Positions 1 through 64,000 of a stretch of 64,000 nucleotides of DNA are shown in pieces; the stretch's first letter is position 1, and each line of letters begins with the position of its first letter. The DNA lies in the NCBI GenBank assembly GCA_965237675.1, contig OZ250150.1:4896001-4960000 (forward strand), given 5' to 3'. This stretch comes from Candidatus Latescibacterota bacterium (GTDB lineage Bacteria > Latescibacterota > UBA2968 > GCA-2709665). A model generated the notes under the pieces. That model was not told where the DNA came from and did no database searches. It was given only the letters and a program-made list of their open reading frames with translations. Made by a program: the position numbers and the translations under genes.

Positions 1-2
1 AA

Positions 3-1685
3 GCCCATTTCGGGTCTGTCACGTCGGTGGCATTTTCGCCGGATGGGATGACGGTGGCAAGCGTCGGTTATACGAATCAGGTGAGGTTGTGGGACGTGGC
101 CACCGGGCAGGAAAAACACGCCCTGGAAGGACATACCCGCAGGCTCTGGTCGGTAGCGTTTTCGCCGGACGGGACGACGCTTGCAAGCGCCAGTGAAGAC
201 AGTACCGTGCGGTTGTGGGACGTGGCCACTGTGCAGGAAAAACACATCCTGACAGGACATACGCGGACCGTCACGTCGGTGGCGTTTTCGCCGGATGGTC
301 AGACCCTGGCAAGTGCCAGCTCGGACAGTACGGTGCGGTTGTGGGACGTGGCTACCGGGCAGGAAAAACACACCCTCACAGGACATCTCCAAAGGGTCTA
401 TTCGGTGGCGTTTTCGCCGGATGGGAGGACGCTGGCAAGCGCCAGTCGTGACCGTACTGTGCGGTTGTGGGACGTGGCCACGGGGCACGAAAAAAGCACC
501 CTCACAGGACATAGCGGGAGTGTCAATTCGGTGGCGTTCTCGCCGGATGGTCAGACCCTGGCCACCGGCAGTTACGACGAGACGGTGCGAGTGTGGGACG
601 TGGACACTGGGCAGGAAAAAGTCACCATCACAGGACATACGCCTTATGTCCTGCAGGTGGCGTTTTCGCCGGATGGGACGACGGTGGCAGGCGCCTATAA
701 TGACAGTACGGTACGGTTGTGGGACGTGGACACGGGGCAGAAAACAAGCACAATCACAGGAGATATTCGTGGGCTCAGGTCGGTAGCGTTTTCGCCGGAT
801 GGTCAGACCCTGGCCACCGGCAGTGGTGATGTGCGGTTGTGGGACGCGGCCACTGGGCAGGAAATAGGCGCCCTTACAGGACATGAGCGGACTGTCGAGT
901 CGGTAGTGTTTTCGCCGGATGGATCGACGCTGGCAAGCGGCAGTTACGACAAAACGGTGCGGTTGTGGGACGAGGCCACAGGCCAGGAAAAACACACCCT
1001 CACGGGACATACCGATGGGGTCAGGTCGGTGGCGTTTTCGCCGGATGGATCGACGCTGGCAAGCGGCAGTTACGACAAAACGGTGCGGTTGTGGGACGTG
1101 GCCACAGGGCAGGAAAAACACACCCTCACAGGACACTCCGCTGGGGTTTATTCGGTGGCGTTTTCGCCGGATGGGAGGACGCTGGCAAGCGCCAGTCGTG
1201 ACCGCACGGTGCGGGTGTGGGACGTGGCCACAGGGCAGGAAAAACACACCCTCACAGGACATGACAGGTTTGTCGAGTCGGTGGCGTTCTCGCCGGATGG
1301 CAGGACGCTGGTAAGTGGCAGCCCCTACAACAAAATGCTGGTGTGGGACGCCGCCACGTGGGAGGAAAAAGGCACCCTGATTGGACATACGTGGATTCTC
1401 ACGTCGGTGGCGTTTTCGCCGGACGGGATGACCCTGGCCAGCGGCAGTTACGACGGTACGATTCTACTGTGGGATATGTCGCCATATGTCGCACCTCAAC
1501 CCCTTACTGCGGACTTCGACGGCGACGGGACCGTGGGCTTTCCCGACTTTCTGCAATTCGCGGCGCAGGTCGGGCTGCGCCAGAGCGATGCCGGGTATGA
1601 CGCGCGCTTCGACCTAGACGGTGACGGCGCCGTCGAATTCAGCGACTTTCTCATCTTCGCGCGCAGCTTCGGCCAGGGTTCATGA
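3..1685 (+). CDS. WD40 repeat beta-propeller protein with C-terminal dockerin/EF-hand-like module (5' end outside window)
   Basis: Frame is open from position 3 (AHFGSVTSVAFSPDG). About 12 GH...SVAFSPDG...LWD repeats, then DFDGDGTVGFPDF...DLDGDGAVEFSDF. Confidence 0.93.
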   Translation, partial: AHFGSVTSVAFSPDGMTVASVGYTNQVRLWDVATGQEKHALEGHTRRLWSVAFSPDGTTLASASEDSTVRLWDVATVQEKHILTGHTRTVTSVAFSPDGQTLASASSDSTVRLWDVATGQEKHTLTGHLQRVYSVAFSPDGRTLASASRDRTVRLWDVATGHEKSTLTGHSGSVNSVAFSPDGQTLATGSYDETVRVWDVDTGQEKVTITGHTPYVLQVAFSPDGTTVAGAYNDSTVRLWDVDTGQKTSTITGDIRGLRSVAFSPDGQTLATGSGDVRLWDAATGQEIGALTGHERTVESVVFSPDGSTLASGSYDKTVRLWDEATGQEKHTLTGHTDGVRSVAFSPDGSTLASGSYDKTVRLWDVATGQEKHTLTGHSAGVYSVAFSPDGRTLASASRDRTVRVWDVATGQEKHTLTGHDRFVESVAFSPDGRTLVSGSPYNKMLVWDAATWEEKGTLIGHTWILTSVAFSPDGMTLASGSYDGTILLWDMSPYVAPQPLTADFDGDGTVGFPDFLQFAAQVGLRQSDAGYDARFDLDGDGAVEFSDFLIFARSFGQGS

Positions 1686-1975
1686 GGCCAACACGCCCTT
1701 TCTGAAAGAAATCGCGCCAGGCGATCGGCTTCACAATGGGTTTAGGGCGTTCACAGACCGGTCCGCGTTTGGAAAGGAGGAGGTATTGGAATCCATATCG
1801 TTAGACGTCAGGCCGTTGAATGTCTACTTGCGGACAATGATCGGCCGCAAGATTGGTTAACGCCGGTCACGGACCTGTTCACATTCGGGAAGGAGGTGAT
1901 ATTGGAAGCCATGTCGTTAAGTGTCTGGCCGCAGTACATCTACGTGAGAAACTACGGCCCGGGGCAAGTGCTGAT
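1686..1975 (+). repeat. Intergenic repeat copy 1 (near-identical to 4232-4520; shorter versions at ~9834-10005 and ~13413-13530)
   Basis: Direct comparison: ggccaacacgccctttctgaaag...ggggcaagtgctga recurs after the second WD40 gene with only a few substitutions. Confidence 0.9.
1786..1860 (+). CDS. Putative small peptide (24 aa, MESISLDVRPLNVYLRTMIGRKIG); same peptide encoded at 4332-4406
   Basis: AAGGAGG 5 nt before a TTG start; homologous to the adjacent sORF. Confidence 0.35.
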   Translation: MESISLDVRPLNVYLRTMIGRKIG

Positions 1976-1979
1976 CTGA
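1902..1979 (+). CDS. Putative small peptide (25 aa, MEAMSLSVWPQYIYVRNYGPGQVLI); homologs start at 4448, 9934 and 13455 (degenerate)
   Basis: Perfect SD AAGGAGGTGA before TTG. The stop position is not conserved between copies. Confidence 0.35.
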   Translation: MEAMSLSVWPQYIYVRNYGPGQVLI

Positions 1980-2015
1980 CACGTTCCACAGTGGGAACGG
2001 TCGAGCAATGCCGCA

Positions 2016-2167
2016 GACCAATGTTCACCAGGTCTCCACATATCGCCGTCACTCGCTCCAGGTCATAATAAAATCGCATCAGTCACAGTCTCTCCATGCC
2101 GTTTAATCAGAGTTAATCCCTCGTAATCATAGTCAATCACAGTCAATCTTAGTCCGGGGGGGTACAG
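2016..2167 (+). promoter_or_regulatory. Conserved ~150-bp gene leader, copy 1, with 10-bp phased AATC repeats
   Basis: aatcagagtt aatccctcgt aatcatagtc aatcacagtc aatcttagtc just before the G-rich RBS; homologous blocks precede 8 other sites. Confidence 0.7.
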
Positions 2168-4231
2168 ATGAAAAAGCTCACGATTTTGAGCCTCATTCTT
2201 CTTTTGACGACGGTCTTGTTTGCACAGTACGCCCACGCACAGGATTACCTTCGCTGGGGGCTGCCCGAAGGGGCCCTCGTGAGGCTGGGCAAGGGAGACG
2301 TCCGCGCCGTGGCCTGGTCGCCGGACGGCACGCGCCTGGCCGTGGGGGGCACCGTCGGCATCTGGCTATACGATGCCCGCACCGGGGTCGAAGTTTCTCT
2401 GATCACGGGCCATACGAGGAGAGTCAATACGATGGTGTTTTCGCCGGACGGGACCACACTGGCAAGCGCCGGTCACGACGGCACGGCACGGTTGTGGGAC
2501 GTGGCCACCGGACAGGAAATAGGCAGTTTCACAGGACATACGAAGAATGTCAATTCGGTGGCGTTTTCGCCGAATGGGACGACACTGGCAACCGGCGGTT
2601 ATACGGGTAACTTGCCTCCGGTGCGGCTGTGGGACGTGGCCACCGGACAGGAAATAGGCAGTTTCACAGGACATACGAAGAATGTCAATTCGGTGGCGTT
2701 CTCTCCGGACGGAACTGCGCTGGCAAGCGCCAGTAGTGACAATACAGTCCGGTTGTGGGACGTCGCTGCCGGACAGGAGAAACACACACTGACTGGGCAT
2801 ACCCGTGCGGTCAGACAGGTGACGTTTTCACCGGATGGGACCACGCTGGCAAGCGCCAGTCAGGACAGTACGGCGCGGCTGTGGGACGTGGCCACCGGGC
2901 AGGAGAAACACACCCTCACAGGACATACGTCCAGCGTCTATTGGGTGGTGTATTCACCGGATGGGACCACGCTGGCAAGCGCCAGTCTTGACAAAACCGT
3001 GCGCCTTTGGGACGTAGCCGCCGGGCAGGAAAACGTCACCATCACTGGACATACCGGTCAGGTCTATTCGGTGGTGTATTCACCGGACGGGAACACGCTG
3101 GCAAGCGCCAGTCTTGACAAGACTGTGCGGCTGTGGGACGTGGACACCGGGGAGGAAAAACACACCCTCACAGGACATACGTCCAGCGTCAGGTCGGTTG
3201 TGTATTCGCCGGACGGGACCACGCTGGCCAGCCGCAGTGGCGACAATACGGTGCGGTTGTGGGACGTGGCCACGGGACAGGAAAAAGTAAACATCACAGG
3301 ATATACGCCTTATGTCCTGTCGGTCGTGTTTTCACCCGATGGGACTACGCTGGCCAGCGCCAATAACGATGGTACGGTACCGTTGTGGGACGTGGCGAAA
3401 GGACAGATAAAAAGCACACTCGGAGGGGACGTCAGTAGGCTCAGGTCGGTGGCGTTTTCGCCCGATGGGACTATGCTGGCAAGCGGCGGTAGTGATGTGC
3501 GGCTATGGGACGTGGCCACGGGGCAGGAAATAAGCATCCTTACAGGACATACGCGGAATGTCTTGTCGGTGGCGTTTTCGCCGGATGGGACCACGCTGGC
3601 AACCGGCAGCGATGACGATACGGTGCGGTTATGGGACGTGGCCCCGGGGCAGGAAAAATACACCCTTACAGGACATACCAATGGGGTCTATGCCGTTGCG
3701 TTTTCGCCGGATGGGATGACAGTGGCAAGCGGCAGTCGTGACAATACGGTGCGGTTGTGGAACGTGACCACAGGGCACGAAAAAATCACCCTCACAGTCT
3801 CAGAACATACCAACTGGGTCGAGTCGGTGGCGTTTTCGCCGGATGGCAGGACGCTGGTAGGCGGCAGCCCCTACAACAAAATGCTGCTGTGGGTCGTGGC
3901 CACGGGTCAGGAAATAGGCACATTGACAGGACATACATGGTATCTCGTGACGTTGGCGTTTTCGCCGGACGGGATGACCCTGGCCAGCGGCAGTTACGAC
4001 GGCACGATTCTGCTGTGGGATATGTCACCTTATGTTACAACTCAACCCCTTGCTAGCGACTTCGACGGCGACGGGACCGTGGGTTTTCCCGATTTTCTGC
4101 AATTCGCGGCGCAGGTCGGGCTGAGCCAGGGAGACGCCGGGTTTGACGCGCGGTTCGATCTGAACGGCGACGGAACCGTCGAGTTCGGCGATTTTGTGAT
4201 CTTTGCACGCAGCTTCGGCCAGGGTTCATGA
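2168..4231 (+). CDS. Secreted WD40 repeat protein with C-terminal dockerin-like module
   Basis: Signal peptide (..AHA|QD), WGLPEGA..RLGKG motif, ~14 WD40 repeats, duplicated DFDGDG/DLNGDG loops. Confidence 0.95.
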   Translation: MKKLTILSLILLLTTVLFAQYAHAQDYLRWGLPEGALVRLGKGDVRAVAWSPDGTRLAVGGTVGIWLYDARTGVEVSLITGHTRRVNTMVFSPDGTTLASAGHDGTARLWDVATGQEIGSFTGHTKNVNSVAFSPNGTTLATGGYTGNLPPVRLWDVATGQEIGSFTGHTKNVNSVAFSPDGTALASASSDNTVRLWDVAAGQEKHTLTGHTRAVRQVTFSPDGTTLASASQDSTARLWDVATGQEKHTLTGHTSSVYWVVYSPDGTTLASASLDKTVRLWDVAAGQENVTITGHTGQVYSVVYSPDGNTLASASLDKTVRLWDVDTGEEKHTLTGHTSSVRSVVYSPDGTTLASRSGDNTVRLWDVATGQEKVNITGYTPYVLSVVFSPDGTTLASANNDGTVPLWDVAKGQIKSTLGGDVSRLRSVAFSPDGTMLASGGSDVRLWDVATGQEISILTGHTRNVLSVAFSPDGTTLATGSDDDTVRLWDVAPGQEKYTLTGHTNGVYAVAFSPDGMTVASGSRDNTVRLWNVTTGHEKITLTVSEHTNWVESVAFSPDGRTLVGGSPYNKMLLWVVATGQEIGTLTGHTWYLVTLAFSPDGMTLASGSYDGTILLWDMSPYVTTQPLASDFDGDGTVGFPDFLQFAAQVGLSQGDAGFDARFDLNGDGTVEFGDFVIFARSFGQGS

Positions 4232-4712
4232 GGCCAACACGCCCTTTCTGAAAGAAATCGCGCCAGGCGATCGGCTTCACAATGGGTTTAGGGCGTTCAC
4301 AGACCGGTCCGCGTTTGGAAAGGAGGAGGTATTGGAATCCATATCGTTGGACGTCAGGCCGTTGAATGTCTACTTGCGGACAATGATCGGCCGCAAGATT
4401 GGTTAACGCCGGTCACGGACCTGTTCACATTCGGGAAGGAGGTGATATTGGAAGCCATGTCGTTAAGTGTCTGGCCGCAGTACATCTACGTGAGAAACTA
4501 CGGCCCGGGGCAAGTGCTGAACGGCAAGTTGCGCAATGGGAGCGGTCGAGCAATGCCGCCGATCAATGCACACAAGGTCTCTCCATATCTACATCACTCG
4601 CACCAAGTCATGACAAAATTCACATCAATCACAGTCTCTTCATGTGGTTTAATCACAGTCCATCATCGTAATCATAGTTAATCACAGTCAATCTTAGTCC
4701 GGGGGGGTTCAG
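4232..4712 (+). repeat. Intergenic repeat copy 2 plus conserved leader copy 2 (4561-4712)
   Basis: Near identity with 1686-1975, followed by the AATCACAGT-rich leader. Confidence 0.85.
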
Positions 4713-5939
4713 ATGAAAAGGTTAACGTTTTCGAGCCTAATTCTTCTCATTGTTTCATTCTTATTTGCACAGAACAGCCACGCGCAGGACTACAATCGCT
4801 GGAGCTTGCCCGAAGGCGCCCGCATGCGTCTGGGCAAAGGAAACGTGCGCGACGTGGCCTGGTCGCCGGACCGCGCGCTCCTGGCCGCGGGGGGCACCGC
4901 CGGCATCTGGCTCTACGATGCCAGTACAGGAGCGGAAGTTTCCTTGATCACTGGACATTCGTTCAGGGTCAATGCCGTTGCATTTTCGCCCGACGGTATG
5001 ACGCTGGCAAGTGGCAGCCGGGACGATACGGTGCGGTTGTGGGATGTGGCCACCGGGAAGGAAAAAAGCATCCTCACGGGACACACCTACGATGTCGAGG
5101 CGGTGGCATTCTCGCTGGATGGGACGACGCTGGCAAGCGGCAGTCGCGACGGTACGGTGCGGCTGTGGGACGTGGCCACCGGACAGGAAATAGGCAGTTT
5201 CACAGGACATACGAAGAATGTCAATTCGGTGGCGTTCTCTCCGGACGGAACTGCGCTGGCAAGCGCCAGTAGTGACAATACAGTCCGGTTGTGGGACGTC
5301 GCTGCCGGACAGGAGAAACACACACTGACTGGGCATACCCGTGCGGTCAGACAGGTGACGTTTTCACCGGATGGGACCACGCTGGCAAGCGCCAGTCAGG
5401 ACAGTACGGCGCGGCTGTGGGACGTGGCCACCGGGCAGGAGAAACACACCCTCACAGGACATACGTCCAGCGTCTATTGGGTGGTGTATTCACCGGATGG
5501 GACGACGCTGGCAAGCGCCAGTCTTGACAAAACCGTGCGGCTGTGGAACGTGGCCGCCGGGCAGGAAAACGTCACCATCACTGGACATGCCGGTCAGGTC
5601 TATTCGGTGGTGTATTCACCGGACGGGAACACGCTGGCAAGCGCCAGTCTTGACAAGACTGTGCGGCTGTGGGACGCGGACACCGGGGAGGAAAAACACA
5701 CCCTCACAGGACATACGTCCAGCGTCAGGTCGGTTGTGTATTCGCCGGACGGGACCACGCTGGCCAGCCGCAGTGGCGACAATACGGTGCGGTTGTGGGA
5801 CGTGGCCACGGGACAGGAAAAAGTAAACATCACAGGATATACGCCTTATGTCCTGTCGGTCGTGTTTTCACCCGATGGGACTACGCTGGCCAGCGCCAAT
5901 AACGATGGTACGGTACCGTTGCCCTACGTGCCAATATAG
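4713..5939 (+). pseudogene. Secreted WD40 protein truncated by IS3; C-terminal repeats and dockerin missing
   Basis: Near-identical to the 2168 gene up to 5921 (..NNDGTVPL), then reads into the IS end (PYVPI*). Confidence 0.85.
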
Positions 5940-5999
5940 AGTGAGACAACTCCCCATCCGAGTTTAGTGTAGGTTTGAGGGCGGAGAGGAGAGCAAGAG

Positions 6000-6467
6000 A
6001 TGATGAGTATGGACAACGGCCGACAGGAGCAGGTGTCGGTAGCAGTCCCGGAGCGGAGCGAAGGGACTGCTACCGAGGCGCCCCGCCCTGACCCGGAAGT
6101 GCCAGAGAAGGCGAAGCGCCGGCGGTTCACTGCGCGGTACAAGCTTCGGGTCCTCCAAGAGGCGGAGGCGTGTCGAGAGCCGGGTCAGCTCGGCGCATTG
6201 CTGCGACGAGAGGGGCTATACTCCTCGCACCTGGCACAATGGCGTCGCGCCCGGCGTGAAGGATCGTTGAAGGCGCTTTCCAAGCAGCGCGGTCCCAAGG
6301 GCCGTCGTCGCGAACCGGTGGCCGTCGAGAACGAGCAGCTACGCAAAGAAAACGCTCGGTTGCGACGACGCCTGGAGCAGGCGCAGATGGTCCTTGAGAT
6401 CCAAAAAAAAGCCTCGGAGATCCTGGGCATCCCCCTGAACCCGCCGCCGAGCGACGACGACGCATGA
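6000..6467 (+). CDS. IS3-family transposase OrfA (HTH + leucine zipper)
   Basis: RRRFTARYKLRVLQEA..GALLRREGLYSSHLAQWRR plus coiled coil. A8G at 6403-6411, with the -1 frame open into OrfB. Confidence 0.9.
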   Translation: MMSMDNGRQEQVSVAVPERSEGTATEAPRPDPEVPEKAKRRRFTARYKLRVLQEAEACREPGQLGALLRREGLYSSHLAQWRRARREGSLKALSKQRGPKGRRREPVAVENEQLRKENARLRRRLEQAQMVLEIQKKASEILGIPLNPPPSDDDA

Positions 6468-7477
6468 AAGCCGCCGCCGAACAATTGGCCCCGACCGTCG
6501 GCTTGGCTTCGGCGTGCCGCGCGTTGGGTGTGGCTCGGGCCTCGGTCTACCGGCAGCGCAAGCCCCCTGTGTCGAGACGCCGTCCCTGTTGCCGGCCTTC
6601 GCCGCGTGCGCTGGCCCCGCCGGAGCGAGCCCACGTGCTGGACGTGCTGCACGAGGACCGCTTCGTAGACCGAGCCCCGGCGGCAGTATACGCCATCCTG
6701 CTGGAGCAAGGACGGTATCTGTGCTCGATACGAACGATGTATCGCCTGCTCCACAATGCCAAAGAGGTGCACGAGCGACGACGACAGCGGCGCCACCCGC
6801 ATCGGGAACCGCCGCGCTTGGTGGCCACCGCCCCAAACCAGGTGTGGACTTGGGACATCACGCGCCTGCCGGGTCCGCGCAAGTGGGTGACCTATCCCCT
6901 CTATGTGGTGCTGGATCTGTTCTCGCGCTACGTCGTGGCTTGGATGGTGGCCACGCGCGAGAGCGCCACCCGGGCGCAGCGGTTAATCCACAGCGCCTGC
7001 CAAAAGCAGGACATCGAGCCCGGACAACTCACCCTGCACCAGGACCGGGGTGGGCCCATGACGGCTAAGACGTTTTCGCAGTTGTTGATCGATCTGGACA
7101 TCCTGGCCAGCTACTCGAGGCCGCGCGTGTCCGATGATAATCCGTACTCGGAAAGCCAATTCAAGACGCTCAAATACGCACCGACGTACCCGGGGCGCTT
7201 TTCCAGTACTCACAACGCGCGCACCTATTTCCAGACGTTTTTCCCCTGGTACAACACCCAACACCGTCACAGTGGATTGGGGCTGCTCACACCGGACAAA
7301 GTGCACTACGGCCTGGCCGACGAGATTCAGACGGCACGACAGCACGTGCTCCACAAGGCCTTTGCAAACCATCCTGAACGCTTCGTCAACGGCCCGCCTC
7401 GACCACCACGGGTTCCTCGTGTAGTCTGGATCAATCAGCCACCAAACTCCATCGAATGCGACCGTATGCGTCATTGA
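6464..7477 (+). CDS. IS3-family transposase OrfB (rve integrase core, DDE)
   Basis: PNQVWTWDIT, LDLFSRYVVAW, HQDRGG, DNPYSESQFKTLK, WYNTQHRHSGL. Confidence 0.93.
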   Translation: MKAAAEQLAPTVGLASACRALGVARASVYRQRKPPVSRRRPCCRPSPRALAPPERAHVLDVLHEDRFVDRAPAAVYAILLEQGRYLCSIRTMYRLLHNAKEVHERRRQRRHPHREPPRLVATAPNQVWTWDITRLPGPRKWVTYPLYVVLDLFSRYVVAWMVATRESATRAQRLIHSACQKQDIEPGQLTLHQDRGGPMTAKTFSQLLIDLDILASYSRPRVSDDNPYSESQFKTLKYAPTYPGRFSSTHNARTYFQTFFPWYNTQHRHSGLGLLTPDKVHYGLADEIQTARQHVLHKAFANHPERFVNGPPRPPRVPRVVWINQPPNSIECDRMRH

Positions 7478-7517
7478 ATTCTCACGCGAGGTGTCTCATT
7501 CCTATTGACATGTTCCG

Positions 7518-7658
7518 GACCAATGTACACCGGGGCTCTCCATAAATCCATCACTCGCTCCAGGCCATTACAAAAATCACATCAATCACAGTCTCTTCAT
7601 GCGGTTTAATCACAGTTAATCCCTCGTAATCAAAGTTAATCACAGTCAGGGGGTACAG
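7518..7658 (+). promoter_or_regulatory. Conserved leader copy 3, directly abutting the IS3 right end
   Basis: gaccaatgtacacc...aatcacatcaatcacagtctcttcatgcggtttaatcacagttaatccctcgtaatc. Confidence 0.7.
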
Positions 7659-9833
7659 ATGAATAGGTCAACGATTTTGAGCCTCACACTTATTTTGACG
7701 GCTGTCTTGTCTTCACAGGACAGCCGCGCACAGGATTACACACGCTTGGGACTGCCCCACGGGGCCCTCATGCGCCTGGGTAAAGGAGAATCACGCCTGG
7801 TGGCCTGGTCGCGGGACGGCACGCGACTGGCGGTTGGGGGCACCATTGGCATCTGGGTTTACGATACCGAAACCGGGGCCGAGGTTTCCCTGCTCACGGG
7901 TCATAGATCTGGCGTGGTATCTATGGCGTTATCGCCGGATGGGACGATCCTGGCAAGCGCCAGTGGCGACTATACGGTGCGGTTGTGGGACGTGGCCACG
8001 TGGGAGGGAAAAAGCACCTTGACAGGACATACCCATCGGGTCAATTCGGTTGCATTTTCGCCCGATGGCACGACGCTGGCAAGCGCCAGTTGGGACAAAA
8101 CGGTGCGGCTGTGGGACATGGCCACAGGGCACGAGAAAAACACCCTCACAGGACATACGGGCATTGTCAATTCGGTGGCGTTTTCGCCCGATGGTCTCAC
8201 GCTGGCAAGTGGCAGTCGGGACGAAACGGTGCGGCTATGGGACGCGGCCACAGGGCACGAGAAAAACACCCTCACAGGACATGCGTCGTCTGTCACGTCC
8301 GTGGTGTTTTCGCCGGATGGGAAGACACTGGCCGGCGCCAGTGGTGATCGTACGGTGCGGTTGTGGGACGTGTCCACGGGCGAGCAAAAAGGCGCCGTGA
8401 CAGAACAAAACTGGTGGCCCGGATCGGTGGCGTTTTCGCCGGATGGGACGATGCTGGCCAGCGGCGGTTACGACAATACGGTGCGATTGTGGGACGTGGC
8501 AACAGGGCAAGTCGATCACACCCTCAAAGGACATACGGCGACAGTCAGGTCGGTAGCGTTTTCGCCGGATGGGACGATGCTGGCCAGTGGCAGTTCGGAC
8601 AATACGGTGCGGTTGTGGGACGCGGCCACGCAAAAGGAAAAAAACACCCTGACAGGACATTCGGGGACGATCAGGACGATAGCGTTTTCGCCGGACGGGA
8701 CATCGCTGGCAAGTGCCAGTTGGGACTATACGGCGCGGTTGTGGGACGTGGCTACCGGGCAGGCAAAAACCACCCTGACAGGACATTCCAGTTTTACAAG
8801 GTCGGTAGCGTTTTCGCCGGACGGGAAAACGCTGGCCAGCGGCGATTCTGACAATACGGCGCGGTTGTGGGACGTGGCCACAGGGCACGTAAAACGCACT
8901 TTCACAGGATATACCCGCGATGTCAGTTCGGTAGCGTTTTCGCCGGATGGGACCACGCTGGCCGGCGGCAGCTGGGACGGGACTGTACGGTTGTGGGACG
9001 AGGCCACAGGCCAGGTAAAACACACCCTCACAGGACATACCCGCGGGGTCGAGTCGGTGGCGTTTTCGCCGGATGGGACGACGCTGGCCAGCGGAGGTGC
9101 GGACGAGACGGTGCGGTTGTGGGACGTAGCTACGGGGCAGGAGCAAGGCACCTTGACAGGACATTTCGGTTGGGTCCTTTCGGTAGCGTTTTCACCGGAT
9201 GGGACGACACTGGCAAGCGCCAGTCGGGACGAAACCGTCCGGTTGTGGGACGTGGCTACCGGGCAGGAAAAAAGCACCCTGACAGGACATTCCAGTTTTA
9301 CCAGGTCGGTAGCGTTTTCGCCGGATGGGACCACGCTGGCGAGCTCCAGTCAGGACAGTACGGTGCGGTTGTGGAACGTGGCTACCGGGCAGGAAGAAAA
9401 CATCCTCACAGGACATACAGATTGGGTCTTTTCGGTGGTGTTTTCGCCGGATGGGACGACGCTGGCCAGCAGCAGCTGGGACGGTACGGTTCGGTTGTGG
9501 AACGCGGACACGGGGAGGGGAAAAAACACCTTCACGGCGCATACATATTGGGTCCCAACGGTTGCGTTTTCGCCGGATGGAAGCGCGCTGGCAAGCGGCG
9601 GCAGCGCGATTTTATTATGGGATGTCTCACCGTATGTCGCGCCTCAATCCCTTGTTGCCGACTTCGACGGCGACGGCACTGTGGGTTTCCCCGACTTCCT
9701 GCAGTTTGCGTCGCAGTTCGGGCAGAGCCAGGGTGACGCCGGATTTGACGCGCGTTTCGATCTGGACAGCGACGGCACCGTCGGGTTCAACGATTTCGTG
9801 ATCTTCGCACGCAGCTTCGGCCGGGGTACGTGA
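7659..9833 (+). CDS. Secreted WD40 repeat protein with C-terminal dockerin-like module
   Basis: Signal peptide, LGLPHGA..RLGKG, ~15 WD40 repeats, DFDGDG/DLDSDG tail. Confidence 0.95.
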   Translation: MNRSTILSLTLILTAVLSSQDSRAQDYTRLGLPHGALMRLGKGESRLVAWSRDGTRLAVGGTIGIWVYDTETGAEVSLLTGHRSGVVSMALSPDGTILASASGDYTVRLWDVATWEGKSTLTGHTHRVNSVAFSPDGTTLASASWDKTVRLWDMATGHEKNTLTGHTGIVNSVAFSPDGLTLASGSRDETVRLWDAATGHEKNTLTGHASSVTSVVFSPDGKTLAGASGDRTVRLWDVSTGEQKGAVTEQNWWPGSVAFSPDGTMLASGGYDNTVRLWDVATGQVDHTLKGHTATVRSVAFSPDGTMLASGSSDNTVRLWDAATQKEKNTLTGHSGTIRTIAFSPDGTSLASASWDYTARLWDVATGQAKTTLTGHSSFTRSVAFSPDGKTLASGDSDNTARLWDVATGHVKRTFTGYTRDVSSVAFSPDGTTLAGGSWDGTVRLWDEATGQVKHTLTGHTRGVESVAFSPDGTTLASGGADETVRLWDVATGQEQGTLTGHFGWVLSVAFSPDGTTLASASRDETVRLWDVATGQEKSTLTGHSSFTRSVAFSPDGTTLASSSQDSTVRLWNVATGQEENILTGHTDWVFSVVFSPDGTTLASSSWDGTVRLWNADTGRGKNTFTAHTYWVPTVAFSPDGSALASGGSAILLWDVSPYVAPQSLVADFDGDGTVGFPDFLQFASQFGQSQGDAGFDARFDLDSDGTVGFNDFVIFARSFGRGT

Positions 9834-10046
9834 GGCGAACCCGCCCTGTCAGAAACAGGTCGCGCCAGGCGATCGGCTGAACATGTGTTTGACGCCGTTC
9901 ATGGACCTGCACGCGTTCGGAAAGGAGGTGATATTGGAATCCATGTCGTTAAGTGTCGGACCGCAGTACATCTACGTGAGAAACTACGGCCCGGGGCAAG
10001 TGCTGAACGGCAAGTTGCGCAATGGGAGCGGTCGAGCAATGCCGCC

Positions 10047-10199
10047 GACCAACGTACACCAGGTCTCTTCATTTCGCCTTCACTCGCTCAGGTCATTTCA
10101 AGAATCACATCAATCACAGTCTCTCCATTTGGGTTTAATCACAGTCCATCATCGTAATCATAGTTAATCACAGTCAATCTTAGTCCGGGGGGTATTCAG
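10047..10199 (+). promoter_or_regulatory. Conserved leader copy 4
   Basis: Homologous to 4561-4712. Confidence 0.7.
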
Positions 10200-12248
10200 A
10201 TGATCAAGTTAACGTTTTCGAGCCTCATGCTCTTTTTTACGACTGTCTTGTTTGCACAGAACATCCGCGCACAGGACTACAATCGCTGGAGCTTGCCCGA
10301 AGGAGCGCTCGTGCGGCTGGGCAAAGGAGACGTGCGCGACGTCACCTGGTCGCAGGACGGCACGCGCCTGGCCGTGGGGGGCACCGCCGGCATCTGGCTC
10401 TACGATGCCCAGACAGGTGATGAAATTTCGCTGCTCACAGGCCATACGAGAAGAGTCAATCATGTGGTGTATTCGACGGATGGGTCGATGCTGGCCAGCG
10501 CCGGTCACGATGGTACCATGCGGTTGTGGGACGCGGCCACCGGACAGGAAAAAAGCACCATCGAAGCCCATCGCGGGTCTGTCACGTCGGTGGCGTTTTC
10601 ACCGGATGGAACGACGGTGGCAAGCGTCGGTTATACGAACGAGGTGCGGTTGTGGGACGTGGCCACAGGGCAGGAGAAAAGCACTCTGAGCGGGCATACC
10701 CGGAGGCTCAGGTCGGTGGTGTTCTCGCCGGATGGGACGACATTGGCAAGCGCCAGTGAAGACAGTACGGCGCGGCTGTGGGACGTGGCCACAGGGCAGG
10801 CAAAACACACCCTGACGGGACATAGGTGGTTTGTCAATTCTGTGGCGTTTTCGCCGGATGGGACGACATTGGCAAGCGCCAGCAATGACAGTACGGTGCG
10901 GTTGTGGGACGTGGCCACAGGGCAGGTAAGACACACCCTCACAGGACATCCCCATTGGGTCCGTTCGGTGGTGTTTTCGCCCGACGGGACCACGCTGGCA
11001 AGCGGCAGTACAGACCGTACGGTGTGGTTGTGGGATATGGCCACCCGACAGAAGAAAGGCATCCTCACAGGCCACACAGGTGGGGTCATCTCGGTGGCGT
11101 TTTCGCCGGATGGGATGACCCTGGCAAGCGGCAGCTCGGACAATACGGTGCGGGTGTGGGACGTCGCAACGGGGCAGGAAAAAGGCACTATCACGGGACA
11201 CACGCCTTTTGTCTGGTCGGTGGCGTTTTCGCCGGATGGGACCACGGTGGCAGGCGCCAATAGCGACGGTACGATACGACTGTGGGACGTGACCACCTGG
11301 CAGAAAAAAAGCACACTCGGAGGGGACATGCGCAGGCTCAGGTCGGTGGCGTTTTCGCCCGATGGGACGATGCTGGCAAGCGGCGGCACTGATGTGCGGT
11401 TGTGGGACGTGGCGACGGGGGAGGGAAAAAGCACTCTCACAGGACATACCCGTGCTGTCGGTTCGGTGGTGTTTTCGCCGGATGGGACCACCCTGGCAAG
11501 CGGCAGTGATGATGATACGGTGCGGTTGTGGGACGTGGCCACAGGGCAGGTAAAACGCGCCCTGACAGGACATACCCATGATGTCAGGTCGGTGGCGTTT
11601 TCGCCGGATGGGACCACCCTGGCAAGCGGCAGTTACGACCACACGGTGCGGTTGTGGGACGTGGCCACCGGACAGGAACAAAGCACCCTCACAGGACATA
11701 CGTCCTGGGTCACTTCCGTGGTGTTTTCGCCGGATGGGATGACAGTGGCAAGCGGCAGTCGTGACAATACGGTGCGGTTGTGGAACGTGACCACAGGGCG
11801 GGAAAAACACACCCTCACAGGACATGAGCGGAATGTCGAGTCGGTGGCGTTCTCACCTGATGGGAGAACGCTGGTAAGCGCCAGTCACGACAACAAAATG
11901 CTGCTTTGGGACGTGGACACCTGGCAGGAAATAGGCGTTCTTACAGGACATACGTGGATAATCGCTTCGGTGGCGTTCTCGCCGGATGGGCAGATCCTGG
12001 CAAGCTGCAGTTACGACGGCACGATTCTACTGTGGAATGTCTCCCCGTATGTCGCACCTCAATCCCTTGTTGCCGACTTCGACGGCGACGGGACCGTGGG
12101 TTTTCCCGACTTCTTGCAGTTTGCGTCGCAGTTCGGTCAGAGCCAGGACGACGCCGGATTTGACGCGCGCTTCGATCTGGACAGCGACGGCACCGTCGGG
12201 TTCAACGATTTCGTGATCTTCACACGCAGCTTCGGCAACGGTACGTGA
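10200..12248 (+). CDS. Secreted WD40 repeat protein with C-terminal dockerin-like module
   Basis: Signal peptide and ~14 WD40 repeats; tail nearly identical to that of the 7659 gene. Confidence 0.95.
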   Translation: MIKLTFSSLMLFFTTVLFAQNIRAQDYNRWSLPEGALVRLGKGDVRDVTWSQDGTRLAVGGTAGIWLYDAQTGDEISLLTGHTRRVNHVVYSTDGSMLASAGHDGTMRLWDAATGQEKSTIEAHRGSVTSVAFSPDGTTVASVGYTNEVRLWDVATGQEKSTLSGHTRRLRSVVFSPDGTTLASASEDSTARLWDVATGQAKHTLTGHRWFVNSVAFSPDGTTLASASNDSTVRLWDVATGQVRHTLTGHPHWVRSVVFSPDGTTLASGSTDRTVWLWDMATRQKKGILTGHTGGVISVAFSPDGMTLASGSSDNTVRVWDVATGQEKGTITGHTPFVWSVAFSPDGTTVAGANSDGTIRLWDVTTWQKKSTLGGDMRRLRSVAFSPDGTMLASGGTDVRLWDVATGEGKSTLTGHTRAVGSVVFSPDGTTLASGSDDDTVRLWDVATGQVKRALTGHTHDVRSVAFSPDGTTLASGSYDHTVRLWDVATGQEQSTLTGHTSWVTSVVFSPDGMTVASGSRDNTVRLWNVTTGREKHTLTGHERNVESVAFSPDGRTLVSASHDNKMLLWDVDTWQEIGVLTGHTWIIASVAFSPDGQILASCSYDGTILLWNVSPYVAPQSLVADFDGDGTVGFPDFLQFASQFGQSQDDAGFDARFDLDSDGTVGFNDFVIFTRSFGNGT

Positions 12249-12446
12249 GGCGCCGTCGACCCGCTGATCGGTGTATAAACCGGCAGTCTGAACCCGCTGC
12301 CGGATCAATACGGCCAGAACCGAAACATTCTCAATCCGTCCTCCGCCATCCGCTATCAGCCTTCAGAGGCGGGGCCTGCCCGGGCAGGCCATCTATAATG
12401 TGCCGGACCGGGAGGTGTGCGTTCCGGTGGACGCGACGACGGACGC

Positions 12447-12546
12447 GGGTCTTGCTGTCATCTGCCTTGGTCGCGGACCTGCCGCGCCAACCGCTCGCTC
12501 CGGAAGAACGGCGCCGTCCGGCTCCCGCGACCTGACCCTGGCAAGG
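12447..12546 (+). repeat. Dispersed GC-rich hairpin element (also ~38578-38685, 42651-42766, 43732-43840)
   Basis: Invariant core cgccaaccgctcgctccg flanked by complementary arms ggtcgcgg/ccgcgacc. Confidence 0.65.
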
Positions 12547-12620
12547 CGGCCTTCGCCGAGACTTCCCCGCGTGGAATAACACGTGCTCCCGCCCGGCATG
12601 ACCCGCTGCCGCTGGACCGC

Positions 12621-13364
12621 CTATTCAACGGCCCCGATCCGGTAGCCGACCCCCGGCTCGTTGAAGATGTAGGTGGGGTTGCCCGCGTCGTCTCCCAACT
12701 TGCGTCTCAGGCTCTTTACCGCCGAGCGCAATGGCCTCGTATCACCGTCGCTTCTCTTGCGCCATACCCTTTGCAACAGATGATCGCGCGTCATGATCAC
12801 GCCAGCATTCAACGAGAGTTCCACCAGCAGCCGATACTCGAAAACCGTCAGCCCTACCGTCCGGTCGTCAACGGCAACTCTCCGCCTGGCGTAGTCAATG
12901 GTCAATCGTCCCATCACAAAGGGTTCTTCCGGCTCCTTCTGATCGGACGGCGTCGCCTTGCGCAGCGCCGCCCGGATCCTGGCCACCAGTTCCGTAGGCG
13001 AAAAGGGCTTGACCACGTAGTCGGCGGCGCCGGCTTCGAACGCCCGCGCAATCGCATCGTCGTGGCCGTATGCGGAAAGAAACACGACCGGCACCTCTGC
13101 GTCCTTGAAAATGGCCTGCATAATCTCGATGCCGTCGGTCCCCGGCAATACGAGGTCCAGCAAAACCAATTGGGGGCAGTGCTCTTCCAGAAGCCTGGGC
13201 ACCTCGTCCGGGTCGTCTGTGGCCACCAGCGCGTAGCCGGCATTCGATAGAGCTTCCCGTACATTCCGCAACGTCTGCGGGTCGTCGTCCACAACCAGGA
13301 TGGGCGTTCGCCCCGGCCGGCTCCTTCTTACACCGCCTGCGTCCGAATCTGCCGCTCCGTCGCG
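12621..13364 (-). pseudogene. 5'-truncated copy of the hybrid kinase/regulator; only linker, REC and OmpR-type wHTH remain (ORF 12621-13292 could still be expressed)
   Basis: Highly similar to the C-terminus of 29018-31405, including the linker DSDAGGVRRSRPGRTPILVVDDD upstream of the called start. Homology ends at a WD40-tail remnant. Confidence 0.8.
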
Positions 13365-13412
13365 TTCAGCGATTTTGTGATCTTCGCACGCAGCTTCGGC
13401 CAGAGTACGTGA
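13365..13412 (+). pseudogene. Remnant 3' end of a WD40-dockerin gene (FSDFVIFARSFGQST*)
   Basis: Matches the tails of the intact WD40 genes and is followed by the same intergenic/leader sequence. Confidence 0.8.
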
Positions 13413-13568
13413 GGCGCCGACACCGTGTCAGAACGAGACCGCGGCAGGTGATAGTTGGAATCCACGTCGTTTAACTTCTGGCCGCTGTAGGTCTACGTGA
13501 GAAACTATGGCTCGGGGCAAGTGCTGAAATGACACGTGGCGCTGTGTGAGTGTTCGAGCGATGCCACC

Positions 13569-13681
13569 GAAAAACGTATACCATTTCTCTTCATATCGCC
13601 ATCACTCGCTCCAGGTCATTAAAAAAATCACATCAATCACAGTCTCTGCATCCGGTTTAATCACAGTTAATCATAGTCCAG
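13569..13681 (+). promoter_or_regulatory. Conserved leader copy 5, separated from its RBS end (14219-14236) by ~540 bp
   Basis: aatcacatcaatcacagtctctgcatccggtttaatcacagttaatcatagtccag. Confidence 0.65.
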
Positions 13682-13730
13682 AGTTGACATTGTCGGAACT
13701 GTGGATTGATCTACCGATTAATTTACGTAT

Positions 13731-13758
13731 TTGACTTTTATATTTTCTATATTATCTT
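13731..13758 (+). promoter_or_regulatory. Candidate sigma70 promoter
   Basis: TTGACT-16 nt-TATCTT in an AT-rich patch. Confidence 0.4.
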
Positions 13759-14280
13759 CACTGTCCATAACATTGAAGCACAGCAGGAGCAGTCAAACGG
13801 TGTCGCCAGGGGCGTGTGTCCTCCACCGCAACGGCATCCCGCCGTCGGTAGAAGTGGTAACCGAATTGCCGGTGTCGCTCTACCGCTGCTACTCCGCAAA
13901 ACTCAAGACGGACAATACCGGAAGTACGGAAAAGAGCCAACGACCGCGGGTCCGATGCCTGGCGCCTGGCGAAACATCGTGCGAAGCAGATCATAACCCG
14001 CTTGGATAGCCAATACAAGCAGGGGCTGCTGAACCGGATGTTGAGATGACCCACGCCGAACCGTAGAGGTGCAAGTGCACCGATTTCGAATTAGGGCAAG
14101 CGCGCTGAATAGTCAGCCCGATTTGTTTCCACGTCAGGACCGTATAACCAACGGGAGTACCCGGCCTGGAGAGCCAGCGACCAGGGACGCCCGTCACAAG
14201 CGGATGTATCGCAAATCATCCAGGGAGGATATCCAGATGAAGAAGCGTTCGACGTTCAATATGGCCTTGTTGTTGGGGGG

Positions 14281-16146
14281 GTGAGAAATATCAATCACGT
14301 GATCCGCGCACAAAGAGTCCTGTCACCCGGCGGCGTGACCGCTCCCAAGGCGCTGTCGGCGGCCCTGATCGTGACGTTCGTGCTGGCGGGCGCGGCTTTC
14401 GCACAGACCGTTCAGGAAGTACTGGACCTGAACCCAATCGACCAGATCGTCGACACCCACAATCTCGAGCTTAAGGGCGCCCGCAATATTGCCATCTTCA
14501 AGATAGGCGAGCGGACCTACGCGGCCGTCACGGGCTACTACGACGATGGCGTCCAGATACTCGACCTGACCGACCCTGCCAATATCGAAGCGAGTGGCCA
14601 GATCACCGATACCAGCCGCCTGGAGCTTAGGGGCCCACGCGGCATCACGACCTCCAAGATAGGCGACGGCACCTACGCGGCCGTCGCAGGACACAAAGAC
14701 CACGGCGTCCAGATACTCGACCTGACCGACCCTGCCAATATCAGAGCGAGCGGCCGGATCACCGACGATGACGTTCGCGAGCTTGAAGGCCCAGCTGATA
14801 TCGCCACATTCAAAAAAGACGGGCGCACCTACGCGGCAGTAGCAGCCACCGACGACAACGGCGTCCAGATACTCGACCTGACCAATCCTAGCGAACCTGA
14901 GTGGTCCGGCCAGATTCCAGACAATCCAGACTTGGTGCTTTTTGCCGCAACTGGCATCACCACCTTCAAGATAGGCGAGCGCACCTACGCAGCCGTCGCC
15001 GCATTGCTCGACGACGGCATACAGATACTCGACCTGACCGACCCTGCCAATATCAGAGCCGCCGGCCAGATTACCGACAGCGACATTCGCGAGCTTGACG
15101 GCGCATTGGATGTTGACCCTTTCGAGATAGGCGGGCACACCTATCTGGCCGTCGCGGCACACGACGACAACGGCGTCCAGATAATCCATCTGACCGGGGA
15201 ATCTCGACTCAACCGCCCGCCGACTGCCGACGCCAGTCCAGACCAGACAGTCCAGGAGGGGTCGTCAGTGACGTTGTCCGGAACGGCCTCCGATCCGGAC
15301 GGCGATAATCTGTCCTACCAGTGGACCCACGACCGGGACGACCTGGGCGTCTCACTTGACGACACGGCGGCCCTCTCGACGACATTTACTGCGCTCCAGG
15401 TGGACTCTGATGCCGCCATCACCTTCACGCTTACTGCCACCGACGAACACGGCGCCCAGGGCTCTGACACAGTTGCCGTCACCGTCCAAGACGTTCCTTC
15501 CGACCCGCCTCAGGAGAATACCGTCGTCCTGGAACCGCCCGAGCAGCGCGGCTCCCGCGACATAGGAACGATCACCCTGGTCAGCTCCCGGCCGGGAACC
15601 ATCCAGGCCAGCTGGGAGGCGCCAACCGAGAATCCGGCCAACTACCGCATATCATGGGGTAAGGCAGGAGAGAACTTCCGCACCTGGACCGACCCCTCCT
15701 GCAACGCCTTCCCCACCGAACCCTCCTACACCATCGCCGGCCTGGAAGGGGGCGAGGAATACAAGGTGAAGGTCCGCGCCTCATATAGCGGCACTGCCGG
15801 CGACTGGAGCGGCCAGGCCACCATCACCGTCGCAGACGTTGCGGCGTCTAAGCCCGTCGTGCCGAGTCTGACCTTCGGGCTCGGGGCGAATTTTCCCAAT
15901 CCGTTTAATCCCGATACTTAGATCGGCTACACCCTATCCACAGCCGGTCTCGTGGAGTTGGCGATTTACAATATCCTGGGACAGCGGGTACGCATCCTGG
16001 TGCAGGAGATTCAGGCCGCTGGTAGCCATCAGGTTGTCTGGAATGGGCGCAACGACAATGGTACGCGAGTTGCCAGCGGGATATATCTGTATCGGTTGTC
16101 CAGTGCACAGGAGGTGCAGGTGCGGCGTCTGTTGCTGCTGAAATAG
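14281..16146 (+). pseudogene. Secreted protein: LVIVD-like propeller repeats + PKD-like + FN3 + FlgD-Ig/T9SS-type sorting domain, interrupted by in-frame TAG at 15919-15921
   Basis: Repeats TYAAV..DDGVQILDLTDP; NRPPTADASPDQTV; SWEAP..YRISW; NFPNPFNPDT*IGYTL..IYNILGQRV..ASGIYLYRL..LLLK all in one frame. Alternative start at 14237 across a G7 tract. Confidence 0.8.
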
Positions 16147-16470
16147 CGCGTCCGAAGGGGTGCGATGATTCAAGGACTGTCCAGTATCTGATGGGGGACA
16201 GCCCTTGTTTTTCTTACGGTTGAAAAATGAGTTAAATCTGGTTTGGGATGTCCTGTGTGACATATCAGGTGAGATGTAAACGTGAGACGTTACAGGCACT
16301 CCGCATCGCAGCTGGTCATCTGCCGAATGCGAACACGGGCGGCGGCGCGAAACGGGTGATTTGTTCCATCAACATGCGCTCGTCCGTATCACAGCCCGCT
16401 GAACGGCCAGGATTCCGCGTCCACGATACCGGTTCGAGACGCAATTAACCGAATCGCAGGGAAACTTGAC

Positions 16471-16710
16471 GTGTCGGTTCTGACGTCCAATCCGGTCTTC
16501 GGCCAGGGCCCCGGCGAACGCGTTCGCATTACAACCTCAGGCGGAAAGATGATCGGAACCGTCTCGGAGAAGAGCGGAGAGGCATTTAACATCAGGCTCC
16601 AGGGCGGCAGATTTCGCTCCGTCGCATTAAGCGACATTCGCAATCCGGAGCGCAGCCTCGAAAAACGGAACAACGCGAAAAAGGGATGCCTGATCGGAGG
16701 TAGCACCTGA
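16471..16710 (+). pseudogene. Probable fragment of a secreted hypothetical protein
   Basis: Protein-like composition (GERVRITT..GTV..) but no clear start or RBS. Confidence 0.3.
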
Positions 16711-16777
16711 GGGGAGGGGCTGCCGGTCACTACGCTCAGCCACGACCAAAACTGAAAGACTCCAGGGAGGAAATCCG

Positions 16778-19700
16778 ATGAAAACGTCTTCGTCGTTCGG
16801 CCTCGTTCTTCTGTCAATCGGTGTCCTATCAGCACAGGATGCACGTACACAGGACCATACTCGCTGGGGCCTGCCCGAAGGGGCCGTCTCACGACTGGGC
16901 AAAGGAAACATCGGCACTGGCGACCGCGCGATTGCCTATTCGCCGGACGGCAGGCGGATCGCTGTGGCCGGTAATATAGGGATCTGGCTCTACGATGCCC
17001 ACACCGGGGCCGAATTGGCCCTGCTCACGGGTCATGCGTCTTCGGTAACTTCGGTGGCGTTTTCGCCCGACGGAACCACACTGGCAAGTGGCAGCTGGAA
17101 GGAGATTCGGTTGTGGGACGTGGACACCGGGCAGATAAAATACACGCTCACAGAAGGTATTTCGCGTGTGACATCCGTGGTGTTTTCACCGGATGGAACC
17201 GTCCTGGCAGGCGCCGGCGGATTGCGGATTCGTTTGTGGGACGTGGACAGCGGCCAGGGAAAACACACTTTCACAGGACATGCTGATGTGGTCCGTTCGG
17301 TGGCGTTTTCGCCCGACGGAAACACCCTGGCCAGCGCCGGCGGGTCACGGATCCTGTTGACGGACATACATACGGCTCAGGAAAAACGCATCCTCACGGG
17401 ACATACTGATGCGGTCCGTTCGGTGGCATTTTCGCCCGACGGAAACACCCTGGCCAGCGCCGGCGCCGACAATACAGTGCGATTTTGGGACGTGGACACC
17501 GGGCAGATTAATCACACGCTACGAGGACACTGGCTGCCTGTTACTTCGGTGGCGTTTTCGCCCGATGGAAATACCCTGGCAAGTGGTGGTGGAGACAACA
17601 CCGTGCGGTTGTGGGACGCCCGCACCGCACAGGAGACAGACTCCCTCTCAGAACACACGTCCGCAGTGACTTCGGTGGCGTTTTCGCCCGATGGAAACAC
17701 CCTGGCAAGCGCCGGTGGTTCGGGGATCCGGTTGTGGGACTTGGGCACAAGACGGGTAAGACACACCCTTGCGGAACATCTGGTAAACGTTTCTTCGGTG
17801 GCGTTTTCGCCTGATGGAAATACCCTGGCAAGTGGTGGTGAAAACCCGGTGTTGTGGGACCTGGCCACTGGCCAGGTGAAATCCCGCCTGGTTGGACATA
17901 TATCGTCTGTTACTTCGGTTGCGTTTTCGCCTGATGGGAACACCCTGGCAAGCGCCAGTACGGACACGACGGTGCGTTTGTGGGACGTGCATACCGGGCA
18001 GGTAAAACACACCCTGCGAGGGCACAGGTGGAATGTCAGATCGGTGGCGTTTTCGCCCGATGGGAACACGCTGGCGAGCGGAAGTGACGACCGCACGATA
18101 CGGCTATGGGACGTCGCCACAGGCACGGAAAAACATGTACTGACATTACAATGGGGGTCTGTTACTTCGGTGGTGTTTTCTCCCGGTGGGAACACGCTGG
18201 CAAGCGGAAATGACAACCGTACGATACGGCTATGGGACGTCGCCACAGGCACGGAAAAACATGTACTAACGGGCCATGGAAGCGACGTCTCTTCACTGGC
18301 GTTCTCACCCGACGGAAGGACACTGGCCAGTGGGGGCGGGAGGGCGATTCGGTTGTGGAACGTGGACACCGGCGAGTTGGAATACACACTCACGGAACAG
18401 ACGTCCTCGGTCCATTCGATCGCGTTTTCGTCGAATGGGAAGACCCTGGCAAGCGGCAGTTTCGACAATCAGGTGCGGTTGTGGGACGTGGACACGGGCA
18501 AGGAAACAGACACGCTCACAGGACATAGAGGCAGCGTGCTTTCGGTATCGTTTTCGCCCGATGGAACCACCCTGGCAAGCGGCAGCGTCGACGGTACGAT
18601 TCTCGTCTGGCAAAAGTCCGAGTGGGCGGGGGCCGATCCCGACGGACCCACGGACGGGTTAACACCGGCCGGAATCTCACGATGGGGATTGCCCGAAGGC
18701 GCTATCGCCCGCTTCGGCAAAGGCGGGATTGGCAGTGGCGACCGGGCGGCTGCCTGGTCGCCGGACGGCGCGCTGCTGGCCGCGGCCAGCAGCATCGGTA
18801 TCTGGCTCTACGATGCCCACACCGGGGTCGAAGTCGCCCTGCTCGCGGACCATAATTATTGGGTCAATGCGGTAGCGTTTTCGCCTGATGGAAATACCCT
18901 GGCAAGTGGTGGTGAAAACGCGGTGTTGTGGGACCTGGCCACTGGCCAGGTGATATACCGCCTGGATGGACATATATCGTCTGTTACTTCGGTTACGTTT
19001 TCGCCCGATGGACGTACGCTGGCCAGCGGGAGCAGGGACAATACGATTCGGTTGTGGGACGTGACCACGGGACAGGAAAAACACACCCTCGCAGGGCATT
19101 CGGATCCGGTCCGATCGGTGGCCTTTTCGCCCGATGGACGTACGCTGGCCAGCGGGAGCAGGGACGCAACGGTGGGGTTGTGGAACGTCTTCACGGGACA
19201 GGAAAAACACACCCTTACAGGACATACGTCTTCGGTTATTTCGGTGGCTTTTTCGCCTGATGGAAGCACGCTGGCCAGTGGAGGCGGCGACGCCGTGTTG
19301 TGGGAAGTGGCCACCGGCGAGAAAAAACACATTCTCGAACATCGTCTGGGTGTCACTTCGGTCGCGTACTCCCCCGATGGACGTACACTGGCCAGTGCAT
19401 CCTTTAGCGACACCCCCGGAGAAAATACGATACGGTTGTGGGACACGGCCACCGGGCGGAAGAAATCCAACTTCACGGGACCTACGTGGGAAGTCAATTC
19501 GGTGGCGTTCTCGCCCGATGGACGCACACTGGTCAGTGCCAGTCAGTCCGACAGGATTCGGCTGTGGGACGTGGCCACCGTACGGGAGAAAAACGCCATC
19601 ACTGGACATGGGTCTTTCGTTACTTCGGTGGCGTTGTCACCCGACGGGAACACCGTGGCCTACAGCGATAACAGCCCCACGGTGCGGGTGTGGGACGTGG

Positions 19701-21277
19701 CCACCGGTAGGGGCAAAAACATCCTCACAGGACATACGGCTCCGGTGAATTCGGTGGCGTTCTCGCCCGATGGAACCACCCTGGCGAGCGCCAGCTGGGA
19801 GGAGATTCGCTTGTGGGACATGGCCATAGGACAAGTAAAAAACATCCTCACAGGGCATACGTACTCGGTCAATGCAGTGGCGTTTTCGCCCAATGGGATC
19901 ACTTTAGCCAGCGCCGGTCGGGACGGGACCGTACGTTTGTGGGACGTGGCCACAGGACAGGCAAAAAACATCCTCACAGGCCATTCGAATGATGTCCTTT
20001 CGTTGGCGTTCTCACGCGATGGACGCACACTGGCAAGCGGCGGTTATGATAGGAAAATCCTGCTTTGGGACGTTGTCACCGGGCGAAAAAACGCTCTTCC
20101 GGAACATCAGAGTGCGGTCCGTTCCTTGGCCTTTTCCCCCGATGGAAGCACGCTGGCCAGCGCAAGCGGCGGGAATATGGTGTTGTTGCGGAACCTTGAC
20201 ACCGGGCAGGAAAGACACACCCTCACGGGACATTCCTGGTACGTTATCTCGGTGTCTTTCTCGCCCGATGGAACCACCCTGGCCAGCGCCGCCAAGGACG
20301 ACGAGACCGTGCGCTTGTGGGACACGGCCACTGGAGAGGAGAAAAACACCCTTACAGGACATAGGAGGGGTGTCTCTTCGGTGGTGTTTTCGCCCGGTGG
20401 AACCACACTGGCAAGCGGCAGTGAAGACGGTACAGTCCTCCTTTGGGATACATCGGTTAGTGGGAGGACCGATCCGGACAAACCCACGGACGTGGAAAAG
20501 CCGGGTGAGCTCAGCGGGGTCCGGCCGGATGAACTCGTCGGAAAGTGGAAAGCGGTCATATCCGGCAGCGGAGCGGATACGACCCGTGTCTTCGAGTTCC
20601 TCGCCGACGGCCGATTCACCGGTAGCGAAAAGGCCGCTGCCCACGAATCCATGAAACAGTTTCTTATTCTGGAATGGGGGGCCGACCCGGGACGGGTCGA
20701 GTACGTGGCAGACTCGCTGGCGACGAAAGCGTCCAGGTTCTACGATGCACTCGTTGCTGACAAGCGGGTGTCTACCACCGAGATGACAGGAACCTGGGGC
20801 GTGGACGGTAACGTCATCCAAGCCGTCGTCGACAGCTTTTCGCTTTCGATTAACGCCCTTCATGGGAACGACGTATTCGATTTTTATGAAGAAATCATTC
20901 CGCTGGTCGTCCCGGCCGAGAATGCCGGGTTGGCAGGCTTTGCCCTACTGGCTTTCTCTCGCCTTCAACAGAGTCTGGATACCCTCGTTGAAGAGCGCGT
21001 GGTCTTCAAAATTGGCAGGTATACCGTCGAGAACGAAAATCTGGTCGTAGTTCAGGATCAGAACCCGGTTCGATATACGCGTGTGTCGGAAACGACAACG
21101 CCCGACTTCGACGGCGACGGGTCTGTGGGATTTTCCGACTTTTTATTGTTTGTGGGGCAGTTCGGGCTGCGCCAGGGTGATGCGGGGTATGACGGGCGTT
21201 ACGACCTGGACGGTGACGGTGCCATCGGGTTCAGCGACTTTCTGATCTTTGTCGGCAGCTTCGGCAATAGCGCCTGA
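16778..21277 (+). CDS. Secreted tandem double-WD40-module protein with an extra lipocalin-like region and C-terminal dockerin-like module
   Basis: Two WGLPEGA..R(L/F)GKG starts (~16865 and ~18683), each followed by ~14 WD40 repeats; ELVGKWK domain; DFDGDG/DLDGDG tail. Confidence 0.93.
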   Translation: MKTSSSFGLVLLSIGVLSAQDARTQDHTRWGLPEGAVSRLGKGNIGTGDRAIAYSPDGRRIAVAGNIGIWLYDAHTGAELALLTGHASSVTSVAFSPDGTTLASGSWKEIRLWDVDTGQIKYTLTEGISRVTSVVFSPDGTVLAGAGGLRIRLWDVDSGQGKHTFTGHADVVRSVAFSPDGNTLASAGGSRILLTDIHTAQEKRILTGHTDAVRSVAFSPDGNTLASAGADNTVRFWDVDTGQINHTLRGHWLPVTSVAFSPDGNTLASGGGDNTVRLWDARTAQETDSLSEHTSAVTSVAFSPDGNTLASAGGSGIRLWDLGTRRVRHTLAEHLVNVSSVAFSPDGNTLASGGENPVLWDLATGQVKSRLVGHISSVTSVAFSPDGNTLASASTDTTVRLWDVHTGQVKHTLRGHRWNVRSVAFSPDGNTLASGSDDRTIRLWDVATGTEKHVLTLQWGSVTSVVFSPGGNTLASGNDNRTIRLWDVATGTEKHVLTGHGSDVSSLAFSPDGRTLASGGGRAIRLWNVDTGELEYTLTEQTSSVHSIAFSSNGKTLASGSFDNQVRLWDVDTGKETDTLTGHRGSVLSVSFSPDGTTLASGSVDGTILVWQKSEWAGADPDGPTDGLTPAGISRWGLPEGAIARFGKGGIGSGDRAAAWSPDGALLAAASSIGIWLYDAHTGVEVALLADHNYWVNAVAFSPDGNTLASGGENAVLWDLATGQVIYRLDGHISSVTSVTFSPDGRTLASGSRDNTIRLWDVTTGQEKHTLAGHSDPVRSVAFSPDGRTLASGSRDATVGLWNVFTGQEKHTLTGHTSSVISVAFSPDGSTLASGGGDAVLWEVATGEKKHILEHRLGVTSVAYSPDGRTLASASFSDTPGENTIRLWDTATGRKKSNFTGPTWEVNSVAFSPDGRTLVSASQSDRIRLWDVATVREKNAITGHGSFVTSVALSPDGNTVAYSDNSPTVRVWDVATGRGKNILTGHTAPVNSVAFSPDGTTLASASWEEIRLWDMAIGQVKNILTGHTYSVNAVAFSPNGITLASAGRDGTVRLWDVATGQAKNILTGHSNDVLSLAFSRDGRTLASGGYDRKILLWDVVTGRKNALPEHQSAVRSLAFSPDGSTLASASGGNMVLLRNLDTGQERHTLTGHSWYVISVSFSPDGTTLASAAKDDETVRLWDTATGEEKNTLTGHRRGVSSVVFSPGGTTLASGSEDGTVLLWDTSVSGRTDPDKPTDVEKPGELSGVRPDELVGKWKAVISGSGADTTRVFEFLADGRFTGSEKAAAHESMKQFLILEWGADPGRVEYVADSLATKASRFYDALVADKRVSTTEMTGTWGVDGNVIQAVVDSFSLSINALHGNDVFDFYEEIIPLVVPAENAGLAGFALLAFSRLQQSLDTLVEERVVFKIGRYTVENENLVVVQDQNPVRYTRVSETTTPDFDGDGSVGFSDFLLFVGQFGLRQGDAGYDGRYDLDGDGAIGFSDFLIFVGSFGNSA

Positions 21278-21398
21278 GGCCACCGCGCCGCCTCAAACCA
21301 CCGCCGGTATAGTGCACCACCTGGTTTCGACGATTCCACCGTCTCTGGCCACGGGGAACAAGCAGGTTTGCGCCTTCCTTTTCGGGAGTGTCTGAAGC

Positions 21399-24300
21399 AT
21401 GACGAAGACAATGTTGTATCTCGCGCTCGGATGGATGTTCATCGTGTGCGACGCTTCTGCCCGACCTGGTGACAGCGTGCTCGCCCTCAGCGTGTCCGCG
21501 TTGCTCCTCGATACCCGAATCGAAAGTCCGGCGGCGAACAACGATGTTCGTGCGGTGGCCCCAGGTCAACCCGGGGATACAATTCGCTTTCAGCTTTTCG
21601 CGCCGGACGAGGCGGGCGTGCGGATCAATGGATGGACGGTTGAACTCTCGCTGCCGGGCAGGACGTTCGACAGCTACGTCGGCGGCGTCTCCGGTACGGC
21701 ATGGACGGGTGCGGATCTTATCTTGAGCGACGAGTCAGGCAGGCCGTCGCTGTCCATGCTTTCCGTCTCGGCGGTGGCAGTGCCGAGTACCGGATACCTG
21801 GGCGAAATCACACTGACGGTGAGCCGTGCCCTGCCGTTGGATGCCACACTAATCGTTCGCTCGGCATCGCTGGGAAACGTGGGCGGGCAGTGGCAACTGG
21901 ACGTTTCGGACGCGGTGATCTCGTTCGACCTTGCGGAGTGTCCGGGCGACGTCAACCATAGCGGGCGCGTCGACTTCGCCGATTTTCTGTTGTTCGTGGC
22001 GGCGTTTGGCGCGTCTACAGGCGCCTCTAACTATAACGCGCTGATCGATCTGGACGGCAGCGGCGGGATTGATTTCGCCGATTTTCTGTTGTTCGTGCCT
22101 TTTTTCGGGACCACCTGCGAAGTGCCGCCTATCTCCGGCGGCGGCGGCGGCGGTACGGTTGCGGACCGCGATATCCTCGTGGCGCTGTATAACGCGACGA
22201 ACGGCCTCAACTGGTCGGACAGGACGAACTGGTCGAGCGATCGGCCTTTGGGAGACTGGCACGGCGTGACCGTCGACACCGATCGACGGGTGACACGGTT
22301 GAATCTTTCGGGTAACGGATTACGTGGCGAGCTACCGTCAGATCTCGGCAACCTGAACAACCTTCAAAGGCTGGAACTGAACAATAACGGGCTAACAGGT
22401 GCGATCCCGCCATCGTTGGGCGATCTGAGCAACCTGCAGTTGCTGTATCTCCACGTGAACGGGTTGACGGGGGAGATCCCGTCGTCGCTGGGCAATCTGG
22501 GCGACCTGCAGTGGTTGTATCTCTATACCAATCGGTTGTCAGGTGAGATCCCGCCGTCCCTGGGCAATTTGGGCAGTCTCGGCTACCTTGACGTCCACAA
22601 CAACGGGTTGCGCGGCGGAGTCCCCGTATCGCTGGGCAACTTGAGCAACCTGCAAGCACTTAGTCTGTCCGAAAACCCGTTAACGGGCGCCTTGCCGGTT
22701 AGCCTGACGGGTCTTGAAAATCTCACCAACCTGTATCTGGATGAAACGGAGTTGTGCGCGCCGACAGACGCGGCTTTCCAGGCGTGGCTGCAGGGTATTG
22801 CGAACACGAGCGGCGTGGTCAACTGCGGCGCGGGCGGAACCGTGGACAGGGAAGCGCTGGTGGCGCTGTACATCGCCACGGATGGACCGAACTGGGCGAA
22901 CAAGACCAACTGGCTCAGCACCAGACCGCATGGTCAATGGCACGGCGTCACCGTCAACGACAGCGGGCGGGTGACGGAGTTACGCCTTTCCAACAATCAA
23001 TTAAACGGAAAGATCCCTGAGGAATTGGGTAATCTGCCCGACTTGAAGCGGCTGTATTTGAATTACAACCCGGACCTTTCCGGGCCGCTGCCCGGTTCGA
23101 TGACCGCCCTCAATTCACTGGAGGTCCTGAACCTTTCGGGCACGCAGTTATGCGCACCCATGACGGCCGCGTACCGAACGTGGTTGAAGGGCATTGCAGA
23201 CACAACCGGTGTCATCAGCTGCGGCGTGTCGGACAGAGAAGCGCTGGTGGCGCTGTACAACGCCACGGACGGACCGCATTGGGCGAACAAAACCAACTGG
23301 CTCAGCGCCAGACCGCTCGGCGAATGGCACGGCGTTACGGTTGACGGCATTGGACGGGTCACGAGACTGAACCTCTACAACAATCGGATGAGCGGGGACA
23401 TCCCGGCGGAACTGGGCAACCTGACCGGCCTGGAATGGCTTTACCTCAACAACAACCTGTTGAGCGGGGACATCCCGGCGGAACTGGGACGCCTGGCCAG
23501 CCTGCGGCACCTTTACCTGCACACGAACCAGTTCCGCGGCCAGATCCCCGCGGCGCTGGGCAGTCTGGCCGGCCTGGAACGGCTGTTCCTGTCCAATAAC
23601 CAGTTGAGCGGCGGGATCCCGGCGGAACTGGGCAACCTGACCGGCCTGCAGTGGCTGTACCTCGACAACAACGCCGATCTTTCCGGTTCGCTGCCAGGTT
23701 CGATGACCGGCATGGATTCGCTCAGAGTCCTCAGCATGTCTGGCACGAAGTTATGTGCGCCGGTGGACGCCGCGTTCCAGACGTGGCTCCAGGGCATCGT
23801 AACCAGGACCGGCGTTGTCAACTGTGTTGAGACAACCGCAGACTACGATCAGGACGATGACGGGCTTATCGAGGTCGGCAGCCTCGCGCAGTTGGATGCC
23901 ATCCGCTGGGATCTGGACGGTAACGGGCAGGCTGACAACGCTGCCGCCGGATACGCAGCCGCCTTTCCCGACGCCGCCGCGGCAATGGGCTGCCCCACTG
24001 CCGGCTGTATTGGCTACGAACTGGTTGCCGATCTGAACTTCGATACCAATAATAGCGGCGGCGCGGACGCGGGCGACGATTACTGGAACAACGGCCGGGG
24101 TTGGGCGCCCATCGGAAGCGGCGATGGCGGAAGCCACGCATTCATGTTCAGAGCCACGTTCGAGGGCAATTCCCACGTCATATCCGGCCTCTTTATCAAT
24201 CACCCCGGAGAACGGCAGGTTGGCTTCTTCGGTTATCTGGTCGAAGATGCCGAGATACGGAACCTGGGGCTGGAAGACGTCTCTGTTACCAGTGGTGGAC

Positions 24301-27300
24301 GTTTTGTCGGCGGGTTGGCAGGGTCCATTACCGGCAGATCCGCAATAATCAGCGACAGCCATGTCACCGGCTCGGTCTCGGGTACGCTGGCCGTCGGCGG
24401 CTTGGCCGGGTATATCCTGGGCAACATCAGATACAGCTATTTCTCCGGTTCTGTCACCGGTACGGGCAGTAATGTCGGTGGTCTGGTCGGCGAAAGCGCC
24501 GGCAACGTCAAAGCCAGTGTCGCTGCCGGCTCTGTCACCGGCACTGGCACAGGTATCGGTGGGCTCGTGGGAAGGAACGACGGAGGCATAAGCGCCAGCT
24601 ACGCTACCGGTTCCGTATCGGCGACAGATGGAGGATCTCAAGCCGGCGGGTTGGTTGGGAGCAACTACGGCACCGTTAGCGCGAGTTACGCCATTGGTCC
24701 GGTTAGCGGCAGCAATTCAGGCGGGTTCGCCGCGACAAACTTCAACGGAACCATCACCGCCAGTTACTGGGACACCCAGACCTCCGGTCAGTCCACGAGT
24801 GCCGGAGGGGTTGGGAAGACCACCAGCGAATTGCAGTCACCCACGGGTTATACCGGCATCTACGCAACGTGGAATCTGGATCTGGATGCCGACGGCACGC
24901 CCGACGATCCGTGGAACTTCGGGTCGTCGAGCCAGTACCCTGTACTGAAGAGGACCGACGCGCCCGCGATCCTGCCTCCGGTTGTAACCCAGCCTTCGGA
25001 CCGCGATGCCTTGGTCGCACTGTACAACGCCACGGACGGACCGAACTGGGCGAACAAGACCAACTGGCTCAGCGACAAACCCACCGGCCAATGGCATGGC
25101 GTCACCGCCAACGCCAGCGGACGGGTGACGGGACTGAGCCTCGGCGAGAATCAGCTGAGCGGGCAGATTCCTGCGGCATTGGGCAGCCTGGCCAACCTGC
25201 GGAATCTGTACCTCTACAGCAACCAGCTGACCGGGCAGATTCCAGCGGCACTGGGCGGCCTGGCAAACCTGCGAAACCTCTACCTCTACAGCAACCAGCT
25301 GACCGGGCAGATCCCCGCGGAACTGGGCGGCCTGTCAAACCTCCGGAACCTGTACCTCAAAAACAACCGGTTGAGCGGCCAGATCCCTGAGACACTGGGC
25401 AGCCTGGCAAATCTGGAATCCCTGTGGCTCGACTTCAACCAGTTGGGCGGTGAAATCCCTGCGGCCCTGGGCAGCCTGGCCAACCTGCAACAGCTGTTGC
25501 TCAATGACAACCAGTTAAGCGGTGCTATCCCTGCGGCACTTGGCGAACCGGCCAACCTGGGAGTGTTGTCCCTCAACGGCAACCAGTTAAGCGGGCAGAT
25601 CCCTCCCACACTCGGCAGTCTGGCCAATCTGCAGAACCTGGCCCTTAACAACAACCGGTTAAGCGGACAGATCCCTCTCACACTCGGCAGCCTGGCCAAT
25701 CTGCGGTTCCTGCGCCTCCAGGACAACCAGTTGAGCGGGCAGATCCCCTCGGCACTGGGCAGCCTGGCCAACCTCGAATGGTTCTTCCTCGGCGACAATC
25801 GGTTGAGCGGTGCTGTCCCCGAGGCACTGGGCAACTTGACCCACGTGGAAAGGTTGGATTTAAATGACAACGCCGGTCTTTCCGGCCCGTTGCCGGGTTC
25901 GATGACAGCCCTCGATTCCCTTGAATCTCTGAACCTGTCAGGCACGGTGTTGTGTGCGCCGGTGGACGCCGCCTTCCAGGCGTGGCTGCAGGGCATCGCA
26001 GACAAAACTGGTGTCACTAACTGTGCTTCGGACTACGATCAGGACGACGACGGGCTTATCGAGGTTGCCAGTCTGGCGCAGTTGAACGCCATCCGCTGGG
26101 ACCTGGATGGTAACGGCCAGGCTGACAACGCCGCCGCGGGATACCCGGCCGCATTCCCAGATGCCGCTAAGGGCATGGGCTGTCCCGACAGCGGCGGCTG
26201 TACGGGCTACGAACTCGTTGCCGACCTGAACTTCGACACCAACAATAGCGGCAGCCAGGACGAGGGTGATGCCTACTGGAACAACGGCCAGGGCTGGGCG
26301 CCCGTTGGAAGCGGCGAGGGTGAAAGCCAGTCAACCCGGTTCAGCGCCCGGTTCGAGGGCAATTCCCACGTCATATCCGGCCTCTATATCGATCACCCAG
26401 GCGGACAGAACCAATTGGTTGCTGCTGGCTTCTTCCGCTATCTCGGCCAGAATGCCGAAATACGCAACCTGGGGTTGGGAGATGTCTCTGTTTCCAACCG
26501 CGGAGGTAAAGCCGGCGGGCTGGCTGGCTACAACAAGGGTACGATCAGCGACAGTTATGTCACCGGCTTTGTCACGGGTTCGCTCGGTACAATCGGCGGG
26601 TTCGTTGGAAAGAACGAGGGCAACGTCAGATACAGCTATTTCTCGGGCTCCATCACGGGTACGGGCGGTGATATCGGCGGGTTGGTCGGACGCAACACCG
26701 GCACCATCAGTACCAGCGCCGCCACTGGCTCTGTCGCCGGCACCGGTCAGGCAATCGGCGGGCTTGTGGGGAGAAACGGGTTGAACATCAGCGCCAGCTA
26801 TGCCATCGGTTCGGTCTCCGGTGGGTCGGACGTTGGCGGGCTGGTCGGGATTACCCGGGGCACCGTCAATGCCAGTTTCGCCGCTGGCGCTGTCACCGGT
26901 ACAGGCGCCAATGTCAGAGGGCTGGTAGGGATTAGCTACGATGCCACGATCAGTAACAGCTACTGGGACACCGAGACTTCCAGTCAGTCCTCGAGTGCCG
27001 GCGGTGTTGGCAAGACGACCAGCGAATTGCGGTCGCCCACAGGGTATACGGGCATCTATGCCGGGTGGAACCTGGATGTGGATGGCGACGGCACCCCCGA
27101 CGATCCCTGGGACTTCGGAACGTCGAACGAATACCCCGTACTGAAGAGGACCGGGGCGCCCGTTATTCCCGCCCCGGTCGCTAACCCCAACCCGGACCGC
27201 GTTGCGCTGGTGGCTCTCTACAACGCAACCAGCGGATCGAACTGGTTTTATAACGACAACTGGCTGAGCGTTAGACCGATTGGCGAATGGCATGGCGTCA

Positions 27301-28796
27301 CCGCGAACGACAGCGGACAGGTGACGGGTCTGAGTCTCCAGGACAACCATTTGATCGGTGCGATCCCCGTGGATCTGGGCAACCTGGCCAACCTGGAAAC
27401 GCTGGACCTCAGCGACAACCACTTAAGCGGTCAGATACCGTCGACACTGGGCAGCCCGGCTAGTTTGGTACATCTAAACCTCGCAGAAAACCAGTTGAGC
27501 GGACAGATCCCTGCGGCATTGGGCAGCATGTCCAACCTGCAATATCTGTCGCTCCAGAACAATCAGTTGAGCGGGCAGATCCCCGCGACGCTGGGCAACC
27601 TGACCAACCTGGAACAGCTGTTCCTTGACGTTAACCAGTTGAGCGGGCAGATCCCCGCGGCGCTGGGCAACTTGACGCACCTCGAATGGCTGTATCTCAA
27701 TGACAACCCCGGTCTTTCAGGTTCCTTGCCGGGCTCAATGACAGGCCTTAGTTCACTTGATGTCCTGCAACTGTCAGGCACCCAGTTGTGTGCGCCGTCG
27801 GATGGCGCCTTCCAAGCGTGGCTGCAGGAGATTGCAACCAGAACCGGTGTCATCAATTGTCCAGACTACGATCAGGACGATGACGGGCTTATCGAGGTTG
27901 CAAGTCTGGCGCAGTTGAACGCCATCCGCTGGGACCTGGACGGTGGCGGCCAAGCTTTAAGCGCCGCCACGGGATACGGGGACGCATTCCCCGACGCTAC
28001 TACGGGCATGGGCTGTCCCGACAGCGGCGGCTGTACGGGCTACGAGCTCGTTACTGACCTGAACTTCGACACCAACGATAGCGGCAGCGCGGACGCGGGT
28101 GACGCCTTCTGGAATAATGGCCAGGGCTGGGCTCCCATAGGAATATCCTATGGTGCCACGTTTGAGGGGAATTCCCACGCAATATCTGGCCTCTACATCA
28201 ATAATTTTTCCGGAAATAGTATTGGTCTCTTCCGTGTGCTCGGCAGCGATGCCAAGATACGCAACCTAGTGTTGCAAGATGTCTCTGTCAGCGGTTCGGG
28301 CAATGATGTCGGCGGGCTGGTCGGGACCAACAGGGGCACCATCAGCGCCAGCTACGCCACTGGCTCTGTCAGCGGTTCGCGCAATGATGTCGGCGGGCTG
28401 GTCGGGACCAACAGGGGCACCATCAGCGCCAGCTACGCCACTGGCTCTGTCAGCGGTTCGCGCAATGATGTCGGCGGGCTGGTCGGGACCAACAGGGGCA
28501 CCATCAGCGCCAGCTACGCCACTGGCTCTGTCAGCGGTTCGCGCGGTGATGTCGGCGGGCTGGTCGGGACCAACAGGGGCACCATCAGTGCCAGTTACTG
28601 GGACACCCAGACCTCCGGTGTGTCCACGAGCGGGGGCGGCGAAGGTAAAACAACCAGGGAATTGCAGGCGCCCACGGGGTATACGGGCATTTACGCAGAC
28701 TGGAATCTGGACCTGGATGGCGACGGTACGCCCGACGATCCGTGGGACTTCGGCACGTCTGCCCAGTATCCCGTATTGAGAGGAACGGACCGTTAA
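21399..28796 (+). CDS. Giant secreted protein: possible cohesin-like N-domain, dockerin-like module, plant-RLK-type LRR blocks and GLUG-motif beta-helix blocks
   Basis: Signal peptide; GDVNHSGRVDFADF..DLDGSGGIDFADF; five DRxxLVALYxAT.G.NW caps with LxxLxLxxNxLxGxIP repeats; three DYDQDDDGLIEV..VGGLVG blocks. Confidence 0.92.
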   Translation: MTKTMLYLALGWMFIVCDASARPGDSVLALSVSALLLDTRIESPAANNDVRAVAPGQPGDTIRFQLFAPDEAGVRINGWTVELSLPGRTFDSYVGGVSGTAWTGADLILSDESGRPSLSMLSVSAVAVPSTGYLGEITLTVSRALPLDATLIVRSASLGNVGGQWQLDVSDAVISFDLAECPGDVNHSGRVDFADFLLFVAAFGASTGASNYNALIDLDGSGGIDFADFLLFVPFFGTTCEVPPISGGGGGGTVADRDILVALYNATNGLNWSDRTNWSSDRPLGDWHGVTVDTDRRVTRLNLSGNGLRGELPSDLGNLNNLQRLELNNNGLTGAIPPSLGDLSNLQLLYLHVNGLTGEIPSSLGNLGDLQWLYLYTNRLSGEIPPSLGNLGSLGYLDVHNNGLRGGVPVSLGNLSNLQALSLSENPLTGALPVSLTGLENLTNLYLDETELCAPTDAAFQAWLQGIANTSGVVNCGAGGTVDREALVALYIATDGPNWANKTNWLSTRPHGQWHGVTVNDSGRVTELRLSNNQLNGKIPEELGNLPDLKRLYLNYNPDLSGPLPGSMTALNSLEVLNLSGTQLCAPMTAAYRTWLKGIADTTGVISCGVSDREALVALYNATDGPHWANKTNWLSARPLGEWHGVTVDGIGRVTRLNLYNNRMSGDIPAELGNLTGLEWLYLNNNLLSGDIPAELGRLASLRHLYLHTNQFRGQIPAALGSLAGLERLFLSNNQLSGGIPAELGNLTGLQWLYLDNNADLSGSLPGSMTGMDSLRVLSMSGTKLCAPVDAAFQTWLQGIVTRTGVVNCVETTADYDQDDDGLIEVGSLAQLDAIRWDLDGNGQADNAAAGYAAAFPDAAAAMGCPTAGCIGYELVADLNFDTNNSGGADAGDDYWNNGRGWAPIGSGDGGSHAFMFRATFEGNSHVISGLFINHPGERQVGFFGYLVEDAEIRNLGLEDVSVTSGGRFVGGLAGSITGRSAIISDSHVTGSVSGTLAVGGLAGYILGNIRYSYFSGSVTGTGSNVGGLVGESAGNVKASVAAGSVTGTGTGIGGLVGRNDGGISASYATGSVSATDGGSQAGGLVGSNYGTVSASYAIGPVSGSNSGGFAATNFNGTITASYWDTQTSGQSTSAGGVGKTTSELQSPTGYTGIYATWNLDLDADGTPDDPWNFGSSSQYPVLKRTDAPAILPPVVTQPSDRDALVALYNATDGPNWANKTNWLSDKPTGQWHGVTANASGRVTGLSLGENQLSGQIPAALGSLANLRNLYLYSNQLTGQIPAALGGLANLRNLYLYSNQLTGQIPAELGGLSNLRNLYLKNNRLSGQIPETLGSLANLESLWLDFNQLGGEIPAALGSLANLQQLLLNDNQLSGAIPAALGEPANLGVLSLNGNQLSGQIPPTLGSLANLQNLALNNNRLSGQIPLTLGSLANLRFLRLQDNQLSGQIPSALGSLANLEWFFLGDNRLSGAVPEALGNLTHVERLDLNDNAGLSGPLPGSMTALDSLESLNLSGTVLCAPVDAAFQAWLQGIADKTGVTNCASDYDQDDDGLIEVASLAQLNAIRWDLDGNGQADNAAAGYPAAFPDAAKGMGCPDSGGCTGYELVADLNFDTNNSGSQDEGDAYWNNGQGWAPVGSGEGESQSTRFSARFEGNSHVISGLYIDHPGGQNQLVAAGFFRYLGQNAEIRNLGLGDVSVSNRGGKAGGLAGYNKGTISDSYVTGFVTGSLGTIGGFVGKNEGNVRYSYFSGSITGTGGDIGGLVGRNTGTISTSAATGSVAGTGQAIGGLVGRNGLNISASYAIGSVSGGSDVGGLVGITRGTVNASFAAGAVTGTGANVRGLVGISYDATISNSYWDTETSSQSSSAGGVGKTTSELRSPTGYTGIYAGWNLDVDGDGTPDDPWDFGTSNEYPVLKRTGAPVIPAPVANPNPDRVALVALYNATSGSNWFYNDNWLSVRPIGEWHGVTANDSGQVTGLSLQDNHLIGAIPVDLGNLANLETLDLSDNHLSGQIPSTLGSPASLVHLNLAENQLSGQIPAALGSMSNLQYLSLQNNQLSGQIPATLGNLTNLEQLFLDVNQLSGQIPAALGNLTHLEWLYLNDNPGLSGSLPGSMTGLSSLDVLQLSGTQLCAPSDGAFQAWLQEIATRTGVINCPDYDQDDDGLIEVASLAQLNAIRWDLDGGGQALSAATGYGDAFPDATTGMGCPDSGGCTGYELVTDLNFDTNDSGSADAGDAFWNNGQGWAPIGISYGATFEGNSHAISGLYINNFSGNSIGLFRVLGSDAKIRNLVLQDVSVSGSGNDVGGLVGTNRGTISASYATGSVSGSRNDVGGLVGTNRGTISASYATGSVSGSRNDVGGLVGTNRGTISASYATGSVSGSRGDVGGLVGTNRGTISASYWDTQTSGVSTSGGGEGKTTRELQAPTGYTGIYADWNLDLDGDGTPDDPWDFGTSAQYPVLRGTDR
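28283..28598 (+). repeat. 81-bp coding tandem repeat, ~4 near-perfect copies (GLUG motif SVSGSRNDVGGLVGTNRGTISASYATG)
   Basis: Units start at 28283, 28364, 28445 and 28526. Confidence 0.9.
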
Positions 28797-28894
28797 CCGC
28801 TCGTGTTTCCGGGGCCGGGATGCCGGATCGCTCCGCCGATTTCGGATGGACCCTGCCCCTATTCGCCAAACGCGTCTGCGCGATAGTCCACTTA

Positions 28895-28933
28895 AAAAGG
28901 GTCGAGGCGGCTTTGTGTCGCCTCGACCCTTTT
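28895..28933. terminator. Bidirectional intrinsic terminator
   Basis: Perfect 15-bp inverted repeat aaaagggtcgaggcg/cgcctcgaccctttt between convergent genes. Confidence 0.85.
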
Positions 28934-29017
28934 CTGTTTCCCCTGGTTCCTCTTCCCGATTCCCCCGCCGCCAATATCCCTTGCTCACACCTACCCTCAC
29001 GCCGGCTGGTGCGCCGT

Positions 29018-31405
29018 CTACTCAGCAGCCCCCATTCGATAACCCACGCCCGGCTCGTTGAAGATGTAAGTGGGATTGGCTGCGTCGTCTCCCAACTTGC
29101 GCCGGAGGCTCTTTAAAGCCGAGCGCAACGGCCTCGTATCCCGGCCACTTCTCTTGCGCCAGACCCTTTGCAACAGATGATCGTGCGTCAATATCACGCC
29201 AGCCTTGACCGAGAGTTCCACCAGCAGTCCGTACTCGATGACGGTCAGCCTTACCGGCCGGCCGTTAACGATAACTCGTCGCCTGGGGTAGTCAATGGTC
29301 AATCCTCCCATCACAAAGGGTTCCTCCGGCTCCTTCTGAACGGACGCCGTCGCCTTGCGCAGCGCCGCCCGGATTCTGGCCACCAGTTCCGTGTCAGAAA
29401 AGGGCTTGACTACGTAGTCGGCGGCGCCGGCTTCGAAGGCACGGGCAATGGCTTCGTCGTGGCCGTACGCGGAAAGAAAGACGACCGGCACGTCTGCGTC
29501 CTTTAAGATGGACTGCATAATCTCGATGCCGTCGGTCCCCGGCAGTACCAGGTCCAGCAAGACCAGTTGGGGGCGGTGCTCCTCCAGAAGCCTGGGCACT
29601 TCGTCCGGGTCGCCTGTCGCCACAAGAACGTAGCCGACCTTCGATAGGGCTTCCCGTACCTTCCGCAGCGTCTGCGGGTCGTCGTCCACAACCAGGATGG
29701 GCGTTCGCCCCTGCCGCCTGACGCGTACCCCTCCAGCGTTCGAATCCGGCGGACCGTGGGTCACGTACCCGGCGTCCTCGGCAACGGGAATGGTAAACGT
29801 GACGCGGGTTCCCCGACCCTCTCCGTCGCTCTCGGCCCATATCCGGCCCCCGTGGGCTTCCACGATTCCCTTGCAGATGGACAGGCCCCAGCCCGATCCC
29901 TCATCCTCGCCGGTCCGATCCTCGCCGTCGAACCGCACAATATTCCGAAACATGTGTGGCAGGCGCTCGGCGGACACTCCCCGTCCATGGTCGACAACCG
30001 AGAAGGCCACGTGCACCCCCTCCTGTGACACAGTTATACGCAGCAGCGAATTCCTGGGCGAATGGCTGTCGGCGTTCGAGAGAAGGTTCACGATCACCTG
30101 GTTGATGCGCCTCCGATCCGCGTTCACCGCCGGGAGTTCGGGCGCCAGCTCGATCCGGAGGTTGTTTCTGCCCCCTCCGCTCAGAAACGTGTTCCGGGCC
30201 TGGTCCACCAGACCGGTGACCTGCGTCGGTTCGAGAGTGACCTGCAGGATTCCCGTCCTGATGCGCGCGACGTCCAGCAGGTCGTTGACCAGGCCGCTCA
30301 TCTGATCGGCGTGCTGGTTGATGATGCGGAAGAACTGGACCATTTCGGCCCTGTCCAGAGCAAGGGTGTCGCCCAGCACGGTGGCAGCCGAACCCTTGAT
30401 CGCGGCCAGCGGCGCCCTCAGCTCGTGGCTTACGATGGCCAGGAAATCGGACCGCTGCCGTTCCAATTCCTCCAGGTGCGTCATGTCCTGCACCGTCACG
30501 ACGAGGGATTCCACGCCGCCGTCATCCGATCGGATAGGAGTCGCGTTGGCCAAAACGGTCACCCTGCGCCCGTCCGGACCTTCGACGACGATCTCCTCGG
30601 CCCGCACCGTCTCGCCGCTATTGAGCATCTTGGTCGCGGACAACTCTTCGAGAGAAAAATCTCGTCCGTCGGCGCGGCGGACCTTGATAGCATCGAGAAT
30701 ATCTTCAAGTGAACGATCCGGGATCCGCAAGCCATCCAGGATCCTAGCCGCCTCGCGGTTGAATGAGATGACCTCACCGGTGCTGGCCTCGAAGACCGCG
30801 ACGCCCACCTGCGAGGTCTTGACCAGCGCTTCCAGGTCCGCCCTCGCCCGCCGTTCGTCCCGGTATCGCCGCGCGTTGGTGATCACCAGTGCCGCCTGGG
30901 TTGCGAACAACACCAGCGTTTCTTCGTCTTCGGCGGTGAACTCCATGCCTCCTTCCTTCTCGGCCAGAAAGAAAGTCCCCACTCTCTCACCGCCGTGGCG
31001 GATCGGTGCGGCCAGAAAGGCAAGCGAGGGGCTAACGGGCATTGGCGGACGAAATTCCGGAAGGCCCAAAGTCCGTATATGGCTTTGCATGTCCCGCACC
31101 CGCAGTGGTTCCTCTATGAAACCGAAGTTTTCGAAGAGAACCTCATTCTCCGGCTTCCTCCAGATCCGTCTCGTTTGATTGGGAGTCAGTCCCGAGGCGA
31201 GGCAGTTCTGTACGCGTCCCCCGTCTTCCAACAGTGTCATCATCCCGTACGTCGCGTCGGTCAATGATCGCGCGCTGTCCAGGACGCCCTGAAGAACCGT
31301 CTTGAAGTCGAGGCTCTCGTTGATGCGCAGACACGCTTTGCCCATGCGGGACATGCGCTCTCGCAGCTCTTTGTTCTCCCGTTCAAGGTCCCTGCCTGGA
31401 TTCAT
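29018..31405 (-). CDS. Soluble hybrid sensor histidine kinase/response regulator: GAF-PAS-HisKA-HATPase-REC-OmpR wHTH
   Basis: SHELRAPL H-box, NLLSNA N-box, DHGRG, GWGLSICKGIVEAHGG, ILVVDDD..LLDLVLP..KPF, YIFNEPGVGYR. Confidence 0.93.
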   Translation of the reverse strand: MNPGRDLERENKELRERMSRMGKACLRINESLDFKTVLQGVLDSARSLTDATYGMMTLLEDGGRVQNCLASGLTPNQTRRIWRKPENEVLFENFGFIEEPLRVRDMQSHIRTLGLPEFRPPMPVSPSLAFLAAPIRHGGERVGTFFLAEKEGGMEFTAEDEETLVLFATQAALVITNARRYRDERRARADLEALVKTSQVGVAVFEASTGEVISFNREAARILDGLRIPDRSLEDILDAIKVRRADGRDFSLEELSATKMLNSGETVRAEEIVVEGPDGRRVTVLANATPIRSDDGGVESLVVTVQDMTHLEELERQRSDFLAIVSHELRAPLAAIKGSAATVLGDTLALDRAEMVQFFRIINQHADQMSGLVNDLLDVARIRTGILQVTLEPTQVTGLVDQARNTFLSGGGRNNLRIELAPELPAVNADRRRINQVIVNLLSNADSHSPRNSLLRITVSQEGVHVAFSVVDHGRGVSAERLPHMFRNIVRFDGEDRTGEDEGSGWGLSICKGIVEAHGGRIWAESDGEGRGTRVTFTIPVAEDAGYVTHGPPDSNAGGVRVRRQGRTPILVVDDDPQTLRKVREALSKVGYVLVATGDPDEVPRLLEEHRPQLVLLDLVLPGTDGIEIMQSILKDADVPVVFLSAYGHDEAIARAFEAGAADYVVKPFSDTELVARIRAALRKATASVQKEPEEPFVMGGLTIDYPRRRVIVNGRPVRLTVIEYGLLVELSVKAGVILTHDHLLQRVWRKRSGRDTRPLRSALKSLRRKLGDDAANPTYIFNEPGVGYRMGAAE

Positions 31406-31518
31406 CTTTTTCTCCCACGTCAGCGGAAACGCTCCACGGATCTTGAGTCGTCAGGACGCGTGCCAGGAACTTTGCCGCGACAACCTCGTTGGTTTCCATA
31501 CATTCCGAAGAGGCGAAA

Positions 31519-31568
31519 ATTCACCTATATATCACCTAAATGGAGTGATAATTCACTTCGATTTCACG
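31519..31568. promoter_or_regulatory. (A/T)TCAC direct repeats at ~11-bp period in the divergent promoter
   Basis: TCAC at 31521, 31532, 31553 and 31564; also the IR atcac-N9-gtgat. Confidence 0.4.
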
Positions 31569-31746
31569 CACAAATGTTTAAATTTAAGCTGGAAGTATGA
31601 GTCCGGCCTGGAGCGGTGAATTCAAAGTCTGCTCAAGCGTGGAAAATGCGTGAACATATTGTTTCGAGCAAACCGACGTTCGCCACAATAAGGTATAAAG
31701 ACCGCCTGTCCCGCATTTATTTGAAATGTAGGAAATCTCAATCGGT

Positions 31747-32511
31747 ATGTCAATTCGATCGAAACGGAGCCGTAAGAACCATACACCCGGCAGACGGGTA
31801 GAAATTCTCGTCGCCGACCCAGACCCCGAAGTCTGCGCCCGGCTTCGGAACATGCTCGAGATGCAGGCCGAGACATGGCACGTGGAAACCGTCGCGGACG
31901 GCAATGATGCGCTGAATCTCCTCTGCGATGGGTCCTTCGCCGTCGCCGTCCTGGACGTCTCCCTTCCCAATCTCACCGGCCTGGAAATTTTGCGCGCCGT
32001 TCGGCAGAAATACATCCCGACAGAAATTGTGCTGATTTCCAAAGACGACAACCTTAAGATCGCCGTTCGAGCCATGAAAGACGGCGCTCACGATATCCTC
32101 GGCAAGCCGGTTGAGAAAGACCATCTCGTCTCTCTGGTTCGCGAATTGATCGGACGCCGGCATCTGCCACCACACACGCTTGCGATACGGATGGATGCGT
32201 TTCTGAAAGAACGCATTTCGGATCCTTCGCTGCATCGAGGCGATCTCTGCAGGCACTTCAATGTCTCACCGAGCCACGTTTCCAGGCTGTTTCGCGATTT
32301 CTTCGAAATGACTTTTCAGGACCGTCGAAGTTATTTCCGGATAGAAAAGGCGAAAGAGATGATGGAAACAAGGCGTGAGCCCCTGTACGTCATTGCCGAA
32401 AAATGCGGTTTCAAGAATCAGGTTCGCTTTACGGAGGCCTTTCGCAGACTGGAGGAAATGCCTCCCAGGAAATATCGGCAGAGTCTGGATGCCAATGGGA
32501 GAAATGAGTGA
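31747..32511 (+). CDS. Response regulator with AraC-type DNA-binding domain
   Basis: ILVAD..VLDVSLP..KP receiver; SPSHVSRLF..RIEKAKEMM..IAEKCGF..FTEAFRRLEEMPPRKYR. Confidence 0.9.
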   Translation: MSIRSKRSRKNHTPGRRVEILVADPDPEVCARLRNMLEMQAETWHVETVADGNDALNLLCDGSFAVAVLDVSLPNLTGLEILRAVRQKYIPTEIVLISKDDNLKIAVRAMKDGAHDILGKPVEKDHLVSLVRELIGRRHLPPHTLAIRMDAFLKERISDPSLHRGDLCRHFNVSPSHVSRLFRDFFEMTFQDRRSYFRIEKAKEMMETRREPLYVIAEKCGFKNQVRFTEAFRRLEEMPPRKYRQSLDANGRNE

Positions 32512-32879
32512 CTGACCGATCACGTTAGTGCACATGCGAAAGCATGAACTGAACCCACAAACGGGCGTACACTTCCTGCAGCATTCCAGATGCAATCGAA
32601 CCTGCCGTTATTCTCGGTATCTGACAGACCGAATTGAAATCTGAACGCCGTTGTAACACGGATTCAGAGTTTTAGCTGAATGAAGATAAATTGGATTCTC
32701 GCTGTATCCGGGCGCCTATCCAATTAATATTCTTGCGGCCCTGCTCATGTAAGCAGGGCCATTGTTATTGGGGCGTGTCAGGTTGGATAGACGGATCCTA
32801 ATCCAGTTCCAACACGCCACAGGATTCTCCATTACATCCACAATGGCTCGAGCGAATGTGTCTGCTACCACCCGCAGTT

Positions 32880-33069
32880 TTCCGGCTACACGCAATGAAC
32901 GCCGGCGGTCCTGTTCCCAATCCTTCAAGGTTTGAACGGACACACACGTCAACCGGGCAAATCGAGTCTGAGAATGGCCGATTTTCGCTCTGGTTCCGGC
33001 AATATCAGGCATCGTGACGATACGAGGTTGTTCTGCTCGCCTGTTTTCCCGCAGAACGGATAGATTCAC
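32880..33069 (-). pseudogene. Degenerate XRE/HTH_3 (HigA/MqsA-like antitoxin) fragment
   Basis: DIAGTRAKIGHSQTRFARLTCVSVQTLKDWEQDRRR matches the R..lglSQ..FA...gVS..Tl..WEQgRR pattern. Confidence 0.55.
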
Positions 33070-33642
33070 CTGACCGACATCTCTATCCTCCTCGCATATT
33101 TTCGATTTCTACACTGATTGGTCTGAGAATTCTGTCAGGTAAGGTATAGACGACACCATAGCCCGCCTTATCTTCCTCGCCCTATTCCCGCCGCTTGATT
33201 TTTCAAACACCACCCGAGGTTGGACTGACCTGGCGCCCGCAGCGTCGTTGTGATCCGATTAAGCGTGACCGATTTTCCAATCTATTCGCCTTGTCACGCC
33301 GCTGGACCCCGGAGAATTCTCAATTTGCAGCTTGTGGCCAATCGCCGGTAGGGGTTGCATTGTATACCGGCCTTTTTTGCAGCACACCGAAAAGATCATT
33401 AGTAGAATCGAAAGTCTTCACTATTTTACGTTTTAATATAATTATTTTTCGATTAAATTCCAAGGTGTGTTGCCAGACGAGTCCGGACCCATAACGAAAA
33501 GGCATCTGTCGCCTGAATATCCGCATGAGAGGTAACTTCGGACGGATCGGATGATTCTCCGGAAAGCCACCGGCATCAAGTTCACCACTCCATTCTCCGC
33601 ACCCTCTTCAGCATCAACGTACTGTCGAAAGGCGCGCTCCAT

Positions 33643-36600
33643 ATGTTTCCAAAAAAGCAGATGCTGTCAATTGCCACTCTCGCACTGCTGGCATTCATTT
33701 GTCATGCCGCCCTGGGTTCCAACGCCGACGATTCGGCAGCGAAAACGCAAGCGATCACCGCCGTTTCTAATGACGACAGCGCGCCTCTTCCCGACTTTGA
33801 CGGCGATGGCACGGTCGGATTTGGCGATTTCGTGAAATTTTCGGCAAAGTTCGGCTTGAGCCAGGAGGATGACGGATACGACGCGCAGTACGATCTGAAC
33901 GGTGACGGCGAGATCGGTTTCGCGGACTTTGTGATCTTTGCGCAGCACTTCGGTAAAGAGGTCCCTTCGGACGACAGGGCAGTATTGGTTGCGCTCTATG
34001 AGGCGACGGATGGCCCCAACTGGACCAACAGCACGAACTGGCTGAGCGACAAGCCCCTGGCTGAATGGCATGGGGTATCCGTCTCCAACGGCAGGGTCAC
34101 ACACTTGGAGCTTGTAGAGAATCAGTTGAGTGGCCCGATCCCCACCGAGTTGGGCAATCTGTCCAACCTTGCCCACCTGGGTCTTGGGGGGAATCAGTTG
34201 ATTGGCTCGATTCCTACCGAGTTGACCAATCTGTCCAACCTTGCCCACCTGGGTCTTGGGGGGAATCAGTTGATTGGCTCGATTCCTACCGAGTTGACCA
34301 ATCTGTCCAACCTCAAAGAGTTAGATCTTGAACAGAATCGGTTGACGGGACCAATACCGATCGAACTGGGACGTTTGACCAAGCTCACATCGCTGTGGAT
34401 TAACGGTAACCAGTTGACGGGCGAGATTCCCCCCGAGTTGGGCAATCTGGCCAACCTCTGGTCCTTGTCGCTTTACTTGAATCAGTTGACTGGCTCGATC
34501 CCTACCGAGTTGACCAATCTGGTCAACCTCAGGGACCTGAAAATTTGGGGCACTCGGTTGACGGGACCAATACCGAGAGAATTGGGACAGTTGACCAAGC
34601 TCATCCAACTGAATCTTGCTCAGAACTACTTGACGGGAAGGATACCGCCCGAACTGGGGCAACTCACAGACCTAAGGTACTTGAGACTTCAATATAACCA
34701 GCTGACTGGTGAGATACCCCCGGAGCTGGGACAGTTGACCAAGCTCACAGAGTTGGTACTTGGCTACAACCAGCTGACTGGTGAGATACCCCCGGAGCTG
34801 GGACAGTTGACCAAGCTCACCGTCCTGGCACTTGGCTTCAATCCCGGCCTGTCCGGACCCTTACCTACGGAGCTCACGGGTCTCACTCTGGGAGTCTTCC
34901 ACATTGAGGAAACTGAGGTGTGCGTGCCTCGGGCCGTCGAATTCCAGGAATGGCTCAGCAGGTTACCGAGACCACCGGAATCCGGCACCTATTCTCATTG
35001 CCCCGATCCGCAATGGGACGCACTGGCGGCGCTCTACGAGGGGACTAACGGAACGAATTGGAAAAAAAATAAAAACTGGTTGACCCTCGCGCCCCTCGGT
35101 GAATGGTACGGCGTTGCCACCGATGATAGCGGGCGAGTGACCCACTTGAACCTGAGGGGCAACAACCTGAGCGGGCTCCTTCCCTTATCACTGAGCAATC
35201 TGGCCAGCCTGAAAACTCTGAATCTCGCCGCCAACGCCGCACTGTCAGGTCCATTGCCTCAGGGGCTCACGCGTCTGGCCCTCGAGTCCCTTGAAACGGA
35301 AGGAACGCGGCTGTGTGCGCCACCCCGCGCAGAATTCCAGGTGTGGCTAAATGGAATACGGAATACAGACGCTGCCGTGTGTACCGACATGCGACTGGAC
35401 TATTACGCATTGGTCGCGCTGTACAGCGGCACGGATGGACCAAACTGGACTACAGCGACGAACTGGACGAGCGCCGCGCCCCTGGGCGACTGGCACGGCG
35501 TGACCACCGACGCCGGCGGGCGCGTGACTGAATTGTCCCTGAAAGAAAACAACCTGCGAGGGACGATACCGGTTGATATTGAGCAACTCACCAGCCTCGA
35601 ATCGCTGAGTCTTTCCACGAACCAGTTAACCGGCGAGATCCCTGCTGAACTCGGCCAAATGACCAATCTCGAAACGCTGTGGCTTGGATCTAACGGTCTG
35701 ACGGGAGAGATCCCTCCAGAACTGGGCCGGTTGACAAATCTCAGGTCGCTACACCTTCTGAGGAACCGGTTGACCGGTAAGATTCCTCCGGAGCTCGGAC
35801 AGTTGAGAAATCTCTCAGATTTAGACCTATCCGCGAACCCGTTGGATGGCGAGATACCCCAGGAACTGGGGCAACTCAGCAACATGGAAAGGCTGGTTCT
35901 ATGGGGCAATAGTCTGACAGGTGAGATACCCCCGGAACTGGGGCAACTCACCAACCTCAGAATGCTGTGGATTGTCGATAACTTCTCCTTGACGGGCGAG
36001 ATTCCACCGGAACTGGGACAACTCACCAATCTCGAAAGCCTCTGGCTGAACAATAACGACCTGCAGGGCGAGATCCCCCCGGAACTGGGGCGTCTGACCA
36101 ACCTCACGTCGTTGGAGCTTCGGAGAAACCAGCTAAAGGGCAATATCCCACAGGAACTGGAGCAACTCACCAGACTCGCTTCGCTGAATCTCTCCGCAAA
36201 CCAGTTATCGGGCAATATCCCACCGGAACTGGGACAGTTGACTAGTGTCGGCACGCTGATTCTATCCGCAAACCAATTGTCGGGCAATATCCCAACAGAT
36301 CTGGGACGACTCGCCGGACTTACGGAACTGGATCTATCCTCAAACCAGTTATCGGGCAATATCCCGTCAGAACTGGGGCGACTCATCCATCTCAGAAGGC
36401 TGGATCTATCCTCAAACCAGCTATCGGGCAATATCCCGTCAGAACTGGGACAACTCACCCATCTCACATCGTTGAACCTGGGCTTTAACGGCGCCCTGTC
36501 CGGGACCCTCCCCGCCGCCCTCACGGGTCTCACTCTCGAAAATCTGCGGCTGAATGAAACACTCCTGTGTTCACCGCAGGACGCCGAATTCCAGGCGTGG

Positions 36601-38121
36601 CTGAGGGCAATATCGTTCAGCCGCGTGCCGAACTGCGCCCGTTCCGACGAGGCAGCGGCCTACCTGGTGCAGGCCACGCAATCGCTGGAATATCCCGTAC
36701 CCCTGGTGGCCGGCGACGCGGCTCTGCTGCGCGTATTCGTCACGGCGGACGGGAAGGTCGATGCCGCCATGCCGCCCGTTCGGGCGACCTTCTACAGGGA
36801 CGGAGCAGAGGTACACACGGCGAACATCGAGGGCCAGACCACGAACGTCCCCCGGCAGGTCAACGAGGGATCACTGTTGCATTCAGCCAACGCGGTGGTG
36901 CCCGGCTCCGTCGTGATGCCGGGGCTGGAGCTGGTGGTCGAGATCGATCCCGACCAGACCCTGGACTCCGCCCTGGGCATCGCCGCCCGCCTGCCCCGAA
37001 CGGGTCGCACGGCTCTGGACGTGCGGTCCGTGCCGCCCCTTGATCTGACACTCATACCCTTTCTGTGGGAAGAGAATCCGGACAGTTCCGTTTTGTGGCA
37101 AACCCAGCGCTTGTCGTCCGAATCCGACCTGTTCCGGCTGACCCGCGACATTCTGCCGGTGCGCGAGTTCCGTCTGACGGTACATAAGCCGGTATTGACT
37201 TCCGTGGACCCCACGTCCGACAGTGCGCAACACCTCGGGCCCGAAACCGAGTTGATTTACGCCATGGAAGGCGCAAAGGGTTATTATATGGGCATCTTCA
37301 GAAGCGTGGGCGGCAGCGGTTTGAAAGGAATAGCCATATTACCCGGATACACGAGTCAGTCCATCCTCGACGGGAACACTATCGCGCACGAACTGGGCCA
37401 CAACCTGAATCTGTTACACGCCCCGGGATGCGGCGCAGGAGGTCCGGACCCGGAATATCCCTATGAGAACGGGGACATCGGCGCGTGGGGATACGATTTC
37501 GTCAACGAATCGCTGGTGAGCCCCGCAACGTCGGACCTGATGACATACTGCGATCCCCAATGGATCAGCGATTATTCGTTTACCAGGGCCCTTTCCCGCC
37601 GCACTCAGGCCGAGGCCGTGCCGGTGGCGGCGTCCTACACCGCTCCCTCAAAAGGCCTGCTGATGTGGGGCGGCCTGGACGAGAACGAAAAACCCTTCCT
37701 CGAACCTGCCTTCGTGGTCGCCGCCCCGCCCTTCCCACCGCAGCTCGACGGCCCTTACCGGCTCACAGGCGAAGATGAACACGGCAACCACCTGTTCAGC
37801 CTGCCGTTCGGCATGCCTGAACTCGGGTGCGGCGCCAGAGGCGGCGCCTTCGCCTTCATTCTTCCGGTAGAGGCCGATTGGGCGGGCAGGCTGACGCGAA
37901 TTGCGCTTTCGGGACCGGAAGGCGTTTCCATCCTGAATGGCCAGGACGACGCTTCGGCAACACTCCTGCTGGACCGCGGCACGGGAGACGTCCGGGGCAT
38001 CCTGCGGGACTGGCCGGAGGCGGCGGCGAAGCGGCCCGCAGACCGTCTCTTGCCTCGGGAAACGGGACTGGAGGTCCTCACCAGCCACGGCATCCCGGAT
38101 GCGGACTCTTGGGAACGCTGA
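33643..38121 (+). CDS. Secreted protein: N-terminal dockerin-like module, LRR blocks and C-terminal metzincin-type Zn metallopeptidase
   Basis: DFDGDGTVGFGDF..DLNGDGEIGFADF; many NQLTGEIPPELGQL repeats; HELGHNLNLLH and DLMTY Met-turn. Confidence 0.92.
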   Translation: MFPKKQMLSIATLALLAFICHAALGSNADDSAAKTQAITAVSNDDSAPLPDFDGDGTVGFGDFVKFSAKFGLSQEDDGYDAQYDLNGDGEIGFADFVIFAQHFGKEVPSDDRAVLVALYEATDGPNWTNSTNWLSDKPLAEWHGVSVSNGRVTHLELVENQLSGPIPTELGNLSNLAHLGLGGNQLIGSIPTELTNLSNLAHLGLGGNQLIGSIPTELTNLSNLKELDLEQNRLTGPIPIELGRLTKLTSLWINGNQLTGEIPPELGNLANLWSLSLYLNQLTGSIPTELTNLVNLRDLKIWGTRLTGPIPRELGQLTKLIQLNLAQNYLTGRIPPELGQLTDLRYLRLQYNQLTGEIPPELGQLTKLTELVLGYNQLTGEIPPELGQLTKLTVLALGFNPGLSGPLPTELTGLTLGVFHIEETEVCVPRAVEFQEWLSRLPRPPESGTYSHCPDPQWDALAALYEGTNGTNWKKNKNWLTLAPLGEWYGVATDDSGRVTHLNLRGNNLSGLLPLSLSNLASLKTLNLAANAALSGPLPQGLTRLALESLETEGTRLCAPPRAEFQVWLNGIRNTDAAVCTDMRLDYYALVALYSGTDGPNWTTATNWTSAAPLGDWHGVTTDAGGRVTELSLKENNLRGTIPVDIEQLTSLESLSLSTNQLTGEIPAELGQMTNLETLWLGSNGLTGEIPPELGRLTNLRSLHLLRNRLTGKIPPELGQLRNLSDLDLSANPLDGEIPQELGQLSNMERLVLWGNSLTGEIPPELGQLTNLRMLWIVDNFSLTGEIPPELGQLTNLESLWLNNNDLQGEIPPELGRLTNLTSLELRRNQLKGNIPQELEQLTRLASLNLSANQLSGNIPPELGQLTSVGTLILSANQLSGNIPTDLGRLAGLTELDLSSNQLSGNIPSELGRLIHLRRLDLSSNQLSGNIPSELGQLTHLTSLNLGFNGALSGTLPAALTGLTLENLRLNETLLCSPQDAEFQAWLRAISFSRVPNCARSDEAAAYLVQATQSLEYPVPLVAGDAALLRVFVTADGKVDAAMPPVRATFYRDGAEVHTANIEGQTTNVPRQVNEGSLLHSANAVVPGSVVMPGLELVVEIDPDQTLDSALGIAARLPRTGRTALDVRSVPPLDLTLIPFLWEENPDSSVLWQTQRLSSESDLFRLTRDILPVREFRLTVHKPVLTSVDPTSDSAQHLGPETELIYAMEGAKGYYMGIFRSVGGSGLKGIAILPGYTSQSILDGNTIAHELGHNLNLLHAPGCGAGGPDPEYPYENGDIGAWGYDFVNESLVSPATSDLMTYCDPQWISDYSFTRALSRRTQAEAVPVAASYTAPSKGLLMWGGLDENEKPFLEPAFVVAAPPFPPQLDGPYRLTGEDEHGNHLFSLPFGMPELGCGARGGAFAFILPVEADWAGRLTRIALSGPEGVSILNGQDDASATLLLDRGTGDVRGILRDWPEAAAKRPADRLLPRETGLEVLTSHGIPDADSWER

Positions 38122-38358
38122 CGTAGCCCGCCGGAAAGGCTTGCCTTCGAGCAAGGCGATAAGCCCCTGATCCCCCGCTTTACCGCGTCCAGGATCCGGT
38201 ATCGCGCCACGAATTTCCGAATAGGTAGTGTAAAATCAGGTATTGCCCTCACCTGATTTATGAGTTATATAGGCCTCATATTTACGTATTAGTTTTATTT
38301 ATTTATGCCTATATGCAACACTGCGAGCAGAGCAGCGCAGAAGATCCTCCAGGGGCGC

Positions 38359-38970
38359 CGATGACGAAGCAATAGCCGGCGTCCATTCCGCCAACGCTGC
38401 CGAAGCGCCAGGGGGTGAAAACCGAGCAGCTTCCGGCCCCATGTGCGCGCGACTGGAGGTGTTCAACCTCCCGGGCTGGCGCATTGTCGTCGTGGCGGAC
38501 GAAGACCCTGGCGCTCCCTTTCACGCAACGGTGTGGGACGCCACGGATACCGTCCGGGCGGGAATCGGCCTCGCAACGGGTCTTTCTGTCTTGTGCCGCG
38601 GTCGCGGGATTACCGGAACCGACGCCAACCGCTCGCTCCGTAACGCCGGCGCCGTCCGGTGCCCGCGGCCGTAACCCTCGAAAGGAAACCCCCCTGGTCT
38701 TCAATGACAGCGGCCCTGAACGCCATTACTGTAGAAAAATGTGACGGTGACCTCGCATTCTGCCACACAGCGTGATTCTACAATGTCAGGGCCGATGGCC
38801 CATCGCATCTGCGCCCGCACTTCGGGGACGCACGTATGAAGGTGGGGCGGACATTCCTGTCTGCCCGCCTCGACGTCGTTCTGCCGACGTGAAGACCAAA
38901 AGAAGGCGTTCGCCGCCGAAGCAGTACGAGGCGTTATCCATCTCCCACAGCATGCGTAGACACAGGGACG
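38359..38970 (+). repeat. ~610-bp segmental duplication (second copy 43513-44123)
   Basis: Both begin cgatgacgaagcaatagccggcg (last codons of the 43038 lipoprotein gene) and stay colinear to gacacagggacg. Confidence 0.9.
38842..38866 (+). repeat. REP-like palindrome (also 43995-44019)
   Basis: gtggggcggaca-ttcc-tgtctgccc hairpin of the GGCAGACATTCCTGTCTGCC type. Confidence 0.6.
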
Positions 38971-39007
38971 CAAGGGGCCGTGGGAACAGTCCAACAACCC
39001 AACTTGA

Positions 39008-39139
39008 ATTTGTACACCTGGTCTCCACATATTTCTGCCACACGTTCCAGGACGTTGCAATAATCACATCAATTGCAGTCTCTCGATGCGGTTTGATCCT
39101 GGTTAATCACTGTCATCCTGGTTCAGGGAGGATATTCGG
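39008..39139 (+). promoter_or_regulatory. Conserved leader copy 6
   Basis: tgtacacctggtctccacat...aatcacatcaattgcagtctctcgatgcggttt...cagggaggatattcgg-ATG. Confidence 0.65.
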
Positions 39140-39647
39140 ATGAAAAGGGTAACGTCGTTCAGCTTTATTCCATTTCTGCTAGCGGCCGTCCTTGTTGTGC
39201 AGGAAAGCCGCGCCCAGGACTACGTCCGCTTGGGACTCCCCGAAGGCGCCATCGCCCGCCTGGGTAAAGGATTTATCAGTGGAGACGTCGCGTATTCGCC
39301 CGACGGCATGCGTCTGGCGGTGTCCAGCAGCATCGGCATCTGGCTCTACGATGCCGGCACGGGCGTCGAAATCGCCCTGCTCACGGGCCATACGGATGAT
39401 GTCACTACCGTGGTGTTTTCGCCGGATGGAAAAACGCTGGCAAGCGGCAGTTGGGACCGTACCGTGCGGTTGTGGGACGTGCACACCGGCAACGCTATAA
39501 CAACCCTTGTAGGACATACGGATGATGTCAACTCGGTGGTGTTTTCGCCGGATGGAAAAACGCTGGCAAGCGGCAGTGAAGACAATACGGTGCGGTTGTG
39601 GGACGTGGATACCGGCAACGCAATAACGACCCTTGAAGGACATACTA

Positions 39648-40898
39648 GTGGTCGATTTCAGAAGTTAGTATCAAGTTAGGCGGCGATTTTGAGTTCGCGG
39701 AGCCTTTCTTCGAGGTCGTTGCGGGTGAATCGCCAGTTGAAGGGTCTGGAAGTTTGGTTGTAGCGGCGCTCAAAACCGAGGATTCGGTCTTCCATTTGCT
39801 TTCTGTCTGCGAGGTCGTTGGGCGTAAGTGCCTTTCTTTGAAGGATAGAGAAGTAGATCTCGATTTGGTTGAGCCAGCTTGCGTGGACGGGAAGATGGAT
39901 GGCGATCAGGTTCGGGTAAGCTTCCGGAGTCGCGCAGGGGAGGTCGACGGGTGATGGGAAGCCCCATTGTCGAGGATCCAGAACACGCGTTCGGCCGAAG
40001 CATACGGCTCCTGCTTCATCACGAGGTCGACCAGAGCCTGAAAGGGTTCGATCCCCGTGGTTTGATCCACACGACCAAAGATTTTTCCGCTTCTGATATC
40101 GAGTGCGGCCAGGTAGGCCACGGTCCCGTGGCGCTTGTAGTCCGACTCACAGTGAATGGGTTTGCCCGGTCCCGGCGGTGAACACGGGAACTCCCGCTCC
40201 AGGATCTGGAGCTGCGATTTCTCGTCCGCACTGAGGACGTAGTCTTTGGGCCCCAGTGGCACGCCCTCATAATCACCTTGATACAGATCCAAAACGGGGC
40301 CCGCTTTTTCCAGAAAGCGCGGATCCTTGACAGAGATCCAGGATCGGTGAAACCAGGGACGAATGGCGTCCTGTTTGAGGAGACGCCACAGCGTGCTCCT
40401 GGAGATCGACACGGTGGACTCCGAACGGATTTCCCGAAGCATCTCTGCGAGGCTGAAGCGGGAAAGCGGGATCTCCCGCACGGCTGGCAATTGGCAGGCG
40501 ATGGCCTTAATTTCAGCGACGCTTTCGGGGGGGAAAAACCGGGGGTCTTCCACTACGAGGCTGATCCAACAGTGAAAAACCCTCAACCGACCAGCGCTTT
40601 CGCCATTTCATCACCGTTCTCGGGTGCACCCCAACGGCTTGAGCCAGCCTCTCGTGCGAGATGTCCGGATGCTCCGACAAGATCACGACCATCTTGGCCC
40701 GGTGAACATGGGAGCTGGGTGCCGTTCGTTGTCGTGCAATCCTACGAGCCTCTGCGATCTCCTCCGTCTCAAACTCGGGTTGATACTTCGGCTTCGGTCC
40801 AGGCATCGGTTACCTCCCAACGCGGTCGGGGAGACAACCTTATTATAAGCACACACCCGGTTCCAGACAACATTATACCTATTTCTGAAATCGACCAC
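39648..40898 (-). mobile_element. IS630-family insertion sequence
   Basis: Perfect 16-bp IRs gtggtcgatttcagaa/ttctgaaatcgaccac flanked by duplicated TA (39646-47, 40899-900). Confidence 0.93.
39676..40806 (-). pseudogene. IS630 transposase: HTH OrfA, T5C7 frameshift site (~40526-40538), DDE part with a second frameshift near 39925
   Basis: PRSGRPPVF; ADEKSQLQ; YKRHGT; ILDNGASH. The motif HLPVHASWLNQIEIYFS..KIAA* lies in another frame. Confidence 0.85.
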
Positions 40899-41738
40899 TA
40901 GGGGCGTCAACTCGGTGGTGTTTTCGCCGGATGGAAAAACGCTGGCAAGCGGCAGTTGGGACCGTACCGTGCGGTTGTGGGACGTGGATACCGGCAACGC
41001 TATAACAACCCTTGTAGGACATACGGATTGGGTCTGGTCGGTGGTGTTTTCGCCGGATGGAAAAACGCTGGCAAGCGGCAGTGACGACAATACGGTGCGG
41101 TTGTGGGACGTGCACACCGGCAACGCTATAACAACCCTTGTAGGACATACGGATTGGGTCTTCTCGGTGGTGTTTTCGCCGGATGGGAGCTCACTTGCCA
41201 GTGGCAGTGAGGACGGTACGATTCTGCTGTGGGATATGTCGCCGTATGTCACGCCTTTAACTCACGCTGCCGACTTCGACGGCGACGGATCCGTCGGGTT
41301 CAGCGATTTTCTGATCTTTGCCGGCAGCTTCGGCCAGGGTGCGTGAGGCGCTGGTTCGCCGCATTAGGATTGGTTCGCCGCCTTATCATCAGTTGCACAG
41401 GCTGGTAAGAGTGCGAGGCGCCTGGTGGGGCCCCACAGGGACGAGGCAGGAGGCGAGGTCCTGGTCTGACCTGCATTCAATACGTTGCCGAATGGTGTCG
41501 CGTAAAATGCGCTTCGAAGTTTTCGGCATCAATCACCATGTCACCGTGAAGGTGACAACTCGTGTTCTGTCCCGGAAATAGATTGCCTAAATTCAGCCGC
41601 CGAGGCGCCCGGCTGGCAAGGCGCCTGAGCGAGGCGACCTGCGCAAGGTCGGCGAGCGATGGCAACGCAGCGAGACGGGATGAACCGGCGGCTGAATGGT
41701 GACATATTTCTGGGACGGGACACTAAAGGGAGGCAGCT

Positions 41739-42548
41739 ATGTGGAACCGTGTTATTGCAACCGTGTGTGCGGCGTTCGTGTTGACCGGACCGTCGCTGGC
41801 AGCAGACATAACGCAAGGATTGACCATTAACGGCGGCCAGAACGTACTCGCGATGCTCAAGCTTGAGCGAGTGAACGATCCGGTCGCCGGCGACGGGATT
41901 CTAACCGTGCGTCTCTCGCTGTCCCACGCCAGGGACCTGAAGGGATACGGCCTGACGCTGCAGTACGATCCCGCGAAATATGAGTTTCTGGAAGCCAGTG
42001 AACCCGACGGAAACCTGCTCAAGGCGAATTCCGATCGTGAAACGCTGTTTCTGACGTCCAACCGGACGCCGGGCGAACTCAATCTCGGCGCAGTGAGAGT
42101 CGACGGGCAGGGCGCCAGCGGCGAAGGTACGCTGGTTGAACTGGTTTTCAAGGGAAGCGGGACGCCGTCGGCATCCGATTTTCAGGTCTCGGAGAGCGTG
42201 CTGGTAGGCGTGGACGGCGCTCTCGACCTGCTGGCCCGCGTTGAAATCGGAGATCTGAACCCCCTGCCGGATCAATACGGTCTCAACCGGAACATGCCCA
42301 ATCCGTTCAACCCCTCCACCACAATCGGCTATCAGCTTCCCGAGGCGGGGCGGGTCAGGCTGGCCGTCTACAATATGCTGGGACAGGAGGTGCGCGTCCT
42401 GGTGGACGACAGGAAAGCGGCCGGATCGTTCACGGCCACGTGGGACGGCACGGACCATTTGGGCCGGCGCACGGCCAGCGGTATCTATCTCTATCGGATA
42501 CAGGTGGGCAGTTTTTCGGATACCCGGCGCATGTTACTGTTGAAATAG
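41739..42548 (+). CDS. Secreted cohesin-like domain protein with FlgD-Ig/T9SS type-A-like C-terminal sorting domain
   Basis: Signal peptide; VRLSLSHARDLKGYGLTLQYDPAKYEF..GNLL..PGELNLG..SGEGTLVELVFK (cohesin pattern); NMPNPFNPSTTIGY..YNMLGQEV..ASGIYLYRI..MLLLK. Confidence 0.85.
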   Translation: MWNRVIATVCAAFVLTGPSLAADITQGLTINGGQNVLAMLKLERVNDPVAGDGILTVRLSLSHARDLKGYGLTLQYDPAKYEFLEASEPDGNLLKANSDRETLFLTSNRTPGELNLGAVRVDGQGASGEGTLVELVFKGSGTPSASDFQVSESVLVGVDGALDLLARVEIGDLNPLPDQYGLNRNMPNPFNPSTTIGYQLPEAGRVRLAVYNMLGQEVRVLVDDRKAAGSFTATWDGTDHLGRRTASGIYLYRIQVGSFSDTRRMLLLK

Positions 42549-42903
42549 GTGCGGAACCGATAGTCACTGGCAGCCGATTTACCGTACGCCCTCCGACGCC
42601 GGCCCCGATGCTGCCGAACCCGCGCCGGGAGCGGACATCAGGCGGGCGATGGGTCCTTCTGACCTCTGTCTCAATTTCGGGGTCGCGGGCTTGCCGGAAC
42701 CGGCGCCAACCGCTCGCTCCGGAACCACAGCGCCGCCCGCCACCCGCGGCCCCTGCTCGCATGAGGAACCCCGCGAACGATTACAATAGCGTACTATGCC
42801 ACTCCAACTGTCGCAGAAGCCGAGTCTGTACCCTGAGCCTGTCGAGGGACCGGATCATCTCACGCCTCCCCGTACCGGGGAGGGGACAAACGAGTCGCAT
42901 ATA

Positions 42904-43037
42904 GATGTACACCGGAGTTTCGTCATTTCACCGTTACGCTCCCGTCAGGTCAATCCCAATATTACATCATCAACAGTCTCTTCATGCGGTCTAATCGCAG
43001 TAGTCGTAGTCAATCACAGTCCAGGGAGGATCTCCGG
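42904..43037 (+). promoter_or_regulatory. Conserved leader copy 7
   Basis: gatgtacacc...cagtctcttcatgcggtctaatc...aatcacagtccagggagg. Confidence 0.6.
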
Positions 43038-43529
43038 ATGAAGAAATATTCGCCGTTCAGCCTAACTGTTCTATTCTCCAGCCTCCGTGGCGTCCGTTGC
43101 GTTTGTGGCGTAGCGTTCGCTATGACGCTATTGGCTGCCGGATGCGGCAACGATGGGACCGGCCCGGAGGGACCGTCAGTGACCGGAACGTGGACGGACA
43201 CGATCGAAGAGATCGACGGAAACACCCTCGATTTCCAACTCACGCTGAACCAGTCCGGATCGTCGGTCAGCGGCAACTTCAACCTGACGGTTGGGCTCCC
43301 GCTCGGCGGCGGATCGGTGACGGGTACCTACAATCATCCCGATCTCCGCTTAAGCTTCCCGCTTACGGTTAATCTTCTCGGCTCCGCGGTCTCTACCACG
43401 TGCACGTACACGGCCACGGTAAACGATGCACGCACGTCGATGCGGGGTACGCTGTTGTGTCACGAGGCGACGGACGGAGATATCTCATTGGAGGAAGTCA
43501 GGGTCGATTTGACGATGACGAAGCAATAG
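43038..43529 (+). CDS. Putative lipoprotein, beta-rich
   Basis: GGGAGG RBS before ATG 43038; lipobox LAAGC; SVTGTW..LTLNQSGSSVSG. Confidence 0.8.
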   Translation: MKKYSPFSLTVLFSSLRGVRCVCGVAFAMTLLAAGCGNDGTGPEGPSVTGTWTDTIEEIDGNTLDFQLTLNQSGSSVSGNFNLTVGLPLGGGSVTGTYNHPDLRLSFPLTVNLLGSAVSTTCTYTATVNDARTSMRGTLLCHEATDGDISLEEVRVDLTMTKQ

Positions 43530-44189
43530 CCGGCGTCCATTCCGCCAACGCTGCCGAAGCGCCAGGGGGTGAAAACCGAGCAGCTTCCGGCCTCATGTGC
43601 GCGCGACTGGAGGTGTTCAACCTCTCGGGCTGACACATTGTCGTCGTGGCGGATTAAGACCATGGCGCTCCCTTTTACGCAACGGTGTGGGACGCCACGG
43701 ATACCGTCCGGGCGGGTATCGGCCTGGCAACGGGTCTTTCTGTCTTGCGCCGCGGTCGCGATATTACCGGAACCGACGCCAACCGCTCGCTCCGTAACGC
43801 CGGCGCCGCCCGGTGCCCGCGGCCGTGACCCTCGAAAGGAAACCCCCTTGTCTTCAATGACAGCGGCCCTGACCGCCATCACTGTAGCAAAATGCGACGG
43901 AGACCTCGCATTCTGCCACACAGCGTGATTCTACAATGTCAGGGCCGATGGCCCATCGCACCTGCGCCCGCACTTCGGGGACGCACGTATGAAGGTGGGG
44001 CGGACATTCCTGTCTGCCCGCCTCGACGTCGTTCTGCCGACGTGAAGACCAAAAGAAGGCGTTCGCCGCCGAAGCAGTACGAGGCGTTATCCATCTCCCA
44101 CAGCATGCGTGGACACAGGGACGTAGGGGAAGGTTTGTAACCAGTCCCTGCGATTGGGGCCGTTGTAGCGGTCTAACCACGCAATTCAA

Positions 44190-44400
44190 ATAATTACGCC
44201 CGGTCTCTACATATCTCCGTACTCGTTCCAGAACGTTGAAACAATCACATCAATTAAGGTCTCTTTTTGCAGTTTAATCCAGGTTGATCGTTGTAAACCG
44301 GGTCAATCCTGGTCCGGGTTGGGCCGTGCGGCGGGTCTTTTGATTTCATCACGGTTCATCCTGGCAATCGAGTGAATCCTGATCCAGGGAGGATATTCGG
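44190..44400 (+). promoter_or_regulatory. Conserved leader copy 8 (expanded)
   Basis: aatcacatcaattaaggtctct...aatcc repeats...cagggaggatattcgg-ATG. Confidence 0.6.
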
Positions 44401-46593
44401 ATGAAAAGGTTCACGTCGTTCAGCTTAATCCCATTCTTGATGGGCGTCCTGTTGGTGCAGGAAAGCCGCGCCGAGGAATTTACGCGCTCAAATTTGCCCG
44501 AAGGTGCCATCGCCCGCCTAGGAAAATCCGCCGCCTACCAGAGAATGGCCTATTCTCCAGACGGCAGAAAGCTAGCAGCGGGCACAAGCATCGGGATCTG
44601 GCTATATGATTTGAATACCTATGAAGTAGTCGCCCTACTCCCTGGTAGGCCTATTTCGTTTTCGCCAGATGGAAAGACGCTGGTCAGTGGAAGTAGGGAC
44701 GGAATCCTTCGATTGTGGGACGTCGATACAGGACAAGAAAAATCCACCCTTATTGGCCATGCAGACTATGTGACGACCATATCATTTTCGCCAGACGGTC
44801 TGACGCTGGCCAGTGGGAGTGAAGACGATAGGGTCCGCTTGTGGGATGTGGAAACTGGGAAGGAAAAGGCGGTCCTGAAAGGCCATTGGGACGGTGTCAG
44901 CTGGGTGTTGTTTTCACCTGATGGAAAGACGCTGGTTAGTGGCAGCGGTGCACGGGAAGATATGATTCGTGTTTGGAATGTAGGCACCGGCCAGGAAGTA
45001 GCCATCCTTGGTGGGTCTGGCGTCCGTGGTACGGATGTGGCGAGGTTTTCGTCTGACGGAAAGACCCTAGCTGTTGCACGCGAGGACAGCACGATTCTTC
45101 TATGGGACGTGGCCACGGGGCAAGGGAAGGCCACTCTTGAAGGCCATACGGATGAGGTCTGGCGGCTATCGATTTCGCCGGATGGTGAGACACTTGCCAG
45201 TGGCAGTAGGGACGGCGTCATCTTGTTGTGGGACATGGTCACCGGGCGACAAAAAGCCACGCTGGAAGGCCATACGTCAGGGATCCTTGCGTTGTCGTTT
45301 TCCCCGGATGGAATGAGCCTGGCCAGTGGGGGATATGACCCGACCATTCTGTTGTGGGACGTGGGCACTGGGCATGATAAGGCCATGCTTGAAGGCCATA
45401 CGGTTACGATCTGGCGGCTATCGTTTTCGCCGGATGGTGAAACCCTTGCCAGTTCTGCTGAGGACGGGGTCCGTTTGTGGGATGTGGCCAGCGGTCAGGA
45501 AAAGACCACCCTTCTTGACCCTTGGGATGCCTATGCGGTGGCTTTCTCTCCGGATGGAACAACTCTAGCCAGTGGCAGTTGGGGTGAAAAAAAACCGATT
45601 CGTTTGTGGGATGTGGCCAGCGGCCGAGAGAAGGCCACCCCCGAAGACCATTTGCGGAATCGGAGGATAAGTATCTTTTCGCTGGCGTATTCTCCAGATG
45701 GCCTGACCCTGGCTGGTGGCAACCCGGGGTGGCCGATTTACCTGTGGGATGTGACCACCGGCCAAATAGAGGCCTCATTTTCCCATCGAAACCCTCCTCG
45801 TTCGCTGTCATTTTCCCCGGATGGTTTGACCCTGGCCAGTGGAGGAGGGTACAACTTGCGTTTGTGGGACGTTTCCAGCGGGAAGGAGAAAGCCAACCTT
45901 GAAGGCCACACAGATAGGGTCACTTCCGTGTCTTTTTCTCCGGTTGGTCTGACGCTGGCCAGTGGCAGTAAGGACAACACGGTTGTGTTGTGGGATGCGG
46001 GGAGCAGTCAGCAGATGGCCGTCCTCCAAGGCCATACGGATCAAGTAAATTCAGTGTCATTTTCGCCGGATGGAAAAACGCTGGCTAGTGCAGGCGATTA
46101 TCCGAACGATACAGTTGTTCGATTGTGGGATGTCGAAAGCCGTCAGGAAAAGTCGGTTCTTGAAGGCCATTTGGGGTCTGTCCTTTCCGTGTCGTTTTCA
46201 CCGGATGGTCGAACACTGGCCAGTGGCAGTGCGGACCGTACTATTCGGTTGTGGGACATGGCCACGGGTCAGGAGATGCACACACTCACAGGACATGCGG
46301 GAAGGGTTCATTCGGTGACGTTTTCGCCGGATGGTGAAACCCTTGCCAGTGTCAGTGGTGACGGGACGATTCTGCTGTGGGATATGTCGCCGTATGTGAC
46401 CTACCAGGCTCCCAGTCCCGACTTCGACGGCGACGGGGCCGTCGGGTTTTCCGACTTTCTGCAATTCGCGGCGAACTTCGGGCTGAGCCAGGGCGACGCT
46501 GGGTATGACGCACGGTTCGATCTGGACGGCGACGGATCCGTCGGGTTCAGCGATTTTCTGATCTTTGCCGGCAGCTTCGGCCAGGGTGCGTGA
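44401..46593 (+). CDS. Secreted WD40 repeat protein (more diverged repeats) with C-terminal dockerin-like module
   Basis: Signal peptide, LPEGAIARLGK, ~14 WD40 repeats, DFDGDG/DLDGDG tail. Confidence 0.95.
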   Translation: MKRFTSFSLIPFLMGVLLVQESRAEEFTRSNLPEGAIARLGKSAAYQRMAYSPDGRKLAAGTSIGIWLYDLNTYEVVALLPGRPISFSPDGKTLVSGSRDGILRLWDVDTGQEKSTLIGHADYVTTISFSPDGLTLASGSEDDRVRLWDVETGKEKAVLKGHWDGVSWVLFSPDGKTLVSGSGAREDMIRVWNVGTGQEVAILGGSGVRGTDVARFSSDGKTLAVAREDSTILLWDVATGQGKATLEGHTDEVWRLSISPDGETLASGSRDGVILLWDMVTGRQKATLEGHTSGILALSFSPDGMSLASGGYDPTILLWDVGTGHDKAMLEGHTVTIWRLSFSPDGETLASSAEDGVRLWDVASGQEKTTLLDPWDAYAVAFSPDGTTLASGSWGEKKPIRLWDVASGREKATPEDHLRNRRISIFSLAYSPDGLTLAGGNPGWPIYLWDVTTGQIEASFSHRNPPRSLSFSPDGLTLASGGGYNLRLWDVSSGKEKANLEGHTDRVTSVSFSPVGLTLASGSKDNTVVLWDAGSSQQMAVLQGHTDQVNSVSFSPDGKTLASAGDYPNDTVVRLWDVESRQEKSVLEGHLGSVLSVSFSPDGRTLASGSADRTIRLWDMATGQEMHTLTGHAGRVHSVTFSPDGETLASVSGDGTILLWDMSPYVTYQAPSPDFDGDGAVGFSDFLQFAANFGLSQGDAGYDARFDLDGDGSVGFSDFLIFAGSFGQGA

Positions 46594-46703
46594 GGCGCCG
46601 GCACAGCGGCAGGATGAAACCGCGCCACGTCACCTGAATATTCGCTTGACACCTAACACAACGACTGTCCACGAAACCGCCGTAAATCCTTGAGGAGCCA
46701 CTA

Positions 46704-48179
46704 ATGAATCCAAAGATGATGGTCGGGCCCCTGCTGGGGGTTGAAAACGACTCCATATACACATTCTGTTTTCTGTCGGATATGACAGTTACCGATTGTG
46801 ATCTTTTCGTGAACGGCACCGAAAAGGCTTCGTTTCGGAAGATTACGGATACCTACAGCGGGCAGTTTTGGCGGGCTGAGTTCGCGGTGGACGCCCGCGG
46901 TTTGTCGCAATATTTGACTTACGAGATTCGTAGCAACGGATCCAAACTTCAGGGTGTGTCCGGGTGTTCGAACTGGACGTTTTATGTGCCAGACTCCTCA
47001 GAGAAGCCTCGGATCGGTTATGCATCATGCAACGGCTTCTCTTCTTCGAAACAGGTCAAAAAGACCAGTGACCCCTATTATCTCTGGAAGCGGATGTGCA
47101 AAGACCACGAGAGGGAACCGCTGTCCTTGTTGATCATGGGCGGGGATCAGTTGTATGCGGACGAGATCTGGGAAAGTTCCCTGGCGCCTACGGTCGTCAA
47201 ATGGAGCGAATTGTCGCGGTCGAAACGGATCAGCTACAAGGTCGAGGCGGCAATTTCGAACGAACTGAAACACTTTTACGAAACCCTTTACGTGAAGCGC
47301 TGGTCCAGTCCGCAAATGGCGCACATGATGGCCTCTGTGCCGACGGTCATGATGTGGGATGACCACGACATCTTTGACGGCTGGGGCTCTTACAAACCCG
47401 ACTTGCAGGGCTGCGAGGTCTTCCAGGGGATCTTTTGCAATGCCAGGCGATATTTCGAGTTGTTTCAACTCCGCTCCTGGCACAACAATACTTTACTGAG
47501 TTCCGGAGCGCATGGCTCGTTTGGGCTTCGCTTCCATGATTACCTGATATTGGGACTGGATAACCGTTCGGACAGGACTCGAAACCAGGTCATGTCACCC
47601 TGCCACTGGAACGATATCAAGTGCTGGTTAAGATCGCAGTGCCGTTGGAGCGGGAATTTTCTCGTGCTCTCAGCCATTCCCGTGGCCTATCGTTCGTTCG
47701 CGGGGGTAGAGGCCGTTTTTGCTGCAACGTCGTGGGAGGAGGAGTTGGAGGACGATATCCTGGATCACTGGTCCGCCAGGGAGCATCAGGGGGAGAGAAT
47801 GAAGTTGATGATGAATCTCATGGACTTTGTCGGTGAAACCGGCTGTCGTAGTATTATTCTGTCCGGCGATGTACACGTCGGTGCGCTGGGCGTCATTAGG
47901 GATAACCGGAATGATCGGGAGATCCATCAGGTCATCTCTTCTGGAATCGTGCATCCTCCGCCCAGCGCAATTGAATGGCTTGGTCTTCGGGCGGTAACTT
48001 CAGACAAAAAAGAGACCATCGGGAACGGACAGATTACAACCGAGATGATCCGCCCGTTTGGCTCAGACGATTATATCCGTGCACGCAACTTCGCCGTACT
48101 TAAGGAGGGAAACGATGGGAAATTGTGGGTGAACTGGATCTGCGAAGGTGAGTTGAAGCCGGAATATGGTATCCCGTGA
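46704..48179 (+). CDS. PhoD-like (alkaline phosphatase D family) metallophosphoesterase
   Basis: ASCNG, GGDQLYAD, WDDHDIFDGWGS, LDNR, LSGDVH motifs; no signal peptide. Confidence 0.85.
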   Translation: MNPKMMVGPLLGVENDSIYTFCFLSDMTVTDCDLFVNGTEKASFRKITDTYSGQFWRAEFAVDARGLSQYLTYEIRSNGSKLQGVSGCSNWTFYVPDSSEKPRIGYASCNGFSSSKQVKKTSDPYYLWKRMCKDHEREPLSLLIMGGDQLYADEIWESSLAPTVVKWSELSRSKRISYKVEAAISNELKHFYETLYVKRWSSPQMAHMMASVPTVMMWDDHDIFDGWGSYKPDLQGCEVFQGIFCNARRYFELFQLRSWHNNTLLSSGAHGSFGLRFHDYLILGLDNRSDRTRNQVMSPCHWNDIKCWLRSQCRWSGNFLVLSAIPVAYRSFAGVEAVFAATSWEEELEDDILDHWSAREHQGERMKLMMNLMDFVGETGCRSIILSGDVHVGALGVIRDNRNDREIHQVISSGIVHPPPSAIEWLGLRAVTSDKKETIGNGQITTEMIRPFGSDDYIRARNFAVLKEGNDGKLWVNWICEGELKPEYGIP

Positions 48180-48530
48180 GGATAGCCAAGTCAATTCGTC
48201 AGCAGGGTTGGGCGCAACGAGTTGACAGCCAAAGCGGCGAACATCACGGATTGTTGTTGTCTACCGCGGGGGTCGGGCGAAAGATTCGTGCGTTGATTTT
48301 TGTCAACACCGTTTTTGTTCTTGACGGATCCACCGGTTTAAATTTCGAAACAATAGACAGGGTTATGAGTTTCTCAGGGTGGCACGGGAAGCTCCTTATC
48401 GGGTGTGTTGAAAGGGTTGTGTAGGCAGTCCTGCGCGTGTGCGATGTCGCAGGCGGCCTGCCTGCTGCAGGCGGGCGGATGGGCGAGAGCACCCTGGGCC
48501 GCTGAGTGACCCTCTGGTCCATGAACCGAT

Positions 48531-48690
48531 GCCCCGAGCTGTGGTCCCTGAGCCTTTCGAAGGGTCGAAGGGCCGGCGAAGTGCTCGCATTTCGACATTT
48601 CGACAAGCTCAATGCGGGCAAGTTCAGTACAAGCAGCGCACGGTGTACGCAAAGAACATAGTTGATCCGCGATCTTGAGCCTGTCGAGAG
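48531..48690. repeat. Cluster of REP-like palindromic units (CCTGAGCnTGTCGAAGG / TTCGACAAGCTCA type; another at ~42831-42849)
   Basis: ccctgagcctttcgaaggg, ttcgacaagctcaa and ttgagcctgtcgaga in both orientations. Confidence 0.55.
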
Positions 48691-48833
48691 ACGGTATCAT
48701 CGCTCCCCTTCACGCAACGGGGAGGGGTCGCCATCCGGCGCGTGGCTCTGCGTCTTTGTGACAAACCGGGGCTCAGAGCAAGCAATGAAATAACACGCCG
48801 GGTCGAGGGAGCGGTCAAGTGATGCAACCCATC

Positions 48834-48976
48834 GATGTACATCGGGCCTCTTCATATCGCCATTACGCTCCTTTCATGCCAATCCAAAAATTACATCGGT
48901 GACAGTCTCTTGATGCGGTTTAACCACAGTTAGTCACGATAATTATAGCCAATCACGATCCAGGGAGGATATCCGG
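48834..48976 (+). promoter_or_regulatory. Conserved leader copy 9
   Basis: gatgtacatc...cagtctcttgatgcggtttaaccacagt...cagggaggatatccgg-ATG. Confidence 0.6.
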
Positions 48977-49408
48977 ATGAGCCAGAACTCCAAGTTGTTC
49001 CTCATGACCTTGCTGTTGGCCGGCGTCCTGATGGCGCAGGACAGCCGCAGTAGGGACCGTACCGTGCGGTTGTGGGACGTGCACACCGGCAACGCTATAA
49101 CAACCCTTGTAGGACATACGTCTTCGGTCAACTCGGTGGTGTTTTCGCCGGATGGAAAAACGCTGGCCAGTGGCAGCGGGGACGATACGATTCTGTTGTG
49201 GGACATGTTGCCCTACGTCACACCTCAAACTCCCGATGCCGACTTCGGCGGCGATGGTACCGTGGGTTTCGCCGACTTTCTACAATTCGCGGCACAGTTC
49301 GGGCTGAGCCAGGGAGACGCGGGGTATGACGTCCGGTTCGATCTGGACGGCGCCGTCGGGTTCAGCGATTTCCTGATCTTTGCCGGCAGCTTCGGAGAGT
49401 GTGCGTGA
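48977..49408 (+). pseudogene. Internally deleted mini WD40 gene (signal peptide, ~1.5 repeats, degenerate dockerin)
   Basis: The signal peptide joins directly to RDRTVRLWD. Dockerin loops are damaged (DFGGDG; DLDG-AVGF). Confidence 0.75.
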
Positions 49409-49544
49409 GTCGCCGGTGCGGTGTCTGCCTGTCCGCATCAGCGAGGCAGGCGCAAAGACAACGACTACACGTATTAAAGCCCTTTGTCTACACGACCCTT
49501 TGCGGCGTGCTTTGGACTTTACAACAAGGAGGAAACTTCGGCCA

Positions 49545-52500
49545 ATGTCTGCCAATAAAGGATTGACGTGTATCGCGGCCCTCGCGCTGCTGGCATTCGT
49601 ATGTCATGCCGCTACGGGTTCCAACACGGACGATTCGGCCGCGACAACGCAAGTGATCACCGCCGGTTCTAATGACGACAACGCGCCGCTTCCCGACTTC
49701 GACGGCGACGGCACGGTCGGTTTTGGCGATTTCGTAAAGTTTTCGGCTAAATTCGGCCTGAATGAGGGGGATGACGGTTATCAGGCGCAGTACGATCTGA
49801 ACGGCGACGGCGAAATCGGGTTCGCGGACTTTGTGATCTTTGCGCAACACTTCGGCAAAGAGGCGCCTTCACCTGTTCTCTCGATTCCCGACGCCAACCT
49901 GCGGGCGGTAATTGCGGGCAGTCTTGGCAAGGCGAGCGGTGCGTCAATCACTCAGGCGGAGATGGCAACCTTAACGGCCCTTGCGGCGCCGAACGAGAAT
50001 ATCAGCGATCTGACCGGGCTTGAGTTTGCTACAAACCTGAGAGCGTTGAACCTCGGTTCAGTTTTCGAGCCACATAGGGGTGTTATTAACAGCAATCGGA
50101 TATCCAACGTCGCGCCGCTTTCCGGTCTGAACAGCCTGACGTCGCTGAATCTTAGCAGCAACAATATCTCGGACATTTCCGCACTTTCCGGTCTGAACAG
50201 CCTGACGTCGCTGAATCTTAGCAGCAACAATATCTCGGACATTTCCGCACTTTCCGGTCTGAACAGCCTGACGTCGCTGAATCTTGACAACAACAACATC
50301 TCGGATATTTCAGCACTTTCCGGCCTGACCAGCCTGACGTCGCTGTTGCTTGACCTCAACAACATTGCGGATCTTGGGCCTCTGACGGCAAACCCGGGAC
50401 TGGGCAAGGGAGATTATGTTCGCTTAGAGCAAAACCCTCTCAACAGCGTATCCTTAAGTACGCACGTGAGTACACTTCGGGCAAGGGAGATCCGTGTAGC
50501 CATAACGTCAGTGTCTATTCAATCGTTTGAGGTGAGCGATGACAGCCTGACGGCCGGGCAGTCGTTCACGCTGGAGACAACGGTACGCAACCACGGGGAT
50601 GATCCATTTGGTGAAAGGCTATATTATTACCGCTCGAACGACGCCACGATCGACAGTTCCGACGTGAATATCTATATTGATTTTAACTCGATAGACAGAC
50701 TGGAAGCCTTGGCCACCCGGACGGTGTCGGTTGATCTGAGAGCCCCGCCGTATGAGGGCACGTACTACTACGTGGTCTGCATCGGCGGTGATCGGCGGAT
50801 GTGCTCCTCCGGCGTTCGCGTGGCGGTCGACGGCAATCTGGGCGGCACACCGGATCTGGAGGTCAGGTCTGTATCTGTCAGCCATGGGAGCGTATCGCCC
50901 GGCACTCCGGTGACATTCTACATGGAGGTTTGGAATATAGGTACAGGTCCAGCCGCCGGGACGGTATACAGCTGGTACCTATCAGACGACGCGATCATCG
51001 ACGCCGACGACAAGACACTATTGACCTATCCCATCCGTCCAGGGGGTCTACTCTCGGTCACGAGTAAACAGGCTAGTTCGAGATATACTTCTTGGACGCC
51101 GTTAGAGCCAGGCACGTACTACTACGGGATTTGCGTGCGGCCCACTCTTGGCGAGACCAATACGGAAAACAATTGCTCCACTGGCGTACCCGTCGTTGTG
51201 GAAGACCGGGAAGGGAGCCCCGACCTGATCGTCGTATCGCCTGCGATCCTCGATCACAAGCCAGCGGCTGGGAAGTTCCGCCTGTGGGCGACGGTGCGGA
51301 ACACAGGATCCAGGCCATCCACCGCGACGGTGTTACGCTACTATCTCTCGCACGACGCAACCATCGACCGCAACGACATTCAAGTCCGCATCGATGGCGT
51401 AATCTCACTCGCTGTTGACGGGTCCTCAGGATATCCCGCCGTTTACCATCCGTATACTTCGCATCATTTCGTGACAGCGCCCACGAGTCCAGGCACGTAC
51501 TACTACGGCGCCTGCGTCGACCCCGTACCCGACGAGAGCGATTCGAACAACAACTGTTCGGAGGCGGTGCCTATGAACGTTGGGGTCCCGGACCTGGCCG
51601 TCGCCTTGCCTGTGGTCAGCACGAGCGTACCGCTGGCGGGACAGTCGTTCGCACTGACGGCGACCGTGAGAAACCAGGGCCCCAACGCAGCCGGTTCAAC
51701 GACGCTTCGTTACTACCGCTCGGACGACGCGGCCATCGACGCCGCCGACACGCCGGTCGGCACGGTCGCTGTCAGCAGCCTTACGGGCTGCGACGGCCTG
51801 GTCAGCGGACCCGGCAGCCGCCTTGCCGCCTCCGGTACTCGTCGGCAGTCCATTAGTGTGAGTGCGCCTTCCAGCCCGGGAACGTACTACTATGGCGCCT
51901 GCGTCGATGGCGTCTCCGGGGAGGCCAATGCGGACAACAACTGCTCCACCGGCGTATATGTCCGGGTCGTCTCTGCCGGGCAGGACCCTTTCAACATCGA
52001 ACTCGTCTTCGTCAGCGACTTCACCGACGCCCGCAAGGACGTGATGCGGCAAGCGGCCAGGCATTGGGAGACCATCATTTCAGAAGGCCCGCCGGCTGTA
52101 GACTTTTCGTCCAATACCCACAGTCTCAGTTTTAGGGATACGACAATTGTCGTTGGCGATTCGGTGGACGACCTGCGGATCTTCATCTACAAACATCCTA
52201 TTATGCCTTTGGGAGCCGGGGGGCCGACCTATGTGCGGTCAGGCAATCCGACAGGCCTGCCGGCCGTAGGCCGTGTATGGATAGGCTCGCCAGGCCTTGA
52301 CCGCTTTCAGGCTACAGAGCCACTTTGGATCGAAGAGCGCCTCCTGCGGGACCTGATGCTCCACGAGACAGCACATGTTTTGGGATTCGGGACGCTGTGG
52401 GAGGCGTTGGGCTTGCGCCAGGACACGCCGGGCGACGCACACTTCAGCGGTGAGCTGGCCATTCAGGCGTTCAATGCCGCAGGCGGCGAGGACTACAGCG

Positions 52501-52859
52501 GGAGCAAGGTTCCCGTGGAATATGAAGGCCCGTTTACGGCGTGTTCGGGACCCGCTCATTGGAGGCCTGAAGTGTTTCGGGGCAACGCGCGCGAATTTGG
52601 GGCCGAAATAATGGAATCGACGATCGAGAGGGAGCACAGACTCAGTGCCATCACCATCCAGTCCGTCGCAGACCTCGGCTACGTCGTGGATGTCAGTCGG
52701 GCCGATCCGTATAAGCTCCCCGCATCGATTGGCGCCGCGCAGCCCCGCCCGTCAAGCGCCAAGCCTGTCGCCAGCCTTGCCTTCGATCTGGAAGTGCTTG
52801 GACCGATCTACGTAGGGGATGAGCAGGGGCGCATCAGCCACACCATATTCAGCGACTGA
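49545..52859 (+). CDS. Secreted protein: N-terminal dockerin-like module, internalin-type LRR, ~4 CARDB-like domains, leishmanolysin (M8)-like metallopeptidase
   Basis: AAGGAGG before ATG 49545; IPDANLR cap and 22-aa LRRs; repeated TVRN.G..YY.S.DA.ID..GTYYYG.C; HETAHVLGF..AHW..EIM..SAITIQSVADLGY. Confidence 0.9.
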   Translation: MSANKGLTCIAALALLAFVCHAATGSNTDDSAATTQVITAGSNDDNAPLPDFDGDGTVGFGDFVKFSAKFGLNEGDDGYQAQYDLNGDGEIGFADFVIFAQHFGKEAPSPVLSIPDANLRAVIAGSLGKASGASITQAEMATLTALAAPNENISDLTGLEFATNLRALNLGSVFEPHRGVINSNRISNVAPLSGLNSLTSLNLSSNNISDISALSGLNSLTSLNLSSNNISDISALSGLNSLTSLNLDNNNISDISALSGLTSLTSLLLDLNNIADLGPLTANPGLGKGDYVRLEQNPLNSVSLSTHVSTLRAREIRVAITSVSIQSFEVSDDSLTAGQSFTLETTVRNHGDDPFGERLYYYRSNDATIDSSDVNIYIDFNSIDRLEALATRTVSVDLRAPPYEGTYYYVVCIGGDRRMCSSGVRVAVDGNLGGTPDLEVRSVSVSHGSVSPGTPVTFYMEVWNIGTGPAAGTVYSWYLSDDAIIDADDKTLLTYPIRPGGLLSVTSKQASSRYTSWTPLEPGTYYYGICVRPTLGETNTENNCSTGVPVVVEDREGSPDLIVVSPAILDHKPAAGKFRLWATVRNTGSRPSTATVLRYYLSHDATIDRNDIQVRIDGVISLAVDGSSGYPAVYHPYTSHHFVTAPTSPGTYYYGACVDPVPDESDSNNNCSEAVPMNVGVPDLAVALPVVSTSVPLAGQSFALTATVRNQGPNAAGSTTLRYYRSDDAAIDAADTPVGTVAVSSLTGCDGLVSGPGSRLAASGTRRQSISVSAPSSPGTYYYGACVDGVSGEANADNNCSTGVYVRVVSAGQDPFNIELVFVSDFTDARKDVMRQAARHWETIISEGPPAVDFSSNTHSLSFRDTTIVVGDSVDDLRIFIYKHPIMPLGAGGPTYVRSGNPTGLPAVGRVWIGSPGLDRFQATEPLWIEERLLRDLMLHETAHVLGFGTLWEALGLRQDTPGDAHFSGELAIQAFNAAGGEDYSGSKVPVEYEGPFTACSGPAHWRPEVFRGNAREFGAEIMESTIEREHRLSAITIQSVADLGYVVDVSRADPYKLPASIGAAQPRPSSAKPVASLAFDLEVLGPIYVGDEQGRISHTIFSD

Positions 52860-53114
52860 AATGCGCTTGCAGCGTCGACGGTAGGATATTGGCTTGCCGG
52901 CGGCGGAGACAGGGCCGTTTGCTTCTGGGAGGCGAAGCCATCCAGTCCTAATGAACTATCTCAAAATTGAAATTGCTATATCTCGCAAAACGCTCAGCCA
53001 GGCCGAAGTGGTCGACAGGGATCCGGGCGGAGACGGTCAGGGAGATACCCGTTGACCGGAATGACCGTGGACCAAATTGACCAGCGATCAATGGATATAC
53101 AGGAGGACTATACC

Positions 53115-55406
53115 ATGTCATACCGGTTCAAGTTTCGTGCCATGACCTACAATCTGCACCTGTTCGGAAACAGCTTGGGAGCAATTGACAATTACGTGGA
53201 CGTCGCTAGTACCTTGGGCATCGCGGACCCGTTGACGTTCTACGACGATCAGCGACTCTCAGAGTTTATTTACATCATCCGCAACAAACTCCACCGACCC
53301 CCCGACGTCATCGGCTTGACTGAAGTTTGGGACAAGAGCCTCGCGGAACGCCTCGAAGACGAACTCAGCGACCTCTACCCGCATATCGCGGCTGGGTCTT
53401 ATGTATCCAGCAGGGATGGTGCCATTACATTCTCCCTCCCCGACTTCGATGTGCTTGGGGCCGGCTTGTTGCTAATGAGCAGGTATCCGTTTGATGGCGA
53501 TCCTGTCTTCCATCCCTATATCTCGGAAGCCGGGTTCGACGCTTGGGCGGAAAAGGGTGTGTTAGCAGCCAAAATCCAGGTTCCAGACATCGCCGCGACT
53601 GTCGGCGTCTTGCTGACCCACCTCCAGGCCGATAGCGACGAAGCCGATATACGCCGCGACCAGCTAGCAGAGCTAGCCTCCGTTGCTGCCGGGCTTCGCC
53701 TGTCCAGTCCGCGCATGGCACTGATCACAATGGGTGACTTCAACGTGATAGGCGAAGATAGCAATGGCCAGCAAACCAACGAGTACAGGCGTATGATCGA
53801 ACAGTTGGGACTCTCTGACACCTGGCGGGTCCAGCACCCCGACGATCCGGGCGTGACCTACGCCGGGGAAATCAACGACCTCAGCAAAATCTTCGACGAA
53901 GATAACACCAGCCAGAAACGGCTCGACTACATCTTCTACGACCCGAGCCCGTCCTATTATGTGGACTGCGAGCCAACGCTCTGCGAATTGTTGAAGTACC
54001 GGAGCACAGAAGAAATCGGCGGCGAAAATGTCCGCGATATCTCGGACCACTATGGCCTCCTCGCCGAGTACGGCATTGAAGTTCGCCCGTTCGGTACAAT
54101 CACCTACCACGTTGATGTCCATCCAGATATGCCGAATATCGAGACGCCAGCCTTGCGCTCCCTCCTGGCATGGATGGAAAAGGCCGCCATCGGATATGCC
54201 CGGGTGGATCCCACCGAAGAGGCCCCCATAATTCGCGTCGGTTTTGCGGCAGACAATGACTTTCAGGCCGGTCAGCCGGTGATCGAGCGGCTCGGGCGTG
54301 CACACATGAATCCCCGGCCTCTGCTCAATGACCACGGCGATCCGTGGCTTTGGGGATTGGGTTATGATCCGCAGGCGCGTCAATTGGATTTGGCCTACGC
54401 CCTCCAGCACTTTATCGGACTCGCCCTGCACAGTGTGTCACCGCGGGCTAATTTAGTGAAAGCACCACTTGACGAACAGAACGCAGTTTCGAAGTCCGTG
54501 ATGCTTCCCTACCAATCGGAGAGGGAGTTGGTTGATGGCTATGGTCAGCCCGATCCCGATCATCTCAACCATCTGACGAATAGCGACATTGAATATATTA
54601 CGGCGTTGTACGGCAGGCGGACTGAACTGTTTGATTGGCGAGACAAGGTGCAGGCACTTCAAAATAACGATCTCATCAGAACCATCTTGGAGTCGGGGCT
54701 CACTGGTACGAACGGGCTTATCGCACAGAACATCGTTCACATCGATAGACAGATCGCGGAGGTGCAAGCAGAAATTCCGATTGATGCCGAAGTATATATT
54801 CACGAACTTTTCTGGACTGGTGGCATTAATGACTGGGGGTTTTGGGAAGACGAGGAGATTCGTTTCATTCTCACCGCCGAACAGGGTGAAGACCCACACA
54901 CAAAGGAAAAAAGAAACGTGGGATATTACCCCTACCCTTCAAGTGACGGAGAATACGAAATCAAGTCTGAAAATCCGGTTCTCGTCCCCGTCCGCTTCAA
55001 CCCTTTTCGGATCAATCACATCCTACCAGATCTTACTCTGACGTTGAAAGTCACCGAGTTGGACAGCTGGTTCAACGGATGCAACAAAGATCATATACAA
55101 GCCAGAAAACTCGCCGACTTGACCTATAGAAAACCCAACGAGTTGAACCGTGCCCTGGATGAACTGCGTTCCCTTAGCGCTCCTTCCTCCTATCCATTAG
55201 AACTGAAGCAAATCGATCATGCGGGAAAGTGGCGAGCCAAACTCGAGGTAGTCCTCTGGCCCGGTAGCAAAAAAGAAGTGGTTTCACTGAATACTGAACG
55301 CACCAAACAACAGAAGACCCTCAATCGGCTCCGCAGAAGTTTCGGACGCGACCTCGTTGCGGCCCTCAGTAGTCAACTGGACCAAACCTTAGGAGGTCCG
55401 TCATGA
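53115..55406 (+). CDS. EEP-family (sphingomyelinase-like) phosphodiesterase fused to a degenerate matrixin-like domain and an unknown C-terminal domain
   Basis: AGGAGG RBS; TYN, GLTEVW, KG, THLQ, GDFN, RLDYIF, SDH; then LQHFIGLAL..SVMLPY..DIEYITALYG. Confidence 0.82.
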   Translation: MSYRFKFRAMTYNLHLFGNSLGAIDNYVDVASTLGIADPLTFYDDQRLSEFIYIIRNKLHRPPDVIGLTEVWDKSLAERLEDELSDLYPHIAAGSYVSSRDGAITFSLPDFDVLGAGLLLMSRYPFDGDPVFHPYISEAGFDAWAEKGVLAAKIQVPDIAATVGVLLTHLQADSDEADIRRDQLAELASVAAGLRLSSPRMALITMGDFNVIGEDSNGQQTNEYRRMIEQLGLSDTWRVQHPDDPGVTYAGEINDLSKIFDEDNTSQKRLDYIFYDPSPSYYVDCEPTLCELLKYRSTEEIGGENVRDISDHYGLLAEYGIEVRPFGTITYHVDVHPDMPNIETPALRSLLAWMEKAAIGYARVDPTEEAPIIRVGFAADNDFQAGQPVIERLGRAHMNPRPLLNDHGDPWLWGLGYDPQARQLDLAYALQHFIGLALHSVSPRANLVKAPLDEQNAVSKSVMLPYQSERELVDGYGQPDPDHLNHLTNSDIEYITALYGRRTELFDWRDKVQALQNNDLIRTILESGLTGTNGLIAQNIVHIDRQIAEVQAEIPIDAEVYIHELFWTGGINDWGFWEDEEIRFILTAEQGEDPHTKEKRNVGYYPYPSSDGEYEIKSENPVLVPVRFNPFRINHILPDLTLTLKVTELDSWFNGCNKDHIQARKLADLTYRKPNELNRALDELRSLSAPSSYPLELKQIDHAGKWRAKLEVVLWPGSKKEVVSLNTERTKQQKTLNRLRRSFGRDLVAALSSQLDQTLGGPS

Positions 55407-58400
55407 CAGCATGGATCCCTATTGAGGAGATCGAAGGCGTGGGCACCATATATGGTGCCCGGCTCAGGGCAAACGGTATCCGCACCCTGAGCGAACTTCG
55501 CTATGCTACCGTCGAGGATATTGACGAGGCGACGGGAGCAGGAAGACGGCGTACCCGGGCATGGAAGATCCAGGCATGGCTGATGGAGACCGGCATGTCC
55601 AAACACGCCGCCGAGGTCATTGTGTCGGCAGGCGTCGCTGGCACGCTGTGGGAGTTCGCCGCCGCCGATCCGGATGACATTGTGGCTGCTGTTCAGAGGG
55701 CCCAGCGGGACCCCAGCTCCCGGATTAACAAGATTCCAGACGGGGAGCGCATCGACATCACCCGCTCGCTGACCAAACACTGGCAGCAAATAGCATTGGC
55801 CGCGTTGAACTTCAATCCCTCAAACCCCTGTCCAACCTCTGTCTCTGTTGACAATGCTTCCATAACCAGCGCAATCGAGCGTGCAGTGGACACAACACTT
55901 GGCGATATCCCTTCCGTCCCGAATGAGTATCGCCTCTATATCCGCGATCAATTGGTCGATGTCTGTCGTGACCACGTGTTAGGCGCACCGACTGATGAGG
56001 ACACAATGCACGTTCTTCGGCTGCTTGCCGACCAACCTCTGATCCTCGCGGACGAGATACTGAAATACCTCGATCTCTGGCCCGCGGAGTCCTGGCTTCG
56101 TCATCTGGCCCAGCGCGAGACCACCAATGTCACCCATTTTACGCTCGCGGACCCCGAGCGCGTTCGGCGAGAGCTTTTCCGAGGAATATCGCCCGCGAGG
56201 ATCAGTGCCATATTCACCCCCTTGTTGGACCGAGAGCTCCGGGCGCAGGGGGTAGAGACGTTGTTCGCGATCACTGACGAGCTCCAGCATTCTCTATCGG
56301 ATCCCGGATCACACGCGCTGGGAGGATGGGAAGGTAGGATCGCTGGACTTGACGGCACCGGTGTCCAACTAGGCTTAGTGGGACACAGTTGGGACCGCAC
56401 ACATACAGCATTTACCAACGCGGACTTGACATCAGGTGATGCGCCCGAGCCCAACTCTCCATGGATCGGACTCGATACGGCGGTGTTGTCCCAGATCGCC
56501 GCAACCCCCTTACCTGCTCAGGAAACGATCGCTCTTCCCGCGCTTGGACCTGCGGGTATTGCCCCGTCCGCTCAGATCACCTTGTTCGCTGCTGAATCGA
56601 CTGGTACCGCGCTGGCTTCAACCATTGACCAGGCCAGTGTCGCCCTGGGCGCGGGTGCCGTGCTGCTCGTGCCTCGAACCTGCGTCGGCGTCGTCCGAGG
56701 CCCTGGCGTCCACACGCTGGTCGATCTACCTCTCCCTGCCAATCCAGAAATCCACGCTGCCCTGCTACGTGCCGCTGAAGCAGGCCTCGTTGTGATCGTG
56801 CCTGCCGGTATCGGTGGTCGCATCTTGGCAAACCTGCCCATTGATGAACTTCTCGTTGATCCCGTAGGGTCCCCGCCCGCTGGATTTTTCCCGGTCATCG
56901 GTCCCGCTGCCGAACCAGGCGTCGGTGTTCGGCTTGCCGAGTGCTCGTCTGCGGGAGTGATGGTCGTGGGGACCTCATCACACTGGTCCAATAAGGGTGC
57001 CGATATAATTCGCGTCCCCGACATTCCCTTCACGGTGGCGGGTGGGACGGAGCGCGTTGTCGCGGGTGCCGGATTCACTGCAGGTTGGCATGGCCCGCAC
57101 GCGGGCGCGGCTACCGCGGCCGGCTTGGCGGTGCTTGCCATCCAGGCCACCATGTCGCACGGGAACGACGTTACCCTCGAACCCATCCGCGATCTGCTTC
57201 AGCGATACACTGTGCCGTCGTGGGCCACAGTCCCCAAGCGCCTCGCTACCCGAGGCCTCCGGCACACAGCAGGCATCTGCGCGTTTGGCGTCGTCACCGG
57301 AGATACGTTGACTTCCGGTAAACTGGCCACGCACGATCTGTCGGCCGCGAGCCTTTTGAGAAAACTCGCTGGGTTGCCGCTAGAGTCTTTTCCGACTGCG
57401 TCGTATGGATATAATCCAAGTCGGCGGCGCTCCATAAAAAGATCCGCCGACTTGCCTCTGAGAATCTATTCCAATCCAGTCACACAGCCACAACCCGAAA
57501 CCGAAATCTGGTCAGCAGCTATGGTAGTAGGGACTTGGGGGAATGCCTTCGGCAATGGCAATGCTACTGGCCACGGCTATCGTCCCCCCGATAATGCAGG
57601 TAGCCTATCGGACGCATCTTTCACGCATAGAGGAACAACTTACACAATTCGAGGAATAGGGACTGCTCGTATTGACAGGAATACACCCTATAGCATGGGA
57701 GTAGGAATCAGCCCTAAATTTCAATCAGGTGATAAATCCCGCTTAACGTTCTATGTAGGAGATTCAAAATACAGTTTATCTGATTCAGGTGAAGGTTACG
57801 GTCATTTTGGATCGAGTAGGACCTATCTATGGGGGAACAATCTTCCTTTCTGGAACCCACGTCAACAGATCGCTGTAAGGATCACTTTCCAACCGACCGT
57901 CCCGGATGCGCCCGTTCTGACGGCCATCAACGAAGAAAATCAGGTAAGGCTGTTCTGGTCTTCTCCTTACGACGGGGGCTGTACTATTATCCGCCACGAC
58001 TACCGTCAAAAGGTGGGAGATGAGCCGTTCAGCCGATGGATGGCGATCCCCACGAATGCCGCCGGTGAAACGAATACCAATAGCTACACCGTAGCTGATC
58101 TGGACGACCCTACGGAATGCGTTTTCGAGGTTCGAGCAGTGAACATAGCGGGTACGGGGGCAGGCTCTAACCAGGCCTGCGTCATCGAGCCGATCGTTCC
58201 GGTCTGCGATCGCACCGCGCAAGTACGCGATGCAATCGTGGCAGCAGCGGGTGTAAGTGATTGCGACGATGTGACGCCAGCGCATCTGGCCGCGATTGAA
58301 AGGCTCGATCTAAGAAACCAGGGCATTACGGCGCTGCAAGTGGGTGATTTTTCCGGTTTGTCTGCTTTGATACGGCTCTGGCTGGGTCGCAACCAGTTAA

Positions 58401-58873
58401 GCAGCCTTCCTAAGGGCGTCTTTGACGGACTGCCAGCTCTGACATTTCTTGGTCTGCAATTCAACCAGTTGAGTCGCTTGGAAGACGGCGTGTTGACGGG
58501 TTTGTCGGCCCTAGAGCGGCTCTTTCTGGCTGGCAACTCGGTCACCCCCTTGCCGATTACTATTTCCCTGGAATCGGCAGGTGAAGGTCAGTTCAAGGCC
58601 ACGGCACCTACCGGCGCGCCGTTTGAGATTGTCCTGCCGATACGTGTCATCGGCCCTGGTACAATTGAAGGTGGGGCAAATAGCCTCACAATTGCGGCTG
58701 GCAGCGTGGAAAGCGAGCCCTGCACTGTAACCCGCACGGAAGGCGCGGGTGCCGTTGCCATTGATATCGGTGCCTTGCCGCGGCTACCTGCAAGACATCG
58801 GGGTTACGCTCTCGTCAAATCCGCCGACTTACCGCTGGAAGTCCTGCCGACCAACGCCGAAACCCAGCGGTGA
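55403..58873 (+). CDS. Multidomain protein: HhH/DUF4332-like N-terminus, degenerate subtilase(S8)-like domain, FN3, LRR
   Basis: IEEIEGVGTIYGARLRANGI; GLDGTGVQLG, GIAPSAQI, GLVVIVPAG; PDAP..W..PYDGG..FEVRAVN; VCDRTAQVRDAIV + LRRs. ATGA overlap with the upstream gene. Confidence 0.75.
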   Translation: MTAWIPIEEIEGVGTIYGARLRANGIRTLSELRYATVEDIDEATGAGRRRTRAWKIQAWLMETGMSKHAAEVIVSAGVAGTLWEFAAADPDDIVAAVQRAQRDPSSRINKIPDGERIDITRSLTKHWQQIALAALNFNPSNPCPTSVSVDNASITSAIERAVDTTLGDIPSVPNEYRLYIRDQLVDVCRDHVLGAPTDEDTMHVLRLLADQPLILADEILKYLDLWPAESWLRHLAQRETTNVTHFTLADPERVRRELFRGISPARISAIFTPLLDRELRAQGVETLFAITDELQHSLSDPGSHALGGWEGRIAGLDGTGVQLGLVGHSWDRTHTAFTNADLTSGDAPEPNSPWIGLDTAVLSQIAATPLPAQETIALPALGPAGIAPSAQITLFAAESTGTALASTIDQASVALGAGAVLLVPRTCVGVVRGPGVHTLVDLPLPANPEIHAALLRAAEAGLVVIVPAGIGGRILANLPIDELLVDPVGSPPAGFFPVIGPAAEPGVGVRLAECSSAGVMVVGTSSHWSNKGADIIRVPDIPFTVAGGTERVVAGAGFTAGWHGPHAGAATAAGLAVLAIQATMSHGNDVTLEPIRDLLQRYTVPSWATVPKRLATRGLRHTAGICAFGVVTGDTLTSGKLATHDLSAASLLRKLAGLPLESFPTASYGYNPSRRRSIKRSADLPLRIYSNPVTQPQPETEIWSAAMVVGTWGNAFGNGNATGHGYRPPDNAGSLSDASFTHRGTTYTIRGIGTARIDRNTPYSMGVGISPKFQSGDKSRLTFYVGDSKYSLSDSGEGYGHFGSSRTYLWGNNLPFWNPRQQIAVRITFQPTVPDAPVLTAINEENQVRLFWSSPYDGGCTIIRHDYRQKVGDEPFSRWMAIPTNAAGETNTNSYTVADLDDPTECVFEVRAVNIAGTGAGSNQACVIEPIVPVCDRTAQVRDAIVAAAGVSDCDDVTPAHLAAIERLDLRNQGITALQVGDFSGLSALIRLWLGRNQLSSLPKGVFDGLPALTFLGLQFNQLSRLEDGVLTGLSALERLFLAGNSVTPLPITISLESAGEGQFKATAPTGAPFEIVLPIRVIGPGTIEGGANSLTIAAGSVESEPCTVTRTEGAGAVAIDIGALPRLPARHRGYALVKSADLPLEVLPTNAETQR

Positions 58874-58989
58874 CGATGTCCTTTGGGCGAATCGCGAGGC
58901 GACCAATCTATTGAACCTGGTTCGTACCGAGGGCTATTTTAGGGCACTCAGATATATTTATATATTTTCATGTCCGGTCGGGCACGGTC

Positions 58990-59230
58990 GAAGCCATCGT
59001 TTTGGCTGCTGGGCAATTTTGACGCTGGGGGCCACGATAGGTGTGCGGGCGGCGCGAAAGGCGAAGGTAGCAATCGTGATGCAGCCCGACTTCCCGCAGC
59101 CGACCGGCAGGACGATTCCGACGTCGCGCTCCTTCTCGTCGTGGTCTCCGGCGTAACGGGCAAGCTCGGCGTATGCCTCCCGCTGGGGTGTGCGGAGACG
59201 GGGTTTGTTATTGACCCAGGGTTCGCGGAT
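58990..59230 (-). pseudogene. N-terminal fragment of an SF2 helicase (ResIII/DEAD-like)
   Basis: LRTPQREA Q-motif, LPVGCGKS Walker A, IVAPSVKIAQQ motif Ia; then truncated. Confidence 0.65.
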
Positions 59231-59333
59231 GCGGCATCCAGCCTTGCCCGTAGCTCTCACTGTCATTTTGGTGGGATTCCTTCGAGGTCAGACATCGCAC
59301 CCCCGGTACTTCGCCAACCAAGGGTTCTGTTTC

Positions 59334-60063
59334 TCACCCCAGGCGATATCCGACGCGTGACTCGTTGAAGCGGTAGTTGGGGTTGGCGGCGGCGTCTCCG
59401 AGTTTTCGGCGGAGGTTCTTTACGGCGGCGCGCAACGGCCGCAGGTCGGCCACCGAGACGGCCACGTGGACCCCCTCCCGCACTGCGGTTATCCGGACGA
59501 CGGTCGACTCCGGCGAGTGCCGGGCGGCCTTGCCCAGCAGGTTGCCGAGGACCTGCACGAAGCGCCGCCGGTCCGCCATCACCGGAGGCAGATGCGGGGC
59601 CAACTCGATCCGCAGGGAGTGCCACCCCCGTCGCCACTCAGGAACGCATTCCGGGCTTCGTCCACCAGATCGGCCACGGACGCAGGTTCGGGATGGACCA
59701 GCAGGGTGCCTGTCTTGATGCGCGCCACGTCCAGCAGGTCGTGGATCAGTCCGGTCATGTGGTCGGCCTGCTGATTGATGATGCGAAAGAAGGGGACCGT
59801 CTCGGCCCCGCCCTCTCGTCGTAGACCGCCACGCCTACGGGGGAGGTGTCGATCAGGGTCTCCAGGTCCGCTCGGGCCCGTTGCTCGTCCCGGTACCTGT
59901 GGGCGTTGGCGATGACCAGGACGGCCTGGGACGCGAACATCGCCAGGATCTCTTCGTCTTCCCGGGCGAACTCCTGTCCGGGTTCCTTCTTTGCGAGGTA
60001 GCGCAGGCTCGCCTGGCTCAAGAGCGACAGGCGTTTCCGAAGGGTCTTGACCTCTTGTTCCAT
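59334..60063 (-). pseudogene. Collapsed copy of the GAF-PAS-HK-REC-wHTH hybrid regulator
   Basis: Colinear pieces matching the N-terminus, GAF end, HisKA, HATPase start and wHTH end of 29018-31405, with large internal deletions and frameshifts. Confidence 0.85.
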
Positions 60064-60677
60064 TGTTTCGGTTGGCGGCATTTCTCCCTCCCGACATGGT
60101 ATTCATTAAAAGATCACCAAACAACAAGGGGAAACTCACTCACTCCTCACTTCAGGGTGGTATAATCCCTTTAGCTCAAGGAGATCCGGGGTCTTACGGC
60201 TTTACTGGGTGCCGGAAGTGCTATACGGCCCTGGTTCATCAACATCGACATCCCATCTCCGAAGAACACCGAAGACGCCGAAAGACGGCGTTGTAGTACC
60301 GGGCACACTGCCAATTCGAACACTCTCCGCGCGACATGACACGCCGTAGGATCACGTTGGATCGCGCCGGTTGACAGGGGGACACTGCCAAACTGGAGCG
60401 AGTCCGATCTCGGCGGCCCAAAAAGGGAGCAAGAAATGCTGATCCATCGCTTGACAATGTTGCACCCGACAAGAGAAGTGCCAAGACAGAAGTGCCAAAA
60501 CCCGATCCGTGCTCCTGCGCGCCGGGGCACGCCAGGCCTTGGCCAGGAGACGGCGCCCGTTGGCCGGTTGATGCTCTGATGAGTGGATGCCGTCTATTCT
60601 CCGACGCGAAGGCGAATGCCCACCTCGGCCTTCATCTCACTTTCTACCAAAGAAACTGCAGACATGAGGAGTCAATC

Positions 60678-63044
60678 ATGAGCAATGATGGAGAGTCCCC
60701 AGCCTGTTCCGAAGCGCTTCACCTGCTAGATCGACGGCAGTACAAAGAGGCGATTGCCGCGTTGAATCCGCTGGTCGGGGAAGATTCCGGCGGTACGGTA
60801 CACGCCATGATCGCGGTCGCTCATTTTCAACTCGAAGAATACGACCGGGCCGCCGAACATTACCGGCTTGCGCTGGAGCGTGATCCGGGCAAGGCGGACT
60901 GGGAGGAAATGCTGGCCAGGTCGCGCGCCAACGCAGCTGCGGAGATCAGTGTACAGGTGCCGGACCTGCGGTTCTTCGATCGCCGGAAACTGGTCGAGCA
61001 GCCCGTTGTGCCGCCCGGGTCCTTGCCGGAGACGCCGCTGGCCGTGCCCCGTCCCGGGATATTCAAGTTGCTGCGCTTATTGCTTGGGAACCTCACCGGA
61101 GCGATCGCGTCAGCGGCCATGACGTTTGCGACCCGGCTATGGGGCAAGCTGGCCGGTTACCGCGACGAAGTATGGACGAATTGGTACCGGCGGCCGTACC
61201 TCCTCGGGATCCTGACGCTCGCCTATATGCGCGAGCAACTCAACAAGAACAACCTCAAGAGCACCTACCCACAGGGCATGCTGATCGGTTTTCAACAATC
61301 CGGGCAGTCTCCTCCCCCGGGAGTCCTGCACTTCCGTACCGCCGATGGAAGCTGGAACAACCTGGAAGATCCAAAAGAAGGCGCAGCGGGCACTCGTTTC
61401 CCCCGCAACGTCGCCAACTCCGCCATCCGTCCAGAGGCAGGGGAAACGCTCTTGACGCCGAATCCCCGGGAACTGAGCAGGATATTTCTCGCCCGGGAGG
61501 GCGAGATGAAGGAAGTGCCATTCCTGAATCTCCTTGCCGCGTCATGGATCAACTTCCAGAATCACGACTGGATCCATCACGGAGAATTGCTGATCAACGA
61601 CGTGCATGAAGTGCCCCTTGCCAAGGACGATCCGGCACGCGGCAAGTACCGGCAAACGAAGATGTTCATCGGCAAGACCCAACACGACCCTACCCGCAAG
61701 CCCGATATCGAACAAACGCCGATAACCTTCATCAACGAAGTCACACACTGGTGGGATGGCTCGCAGATATACGGAAGCGATCAGGAGACGGTGGACAGCC
61801 TTCGCACCGGCGTCGGCGGTATGCTGAGGGTGGAGGACAGCGGGCTTCTGCCCGTCGATGAGAAAGGGATTGAAAAGACCGGCTTTACTCGCAATTGGTG
61901 GGTCGGGTTGACCATGTTGCACACCCTTTTCACGAAAGAACATAATGCCATCTGTGAGCACCTCGGACAGACCTACTCCGATTGGGACGACATCCGGCTG
62001 TTCAACGTAGCGCGCCTCGTCAACGCCGCGGTCATGGCCAAGATCCATTCCGTGGAGTGGACACCGGCGATTCTTCCGAATCGCGTTCTCGACGCAGGGT
62101 TACATGCCAATTGGTACGGCCTGCTCACCAATTTGCTCCGAACCCCCGAGAACCAAAAGACTGTTTCTGACATCAATGTCAGAAACCCGGAGCTGGGAGG
62201 CGTGGTCGGCAACCCGATCGATAAGCACGGACAACCCTACGGCCTTACCGAGGAGTTCGCGGAGGTCTACCGGCTGCATTCCCTGTTACCCGAGACAATC
62301 CGGATCAGGAAGCTCGGCGGCGGCGAAGTCGAAGAGGTGCCGTTCGTGGAGACCCGTCAAGCCGGCTCCGCGAAGCTGAGCGGGAGGGTGTCCATGGCCG
62401 ATCTGTTCTATTCGTTCGGCAACCAGCACCCCGGTCAACTGGTGTTGAACAACTATCCCTCGTTCATGCGCGAGCTGAGCATCCCCGGCAATCCGCTGTT
62501 CGATATGGGCGCCGTCGATCTATTGCGGGCGCGCGAGCGGGGCGTGCCCAGGTACAACGAATTCAGACGCCAGTTGGGCCTCAATCCGATAGATACGTTC
62601 GATGACCTGACCGACGACAAGGAACAGGTCCGGAAACTCGAGCAAGTGTACGACGATGTGGAGCAACTCGACCTGATGATCGGCACGCTCGCTGAAGGCC
62701 ATCGCCCCGACGGGTTCGGATTCGGTGAGACGATGTTTCAGATTTTCATCCTGAACGCGACGCGCAGGCTGCAGGCGGACCGCTTCTACACCGACTGCTA
62801 CAACGAGCAGACCTACACCGAGGAGGGGCTGGCGTGGATCGACAACTCCGACTTCAAGACGGTAATCCTCCGCCATTATCCCGATCTCGCGCAGATCGGC
62901 TTGGGGAATATCAAGAATGCTTTTGAGCCTTGGGATACCGGCGAGCGGCTCGACCCGCAACGTCATCCGTTGTGTGCGTTCGACAAGACTCTGAAGCCGG
63001 ACCCGTGGCTGGGCGACGCCCGACGGCTACCGACTTCGGAGTAG
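60678..63044 (+). CDS. TPR-fused animal-heme-peroxidase family protein, fatty-acid alpha-dioxygenase-like
   Basis: GAGGAG RBS; N-terminal TPR; RTADGSWN, AASWINFQNHDW, THWWDGSQIYGS, KEHNAIC, EEFAEVYRLHSLLP, RERGVPRYNEFRR. Confidence 0.88.
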   Translation: MSNDGESPACSEALHLLDRRQYKEAIAALNPLVGEDSGGTVHAMIAVAHFQLEEYDRAAEHYRLALERDPGKADWEEMLARSRANAAAEISVQVPDLRFFDRRKLVEQPVVPPGSLPETPLAVPRPGIFKLLRLLLGNLTGAIASAAMTFATRLWGKLAGYRDEVWTNWYRRPYLLGILTLAYMREQLNKNNLKSTYPQGMLIGFQQSGQSPPPGVLHFRTADGSWNNLEDPKEGAAGTRFPRNVANSAIRPEAGETLLTPNPRELSRIFLAREGEMKEVPFLNLLAASWINFQNHDWIHHGELLINDVHEVPLAKDDPARGKYRQTKMFIGKTQHDPTRKPDIEQTPITFINEVTHWWDGSQIYGSDQETVDSLRTGVGGMLRVEDSGLLPVDEKGIEKTGFTRNWWVGLTMLHTLFTKEHNAICEHLGQTYSDWDDIRLFNVARLVNAAVMAKIHSVEWTPAILPNRVLDAGLHANWYGLLTNLLRTPENQKTVSDINVRNPELGGVVGNPIDKHGQPYGLTEEFAEVYRLHSLLPETIRIRKLGGGEVEEVPFVETRQAGSAKLSGRVSMADLFYSFGNQHPGQLVLNNYPSFMRELSIPGNPLFDMGAVDLLRARERGVPRYNEFRRQLGLNPIDTFDDLTDDKEQVRKLEQVYDDVEQLDLMIGTLAEGHRPDGFGFGETMFQIFILNATRRLQADRFYTDCYNEQTYTEEGLAWIDNSDFKTVILRHYPDLAQIGLGNIKNAFEPWDTGERLDPQRHPLCAFDKTLKPDPWLGDARRLPTSE

Positions 63045-63085
63045 CCGGGCGGACCGGTCCCGAGACGGCCATCGTCGAACCCAGG

Positions 63086-63172
63086 GACTGGGTCCGTTCG
63101 CTATCGTTTCACCGCTTGGAAGCCTGTTGGCCAGCGGCAGTTACCGACGGCACGATTCGGCTCTGGGATCTG
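63086..63172 (+). pseudogene. Isolated degenerate WD40 repeat remnant
   Basis: DWVRSLSF..(GSLLASGS)..DGTIRLWDL across frameshifts. Confidence 0.55.
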
Positions 63173-63242
63173 ATTGTTCCACGAGAGATGCTTCTTCCAC
63201 GCGGCTTCGTCCGCGCTAATCCACTTCATAAGGAGTAGAACC

Positions 63243-64000
63243 ATGCAACGCATGCAGCAGTTCCTCGTCGCGGCCATCGCGGTCTTGATGCCTATGGCAT
63301 CCCCCCCCTTTACGGCCAGAGTGCCGAGACCTCAGCCCCTGAGAGCCCTCGGATCACGTTCGGGGTTCAAGGGGCCCTGAGTGGGGGGACATTGGTTGGC
63401 GTGGAGGAAAACGAGTTCGGGGACTTGAGCTGGCGCCTCAGCCTGGAAAACGCCCGCGTTTCCGGGACGTTCCCCCTGACCCCCCAATTAGGCCTGCGGC
63501 CCAGCGTAGCCTATGTAGGCAAGGGCGCCGCTCAACATTTCGAGGGTGGTGCGTCATACGAGGTAAAACTCGATTACATCGAGTGGTCGGTCCTGGGCGT
63601 GGCGAGCACAACTACTCTGGGAAGAGGCAAGAGCTCCGTGTATGCGCTCGCGGGGCCGGCGCTGGGATTCAAAACCGGATGCACGGCTGAGGTCACCGAG
63701 TGGGAAAAGGACAGCACAAGCGCCATTCTTGAAACGATGGTAGGAGGACCTGTGGACTGCGGCGATGATTTCAAGAATACCGACCTGGGCATTACTGCGG
63801 GAGTCGGGTTTGAGTGGCAACCGATCGGCGATCCGAAGGATGACACGACTGTAACCTGGCAGGATATAGGGGCTCTATCGGAGCTGAAGGCCTCGCTGGA
63901 GATACTGTACACGCTGGGGCTTCAGTCGATTGCCAGTGACGATTCGGGGGATGACAGTTCCGTTGTAGAAGGAGACCCCAAGAACCGGGCGTTCTCCATC
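63243..64000 (+). CDS. Outer-membrane beta-barrel (PorT/OMP_b-brl_2-like) protein, frameshifted at a C8 tract; 3' end outside window
   Basis: AAGGAG RBS and signal peptide. The -1 frame from 63308 is open to the window end: FGVQGALS..LGLRPSVAYVGKG..KLDYIE..LAGPALGF..DLGITAGVGFEW. Confidence 0.72.

Follow-up and report, generated by a model that had tools for sequence, protein, structure and literature searches.

A putative non-cellulosomal cohesin-dockerin surface display system anchored through type IX secretion in Candidatus Latescibacterota

Background

The anchoring of clostridial cellulosomes (type II pairs, PDB 2B59, 4U3S, 2Y3N, 5K39) uses the same pair of modules as the locus described here, namely a dockerin with duplicated F-hand and a cohesin of beta-sandwich type, and it provides the solved chains best matched by both of our models. 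The two systems also share an excess of dockerin proteins over few cohesins and the placement of the cohesin on a cell-surface anchor, which in our case is a predicted one. They differ in that the present host is a diderm with a type IX secretion system (T9SS) tail as anchor, whereas SLH or sortase serves in the clostridial case. Moreover, the anchors here are single-cohesin proteins of 269 aa instead of long scaffoldins, no X-module was seen, and the cargo consists mostly of non-catalytic repeats (41/106 WD40; 3/58 further proteins carbohydrate-active).

Cohesin and dockerin modules reportedly occur outside cellulosomes as well. The cohesins of Clostridium perfringens NagJ (PDB 2OZN/2JH2/2W1N) and Archaeoglobus fulgidus (2XDH) likewise stand outside cellulose degradation; they differ from the present case, where around 100 dockerins are found per genome, the partner has a T9SS tail and the cargo is made of eukaryote-like repeats. 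In Ca. Stygibacter (Cloacimonadota, FCB group), the parts of PMC8542988 drawn on here present a cellulosome-like complex inferred by bioinformatics only. As in our genome, signal-peptide proteins with C-terminal dockerins occur together with a cohesin protein bearing a conserved C-terminal surface-attachment domain. That protein, however, is a single 3755-aa scaffoldin with tandem cohesins and CBMs, and the cargo comprises enzymes (GH18, GH57, S8, C25), in contrast to our genome, where small anchors with one cohesin each are numerous and the cargo consists mostly of binding repeats. Sponge-symbiont Poribacteria (Kamke et al. 2014, PMC3909097) also export WD40/LRR proteins in abundance, again in connection with a tail of T9SS type. 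There, the TIGR04183 tail is reported to be located on the eukaryote-like repeat proteins themselves, WD40 proteins among them, and the secretion pathway remained to be revealed; in our case the tail is on a separate cohesin protein and the WD40/LRR proteins are tail-less. PMC3909097 mentions neither dockerin nor cohesin (0 occurrences of each word). Among the papers listed for cohesin-dockerin, type IX secretion, sponge symbionts, Latescibacteria and Gemmatimonadota, none was seen to describe WD40/LRR proteins tagged with a dockerin or a T9SS anchor with a single cohesin.

Results and discussion

Dockerin modules and their host genes

We analysed a stretch of 64,000 nt from Candidatus Latescibacterota bacterium (GCA_965237675.1 OZ250150.1:4896001-4960000), hereafter called the window; coordinates are window positions, and the window genes and gene remnants given below lie on the plus strand. 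A six-frame search of the window with the regular expression D-x-[DN]-x-[DNS]-G-x-[VIL]-x-[FLIV]-x-D-F yielded 19 Ca-binding loops, all on the plus strand and within genes named in a preliminary description of this DNA, which form nine pairs and one single loop at 41272-41310. In 200 shuffles of the window the mean was 0.005 loops and the maximum 1. The nine intact duplicated modules and three remnants of the preliminary description were recovered at their places by this search and by a profile built from the nine modules, and the reported Phe at loop positions 10, 13 and 16 was present in both loops of all nine.

Six modules are C-terminal in WD40 genes, as had been described. The first gene (3..1685; regex, domain models and profile) encodes a WD40 propeller protein whose 5' end lies outside the window, with its dockerin at 1485-1682. 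Four others encode a signal peptide followed by 13 WD40 repeats (2168..4231, dockerin 4031-4228), 14 repeats (7659..9833, dockerin 9633-9830), 13 repeats (10200..12248, dockerin 12048-12245) and 12 repeats (44401..46593, dockerin 46393-46590), and the sixth a 1499-aa protein with 26 repeats (16778..21277, dockerin 21077-21274). A truncated WD40 gene of the same family as its neighbours (4713..5939) lacks the dockerin and is followed by an IS3-type element (HTH_Tnp_1, rve; 6000-7477). As for the remnants, one comprises only the last helix, i.e. the last 17 profile positions, in decayed DNA (13356..13406). The second belongs to a WD40-dockerin pseudogene (39140..41343) split by an IS630-like element of 1.26 kb (39641-40900; 7 genome copies), and its dockerin is reduced to one fused loop-helix (41251-41343). 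The third is a nearly complete dockerin (49214-49399) with loop 2 two residues short, attached to a WD40 fragment (48914..49405). Two RNA libraries labelled sponge metagenome contained contigs about 97% identical to the window, over the IS630-like element and a MITE-like repeat only; they covered neither the cohesin gene nor most of the WD40 gene, cannot show absence and, since the covered parts are mobile repeats, give only a weak hint of habitat.

The remaining three modules had been called N-terminal. This was correct for two proteins in which the dockerin comes right after the signal peptide: 33643..38121 (dockerin 33769-33960, then LRRs and an M66-like zinc peptidase with HELGH at residue 1249) and 49545..52859 (dockerin 49668-49865, then LRR, 3 CARDB domains and a C-terminal region with HETAH at residue 940 and without family match). 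It was only loosely true for a 2465-aa LRR/GLUG protein (21399..28796), because a signal peptide and a 150-aa N-domain precede its dockerin pair at residues 177-241 (21924-22118). The N-domain had no Pfam match at E up to 10, and hhalign gave a probability of 0.7% for its being a cohesin-family relative, with no profile similarity. A language-model look-alike search pointed to cohesin-bearing clusters; the domain is possibly cohesin-like, which we regard as a lead only.

Several statements on the cargo had to be narrowed. Metalloproteases had been listed among it; the 33643 protein does match M66 (26-28 bits, cut-off 20.6) and is the only window cargo protein to reach a peptidase family cut-off, the 49545 protein having just the HExxH motif. 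The absence of glycosidases held for the window and failed elsewhere in the genome, where 3/58 further dockerin proteins are carbohydrate-active. That no window cargo gene carries a T9SS tail was borne out, the tail profile matching only the 41739 protein and a pseudogene for an LVIVD/PKD/fn3 protein with a T9SS type A tail (14281..16146, in-frame TAG at 15919-15921). Very weak matches of this profile were also seen in two intergenic stretches of the window.

A dockerin is expected to consist of two tandem segments of about 22 residues, each with a Ca-binding loop (D1, D/N3, D/N5, D12) and then a helix. Such segments are present in the window modules, and in an alignment of 28 modules D10, G15, D43 and D54 are invariant, as are F19, F22, F25, F55 and F58, with F52 in at least 90%. 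Sequence models were less decisive: when isolated, 2/9 window modules pass Dockerin_1 (PF00404, cut-off 22.9 bits) at 24.7 and 27.6 bits, the latter being the module of 21399-28796, and 7/9 score 17.6-22.7. The modules score higher on EF-hand_1, which 8/9 pass, and the NCBIfam model dockerin_GC stayed below its own cut-off in 4/4 modules tested. The AlphaFold2 (AF2) model of the module (pLDDT 90) has two helices, at 19-28 and 52-61, and ranks 1-15 of its Foldseek search were all dockerins. Ranks 1-10 had TMq 0.66-0.78, nine of them with rmsd 1.0-1.7 Å over 49-55 columns and the other, 2y3n_B, with 3.3 Å over 62 columns; ranks 11-15 were weaker (TMq 0.51-0.60, rmsd 4-5 Å). EF-hand proteins reached TM 0.2-0.3 (about 0.25) at about 10 Å. 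By their modelled fold, the window modules are dockerins, as the preliminary description had it, and not calmodulin-type EF-hand pairs.

A small cohesin protein with a type IX tail

The gene 41739..42548 had been described as a signal peptide, a cohesin-like domain and a FlgD/T9SS-type tail, and each of these parts was found again. Its 269-aa product is signal-peptide-like at the N-terminus by inspection, followed by the cohesin fold at residues ~30-176 (41826-42266), a linker and a T9SS type A tail at 42285-42545. The tail passes both FlgD_ig (33.3 bits, cut-off 27) and TIGR04183 (32.6 bits, cut-off 23; residues 187-266 of 269), and the protein thus has the make-up of type A cargo: a tail over cut-off, at the C-terminus, behind a signal peptide. 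The cohesin domain scored 20.1 bits with PF00963, below the cut-off of 24.1, while its paralogue C1 4145323 passes with 27.8 bits; among the homologues listed, 19/120 had a precomputed PF00963 match. At the level of sequence, the sole cohesin matches of the cohesin-family profile to solved structures were NagJ (E 0.03) and a scaffoldin adaptor (E 0.12). The AF2 model (pLDDT 77; 75-92 over blocks 31-170) was matched by cohesin chains in 44/49 of the top-ranked Foldseek hits listed, with TMt up to 0.73; the best included 2jh2 (0.73), 2xdh (0.68), 2w1n and the type II cohesins 2y3n, 1tyj and 4u3s. As modelled, then, the 41739 domain has a cohesin fold. Prediction of a complex of cohesin residues 30-178, dockerin and 2 Ca scored 0.05 against a mark of 0.32 in a single run without controls, a value that we count neither for nor against binding. 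No Rfam match was found in 38000-44500.

Genome-wide census

The system is genome-wide and order-wide and not a feature of the window alone. The count of both partners proposed in the preliminary description gave 106 dockerin frames (own profile; 41 are WD40) and about 14 cohesin modules, i.e. 10 Pfam matches (6 above cut-off) and four small paralogues detected by the family profile only. Dockerin_1 of Pfam had 81 matches in the genome, of which 31 were flagged above cut-off. The place of the module differs between proteins, being C-terminal in some and N-terminal or internal in others, which suits a role in binding more than one as a signal for sorting. Two sequence types can be distinguished, type A of the WD40/LRR proteins and type B of giant adhesins, which is 31-45% identical to it. 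T9SS-tailed loci numbered 15 by TIGR04183 and 16 by our own profile.

The small cohesin-tail protein has 6 paralogues in the genome. Eight further proteins have cohesin matches (five above the Pfam cut-off) and five or six of them also a dockerin; the larger carriers include Doc+Coh+tail proteins of 1468 and 1711 aa, a 1653-aa protein with two cohesins and WD40 proteins ending in Coh+Doc. In a cellulosome, dockerins would be found mainly on glycoside hydrolases or plant-cell-wall enzymes, and a scaffoldin would combine several cohesins with a CBM. Neither arrangement was seen here: 0/9 window cargo proteins are such enzymes, one GH5 and two heparinase II/III-like proteins make up the carbohydrate-active part of the 58 further proteins with a dockerin, and, by cohesin number, each carrier has one except the 1653-aa protein with two.

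We favour, with moderate confidence, a non-cellulosomal cohesin-dockerin surface display anchored through the T9SS, common to the order, with the window as one of its islands. In this reading, around 100 proteins per genome carry a dockerin of about 60 residues. They range from WD40, LRR, YWTD and other propellers through giant fn3/cadherin/Ig proteins resembling adhesins to a small number of peptidases and of enzymes active on polysaccharides, and they would leave the cytoplasm by ordinary Sec signal peptides. The small proteins with signal peptide, one cohesin and type A tail (six copies, one at 41739) would be sent through the type IX system, so that the outer membrane would display cohesin sockets to the outside. 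Once across that membrane, the tagged proteins would plug Ca-dependently into these sockets, as well as into the cohesins of larger proteins, of which about eight could act as receptors. We infer that binding modules which can be exchanged for one another would in this way coat the cell, most likely to hold on to host or particles; the result is probably an exchangeable binding coat and not a cellulose-degrading machine.

Export route

The type IX machinery that such anchoring calls for was recovered in part. SprA scored 615 bits in the own genome (cut-off 200) and was found in 51/51 genomes of the order. Among the other parts searched (PorU, PorV, GldK and GldM), the PorU-like (229 bits, cut-off 420), PorV-like (102+53, cut-off 250) and GldK-like (91, cut-off 350) matches all stayed below cut-off. 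GldM had no match with TIGR03517 or PF12081, which is uninformative since the controls were above cut-off in no reference genome. A secretin was found in 0/15 genomes of the own genus (own genome and 14/14 others, several single-contig), the control matching in 6/14 reference genomes; an exit of T2SS type was accordingly not found either. The cargo bears no export signals other than Sec signals, and the search yielded no cargo route across the outer membrane.

A related reading, which we consider rather unlikely, is that the small cohesin protein would meet folded dockerin cargo in the periplasm and that its own tail would carry the complex through SprA, i.e. export in trans. The dockerin would then tag cargo for secretion in a detachable manner, and the various cargo proteins would share the small cohesin as their adaptor for export, roles that we likewise find doubtful. 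The distribution of tails speaks for it, as the roughly 100 dockerin proteins have Sec signals and a T9SS tail on only 2/106, while over half of the few tailed proteins are cohesins (8/15 by TIGR04183, 9/16 by our own profile). So do the lack of secretin in the genus, SprA throughout the order and the cohesin genes located at operon-like distances behind giant dockerin proteins. However, a T9SS with a non-covalent passenger was not found in our literature search, and we know of no precedent for one. Furthermore, the size of the cargo (700-2400 aa) may be prohibitive, every cargo molecule would use up an adaptor molecule, 12/51 genomes of the order have a secretin yet keep the cohesin-dockerin system, and other exit routes or vesicles are possible.

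Gene order and distribution

Four of the six small cohesin genes lie within 0-384 bp of a dockerin frame (random placement, p = 0.0005 for at least 4/6), although dockerin genes are dense and clustered, so that some adjacency is due to chance; for the other 2/6 there is no dockerin gene within 58 kb. Two of the small cohesin genes follow genes for 2260-aa adhesin-like proteins with a C-terminal dockerin at a gap of at most 49 bp. Type A dockerin genes surround the window copy as well as C1 5582403, its closest paralogue, and cohesin copies beside each dockerin type are among each other's closest paralogues. At the best cohesin loci of 20 relatives, at least one dockerin frame was present within 10 kb in 12/20 (33 frames in 400 kb) and none in 8/20; a dockerin was directly adjacent in 8/20.

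One could also suppose that cohesins of the 41739 type are not the receptors of WD40/LRR tails, which would instead bind cohesins on larger proteins, the small ones serving only the neighbouring giant adhesins or other partners. We regard this as quite improbable. The eight further cohesin proteins agree with it, five of them being above the Pfam cut-off and the five or six with a dockerin allowing chains, as does the involvement of type B dockerins of giant adhesins in the tightest cohesin-dockerin gene pairs. It is at odds with the type A surroundings of the window copy and C1 5582403, and with the relatives, where in all 8/20 loci with direct adjacency the adjacent dockerins include one of type A (profile scores 64-92).

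Across genomes, searched with the cohesin domain alone, the small cohesin occurred in 48/48 sampled genomes of the order (18/18 in f1, 30/30 in f2), which had 21 to 41 scored dockerin matches each (about 40 candidates scored per genome); as the relatives' genomes are not independent, these counts overstate the support. It was present in 0/19 dockerin-negative genomes of the phylum sample. A wider locus search with the generic T9SS tail motif as one of two patterns was not used, since most of its 80 loci, from many FCB phyla, were tail-only. The cohesin gene family and the dockerin genes keep company, both in their order along the genome and in their distribution between genomes. That the duplicated loops instead bind Ca as stabilising or periplasmic modules and lack a partner cohesin, being linked to the cohesin just by clustering in variable islands, would suit the higher EF-hand scores, the IS elements and pseudogenes in which the islands are rich, and the many non-cellulosomal dockerins that are said to have no known partner, but we hold it to be highly improbable given a modelled fold matching dockerins at about 1 Å and not EF-hand pairs, co-occurrence in 48/48 genomes and adjacency above random placement.

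Conclusions

Uncultured bacteria associated with hosts are characterised by eukaryote-like WD40 and LRR proteins, and the display favoured here, a plug-and-socket arrangement with a dockerin plug common to about 2% of the genome's genes, offers a testable answer to how such proteins reach the surface and stay there. Cohesin-dockerin pairs, known from enzyme complexes, would gain a further use in coating a cell with binding modules, and their range would extend to a diderm that anchors them by a T9SS tail. The one-cohesin anchor and the two dockerin types could serve as surface-display parts in Bacteroidota-type hosts. If export in trans were true, a handful of adaptor genes would both export and display around 100 tail-less WD40, LRR, YWTD and adhesin proteins; no earlier such case would exist for the T9SS, and it would explain how eukaryote-like proteins exit from host-associated bacteria.

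Dockerin modules of the WD40 and LRR proteins

A cohesin-dockerin system extends over the whole genome, including this window, whose dockerins are found in a row of large genes on the plus strand. Six of these genes (3-1685, 2168-4231, 7659-9833, 10200-12248, 16778-21277 and 44401-46593) encode a Sec-type signal peptide, 12-26 WD40 repeats and a C-terminal tail of 66 residues. The same module occurs near the N-terminus of three LRR proteins encoded on this strand (21399-28796, 33643-38121 and 49545-52859). A regular expression for the Ca-loop detected 19 loops in the window, i.e. nine pairs and one single, all within WD40/LRR frames, as against a mean of 0.005 in 200 shuffles of the window. 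Three remnants (13356-13406, 41251-41343 and 49214-49399) were located by a profile built from the nine window modules, and loop positions 10, 13 and 16 were occupied by Phe in both loops of all nine. The preliminary description had listed nine intact duplicated Ca-loop modules, three remnants and this Phe pattern; regular expression, profile and alignment bear it out, and the observation was real and correctly recognised. Its placement of the 21399 module at the N-terminus holds only loosely: the module occupies residues 177-241, behind a domain of 150 residues. This domain (window 21399-21920, residues 25-178) of the LRR/GLUG protein, which is 2465 aa long, had no Pfam match and no profile match to the family of the small cohesin protein encoded at 41739. 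A protein-language-model search placed it beside clusters with PF00963 in 13-18% of members (scores 0.92-0.93), and the domain may be a further cohesin-like unit joined to the dockerin.

Judged by sequence alone, the dockerin identity of the module is borderline: Dockerin_1 scored 17.6-27.6 bits on the nine window modules against a cut-off of 22.9, which two of them passed, and EF-hand_1 was passed by eight. The alternative that the tails are stand-alone EF-hands was checked against the predicted fold. An AlphaFold2 model computed from 28 aligned modules (pLDDT 90) had dockerins as its best fifteen Foldseek matches in the PDB (15/15), with rmsd of 1.0-1.7 Å over 49-55 columns for nine of the top ten, whereas EF-hand proteins reached only TM ~0.25 at rmsd ~10 Å. 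As far as prediction can, the fold settles the module as a dockerin, as initially proposed.

A small cohesin protein with a T9SS tail

The gene at 41739-42548 (plus strand) encodes a signal peptide, a domain with a predicted cohesin fold (residues ~30-178) and a T9SS type A tail. On this protein, the Pfam Cohesin model reached 20.1 bits, below its cut-off of 24.1, while FlgD_ig (33.3, cut-off 27) and TIGR04183, the model for T9SS type A tails (32.6, cut-off 23), both passed, in agreement with the FlgD/T9SS-type tail seen at first reading. The family comprises at least 390 proteins, nearly all of 269 residues; some members are named 'T9SS type A sorting domain-containing protein' by NCBI, and the MAGs are labelled Latescibacteria or Gemmatimonadota. 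A cohesin model computed from 36 members (pLDDT 77) matched almost exclusively cohesins, including non-cellulosomal ones of Clostridium perfringens/Archaeoglobus and several of type II. The suspected cohesin fold is thus supported by the predicted structure, though the Pfam score is below cut-off.

Secretion machinery

SprA was detected in this genome (615 bits) and in 51/51 genomes of the order; PorU-, PorV- and GldK-like genes gave matches below the curated cut-offs. A search of the genome for GldM found none, with uninformative controls. Secretins occurred in 12 of the 51 genomes of the order, with none in this genome, 0/14 in other genomes of the genus and 0/20 in the largest sister genus. 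PorV-like and GldK-like (FGE-sulfatase type) genes at 1706205-1709006 and 5027678-5028154 of contig C1 of this genome lie 8-11 kb from the cohesin paralogues at C1 1695704 and 5035761; they could be diverged components of the T9SS that have stayed close to the proteins it exports. Other candidate T9SS genes are located at C1 5524163-5525107 and 5586881-5592733. The export signals of the cargo are of the Sec type only, and therefore a reading in which the cohesin-tail protein carries dockerin-tagged cargo through SprA is worth testing.

Genome-wide census

With our own profile, 106 dockerin frames were found in the 5.6-Mb genome; Pfam Dockerin_1 matched 81 times with E values no higher than 1, and 31 of these matches were flagged as exceeding the cut-off. 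WD40 proteins account for 41 of the 106 frames. We classed 58 further frames, all of at least 200 aa and outside the window; the three LRR genes of the window, described above, and seven short frames were set apart from this count. Seventeen were adhesin-like proteins with fn3, cadherin or Ig domains (four being giants of ~2300 aa) and 17 had no family, with LRR proteins (4), LDL-receptor YWTD propellers (4), other propellers (6), peptidases (two S8, one M10), carbohydrate-active proteins (one GH5, two heparinase II/III-like), one FGE-sulfatase-like protein, one temptin-like protein and two proteins combining dockerin, cohesin and tail making up the remainder.

Cohesins were scarce, with 10 Pfam matches genome-wide, six over the cut-off, and four small paralogues added by the family profile, so that 13 proteins hold ~14 modules in all. 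Equally scarce were T9SS tails, which numbered 15 by TIGR04183 and 16 loci by our own profile; cohesin proteins carried 8/15 and 9/16 of them, respectively, and only two of the 106 dockerin frames had such a tail. In three proteins, two with WD40 repeats and one of the fn3/cadherin kind (C1 3572386-3574830, 982070-985393 and 110073-112496), a dockerin comes immediately after a cohesin; both WD40 proteins end with this pair. Proteins of this kind could chain head to tail.

Linkage and distribution of cohesins and dockerins

In four of the six copies of the small cohesin gene, a dockerin frame lay at a distance of 0-384 bp (random placement: single-gene chance 0.07; at least four of six adjacent, p = 0.0005). 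Two of these four genes are located at most 49 bp behind 2260-aa adhesin-like genes, whose C-terminal dockerin differs in sequence type from that of the WD40/LRR proteins (31-45% identity); the 2262-aa protein at C1 1688870 carries an example of this second type. Cohesins that neighbour the same type of dockerin rank among one another's closest paralogues. The paralogue at C1 5582403 is flanked by a row of ~15 dockerin genes and a PorU-like gene. Among the best cohesin loci of 20 relatives, 12 had at least one dockerin frame no more than 10 kb away, with 33 frames counted across 400 kb, and eight had a directly adjacent dockerin gene.

The distribution was sampled in 151 genomes of the phylum, with ~40 dockerin candidates scored per genome. 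The small cohesin was present in all 48 genomes of the order's two families (1-10 matches per genome), each of which yielded between 21 and 41 scored dockerin matches, and in 0/19 dockerin-negative genomes of the sample. Related genomes are not independent; therefore, this co-occurrence is read as co-inheritance at the least.

Mobile elements and decayed genes

The island shows turnover. An IS3-type element (6000-7477) lies behind a shortened WD40 gene. Immediately ahead of the cohesin gene, a WD40-dockerin gene is split by a 1.26-kb IS630/Tc1-like element (39641-40900, minus strand; weak DDE_3 and HTH_32 matches), present in 7 genome copies at 99.9% identity. At C1 2707404 and 982070, two further copies lie directly against WD40-dockerin frames, and RNA-library contigs labelled as sponge metagenome cover the element at ~97% identity. 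A ~165-bp repeat with inverted ends (41562-41725), which precedes the start codon of the cohesin gene by 14 bp, looks MITE-like; blastn found ~150 matching places in the genome, and metagenome contig depth over it was 50- to 800-fold relative to the flanks.

The LVIVD/PKD/fn3 gene at 14281-16146 has an in-frame TAG (15919-15921) inside its T9SS tail, which is intact beyond this codon, and could represent a nonsense pseudogene or a case of read-through. Directly behind the WD40 gene at 10200-12248, a stop-broken frame at 12270-12400 resembles, by eye and beyond the reach of the tail profile, the linker and first residues of a cohesin-tail protein, including the motif LNPLPDQYG..N..NP that the 41739 protein also has; the frame is probably what remains of a second anchor gene. 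The tail profile also gave very weak matches (6-9 bits) at 38447-38554, directly behind the LRR-M66 gene, and at 43601-43711, directly behind the gene at 42984-43529; these could be decayed tails or chance. Beside the island, 60492-63044 encodes a eukaryote-like protein with TPRs and an animal haem peroxidase domain (An_peroxidase, 357 bits).

Comparison with known systems and proposed model

The system resembles a cellulosome in its anchoring end. However, its cargo is mostly non-catalytic and each of its anchors combines one cohesin with a T9SS tail; it is not a cellulosome. The nearest published inference found is a Cloacimonadota complex, in which a long scaffoldin with a tail is inferred to hold enzymes as cargo (PMC8542988). 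Kamke et al. 2014 (PMC3909097) described TIGR04183 tails on WD40 proteins of Poribacteria, with no mention of cohesin or dockerin. No description of the present arrangement was found in the literature searched.

The preliminary description interpreted the cohesin protein as an adaptor that exports or anchors dockerin-bearing cargo, which appears plausible in the light of the predicted folds and the comparative data. In our model, the small cohesin protein would be a T9SS substrate ending at the cell surface. Dockerin-tagged proteins would bind it in a Ca-dependent manner, as they would the cohesins of larger proteins, and those with both modules could link into chains. The outcome would probably be a surface coat of exchangeable binding modules.

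Follow-up and report, generated by a model that had tools for sequence, protein, structure and literature searches.

The literature already describes variable hotspots for repetitive WD40 proteins. In the HNWD proteins of Podospora anserina (het-d, het-e), four variable codons sit on either side of a conserved residue, in the d-a loop and the b-c turn, the blades form a double propeller, and parts of repeats are exchanged, as described in PMC1805685 and PMC12222747. The bacterial gene array analysed here shares these properties. However, the array carries no NACHT or HET domain, is secreted, and has blades that are ~70% alike, where HNWD repeats are reported to be >80-100% alike (PMC12222747). 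Its blades are also orthologous position by position across species, without detectable genome-wide homogenisation, and top-face omega is ~0.5 on recent branches.

Highly repetitive prokaryotic WD40 proteins such as 2YMU share with the array a recent repeat duplication, a scaffold with a conserved DHSW tetrad, diverse hotspot sites and the 14-blade double propeller seen in 2YMU (PMC5587647). In contrast to these proteins, the array is a multi-gene accordion whose genes encode signal peptides and dockerin-like tails, are separated by repeated spacers and show mosaic exchange. The terms 'positive selection' and 'signal peptide' are absent from the main text of PMC5587647.

Cohesin-dockerin display, as in cellulosomes, also equips many secreted proteins with a two-loop dockerin-like module, and the genome studied here encodes cohesin-like proteins, often beside dockerin-like genes. 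The cargo differs, consisting here of binding and repeat proteins, and most anchors are a single cohesin-like domain with a FlgD/Por-type tail. In the array genes, scores lie at or below the Pfam cut-offs and binding is a prediction. Cohesin-dockerin pairs have non-cellulosomal uses too.

Sponge symbionts provide another parallel: WD40 and LRR proteins of eukaryote-like type are abundant in Latescibacterota and Poribacteria, and many are exported (PMC8163846, PMC3909097, PMC12993501). What these papers report, compared to the array, are domain counts, and their poribacterial WD40 proteins end in a Por-type sorting domain. In the two of these papers searched for both 'dockerin' and 'cohesin', neither word occurs in the text searched. 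Our literature search found no publication on the array and no work combining Latescibacter, dockerin and cohesin, or dockerin, WD40 and sponge; it covered main texts, and related proteins may appear in the supplements of PMC5587647. Leads from a protein atlas, all below 0.9, consist of propeller plus dockerin and of poribacterial WD40 clusters; they carry no weight in our conclusions.

The Latescibacterota genome contains 11 tandem genes, each encoding a signal peptide, 14-15 WD40 blades and a dockerin-like tail. The window is the whole stretch of DNA that was analysed (64,000 nucleotides), and the 5' limit of the array lies ~13 kb upstream of its start. Four WD40 genes with a period of 126 bp occupy 2168-12248, with 14, 9, 15 and 14 blade anchors in window order. 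All four exceed the cut-off of the Pfam profile PF00400, and the best 25 Pfam matches listed are to propeller families only. The features are the following.

1..1685, + strand: 3' part of the preceding array gene (gene start G000:C1:4895637), with WD40 blades and a dockerin-like tail
1686..2167, + strand: repeated intergenic spacer sharing 93% identity with 4232-4712
2168..4231, + strand: array gene A, 687 aa, with signal peptide, 14 WD40 blades and dockerin-like tail (4040-4228)
4232..4712, + strand: repeated intergenic spacer
4713..5939, + strand: array gene B, truncated, 408 aa, without tail
5921..7517, + strand: IS3-type element with ORFs 6000-6467 and 6464-7477
7518..7658, + strand: repeated-spacer remnant, final 140 bp
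7659..9833, + strand: array gene C, 724 aa, with signal peptide, 15 WD40 blades in two propellers and dockerin-like tail
~7659-7730, + strand: signal peptide of gene C
9642..9830, + strand: dockerin-like tail of gene C, which has two loops of calcium-binding type (DxDGDG) and scores under the Pfam dockerin cut-off
9834..10199, + strand: repeated intergenic spacer sharing 87-90% identity with the other full-length spacers
10200..12248, + strand: array gene D, 682 aa, with signal peptide, 14 blades and dockerin-like tail (12057-12245)
41739..42548, + strand: candidate anchor with signal peptide, cohesin-like domain and FlgD/Por-type tail, the putative partner of the tails

The whole protein is accounted for by signal peptide, blades and a tail of 57 residues; a NACHT or other N-terminal effector domain is absent. 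The signal peptides agree with the original prediction, made from the DNA alone, that these proteins are secreted. It had also called the dockerin constant, and the dockerin-like tail is indeed there but comes in two subtypes. Promoter-like and terminator-like sites in 1686-4712 do not exceed chance level. Viral contigs yielded no match to an unrelated protein of the window (46704-48179), a result without relevance to the array. Of 14 congeners, 11 supplied arrays; G001 and G004 had short matches only and G005 a contig-end fragment. Ten of these 11 carry 1-11 array genes at one shared locus. Homologues of gene C with ~85% identity occur in four congeners.

Counting only canonical, internal blades of 42 residues leaves 40 of the 52 anchors in the window; a wider set holds 479 blades from 65 ORFs in 12 genomes. 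In the window, mean pairwise blade identity is 73% for DNA and 64% for protein. Within genes it averages 0.73-0.74 with maxima of 0.81-0.87, that is, below 80% on average. Two scaffold motifs that had been quoted as almost invariant are exact in only 6 and 7 of the 40 blades, although the 126-bp WD40 repeats themselves are present. The DHSW tetrad is complete in 357 of the 479 blades. The blades derive from one recent ancestral unit; identity at four-fold silent sites is 0.58 among the 479 blades, compared to 0.32 at saturation.

Variation concentrates on few positions. Among 35 non-redundant blades (the 40 canonical ones less five near-copies, numbered T1-G2-H3), entropy is highest at positions 5, 6, 8, 24 and 26 (2.9-3.6 bits). 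Scaffold positions mostly stay below 1.6 bits, and position 40, which is not on the top face, reaches 2.6 bits. Each 42-residue blade has 4-5 variable residues at WD40 top-face hotspots. Every loop originally quoted from the 7659 gene is present, and the hotspots vary as proposed, with some loops recurring: SSFTR, SWDGT and SRDET each occur twice in this gene.

The structural model of gene C contains 15 four-stranded blades (mean pLDDT 80, pTM 0.51), has 2YMU as its closest fold, and leaves the dockerin-like tail at pLDDT <50. The double 7-bladed propellers expected for these genes therefore need correction for the 7659 gene, with 15 blades instead of 2 x 7. In the model, position 6 lies in the loop preceding strand a, position 8 opens strand a, and positions 24 and 26 sit in the b-c turn. 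From the hotspot rules given in PMC3419727 and the modelled strand boundaries, positions 6, 8 and 24 correspond to hotspots R1-2, R1 and D-1. The variable residues would thus occupy the WD40 top face, matching the codons selected in HET-D/E as originally proposed. These sites are enriched in Arg, Trp, Tyr and Asn, residues listed as typical for binding hotspots (PMC3419727).

How did the top faces become so different? Between blades, top-face identity is 0.09-0.13 compared to a neutral expectation of 0.26-0.33, an excess of divergence that had been anticipated. The neighbouring V7 and D25 retain silent-site identities of 0.74 and 0.84. Old repeats that were homogenised while their top-face codons were protected are disfavoured, because these conserved silent sites lie between the variable codons. 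Measured against the unit-wide silent rate, dN on deep branches is higher by a factor of 1.3-1.7; when top-face codons receive a free silent rate, deep omega is 1.09-1.25, which is not significant (2dL 0.6-2.9). For the early blade radiation we obtain a dN/dS of ~3 from a star model, which assumes a star tree and clock-like silent sites. Under this simple model, diversifying selection during the earlier blade radiation is probable.

Alternatively, positive selection may never have acted: in a young repeat expansion, exposed top faces would drift freely and some would be constrained later. A per-site test over 458 blades, with omega ~1 at positions 6, 8, 24 and 26 and no significant top-face site, fits such drift, as does a deep omega indistinguishable from 1 under the free silent rate. 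Furthermore, side positions 1, 17, 34 and 40 change as fast as the top face between orthologues. However, these equally labile side positions are mostly much less diverged between blades, the observed top-face identity falls far below the neutral value next to conserved silent sites, and the sites are rich in the residues given as binding-hotspot residues in PMC3419727. We regard pure drift as quite unlikely.

Residues 6, 8, 24 and 26 vary from blade to blade and are largely retained at the equivalent blade in orthologues. Top-face identity is 0.73-0.82 in 108 cross-genome blade pairs, paired by scaffold alone, compared to the 0.09-0.13 found within genes. The nearest neighbour is the same blade of the orthologue for 12 of 13 blades in gene C and for 10 of 11 in gene D. 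For 14 close gene pairs, which were chosen by similarity and are thereby biased toward conserved pairs, top-face dN is 0.14 and dS 0.28. On recent branches top-face omega is 0.38-0.51 (2dL 31-40 against omega = 1), in a converged two-class codon fit that covers the full-sequence tree only; a scaffold-only tree gives 1.06-1.33, from an optimiser run without convergence. In the gene C clade omega is 0.54 and 47% of 53 top-face sites are frozen. Gene-level tests cover 28 genes (close pairs) or 35 genes (clades) of the 48 full-length genes, grouped by similarity. Because top faces vary among blades yet are mostly kept across species, the array resembles a slowly renewed binder set more than an antibody-like system that varies currently. 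A conserved scaffold with variable tips inside one gene is insufficient on its own to diagnose ongoing diversifying selection; orthologues are required.

The original prediction was a repertoire as in HET-D/E, where blades are continually homogenised by concerted evolution and diversifying selection on the top face is ongoing. The four variable codon positions are identical to those in PMC1805685. In addition, 16% of 440 top-face codons in nine clades have an omega of 2-3, with a 2dL of 23.1; 40 null simulations reach at most 5.3, and side positions give 0.6. Multi-base changes are commoner at the top face (32/75 versus 34/134, p = 0.013), and omega is 1.7 between gene D and its G008 counterpart (two sequences). 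Yet the null simulations lack recombination, and 20.1 of the 23.1 come from two paralogue-mixing mosaic clades that include none of our four genes. Without these clades 2dL is 4.7, and for gene C it is 1.0. Hence diversifying selection today is weakly indicated, at a minority of top-face sites; the hypervariability proposed is at odds with a top-face dN/dS of ~0.5 among close homologues and with the null result over 458 blades.

Concerted evolution fares no better. Blades of the same gene are ~70% alike (at most 0.87, whereas >80-100% is given for HET in PMC12222747), are orthologous by position across species, and bear no genome-specific silent signature (-0.003 across 249 sites). The proposed search for allelic variation yielded no top-face difference over 36 and 22 codons among the long contig pieces listed from two further samples, in a comparison where contigs drop rare variants. 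We read variant rows at 9042-9053 as cross-mapping because they match a paralogous blade that lies before the window begins. Among the variant rows listed, those at 2388-2429 and 9516-9547 may stem either from paralogues or from related strains. We consider a HET-like repertoire unlikely.

Could the variable codons be made by the targeted mutagenesis of a diversity-generating retroelement? The genome has four reverse-transcriptase matches, and codons at position 40 almost always end in C. However, the nearest reverse transcriptase is >90 kb from the array, and three of the four, judging by their motifs, we take to resemble group II intron enzymes. Top-face sites are also conserved across species, and A is involved in 91 of 196 top-face differences compared to 373 of 679 in the scaffold. 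Without adenine bias and without a nearby reverse transcriptase of the required type, this mechanism is rejected as hardly conceivable.

Array turnover takes several forms: genes are gained, lost or turned into pseudogenes, paralogues recombine in register, and half-blades are occasionally swapped. Gene B is a chimera because 5155-5921 copies a stretch of gene A in register, with 7 differences in 767 bp. The IS3-type element, which has a second copy at G000:C1:3052250 (99.6% identity), interrupts gene B, and the tail is lost; the remainder of the gene and most of the following spacer are missing beside it. This disruption of the 4713 gene and the start of the array before the window had both been overlooked. 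We find 21 half-blade chimeric pairs. The nearest neighbour is a blade of the same gene for 21 of 479 blades, where 7.3 are expected, and therefore some intragenic conversion occurs. Gene segments are probably exchanged between congeneric species: gene D differs from its G008 counterpart at 3 of 450 bases in 10650-11100, and pS is 0.07 compared to 0.30 in flanking genes.

Where would such proteins reside? The genome has 97 dockerin-like and 8 cohesin-like ORFs. Of six stand-alone cohesin-like genes, four have a dockerin-like gene no more than 400 bp away, compared to 8% of random places that have one within 1 kb. An alignment of 61 tails has two calcium-loop-helix repeats within ~60 residues, and its profile matches 2Y3N_B, a cellulosomal enzyme chain that we take to be a dockerin, over the whole length (E 6e-10). 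Scores for PF00404 are 17.8, 17.8 and 22.0 bits for genes C, D and A, under the cut-off of 22.9, which is passed by 27 of 28 other places listed in the genome; for the array tails the EF-hand score exceeds the dockerin score. The candidate cohesin scores 20.1, under its cut-off of 24.1. The tail would bind a cohesin, and the cohesin-like genes suggest surface display of the propellers.

We propose, as the probable explanation, a tandem array of variable copy number that encodes secreted, non-enzymatic binders, with top faces diversified early and fixed later, and displayed at the surface by dockerin-like tails. The predicted protein begins with a Sec-type signal peptide, continues with two WD40 beta-propellers of 14-15 blades in total and ends in a dockerin-like module. 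Positive selection would have driven the top faces apart while blades and genes multiplied, and most would afterwards have been fixed as specificity determinants, with gene segments moving between congeneric species. The tail would dock calcium-dependently onto cohesin-like anchors, and the propellers would therefore be displayed at or near the cell surface, beside ~90 other dockerin-tagged proteins. Their ligands may be proteins or glycoproteins of the host or of neighbouring cells, and the binders would most likely serve to adhere to an invertebrate host or to manage it.

A bolder version is possible but doubtful: a cellulosome-like cohesin-dockerin plug would hang ~100 non-enzymatic modules on the surface, and the WD40 array would be a binder library among them, with top faces diversified under selection, shuffled among paralogues and traded between species that live together. 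If true, this library would be a community-level, antibody-like repertoire against host or microbial ligands.

For the slowly renewed binder set that we favour, orthologues with frozen top faces are expected to bind conserved ligands, and fast-changing clades to track variable ones. Work on repeat proteins of invertebrate symbionts mostly stops at counts; the array offers a defined, testable set. If the tail binds the cohesin-like anchors, cohesin-dockerin display would extend to the binder libraries of an uncultured phylum.

The four co-oriented WD40 genes at 2168-12248 of the window repeat with a period of 126 bp:

2168-4231, WD40 gene A, co-oriented with B, C and D, 14 blade anchors
4713-5939, WD40 gene B, co-oriented with A, C and D, 9 blade anchors
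7659-9833, WD40 gene C, co-oriented with A, B and D, 15 blade anchors
10200-12248, WD40 gene D, co-oriented with A, B and C, 14 blade anchors

They are the last four genes of an 11-gene array on the source contig (G000:C1:4882803-4908248): seven members are full-length, one has a single propeller, one just three anchors, one is frameshifted and one truncated. Intact members end in a 57-residue two-loop tail and start with a predicted leader that is basic, hydrophobic and ends in x-x-Ala, followed by Gln (identified by eye and by pattern in 53 of 54 parsed genes). Gene B is interrupted by an IS3-type element (5921-7517; a 99.6% copy lies elsewhere) and lacks the tail and most of the following spacer. 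Array spacers share 85-93% identity, which is higher than for most array genes. Each of the spacers at 1686-2167, 4232-4712 and 9834-10199 contains an extended AAGGAGG(TGAT) run, or two of them, well ahead of the true start codons.

We number the blade T1 G2 H3 x4 x5 x6 V7 x8 S9 ... S23 x24 D25 x26 T27 ... W31. For 35 non-redundant of 40 canonical blades, entropy is highest at positions 5, 6, 8, 24 and 26 (2.9-3.6 bits), followed by position 40 (2.6 bits). The residue lists of the original prediction are correct, and the scaffold is indeed conserved, but "almost invariant" goes too far: the quoted motifs occur exactly in just 6/40 and 7/40 blades, and mean DNA identity is 73%.

According to the available text of PMC1805685, positive selection in the HET unit acts on codons 7, 9, 25 and 27, which flank the conserved codons 8 and 26 and sit in the d-a loop and b-c turn of the top face. 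Because the flanking pattern is the same, blade positions 6, 8, 24 and 26 match the selected HET codons, as predicted. Positions 6, 8 and 24 also correspond to the general WD40 top-face hotspots R1-2, R1 and D-1 (PMC3419727, in part). For mature gene C, a model built on a 6-sequence alignment (mean pLDDT 80, pTM 0.51) shows 15 blades of four strands each and a break of low confidence around residues 331-350. Position 6 falls before strand a, position 8 at its start and positions 24-26 in the turn between strands b and c; 2YMU matches best in both fold and sequence. In the predicted fold, the clustering of variable residues on one face follows from topology. A conserved scaffold with variable hotspots is a known pattern, since highly repetitive WD40 repeats have already been described as conserved except at hotspot sites (PMC5587647, in part).

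The uniform scaffold had been attributed to concerted evolution, which is not the present mode. The nearest neighbours of 479 blades from 12 genomes lie in another genome (382; 410 expected at random), in a different gene of their own genome (76; 62) or in the same gene (21; 7). Mean blade identity is 0.70 within genes versus 0.69 across genomes. Conservation is positional: the same blade of an orthologue is the nearest neighbour for 12/13 gene C blades and 10/11 gene D blades. Silent variants are not enriched within their own genome (-0.003 over 249 sites). Identity of HET repeats within genes is over 80-100% in the available part of PMC12222747, whereas within genes A-D it peaks at 0.87. The scaffold is better explained by recent common origin, because four-fold sites have an identity of 0.58 between blades, versus 0.32 at saturation, and retain codons that are not the commonest in the genome, such as ACA and GGA.

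Recombination does occur, locally, and leaves mosaic genes. At 5155-5921, gene B copies gene A in register (7 differences in 767 bp), 21 blade pairs are alike in one half and not in the other, and otherwise distant blades share identical d-a loop codons 19 times versus 5.1 expected. For gene D and its counterpart in the congener G008, pS is 0.07 versus 0.30 in flanking genes, with just 3 differences at 10650-11100. Array genes of different species share exact tracts of 191-205 bp (G008_4396394 with G013_1778734; G010_1824806 with G013_1783122 and G013_1785753). We read the low divergence and the exact tracts as exchange between species.

We searched 14 congeners and fetched the locus from 11. 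The array lies behind the same flanking genes in 10 of these 11; the G007 gene has a different neighbourhood.

Number of array genes per congener
G002, 11
G008, 11
G011, 9
G009, 6
G013, 6
G006, 2
G010, 2
G003, 1-2
G012, one fragment
G014, one fragment

Broken members are common, and the array changes by birth-and-death evolution of whole genes.

Blades within genes have a top-face amino-acid identity of 0.09-0.13. Given the silent divergence between blades, the neutral expectation is 0.26-0.33, and a star model requires omega near 3. On deep branches of the tree, top-face dN exceeds the unit-wide silent rate 1.3- to 1.7-fold (2dL 34-85). Early positive selection on top faces is likely rather than certain, because deep-branch omega (1.09-1.25) is non-significant once the silent rate of top-face codons is free. 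Protected conversion tracts are disfavoured as an alternative, since V7 and D25, which lie between variable codons, keep identities of 0.74 and 0.84 at their silent sites. A retroelement origin of the variation is unlikely: top-face differences are not biased towards adenine, and this genome's reverse transcriptases are, judging from their motifs, presumably group II intron-like.

Ongoing diversification of the top face, as originally proposed, does not, for the most part, describe the recent branches. Across 14 close gene pairs, dN and dS are 0.14 and 0.28 on the top face and 0.065 and 0.26 in the scaffold; the rates of change at positions 1, 17, 34 and 40 roughly match or exceed that of the top face. 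Across 108 pairs of blades from different genomes, selected by scaffold alone, top-face identity is 0.73-0.82, far from the within-gene values. Recent-branch omega is 0.38-0.51, significantly below 1. When 458 blades were tested site by site, omega did not significantly exceed 1 at any top-face position on either tree. Gene C and its five homologues give an omega of 0.54, with 47% of their 53 sites frozen; permitting omega > 1 gives no improvement (2dL 1.0). Pooling 9 clades (440 sites) leaves 28% of sites frozen and puts 16% at omega 2-3 (2dL 23.1, versus at most 5.3 in 40 recombination-free simulations and 0.6 for side sites). Two mosaic clades, neither including genes A-D, supply 20.1 of this signal, and 2dL drops to 4.7 without them. 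Top-face codons are identical in two further samples (36 and 22 codons covered among the long contig pieces listed), a comparison of contigs, in which rare alleles are hidden.

The tail, formerly called a constant dockerin, has two subtypes, distinguished by the second loop-helix, so it is not strictly constant. In the second subtype (L017, G000:C1:4887367-4892919, and congener arrays) this part is variable (SRDWWI, YPDWSI, YGDWTI); the omega > 1 signal stems mainly from clades of this subtype. Against PF00404 (cut-off 22.9), the A, C and D tails reach 17.8-22.0 bits; their EF-hand scores are higher. Among the solved structures listed, matches are mostly partial and to calmodulins; one, the cellulosomal enzyme chain 2Y3N_B, which we take to be a dockerin, is whole-length. 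The tail profile matches 97 ORFs genome-wide (28 are WD40 proteins); carriers of the module include WD40 and LRR proteins among others, and it sits at the N- or the C-terminus.

Eight cohesin-like ORFs, all with a FlgD-type tail, are related to the candidate anchor gene at 41739-42548, and PF00963 passes at 6 places. A dockerin-like gene lies within 400 bp of 4/6 stand-alone cohesin-like genes (chance within 1 kb, 8%), and two large proteins contain both modules. From these sequence features we infer that the tail binds cohesin-like proteins. The family with a single cohesin-like domain and FlgD/Por tail (window 41739-42548; G000:C1:1695704, 5035758 and 5582400) has several members per genome, often directly beside large dockerin-like genes.

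Downstream of the array lies an island of surface proteins, which does not follow the array in the fetched congeners. Two further predicted secreted WD40 genes outside the array have its cap and tail (16778-21277 and 44401-46593); the first contains 25 blade anchors and two caps, with an unrelated insert ahead of the tail. Large, predicted secreted LRR proteins carry a dockerin-like module near the N-terminus (21399-28796, 33643-38121, 49380-52859). WD40 gene fragments (39389-41234) surround a transposase-like ORF (39906-40586) just upstream of the cohesin-like gene. A response-regulator ORF (12621-13292) resembles the 3' end of a hybrid sensor kinase (29018-31405). The unusual long ORFs at 53052-58873 and 60492-63044 are presumably phosphatase/nuclease-like, helix-hairpin-helix-like at the start with FN3 and LRR-like parts, and heme-peroxidase-like.

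Our literature search found no paper on the WD40 array or on dockerin-tagged WD40 proteins in Latescibacterota, and the available parts of PMC12993501 and PMC3909097 do not mention dockerins. An invertebrate-host habitat may be inferred from the available part of PMC8163846.

We propose that one unit multiplied into blades, whose top-face residues selection would have pushed apart, and that genes then duplicated in tandem, aided by near-identical spacers. Every gene would have acquired a ligand that froze much of its face. Duplication, in-register recombination, half-blade swaps and imported alleles would now supply new specificities, and insertion or frameshift would remove old ones. The proteins would be exported and probably docked on cohesin-like anchors. 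In this scheme the layout of the array, the conservation by blade position and the mosaic genes are observed, and early selection, interspecies exchange, docking and the type of ligand are the proposed parts. The array works partly like HET-D/E, but lies outside that family.
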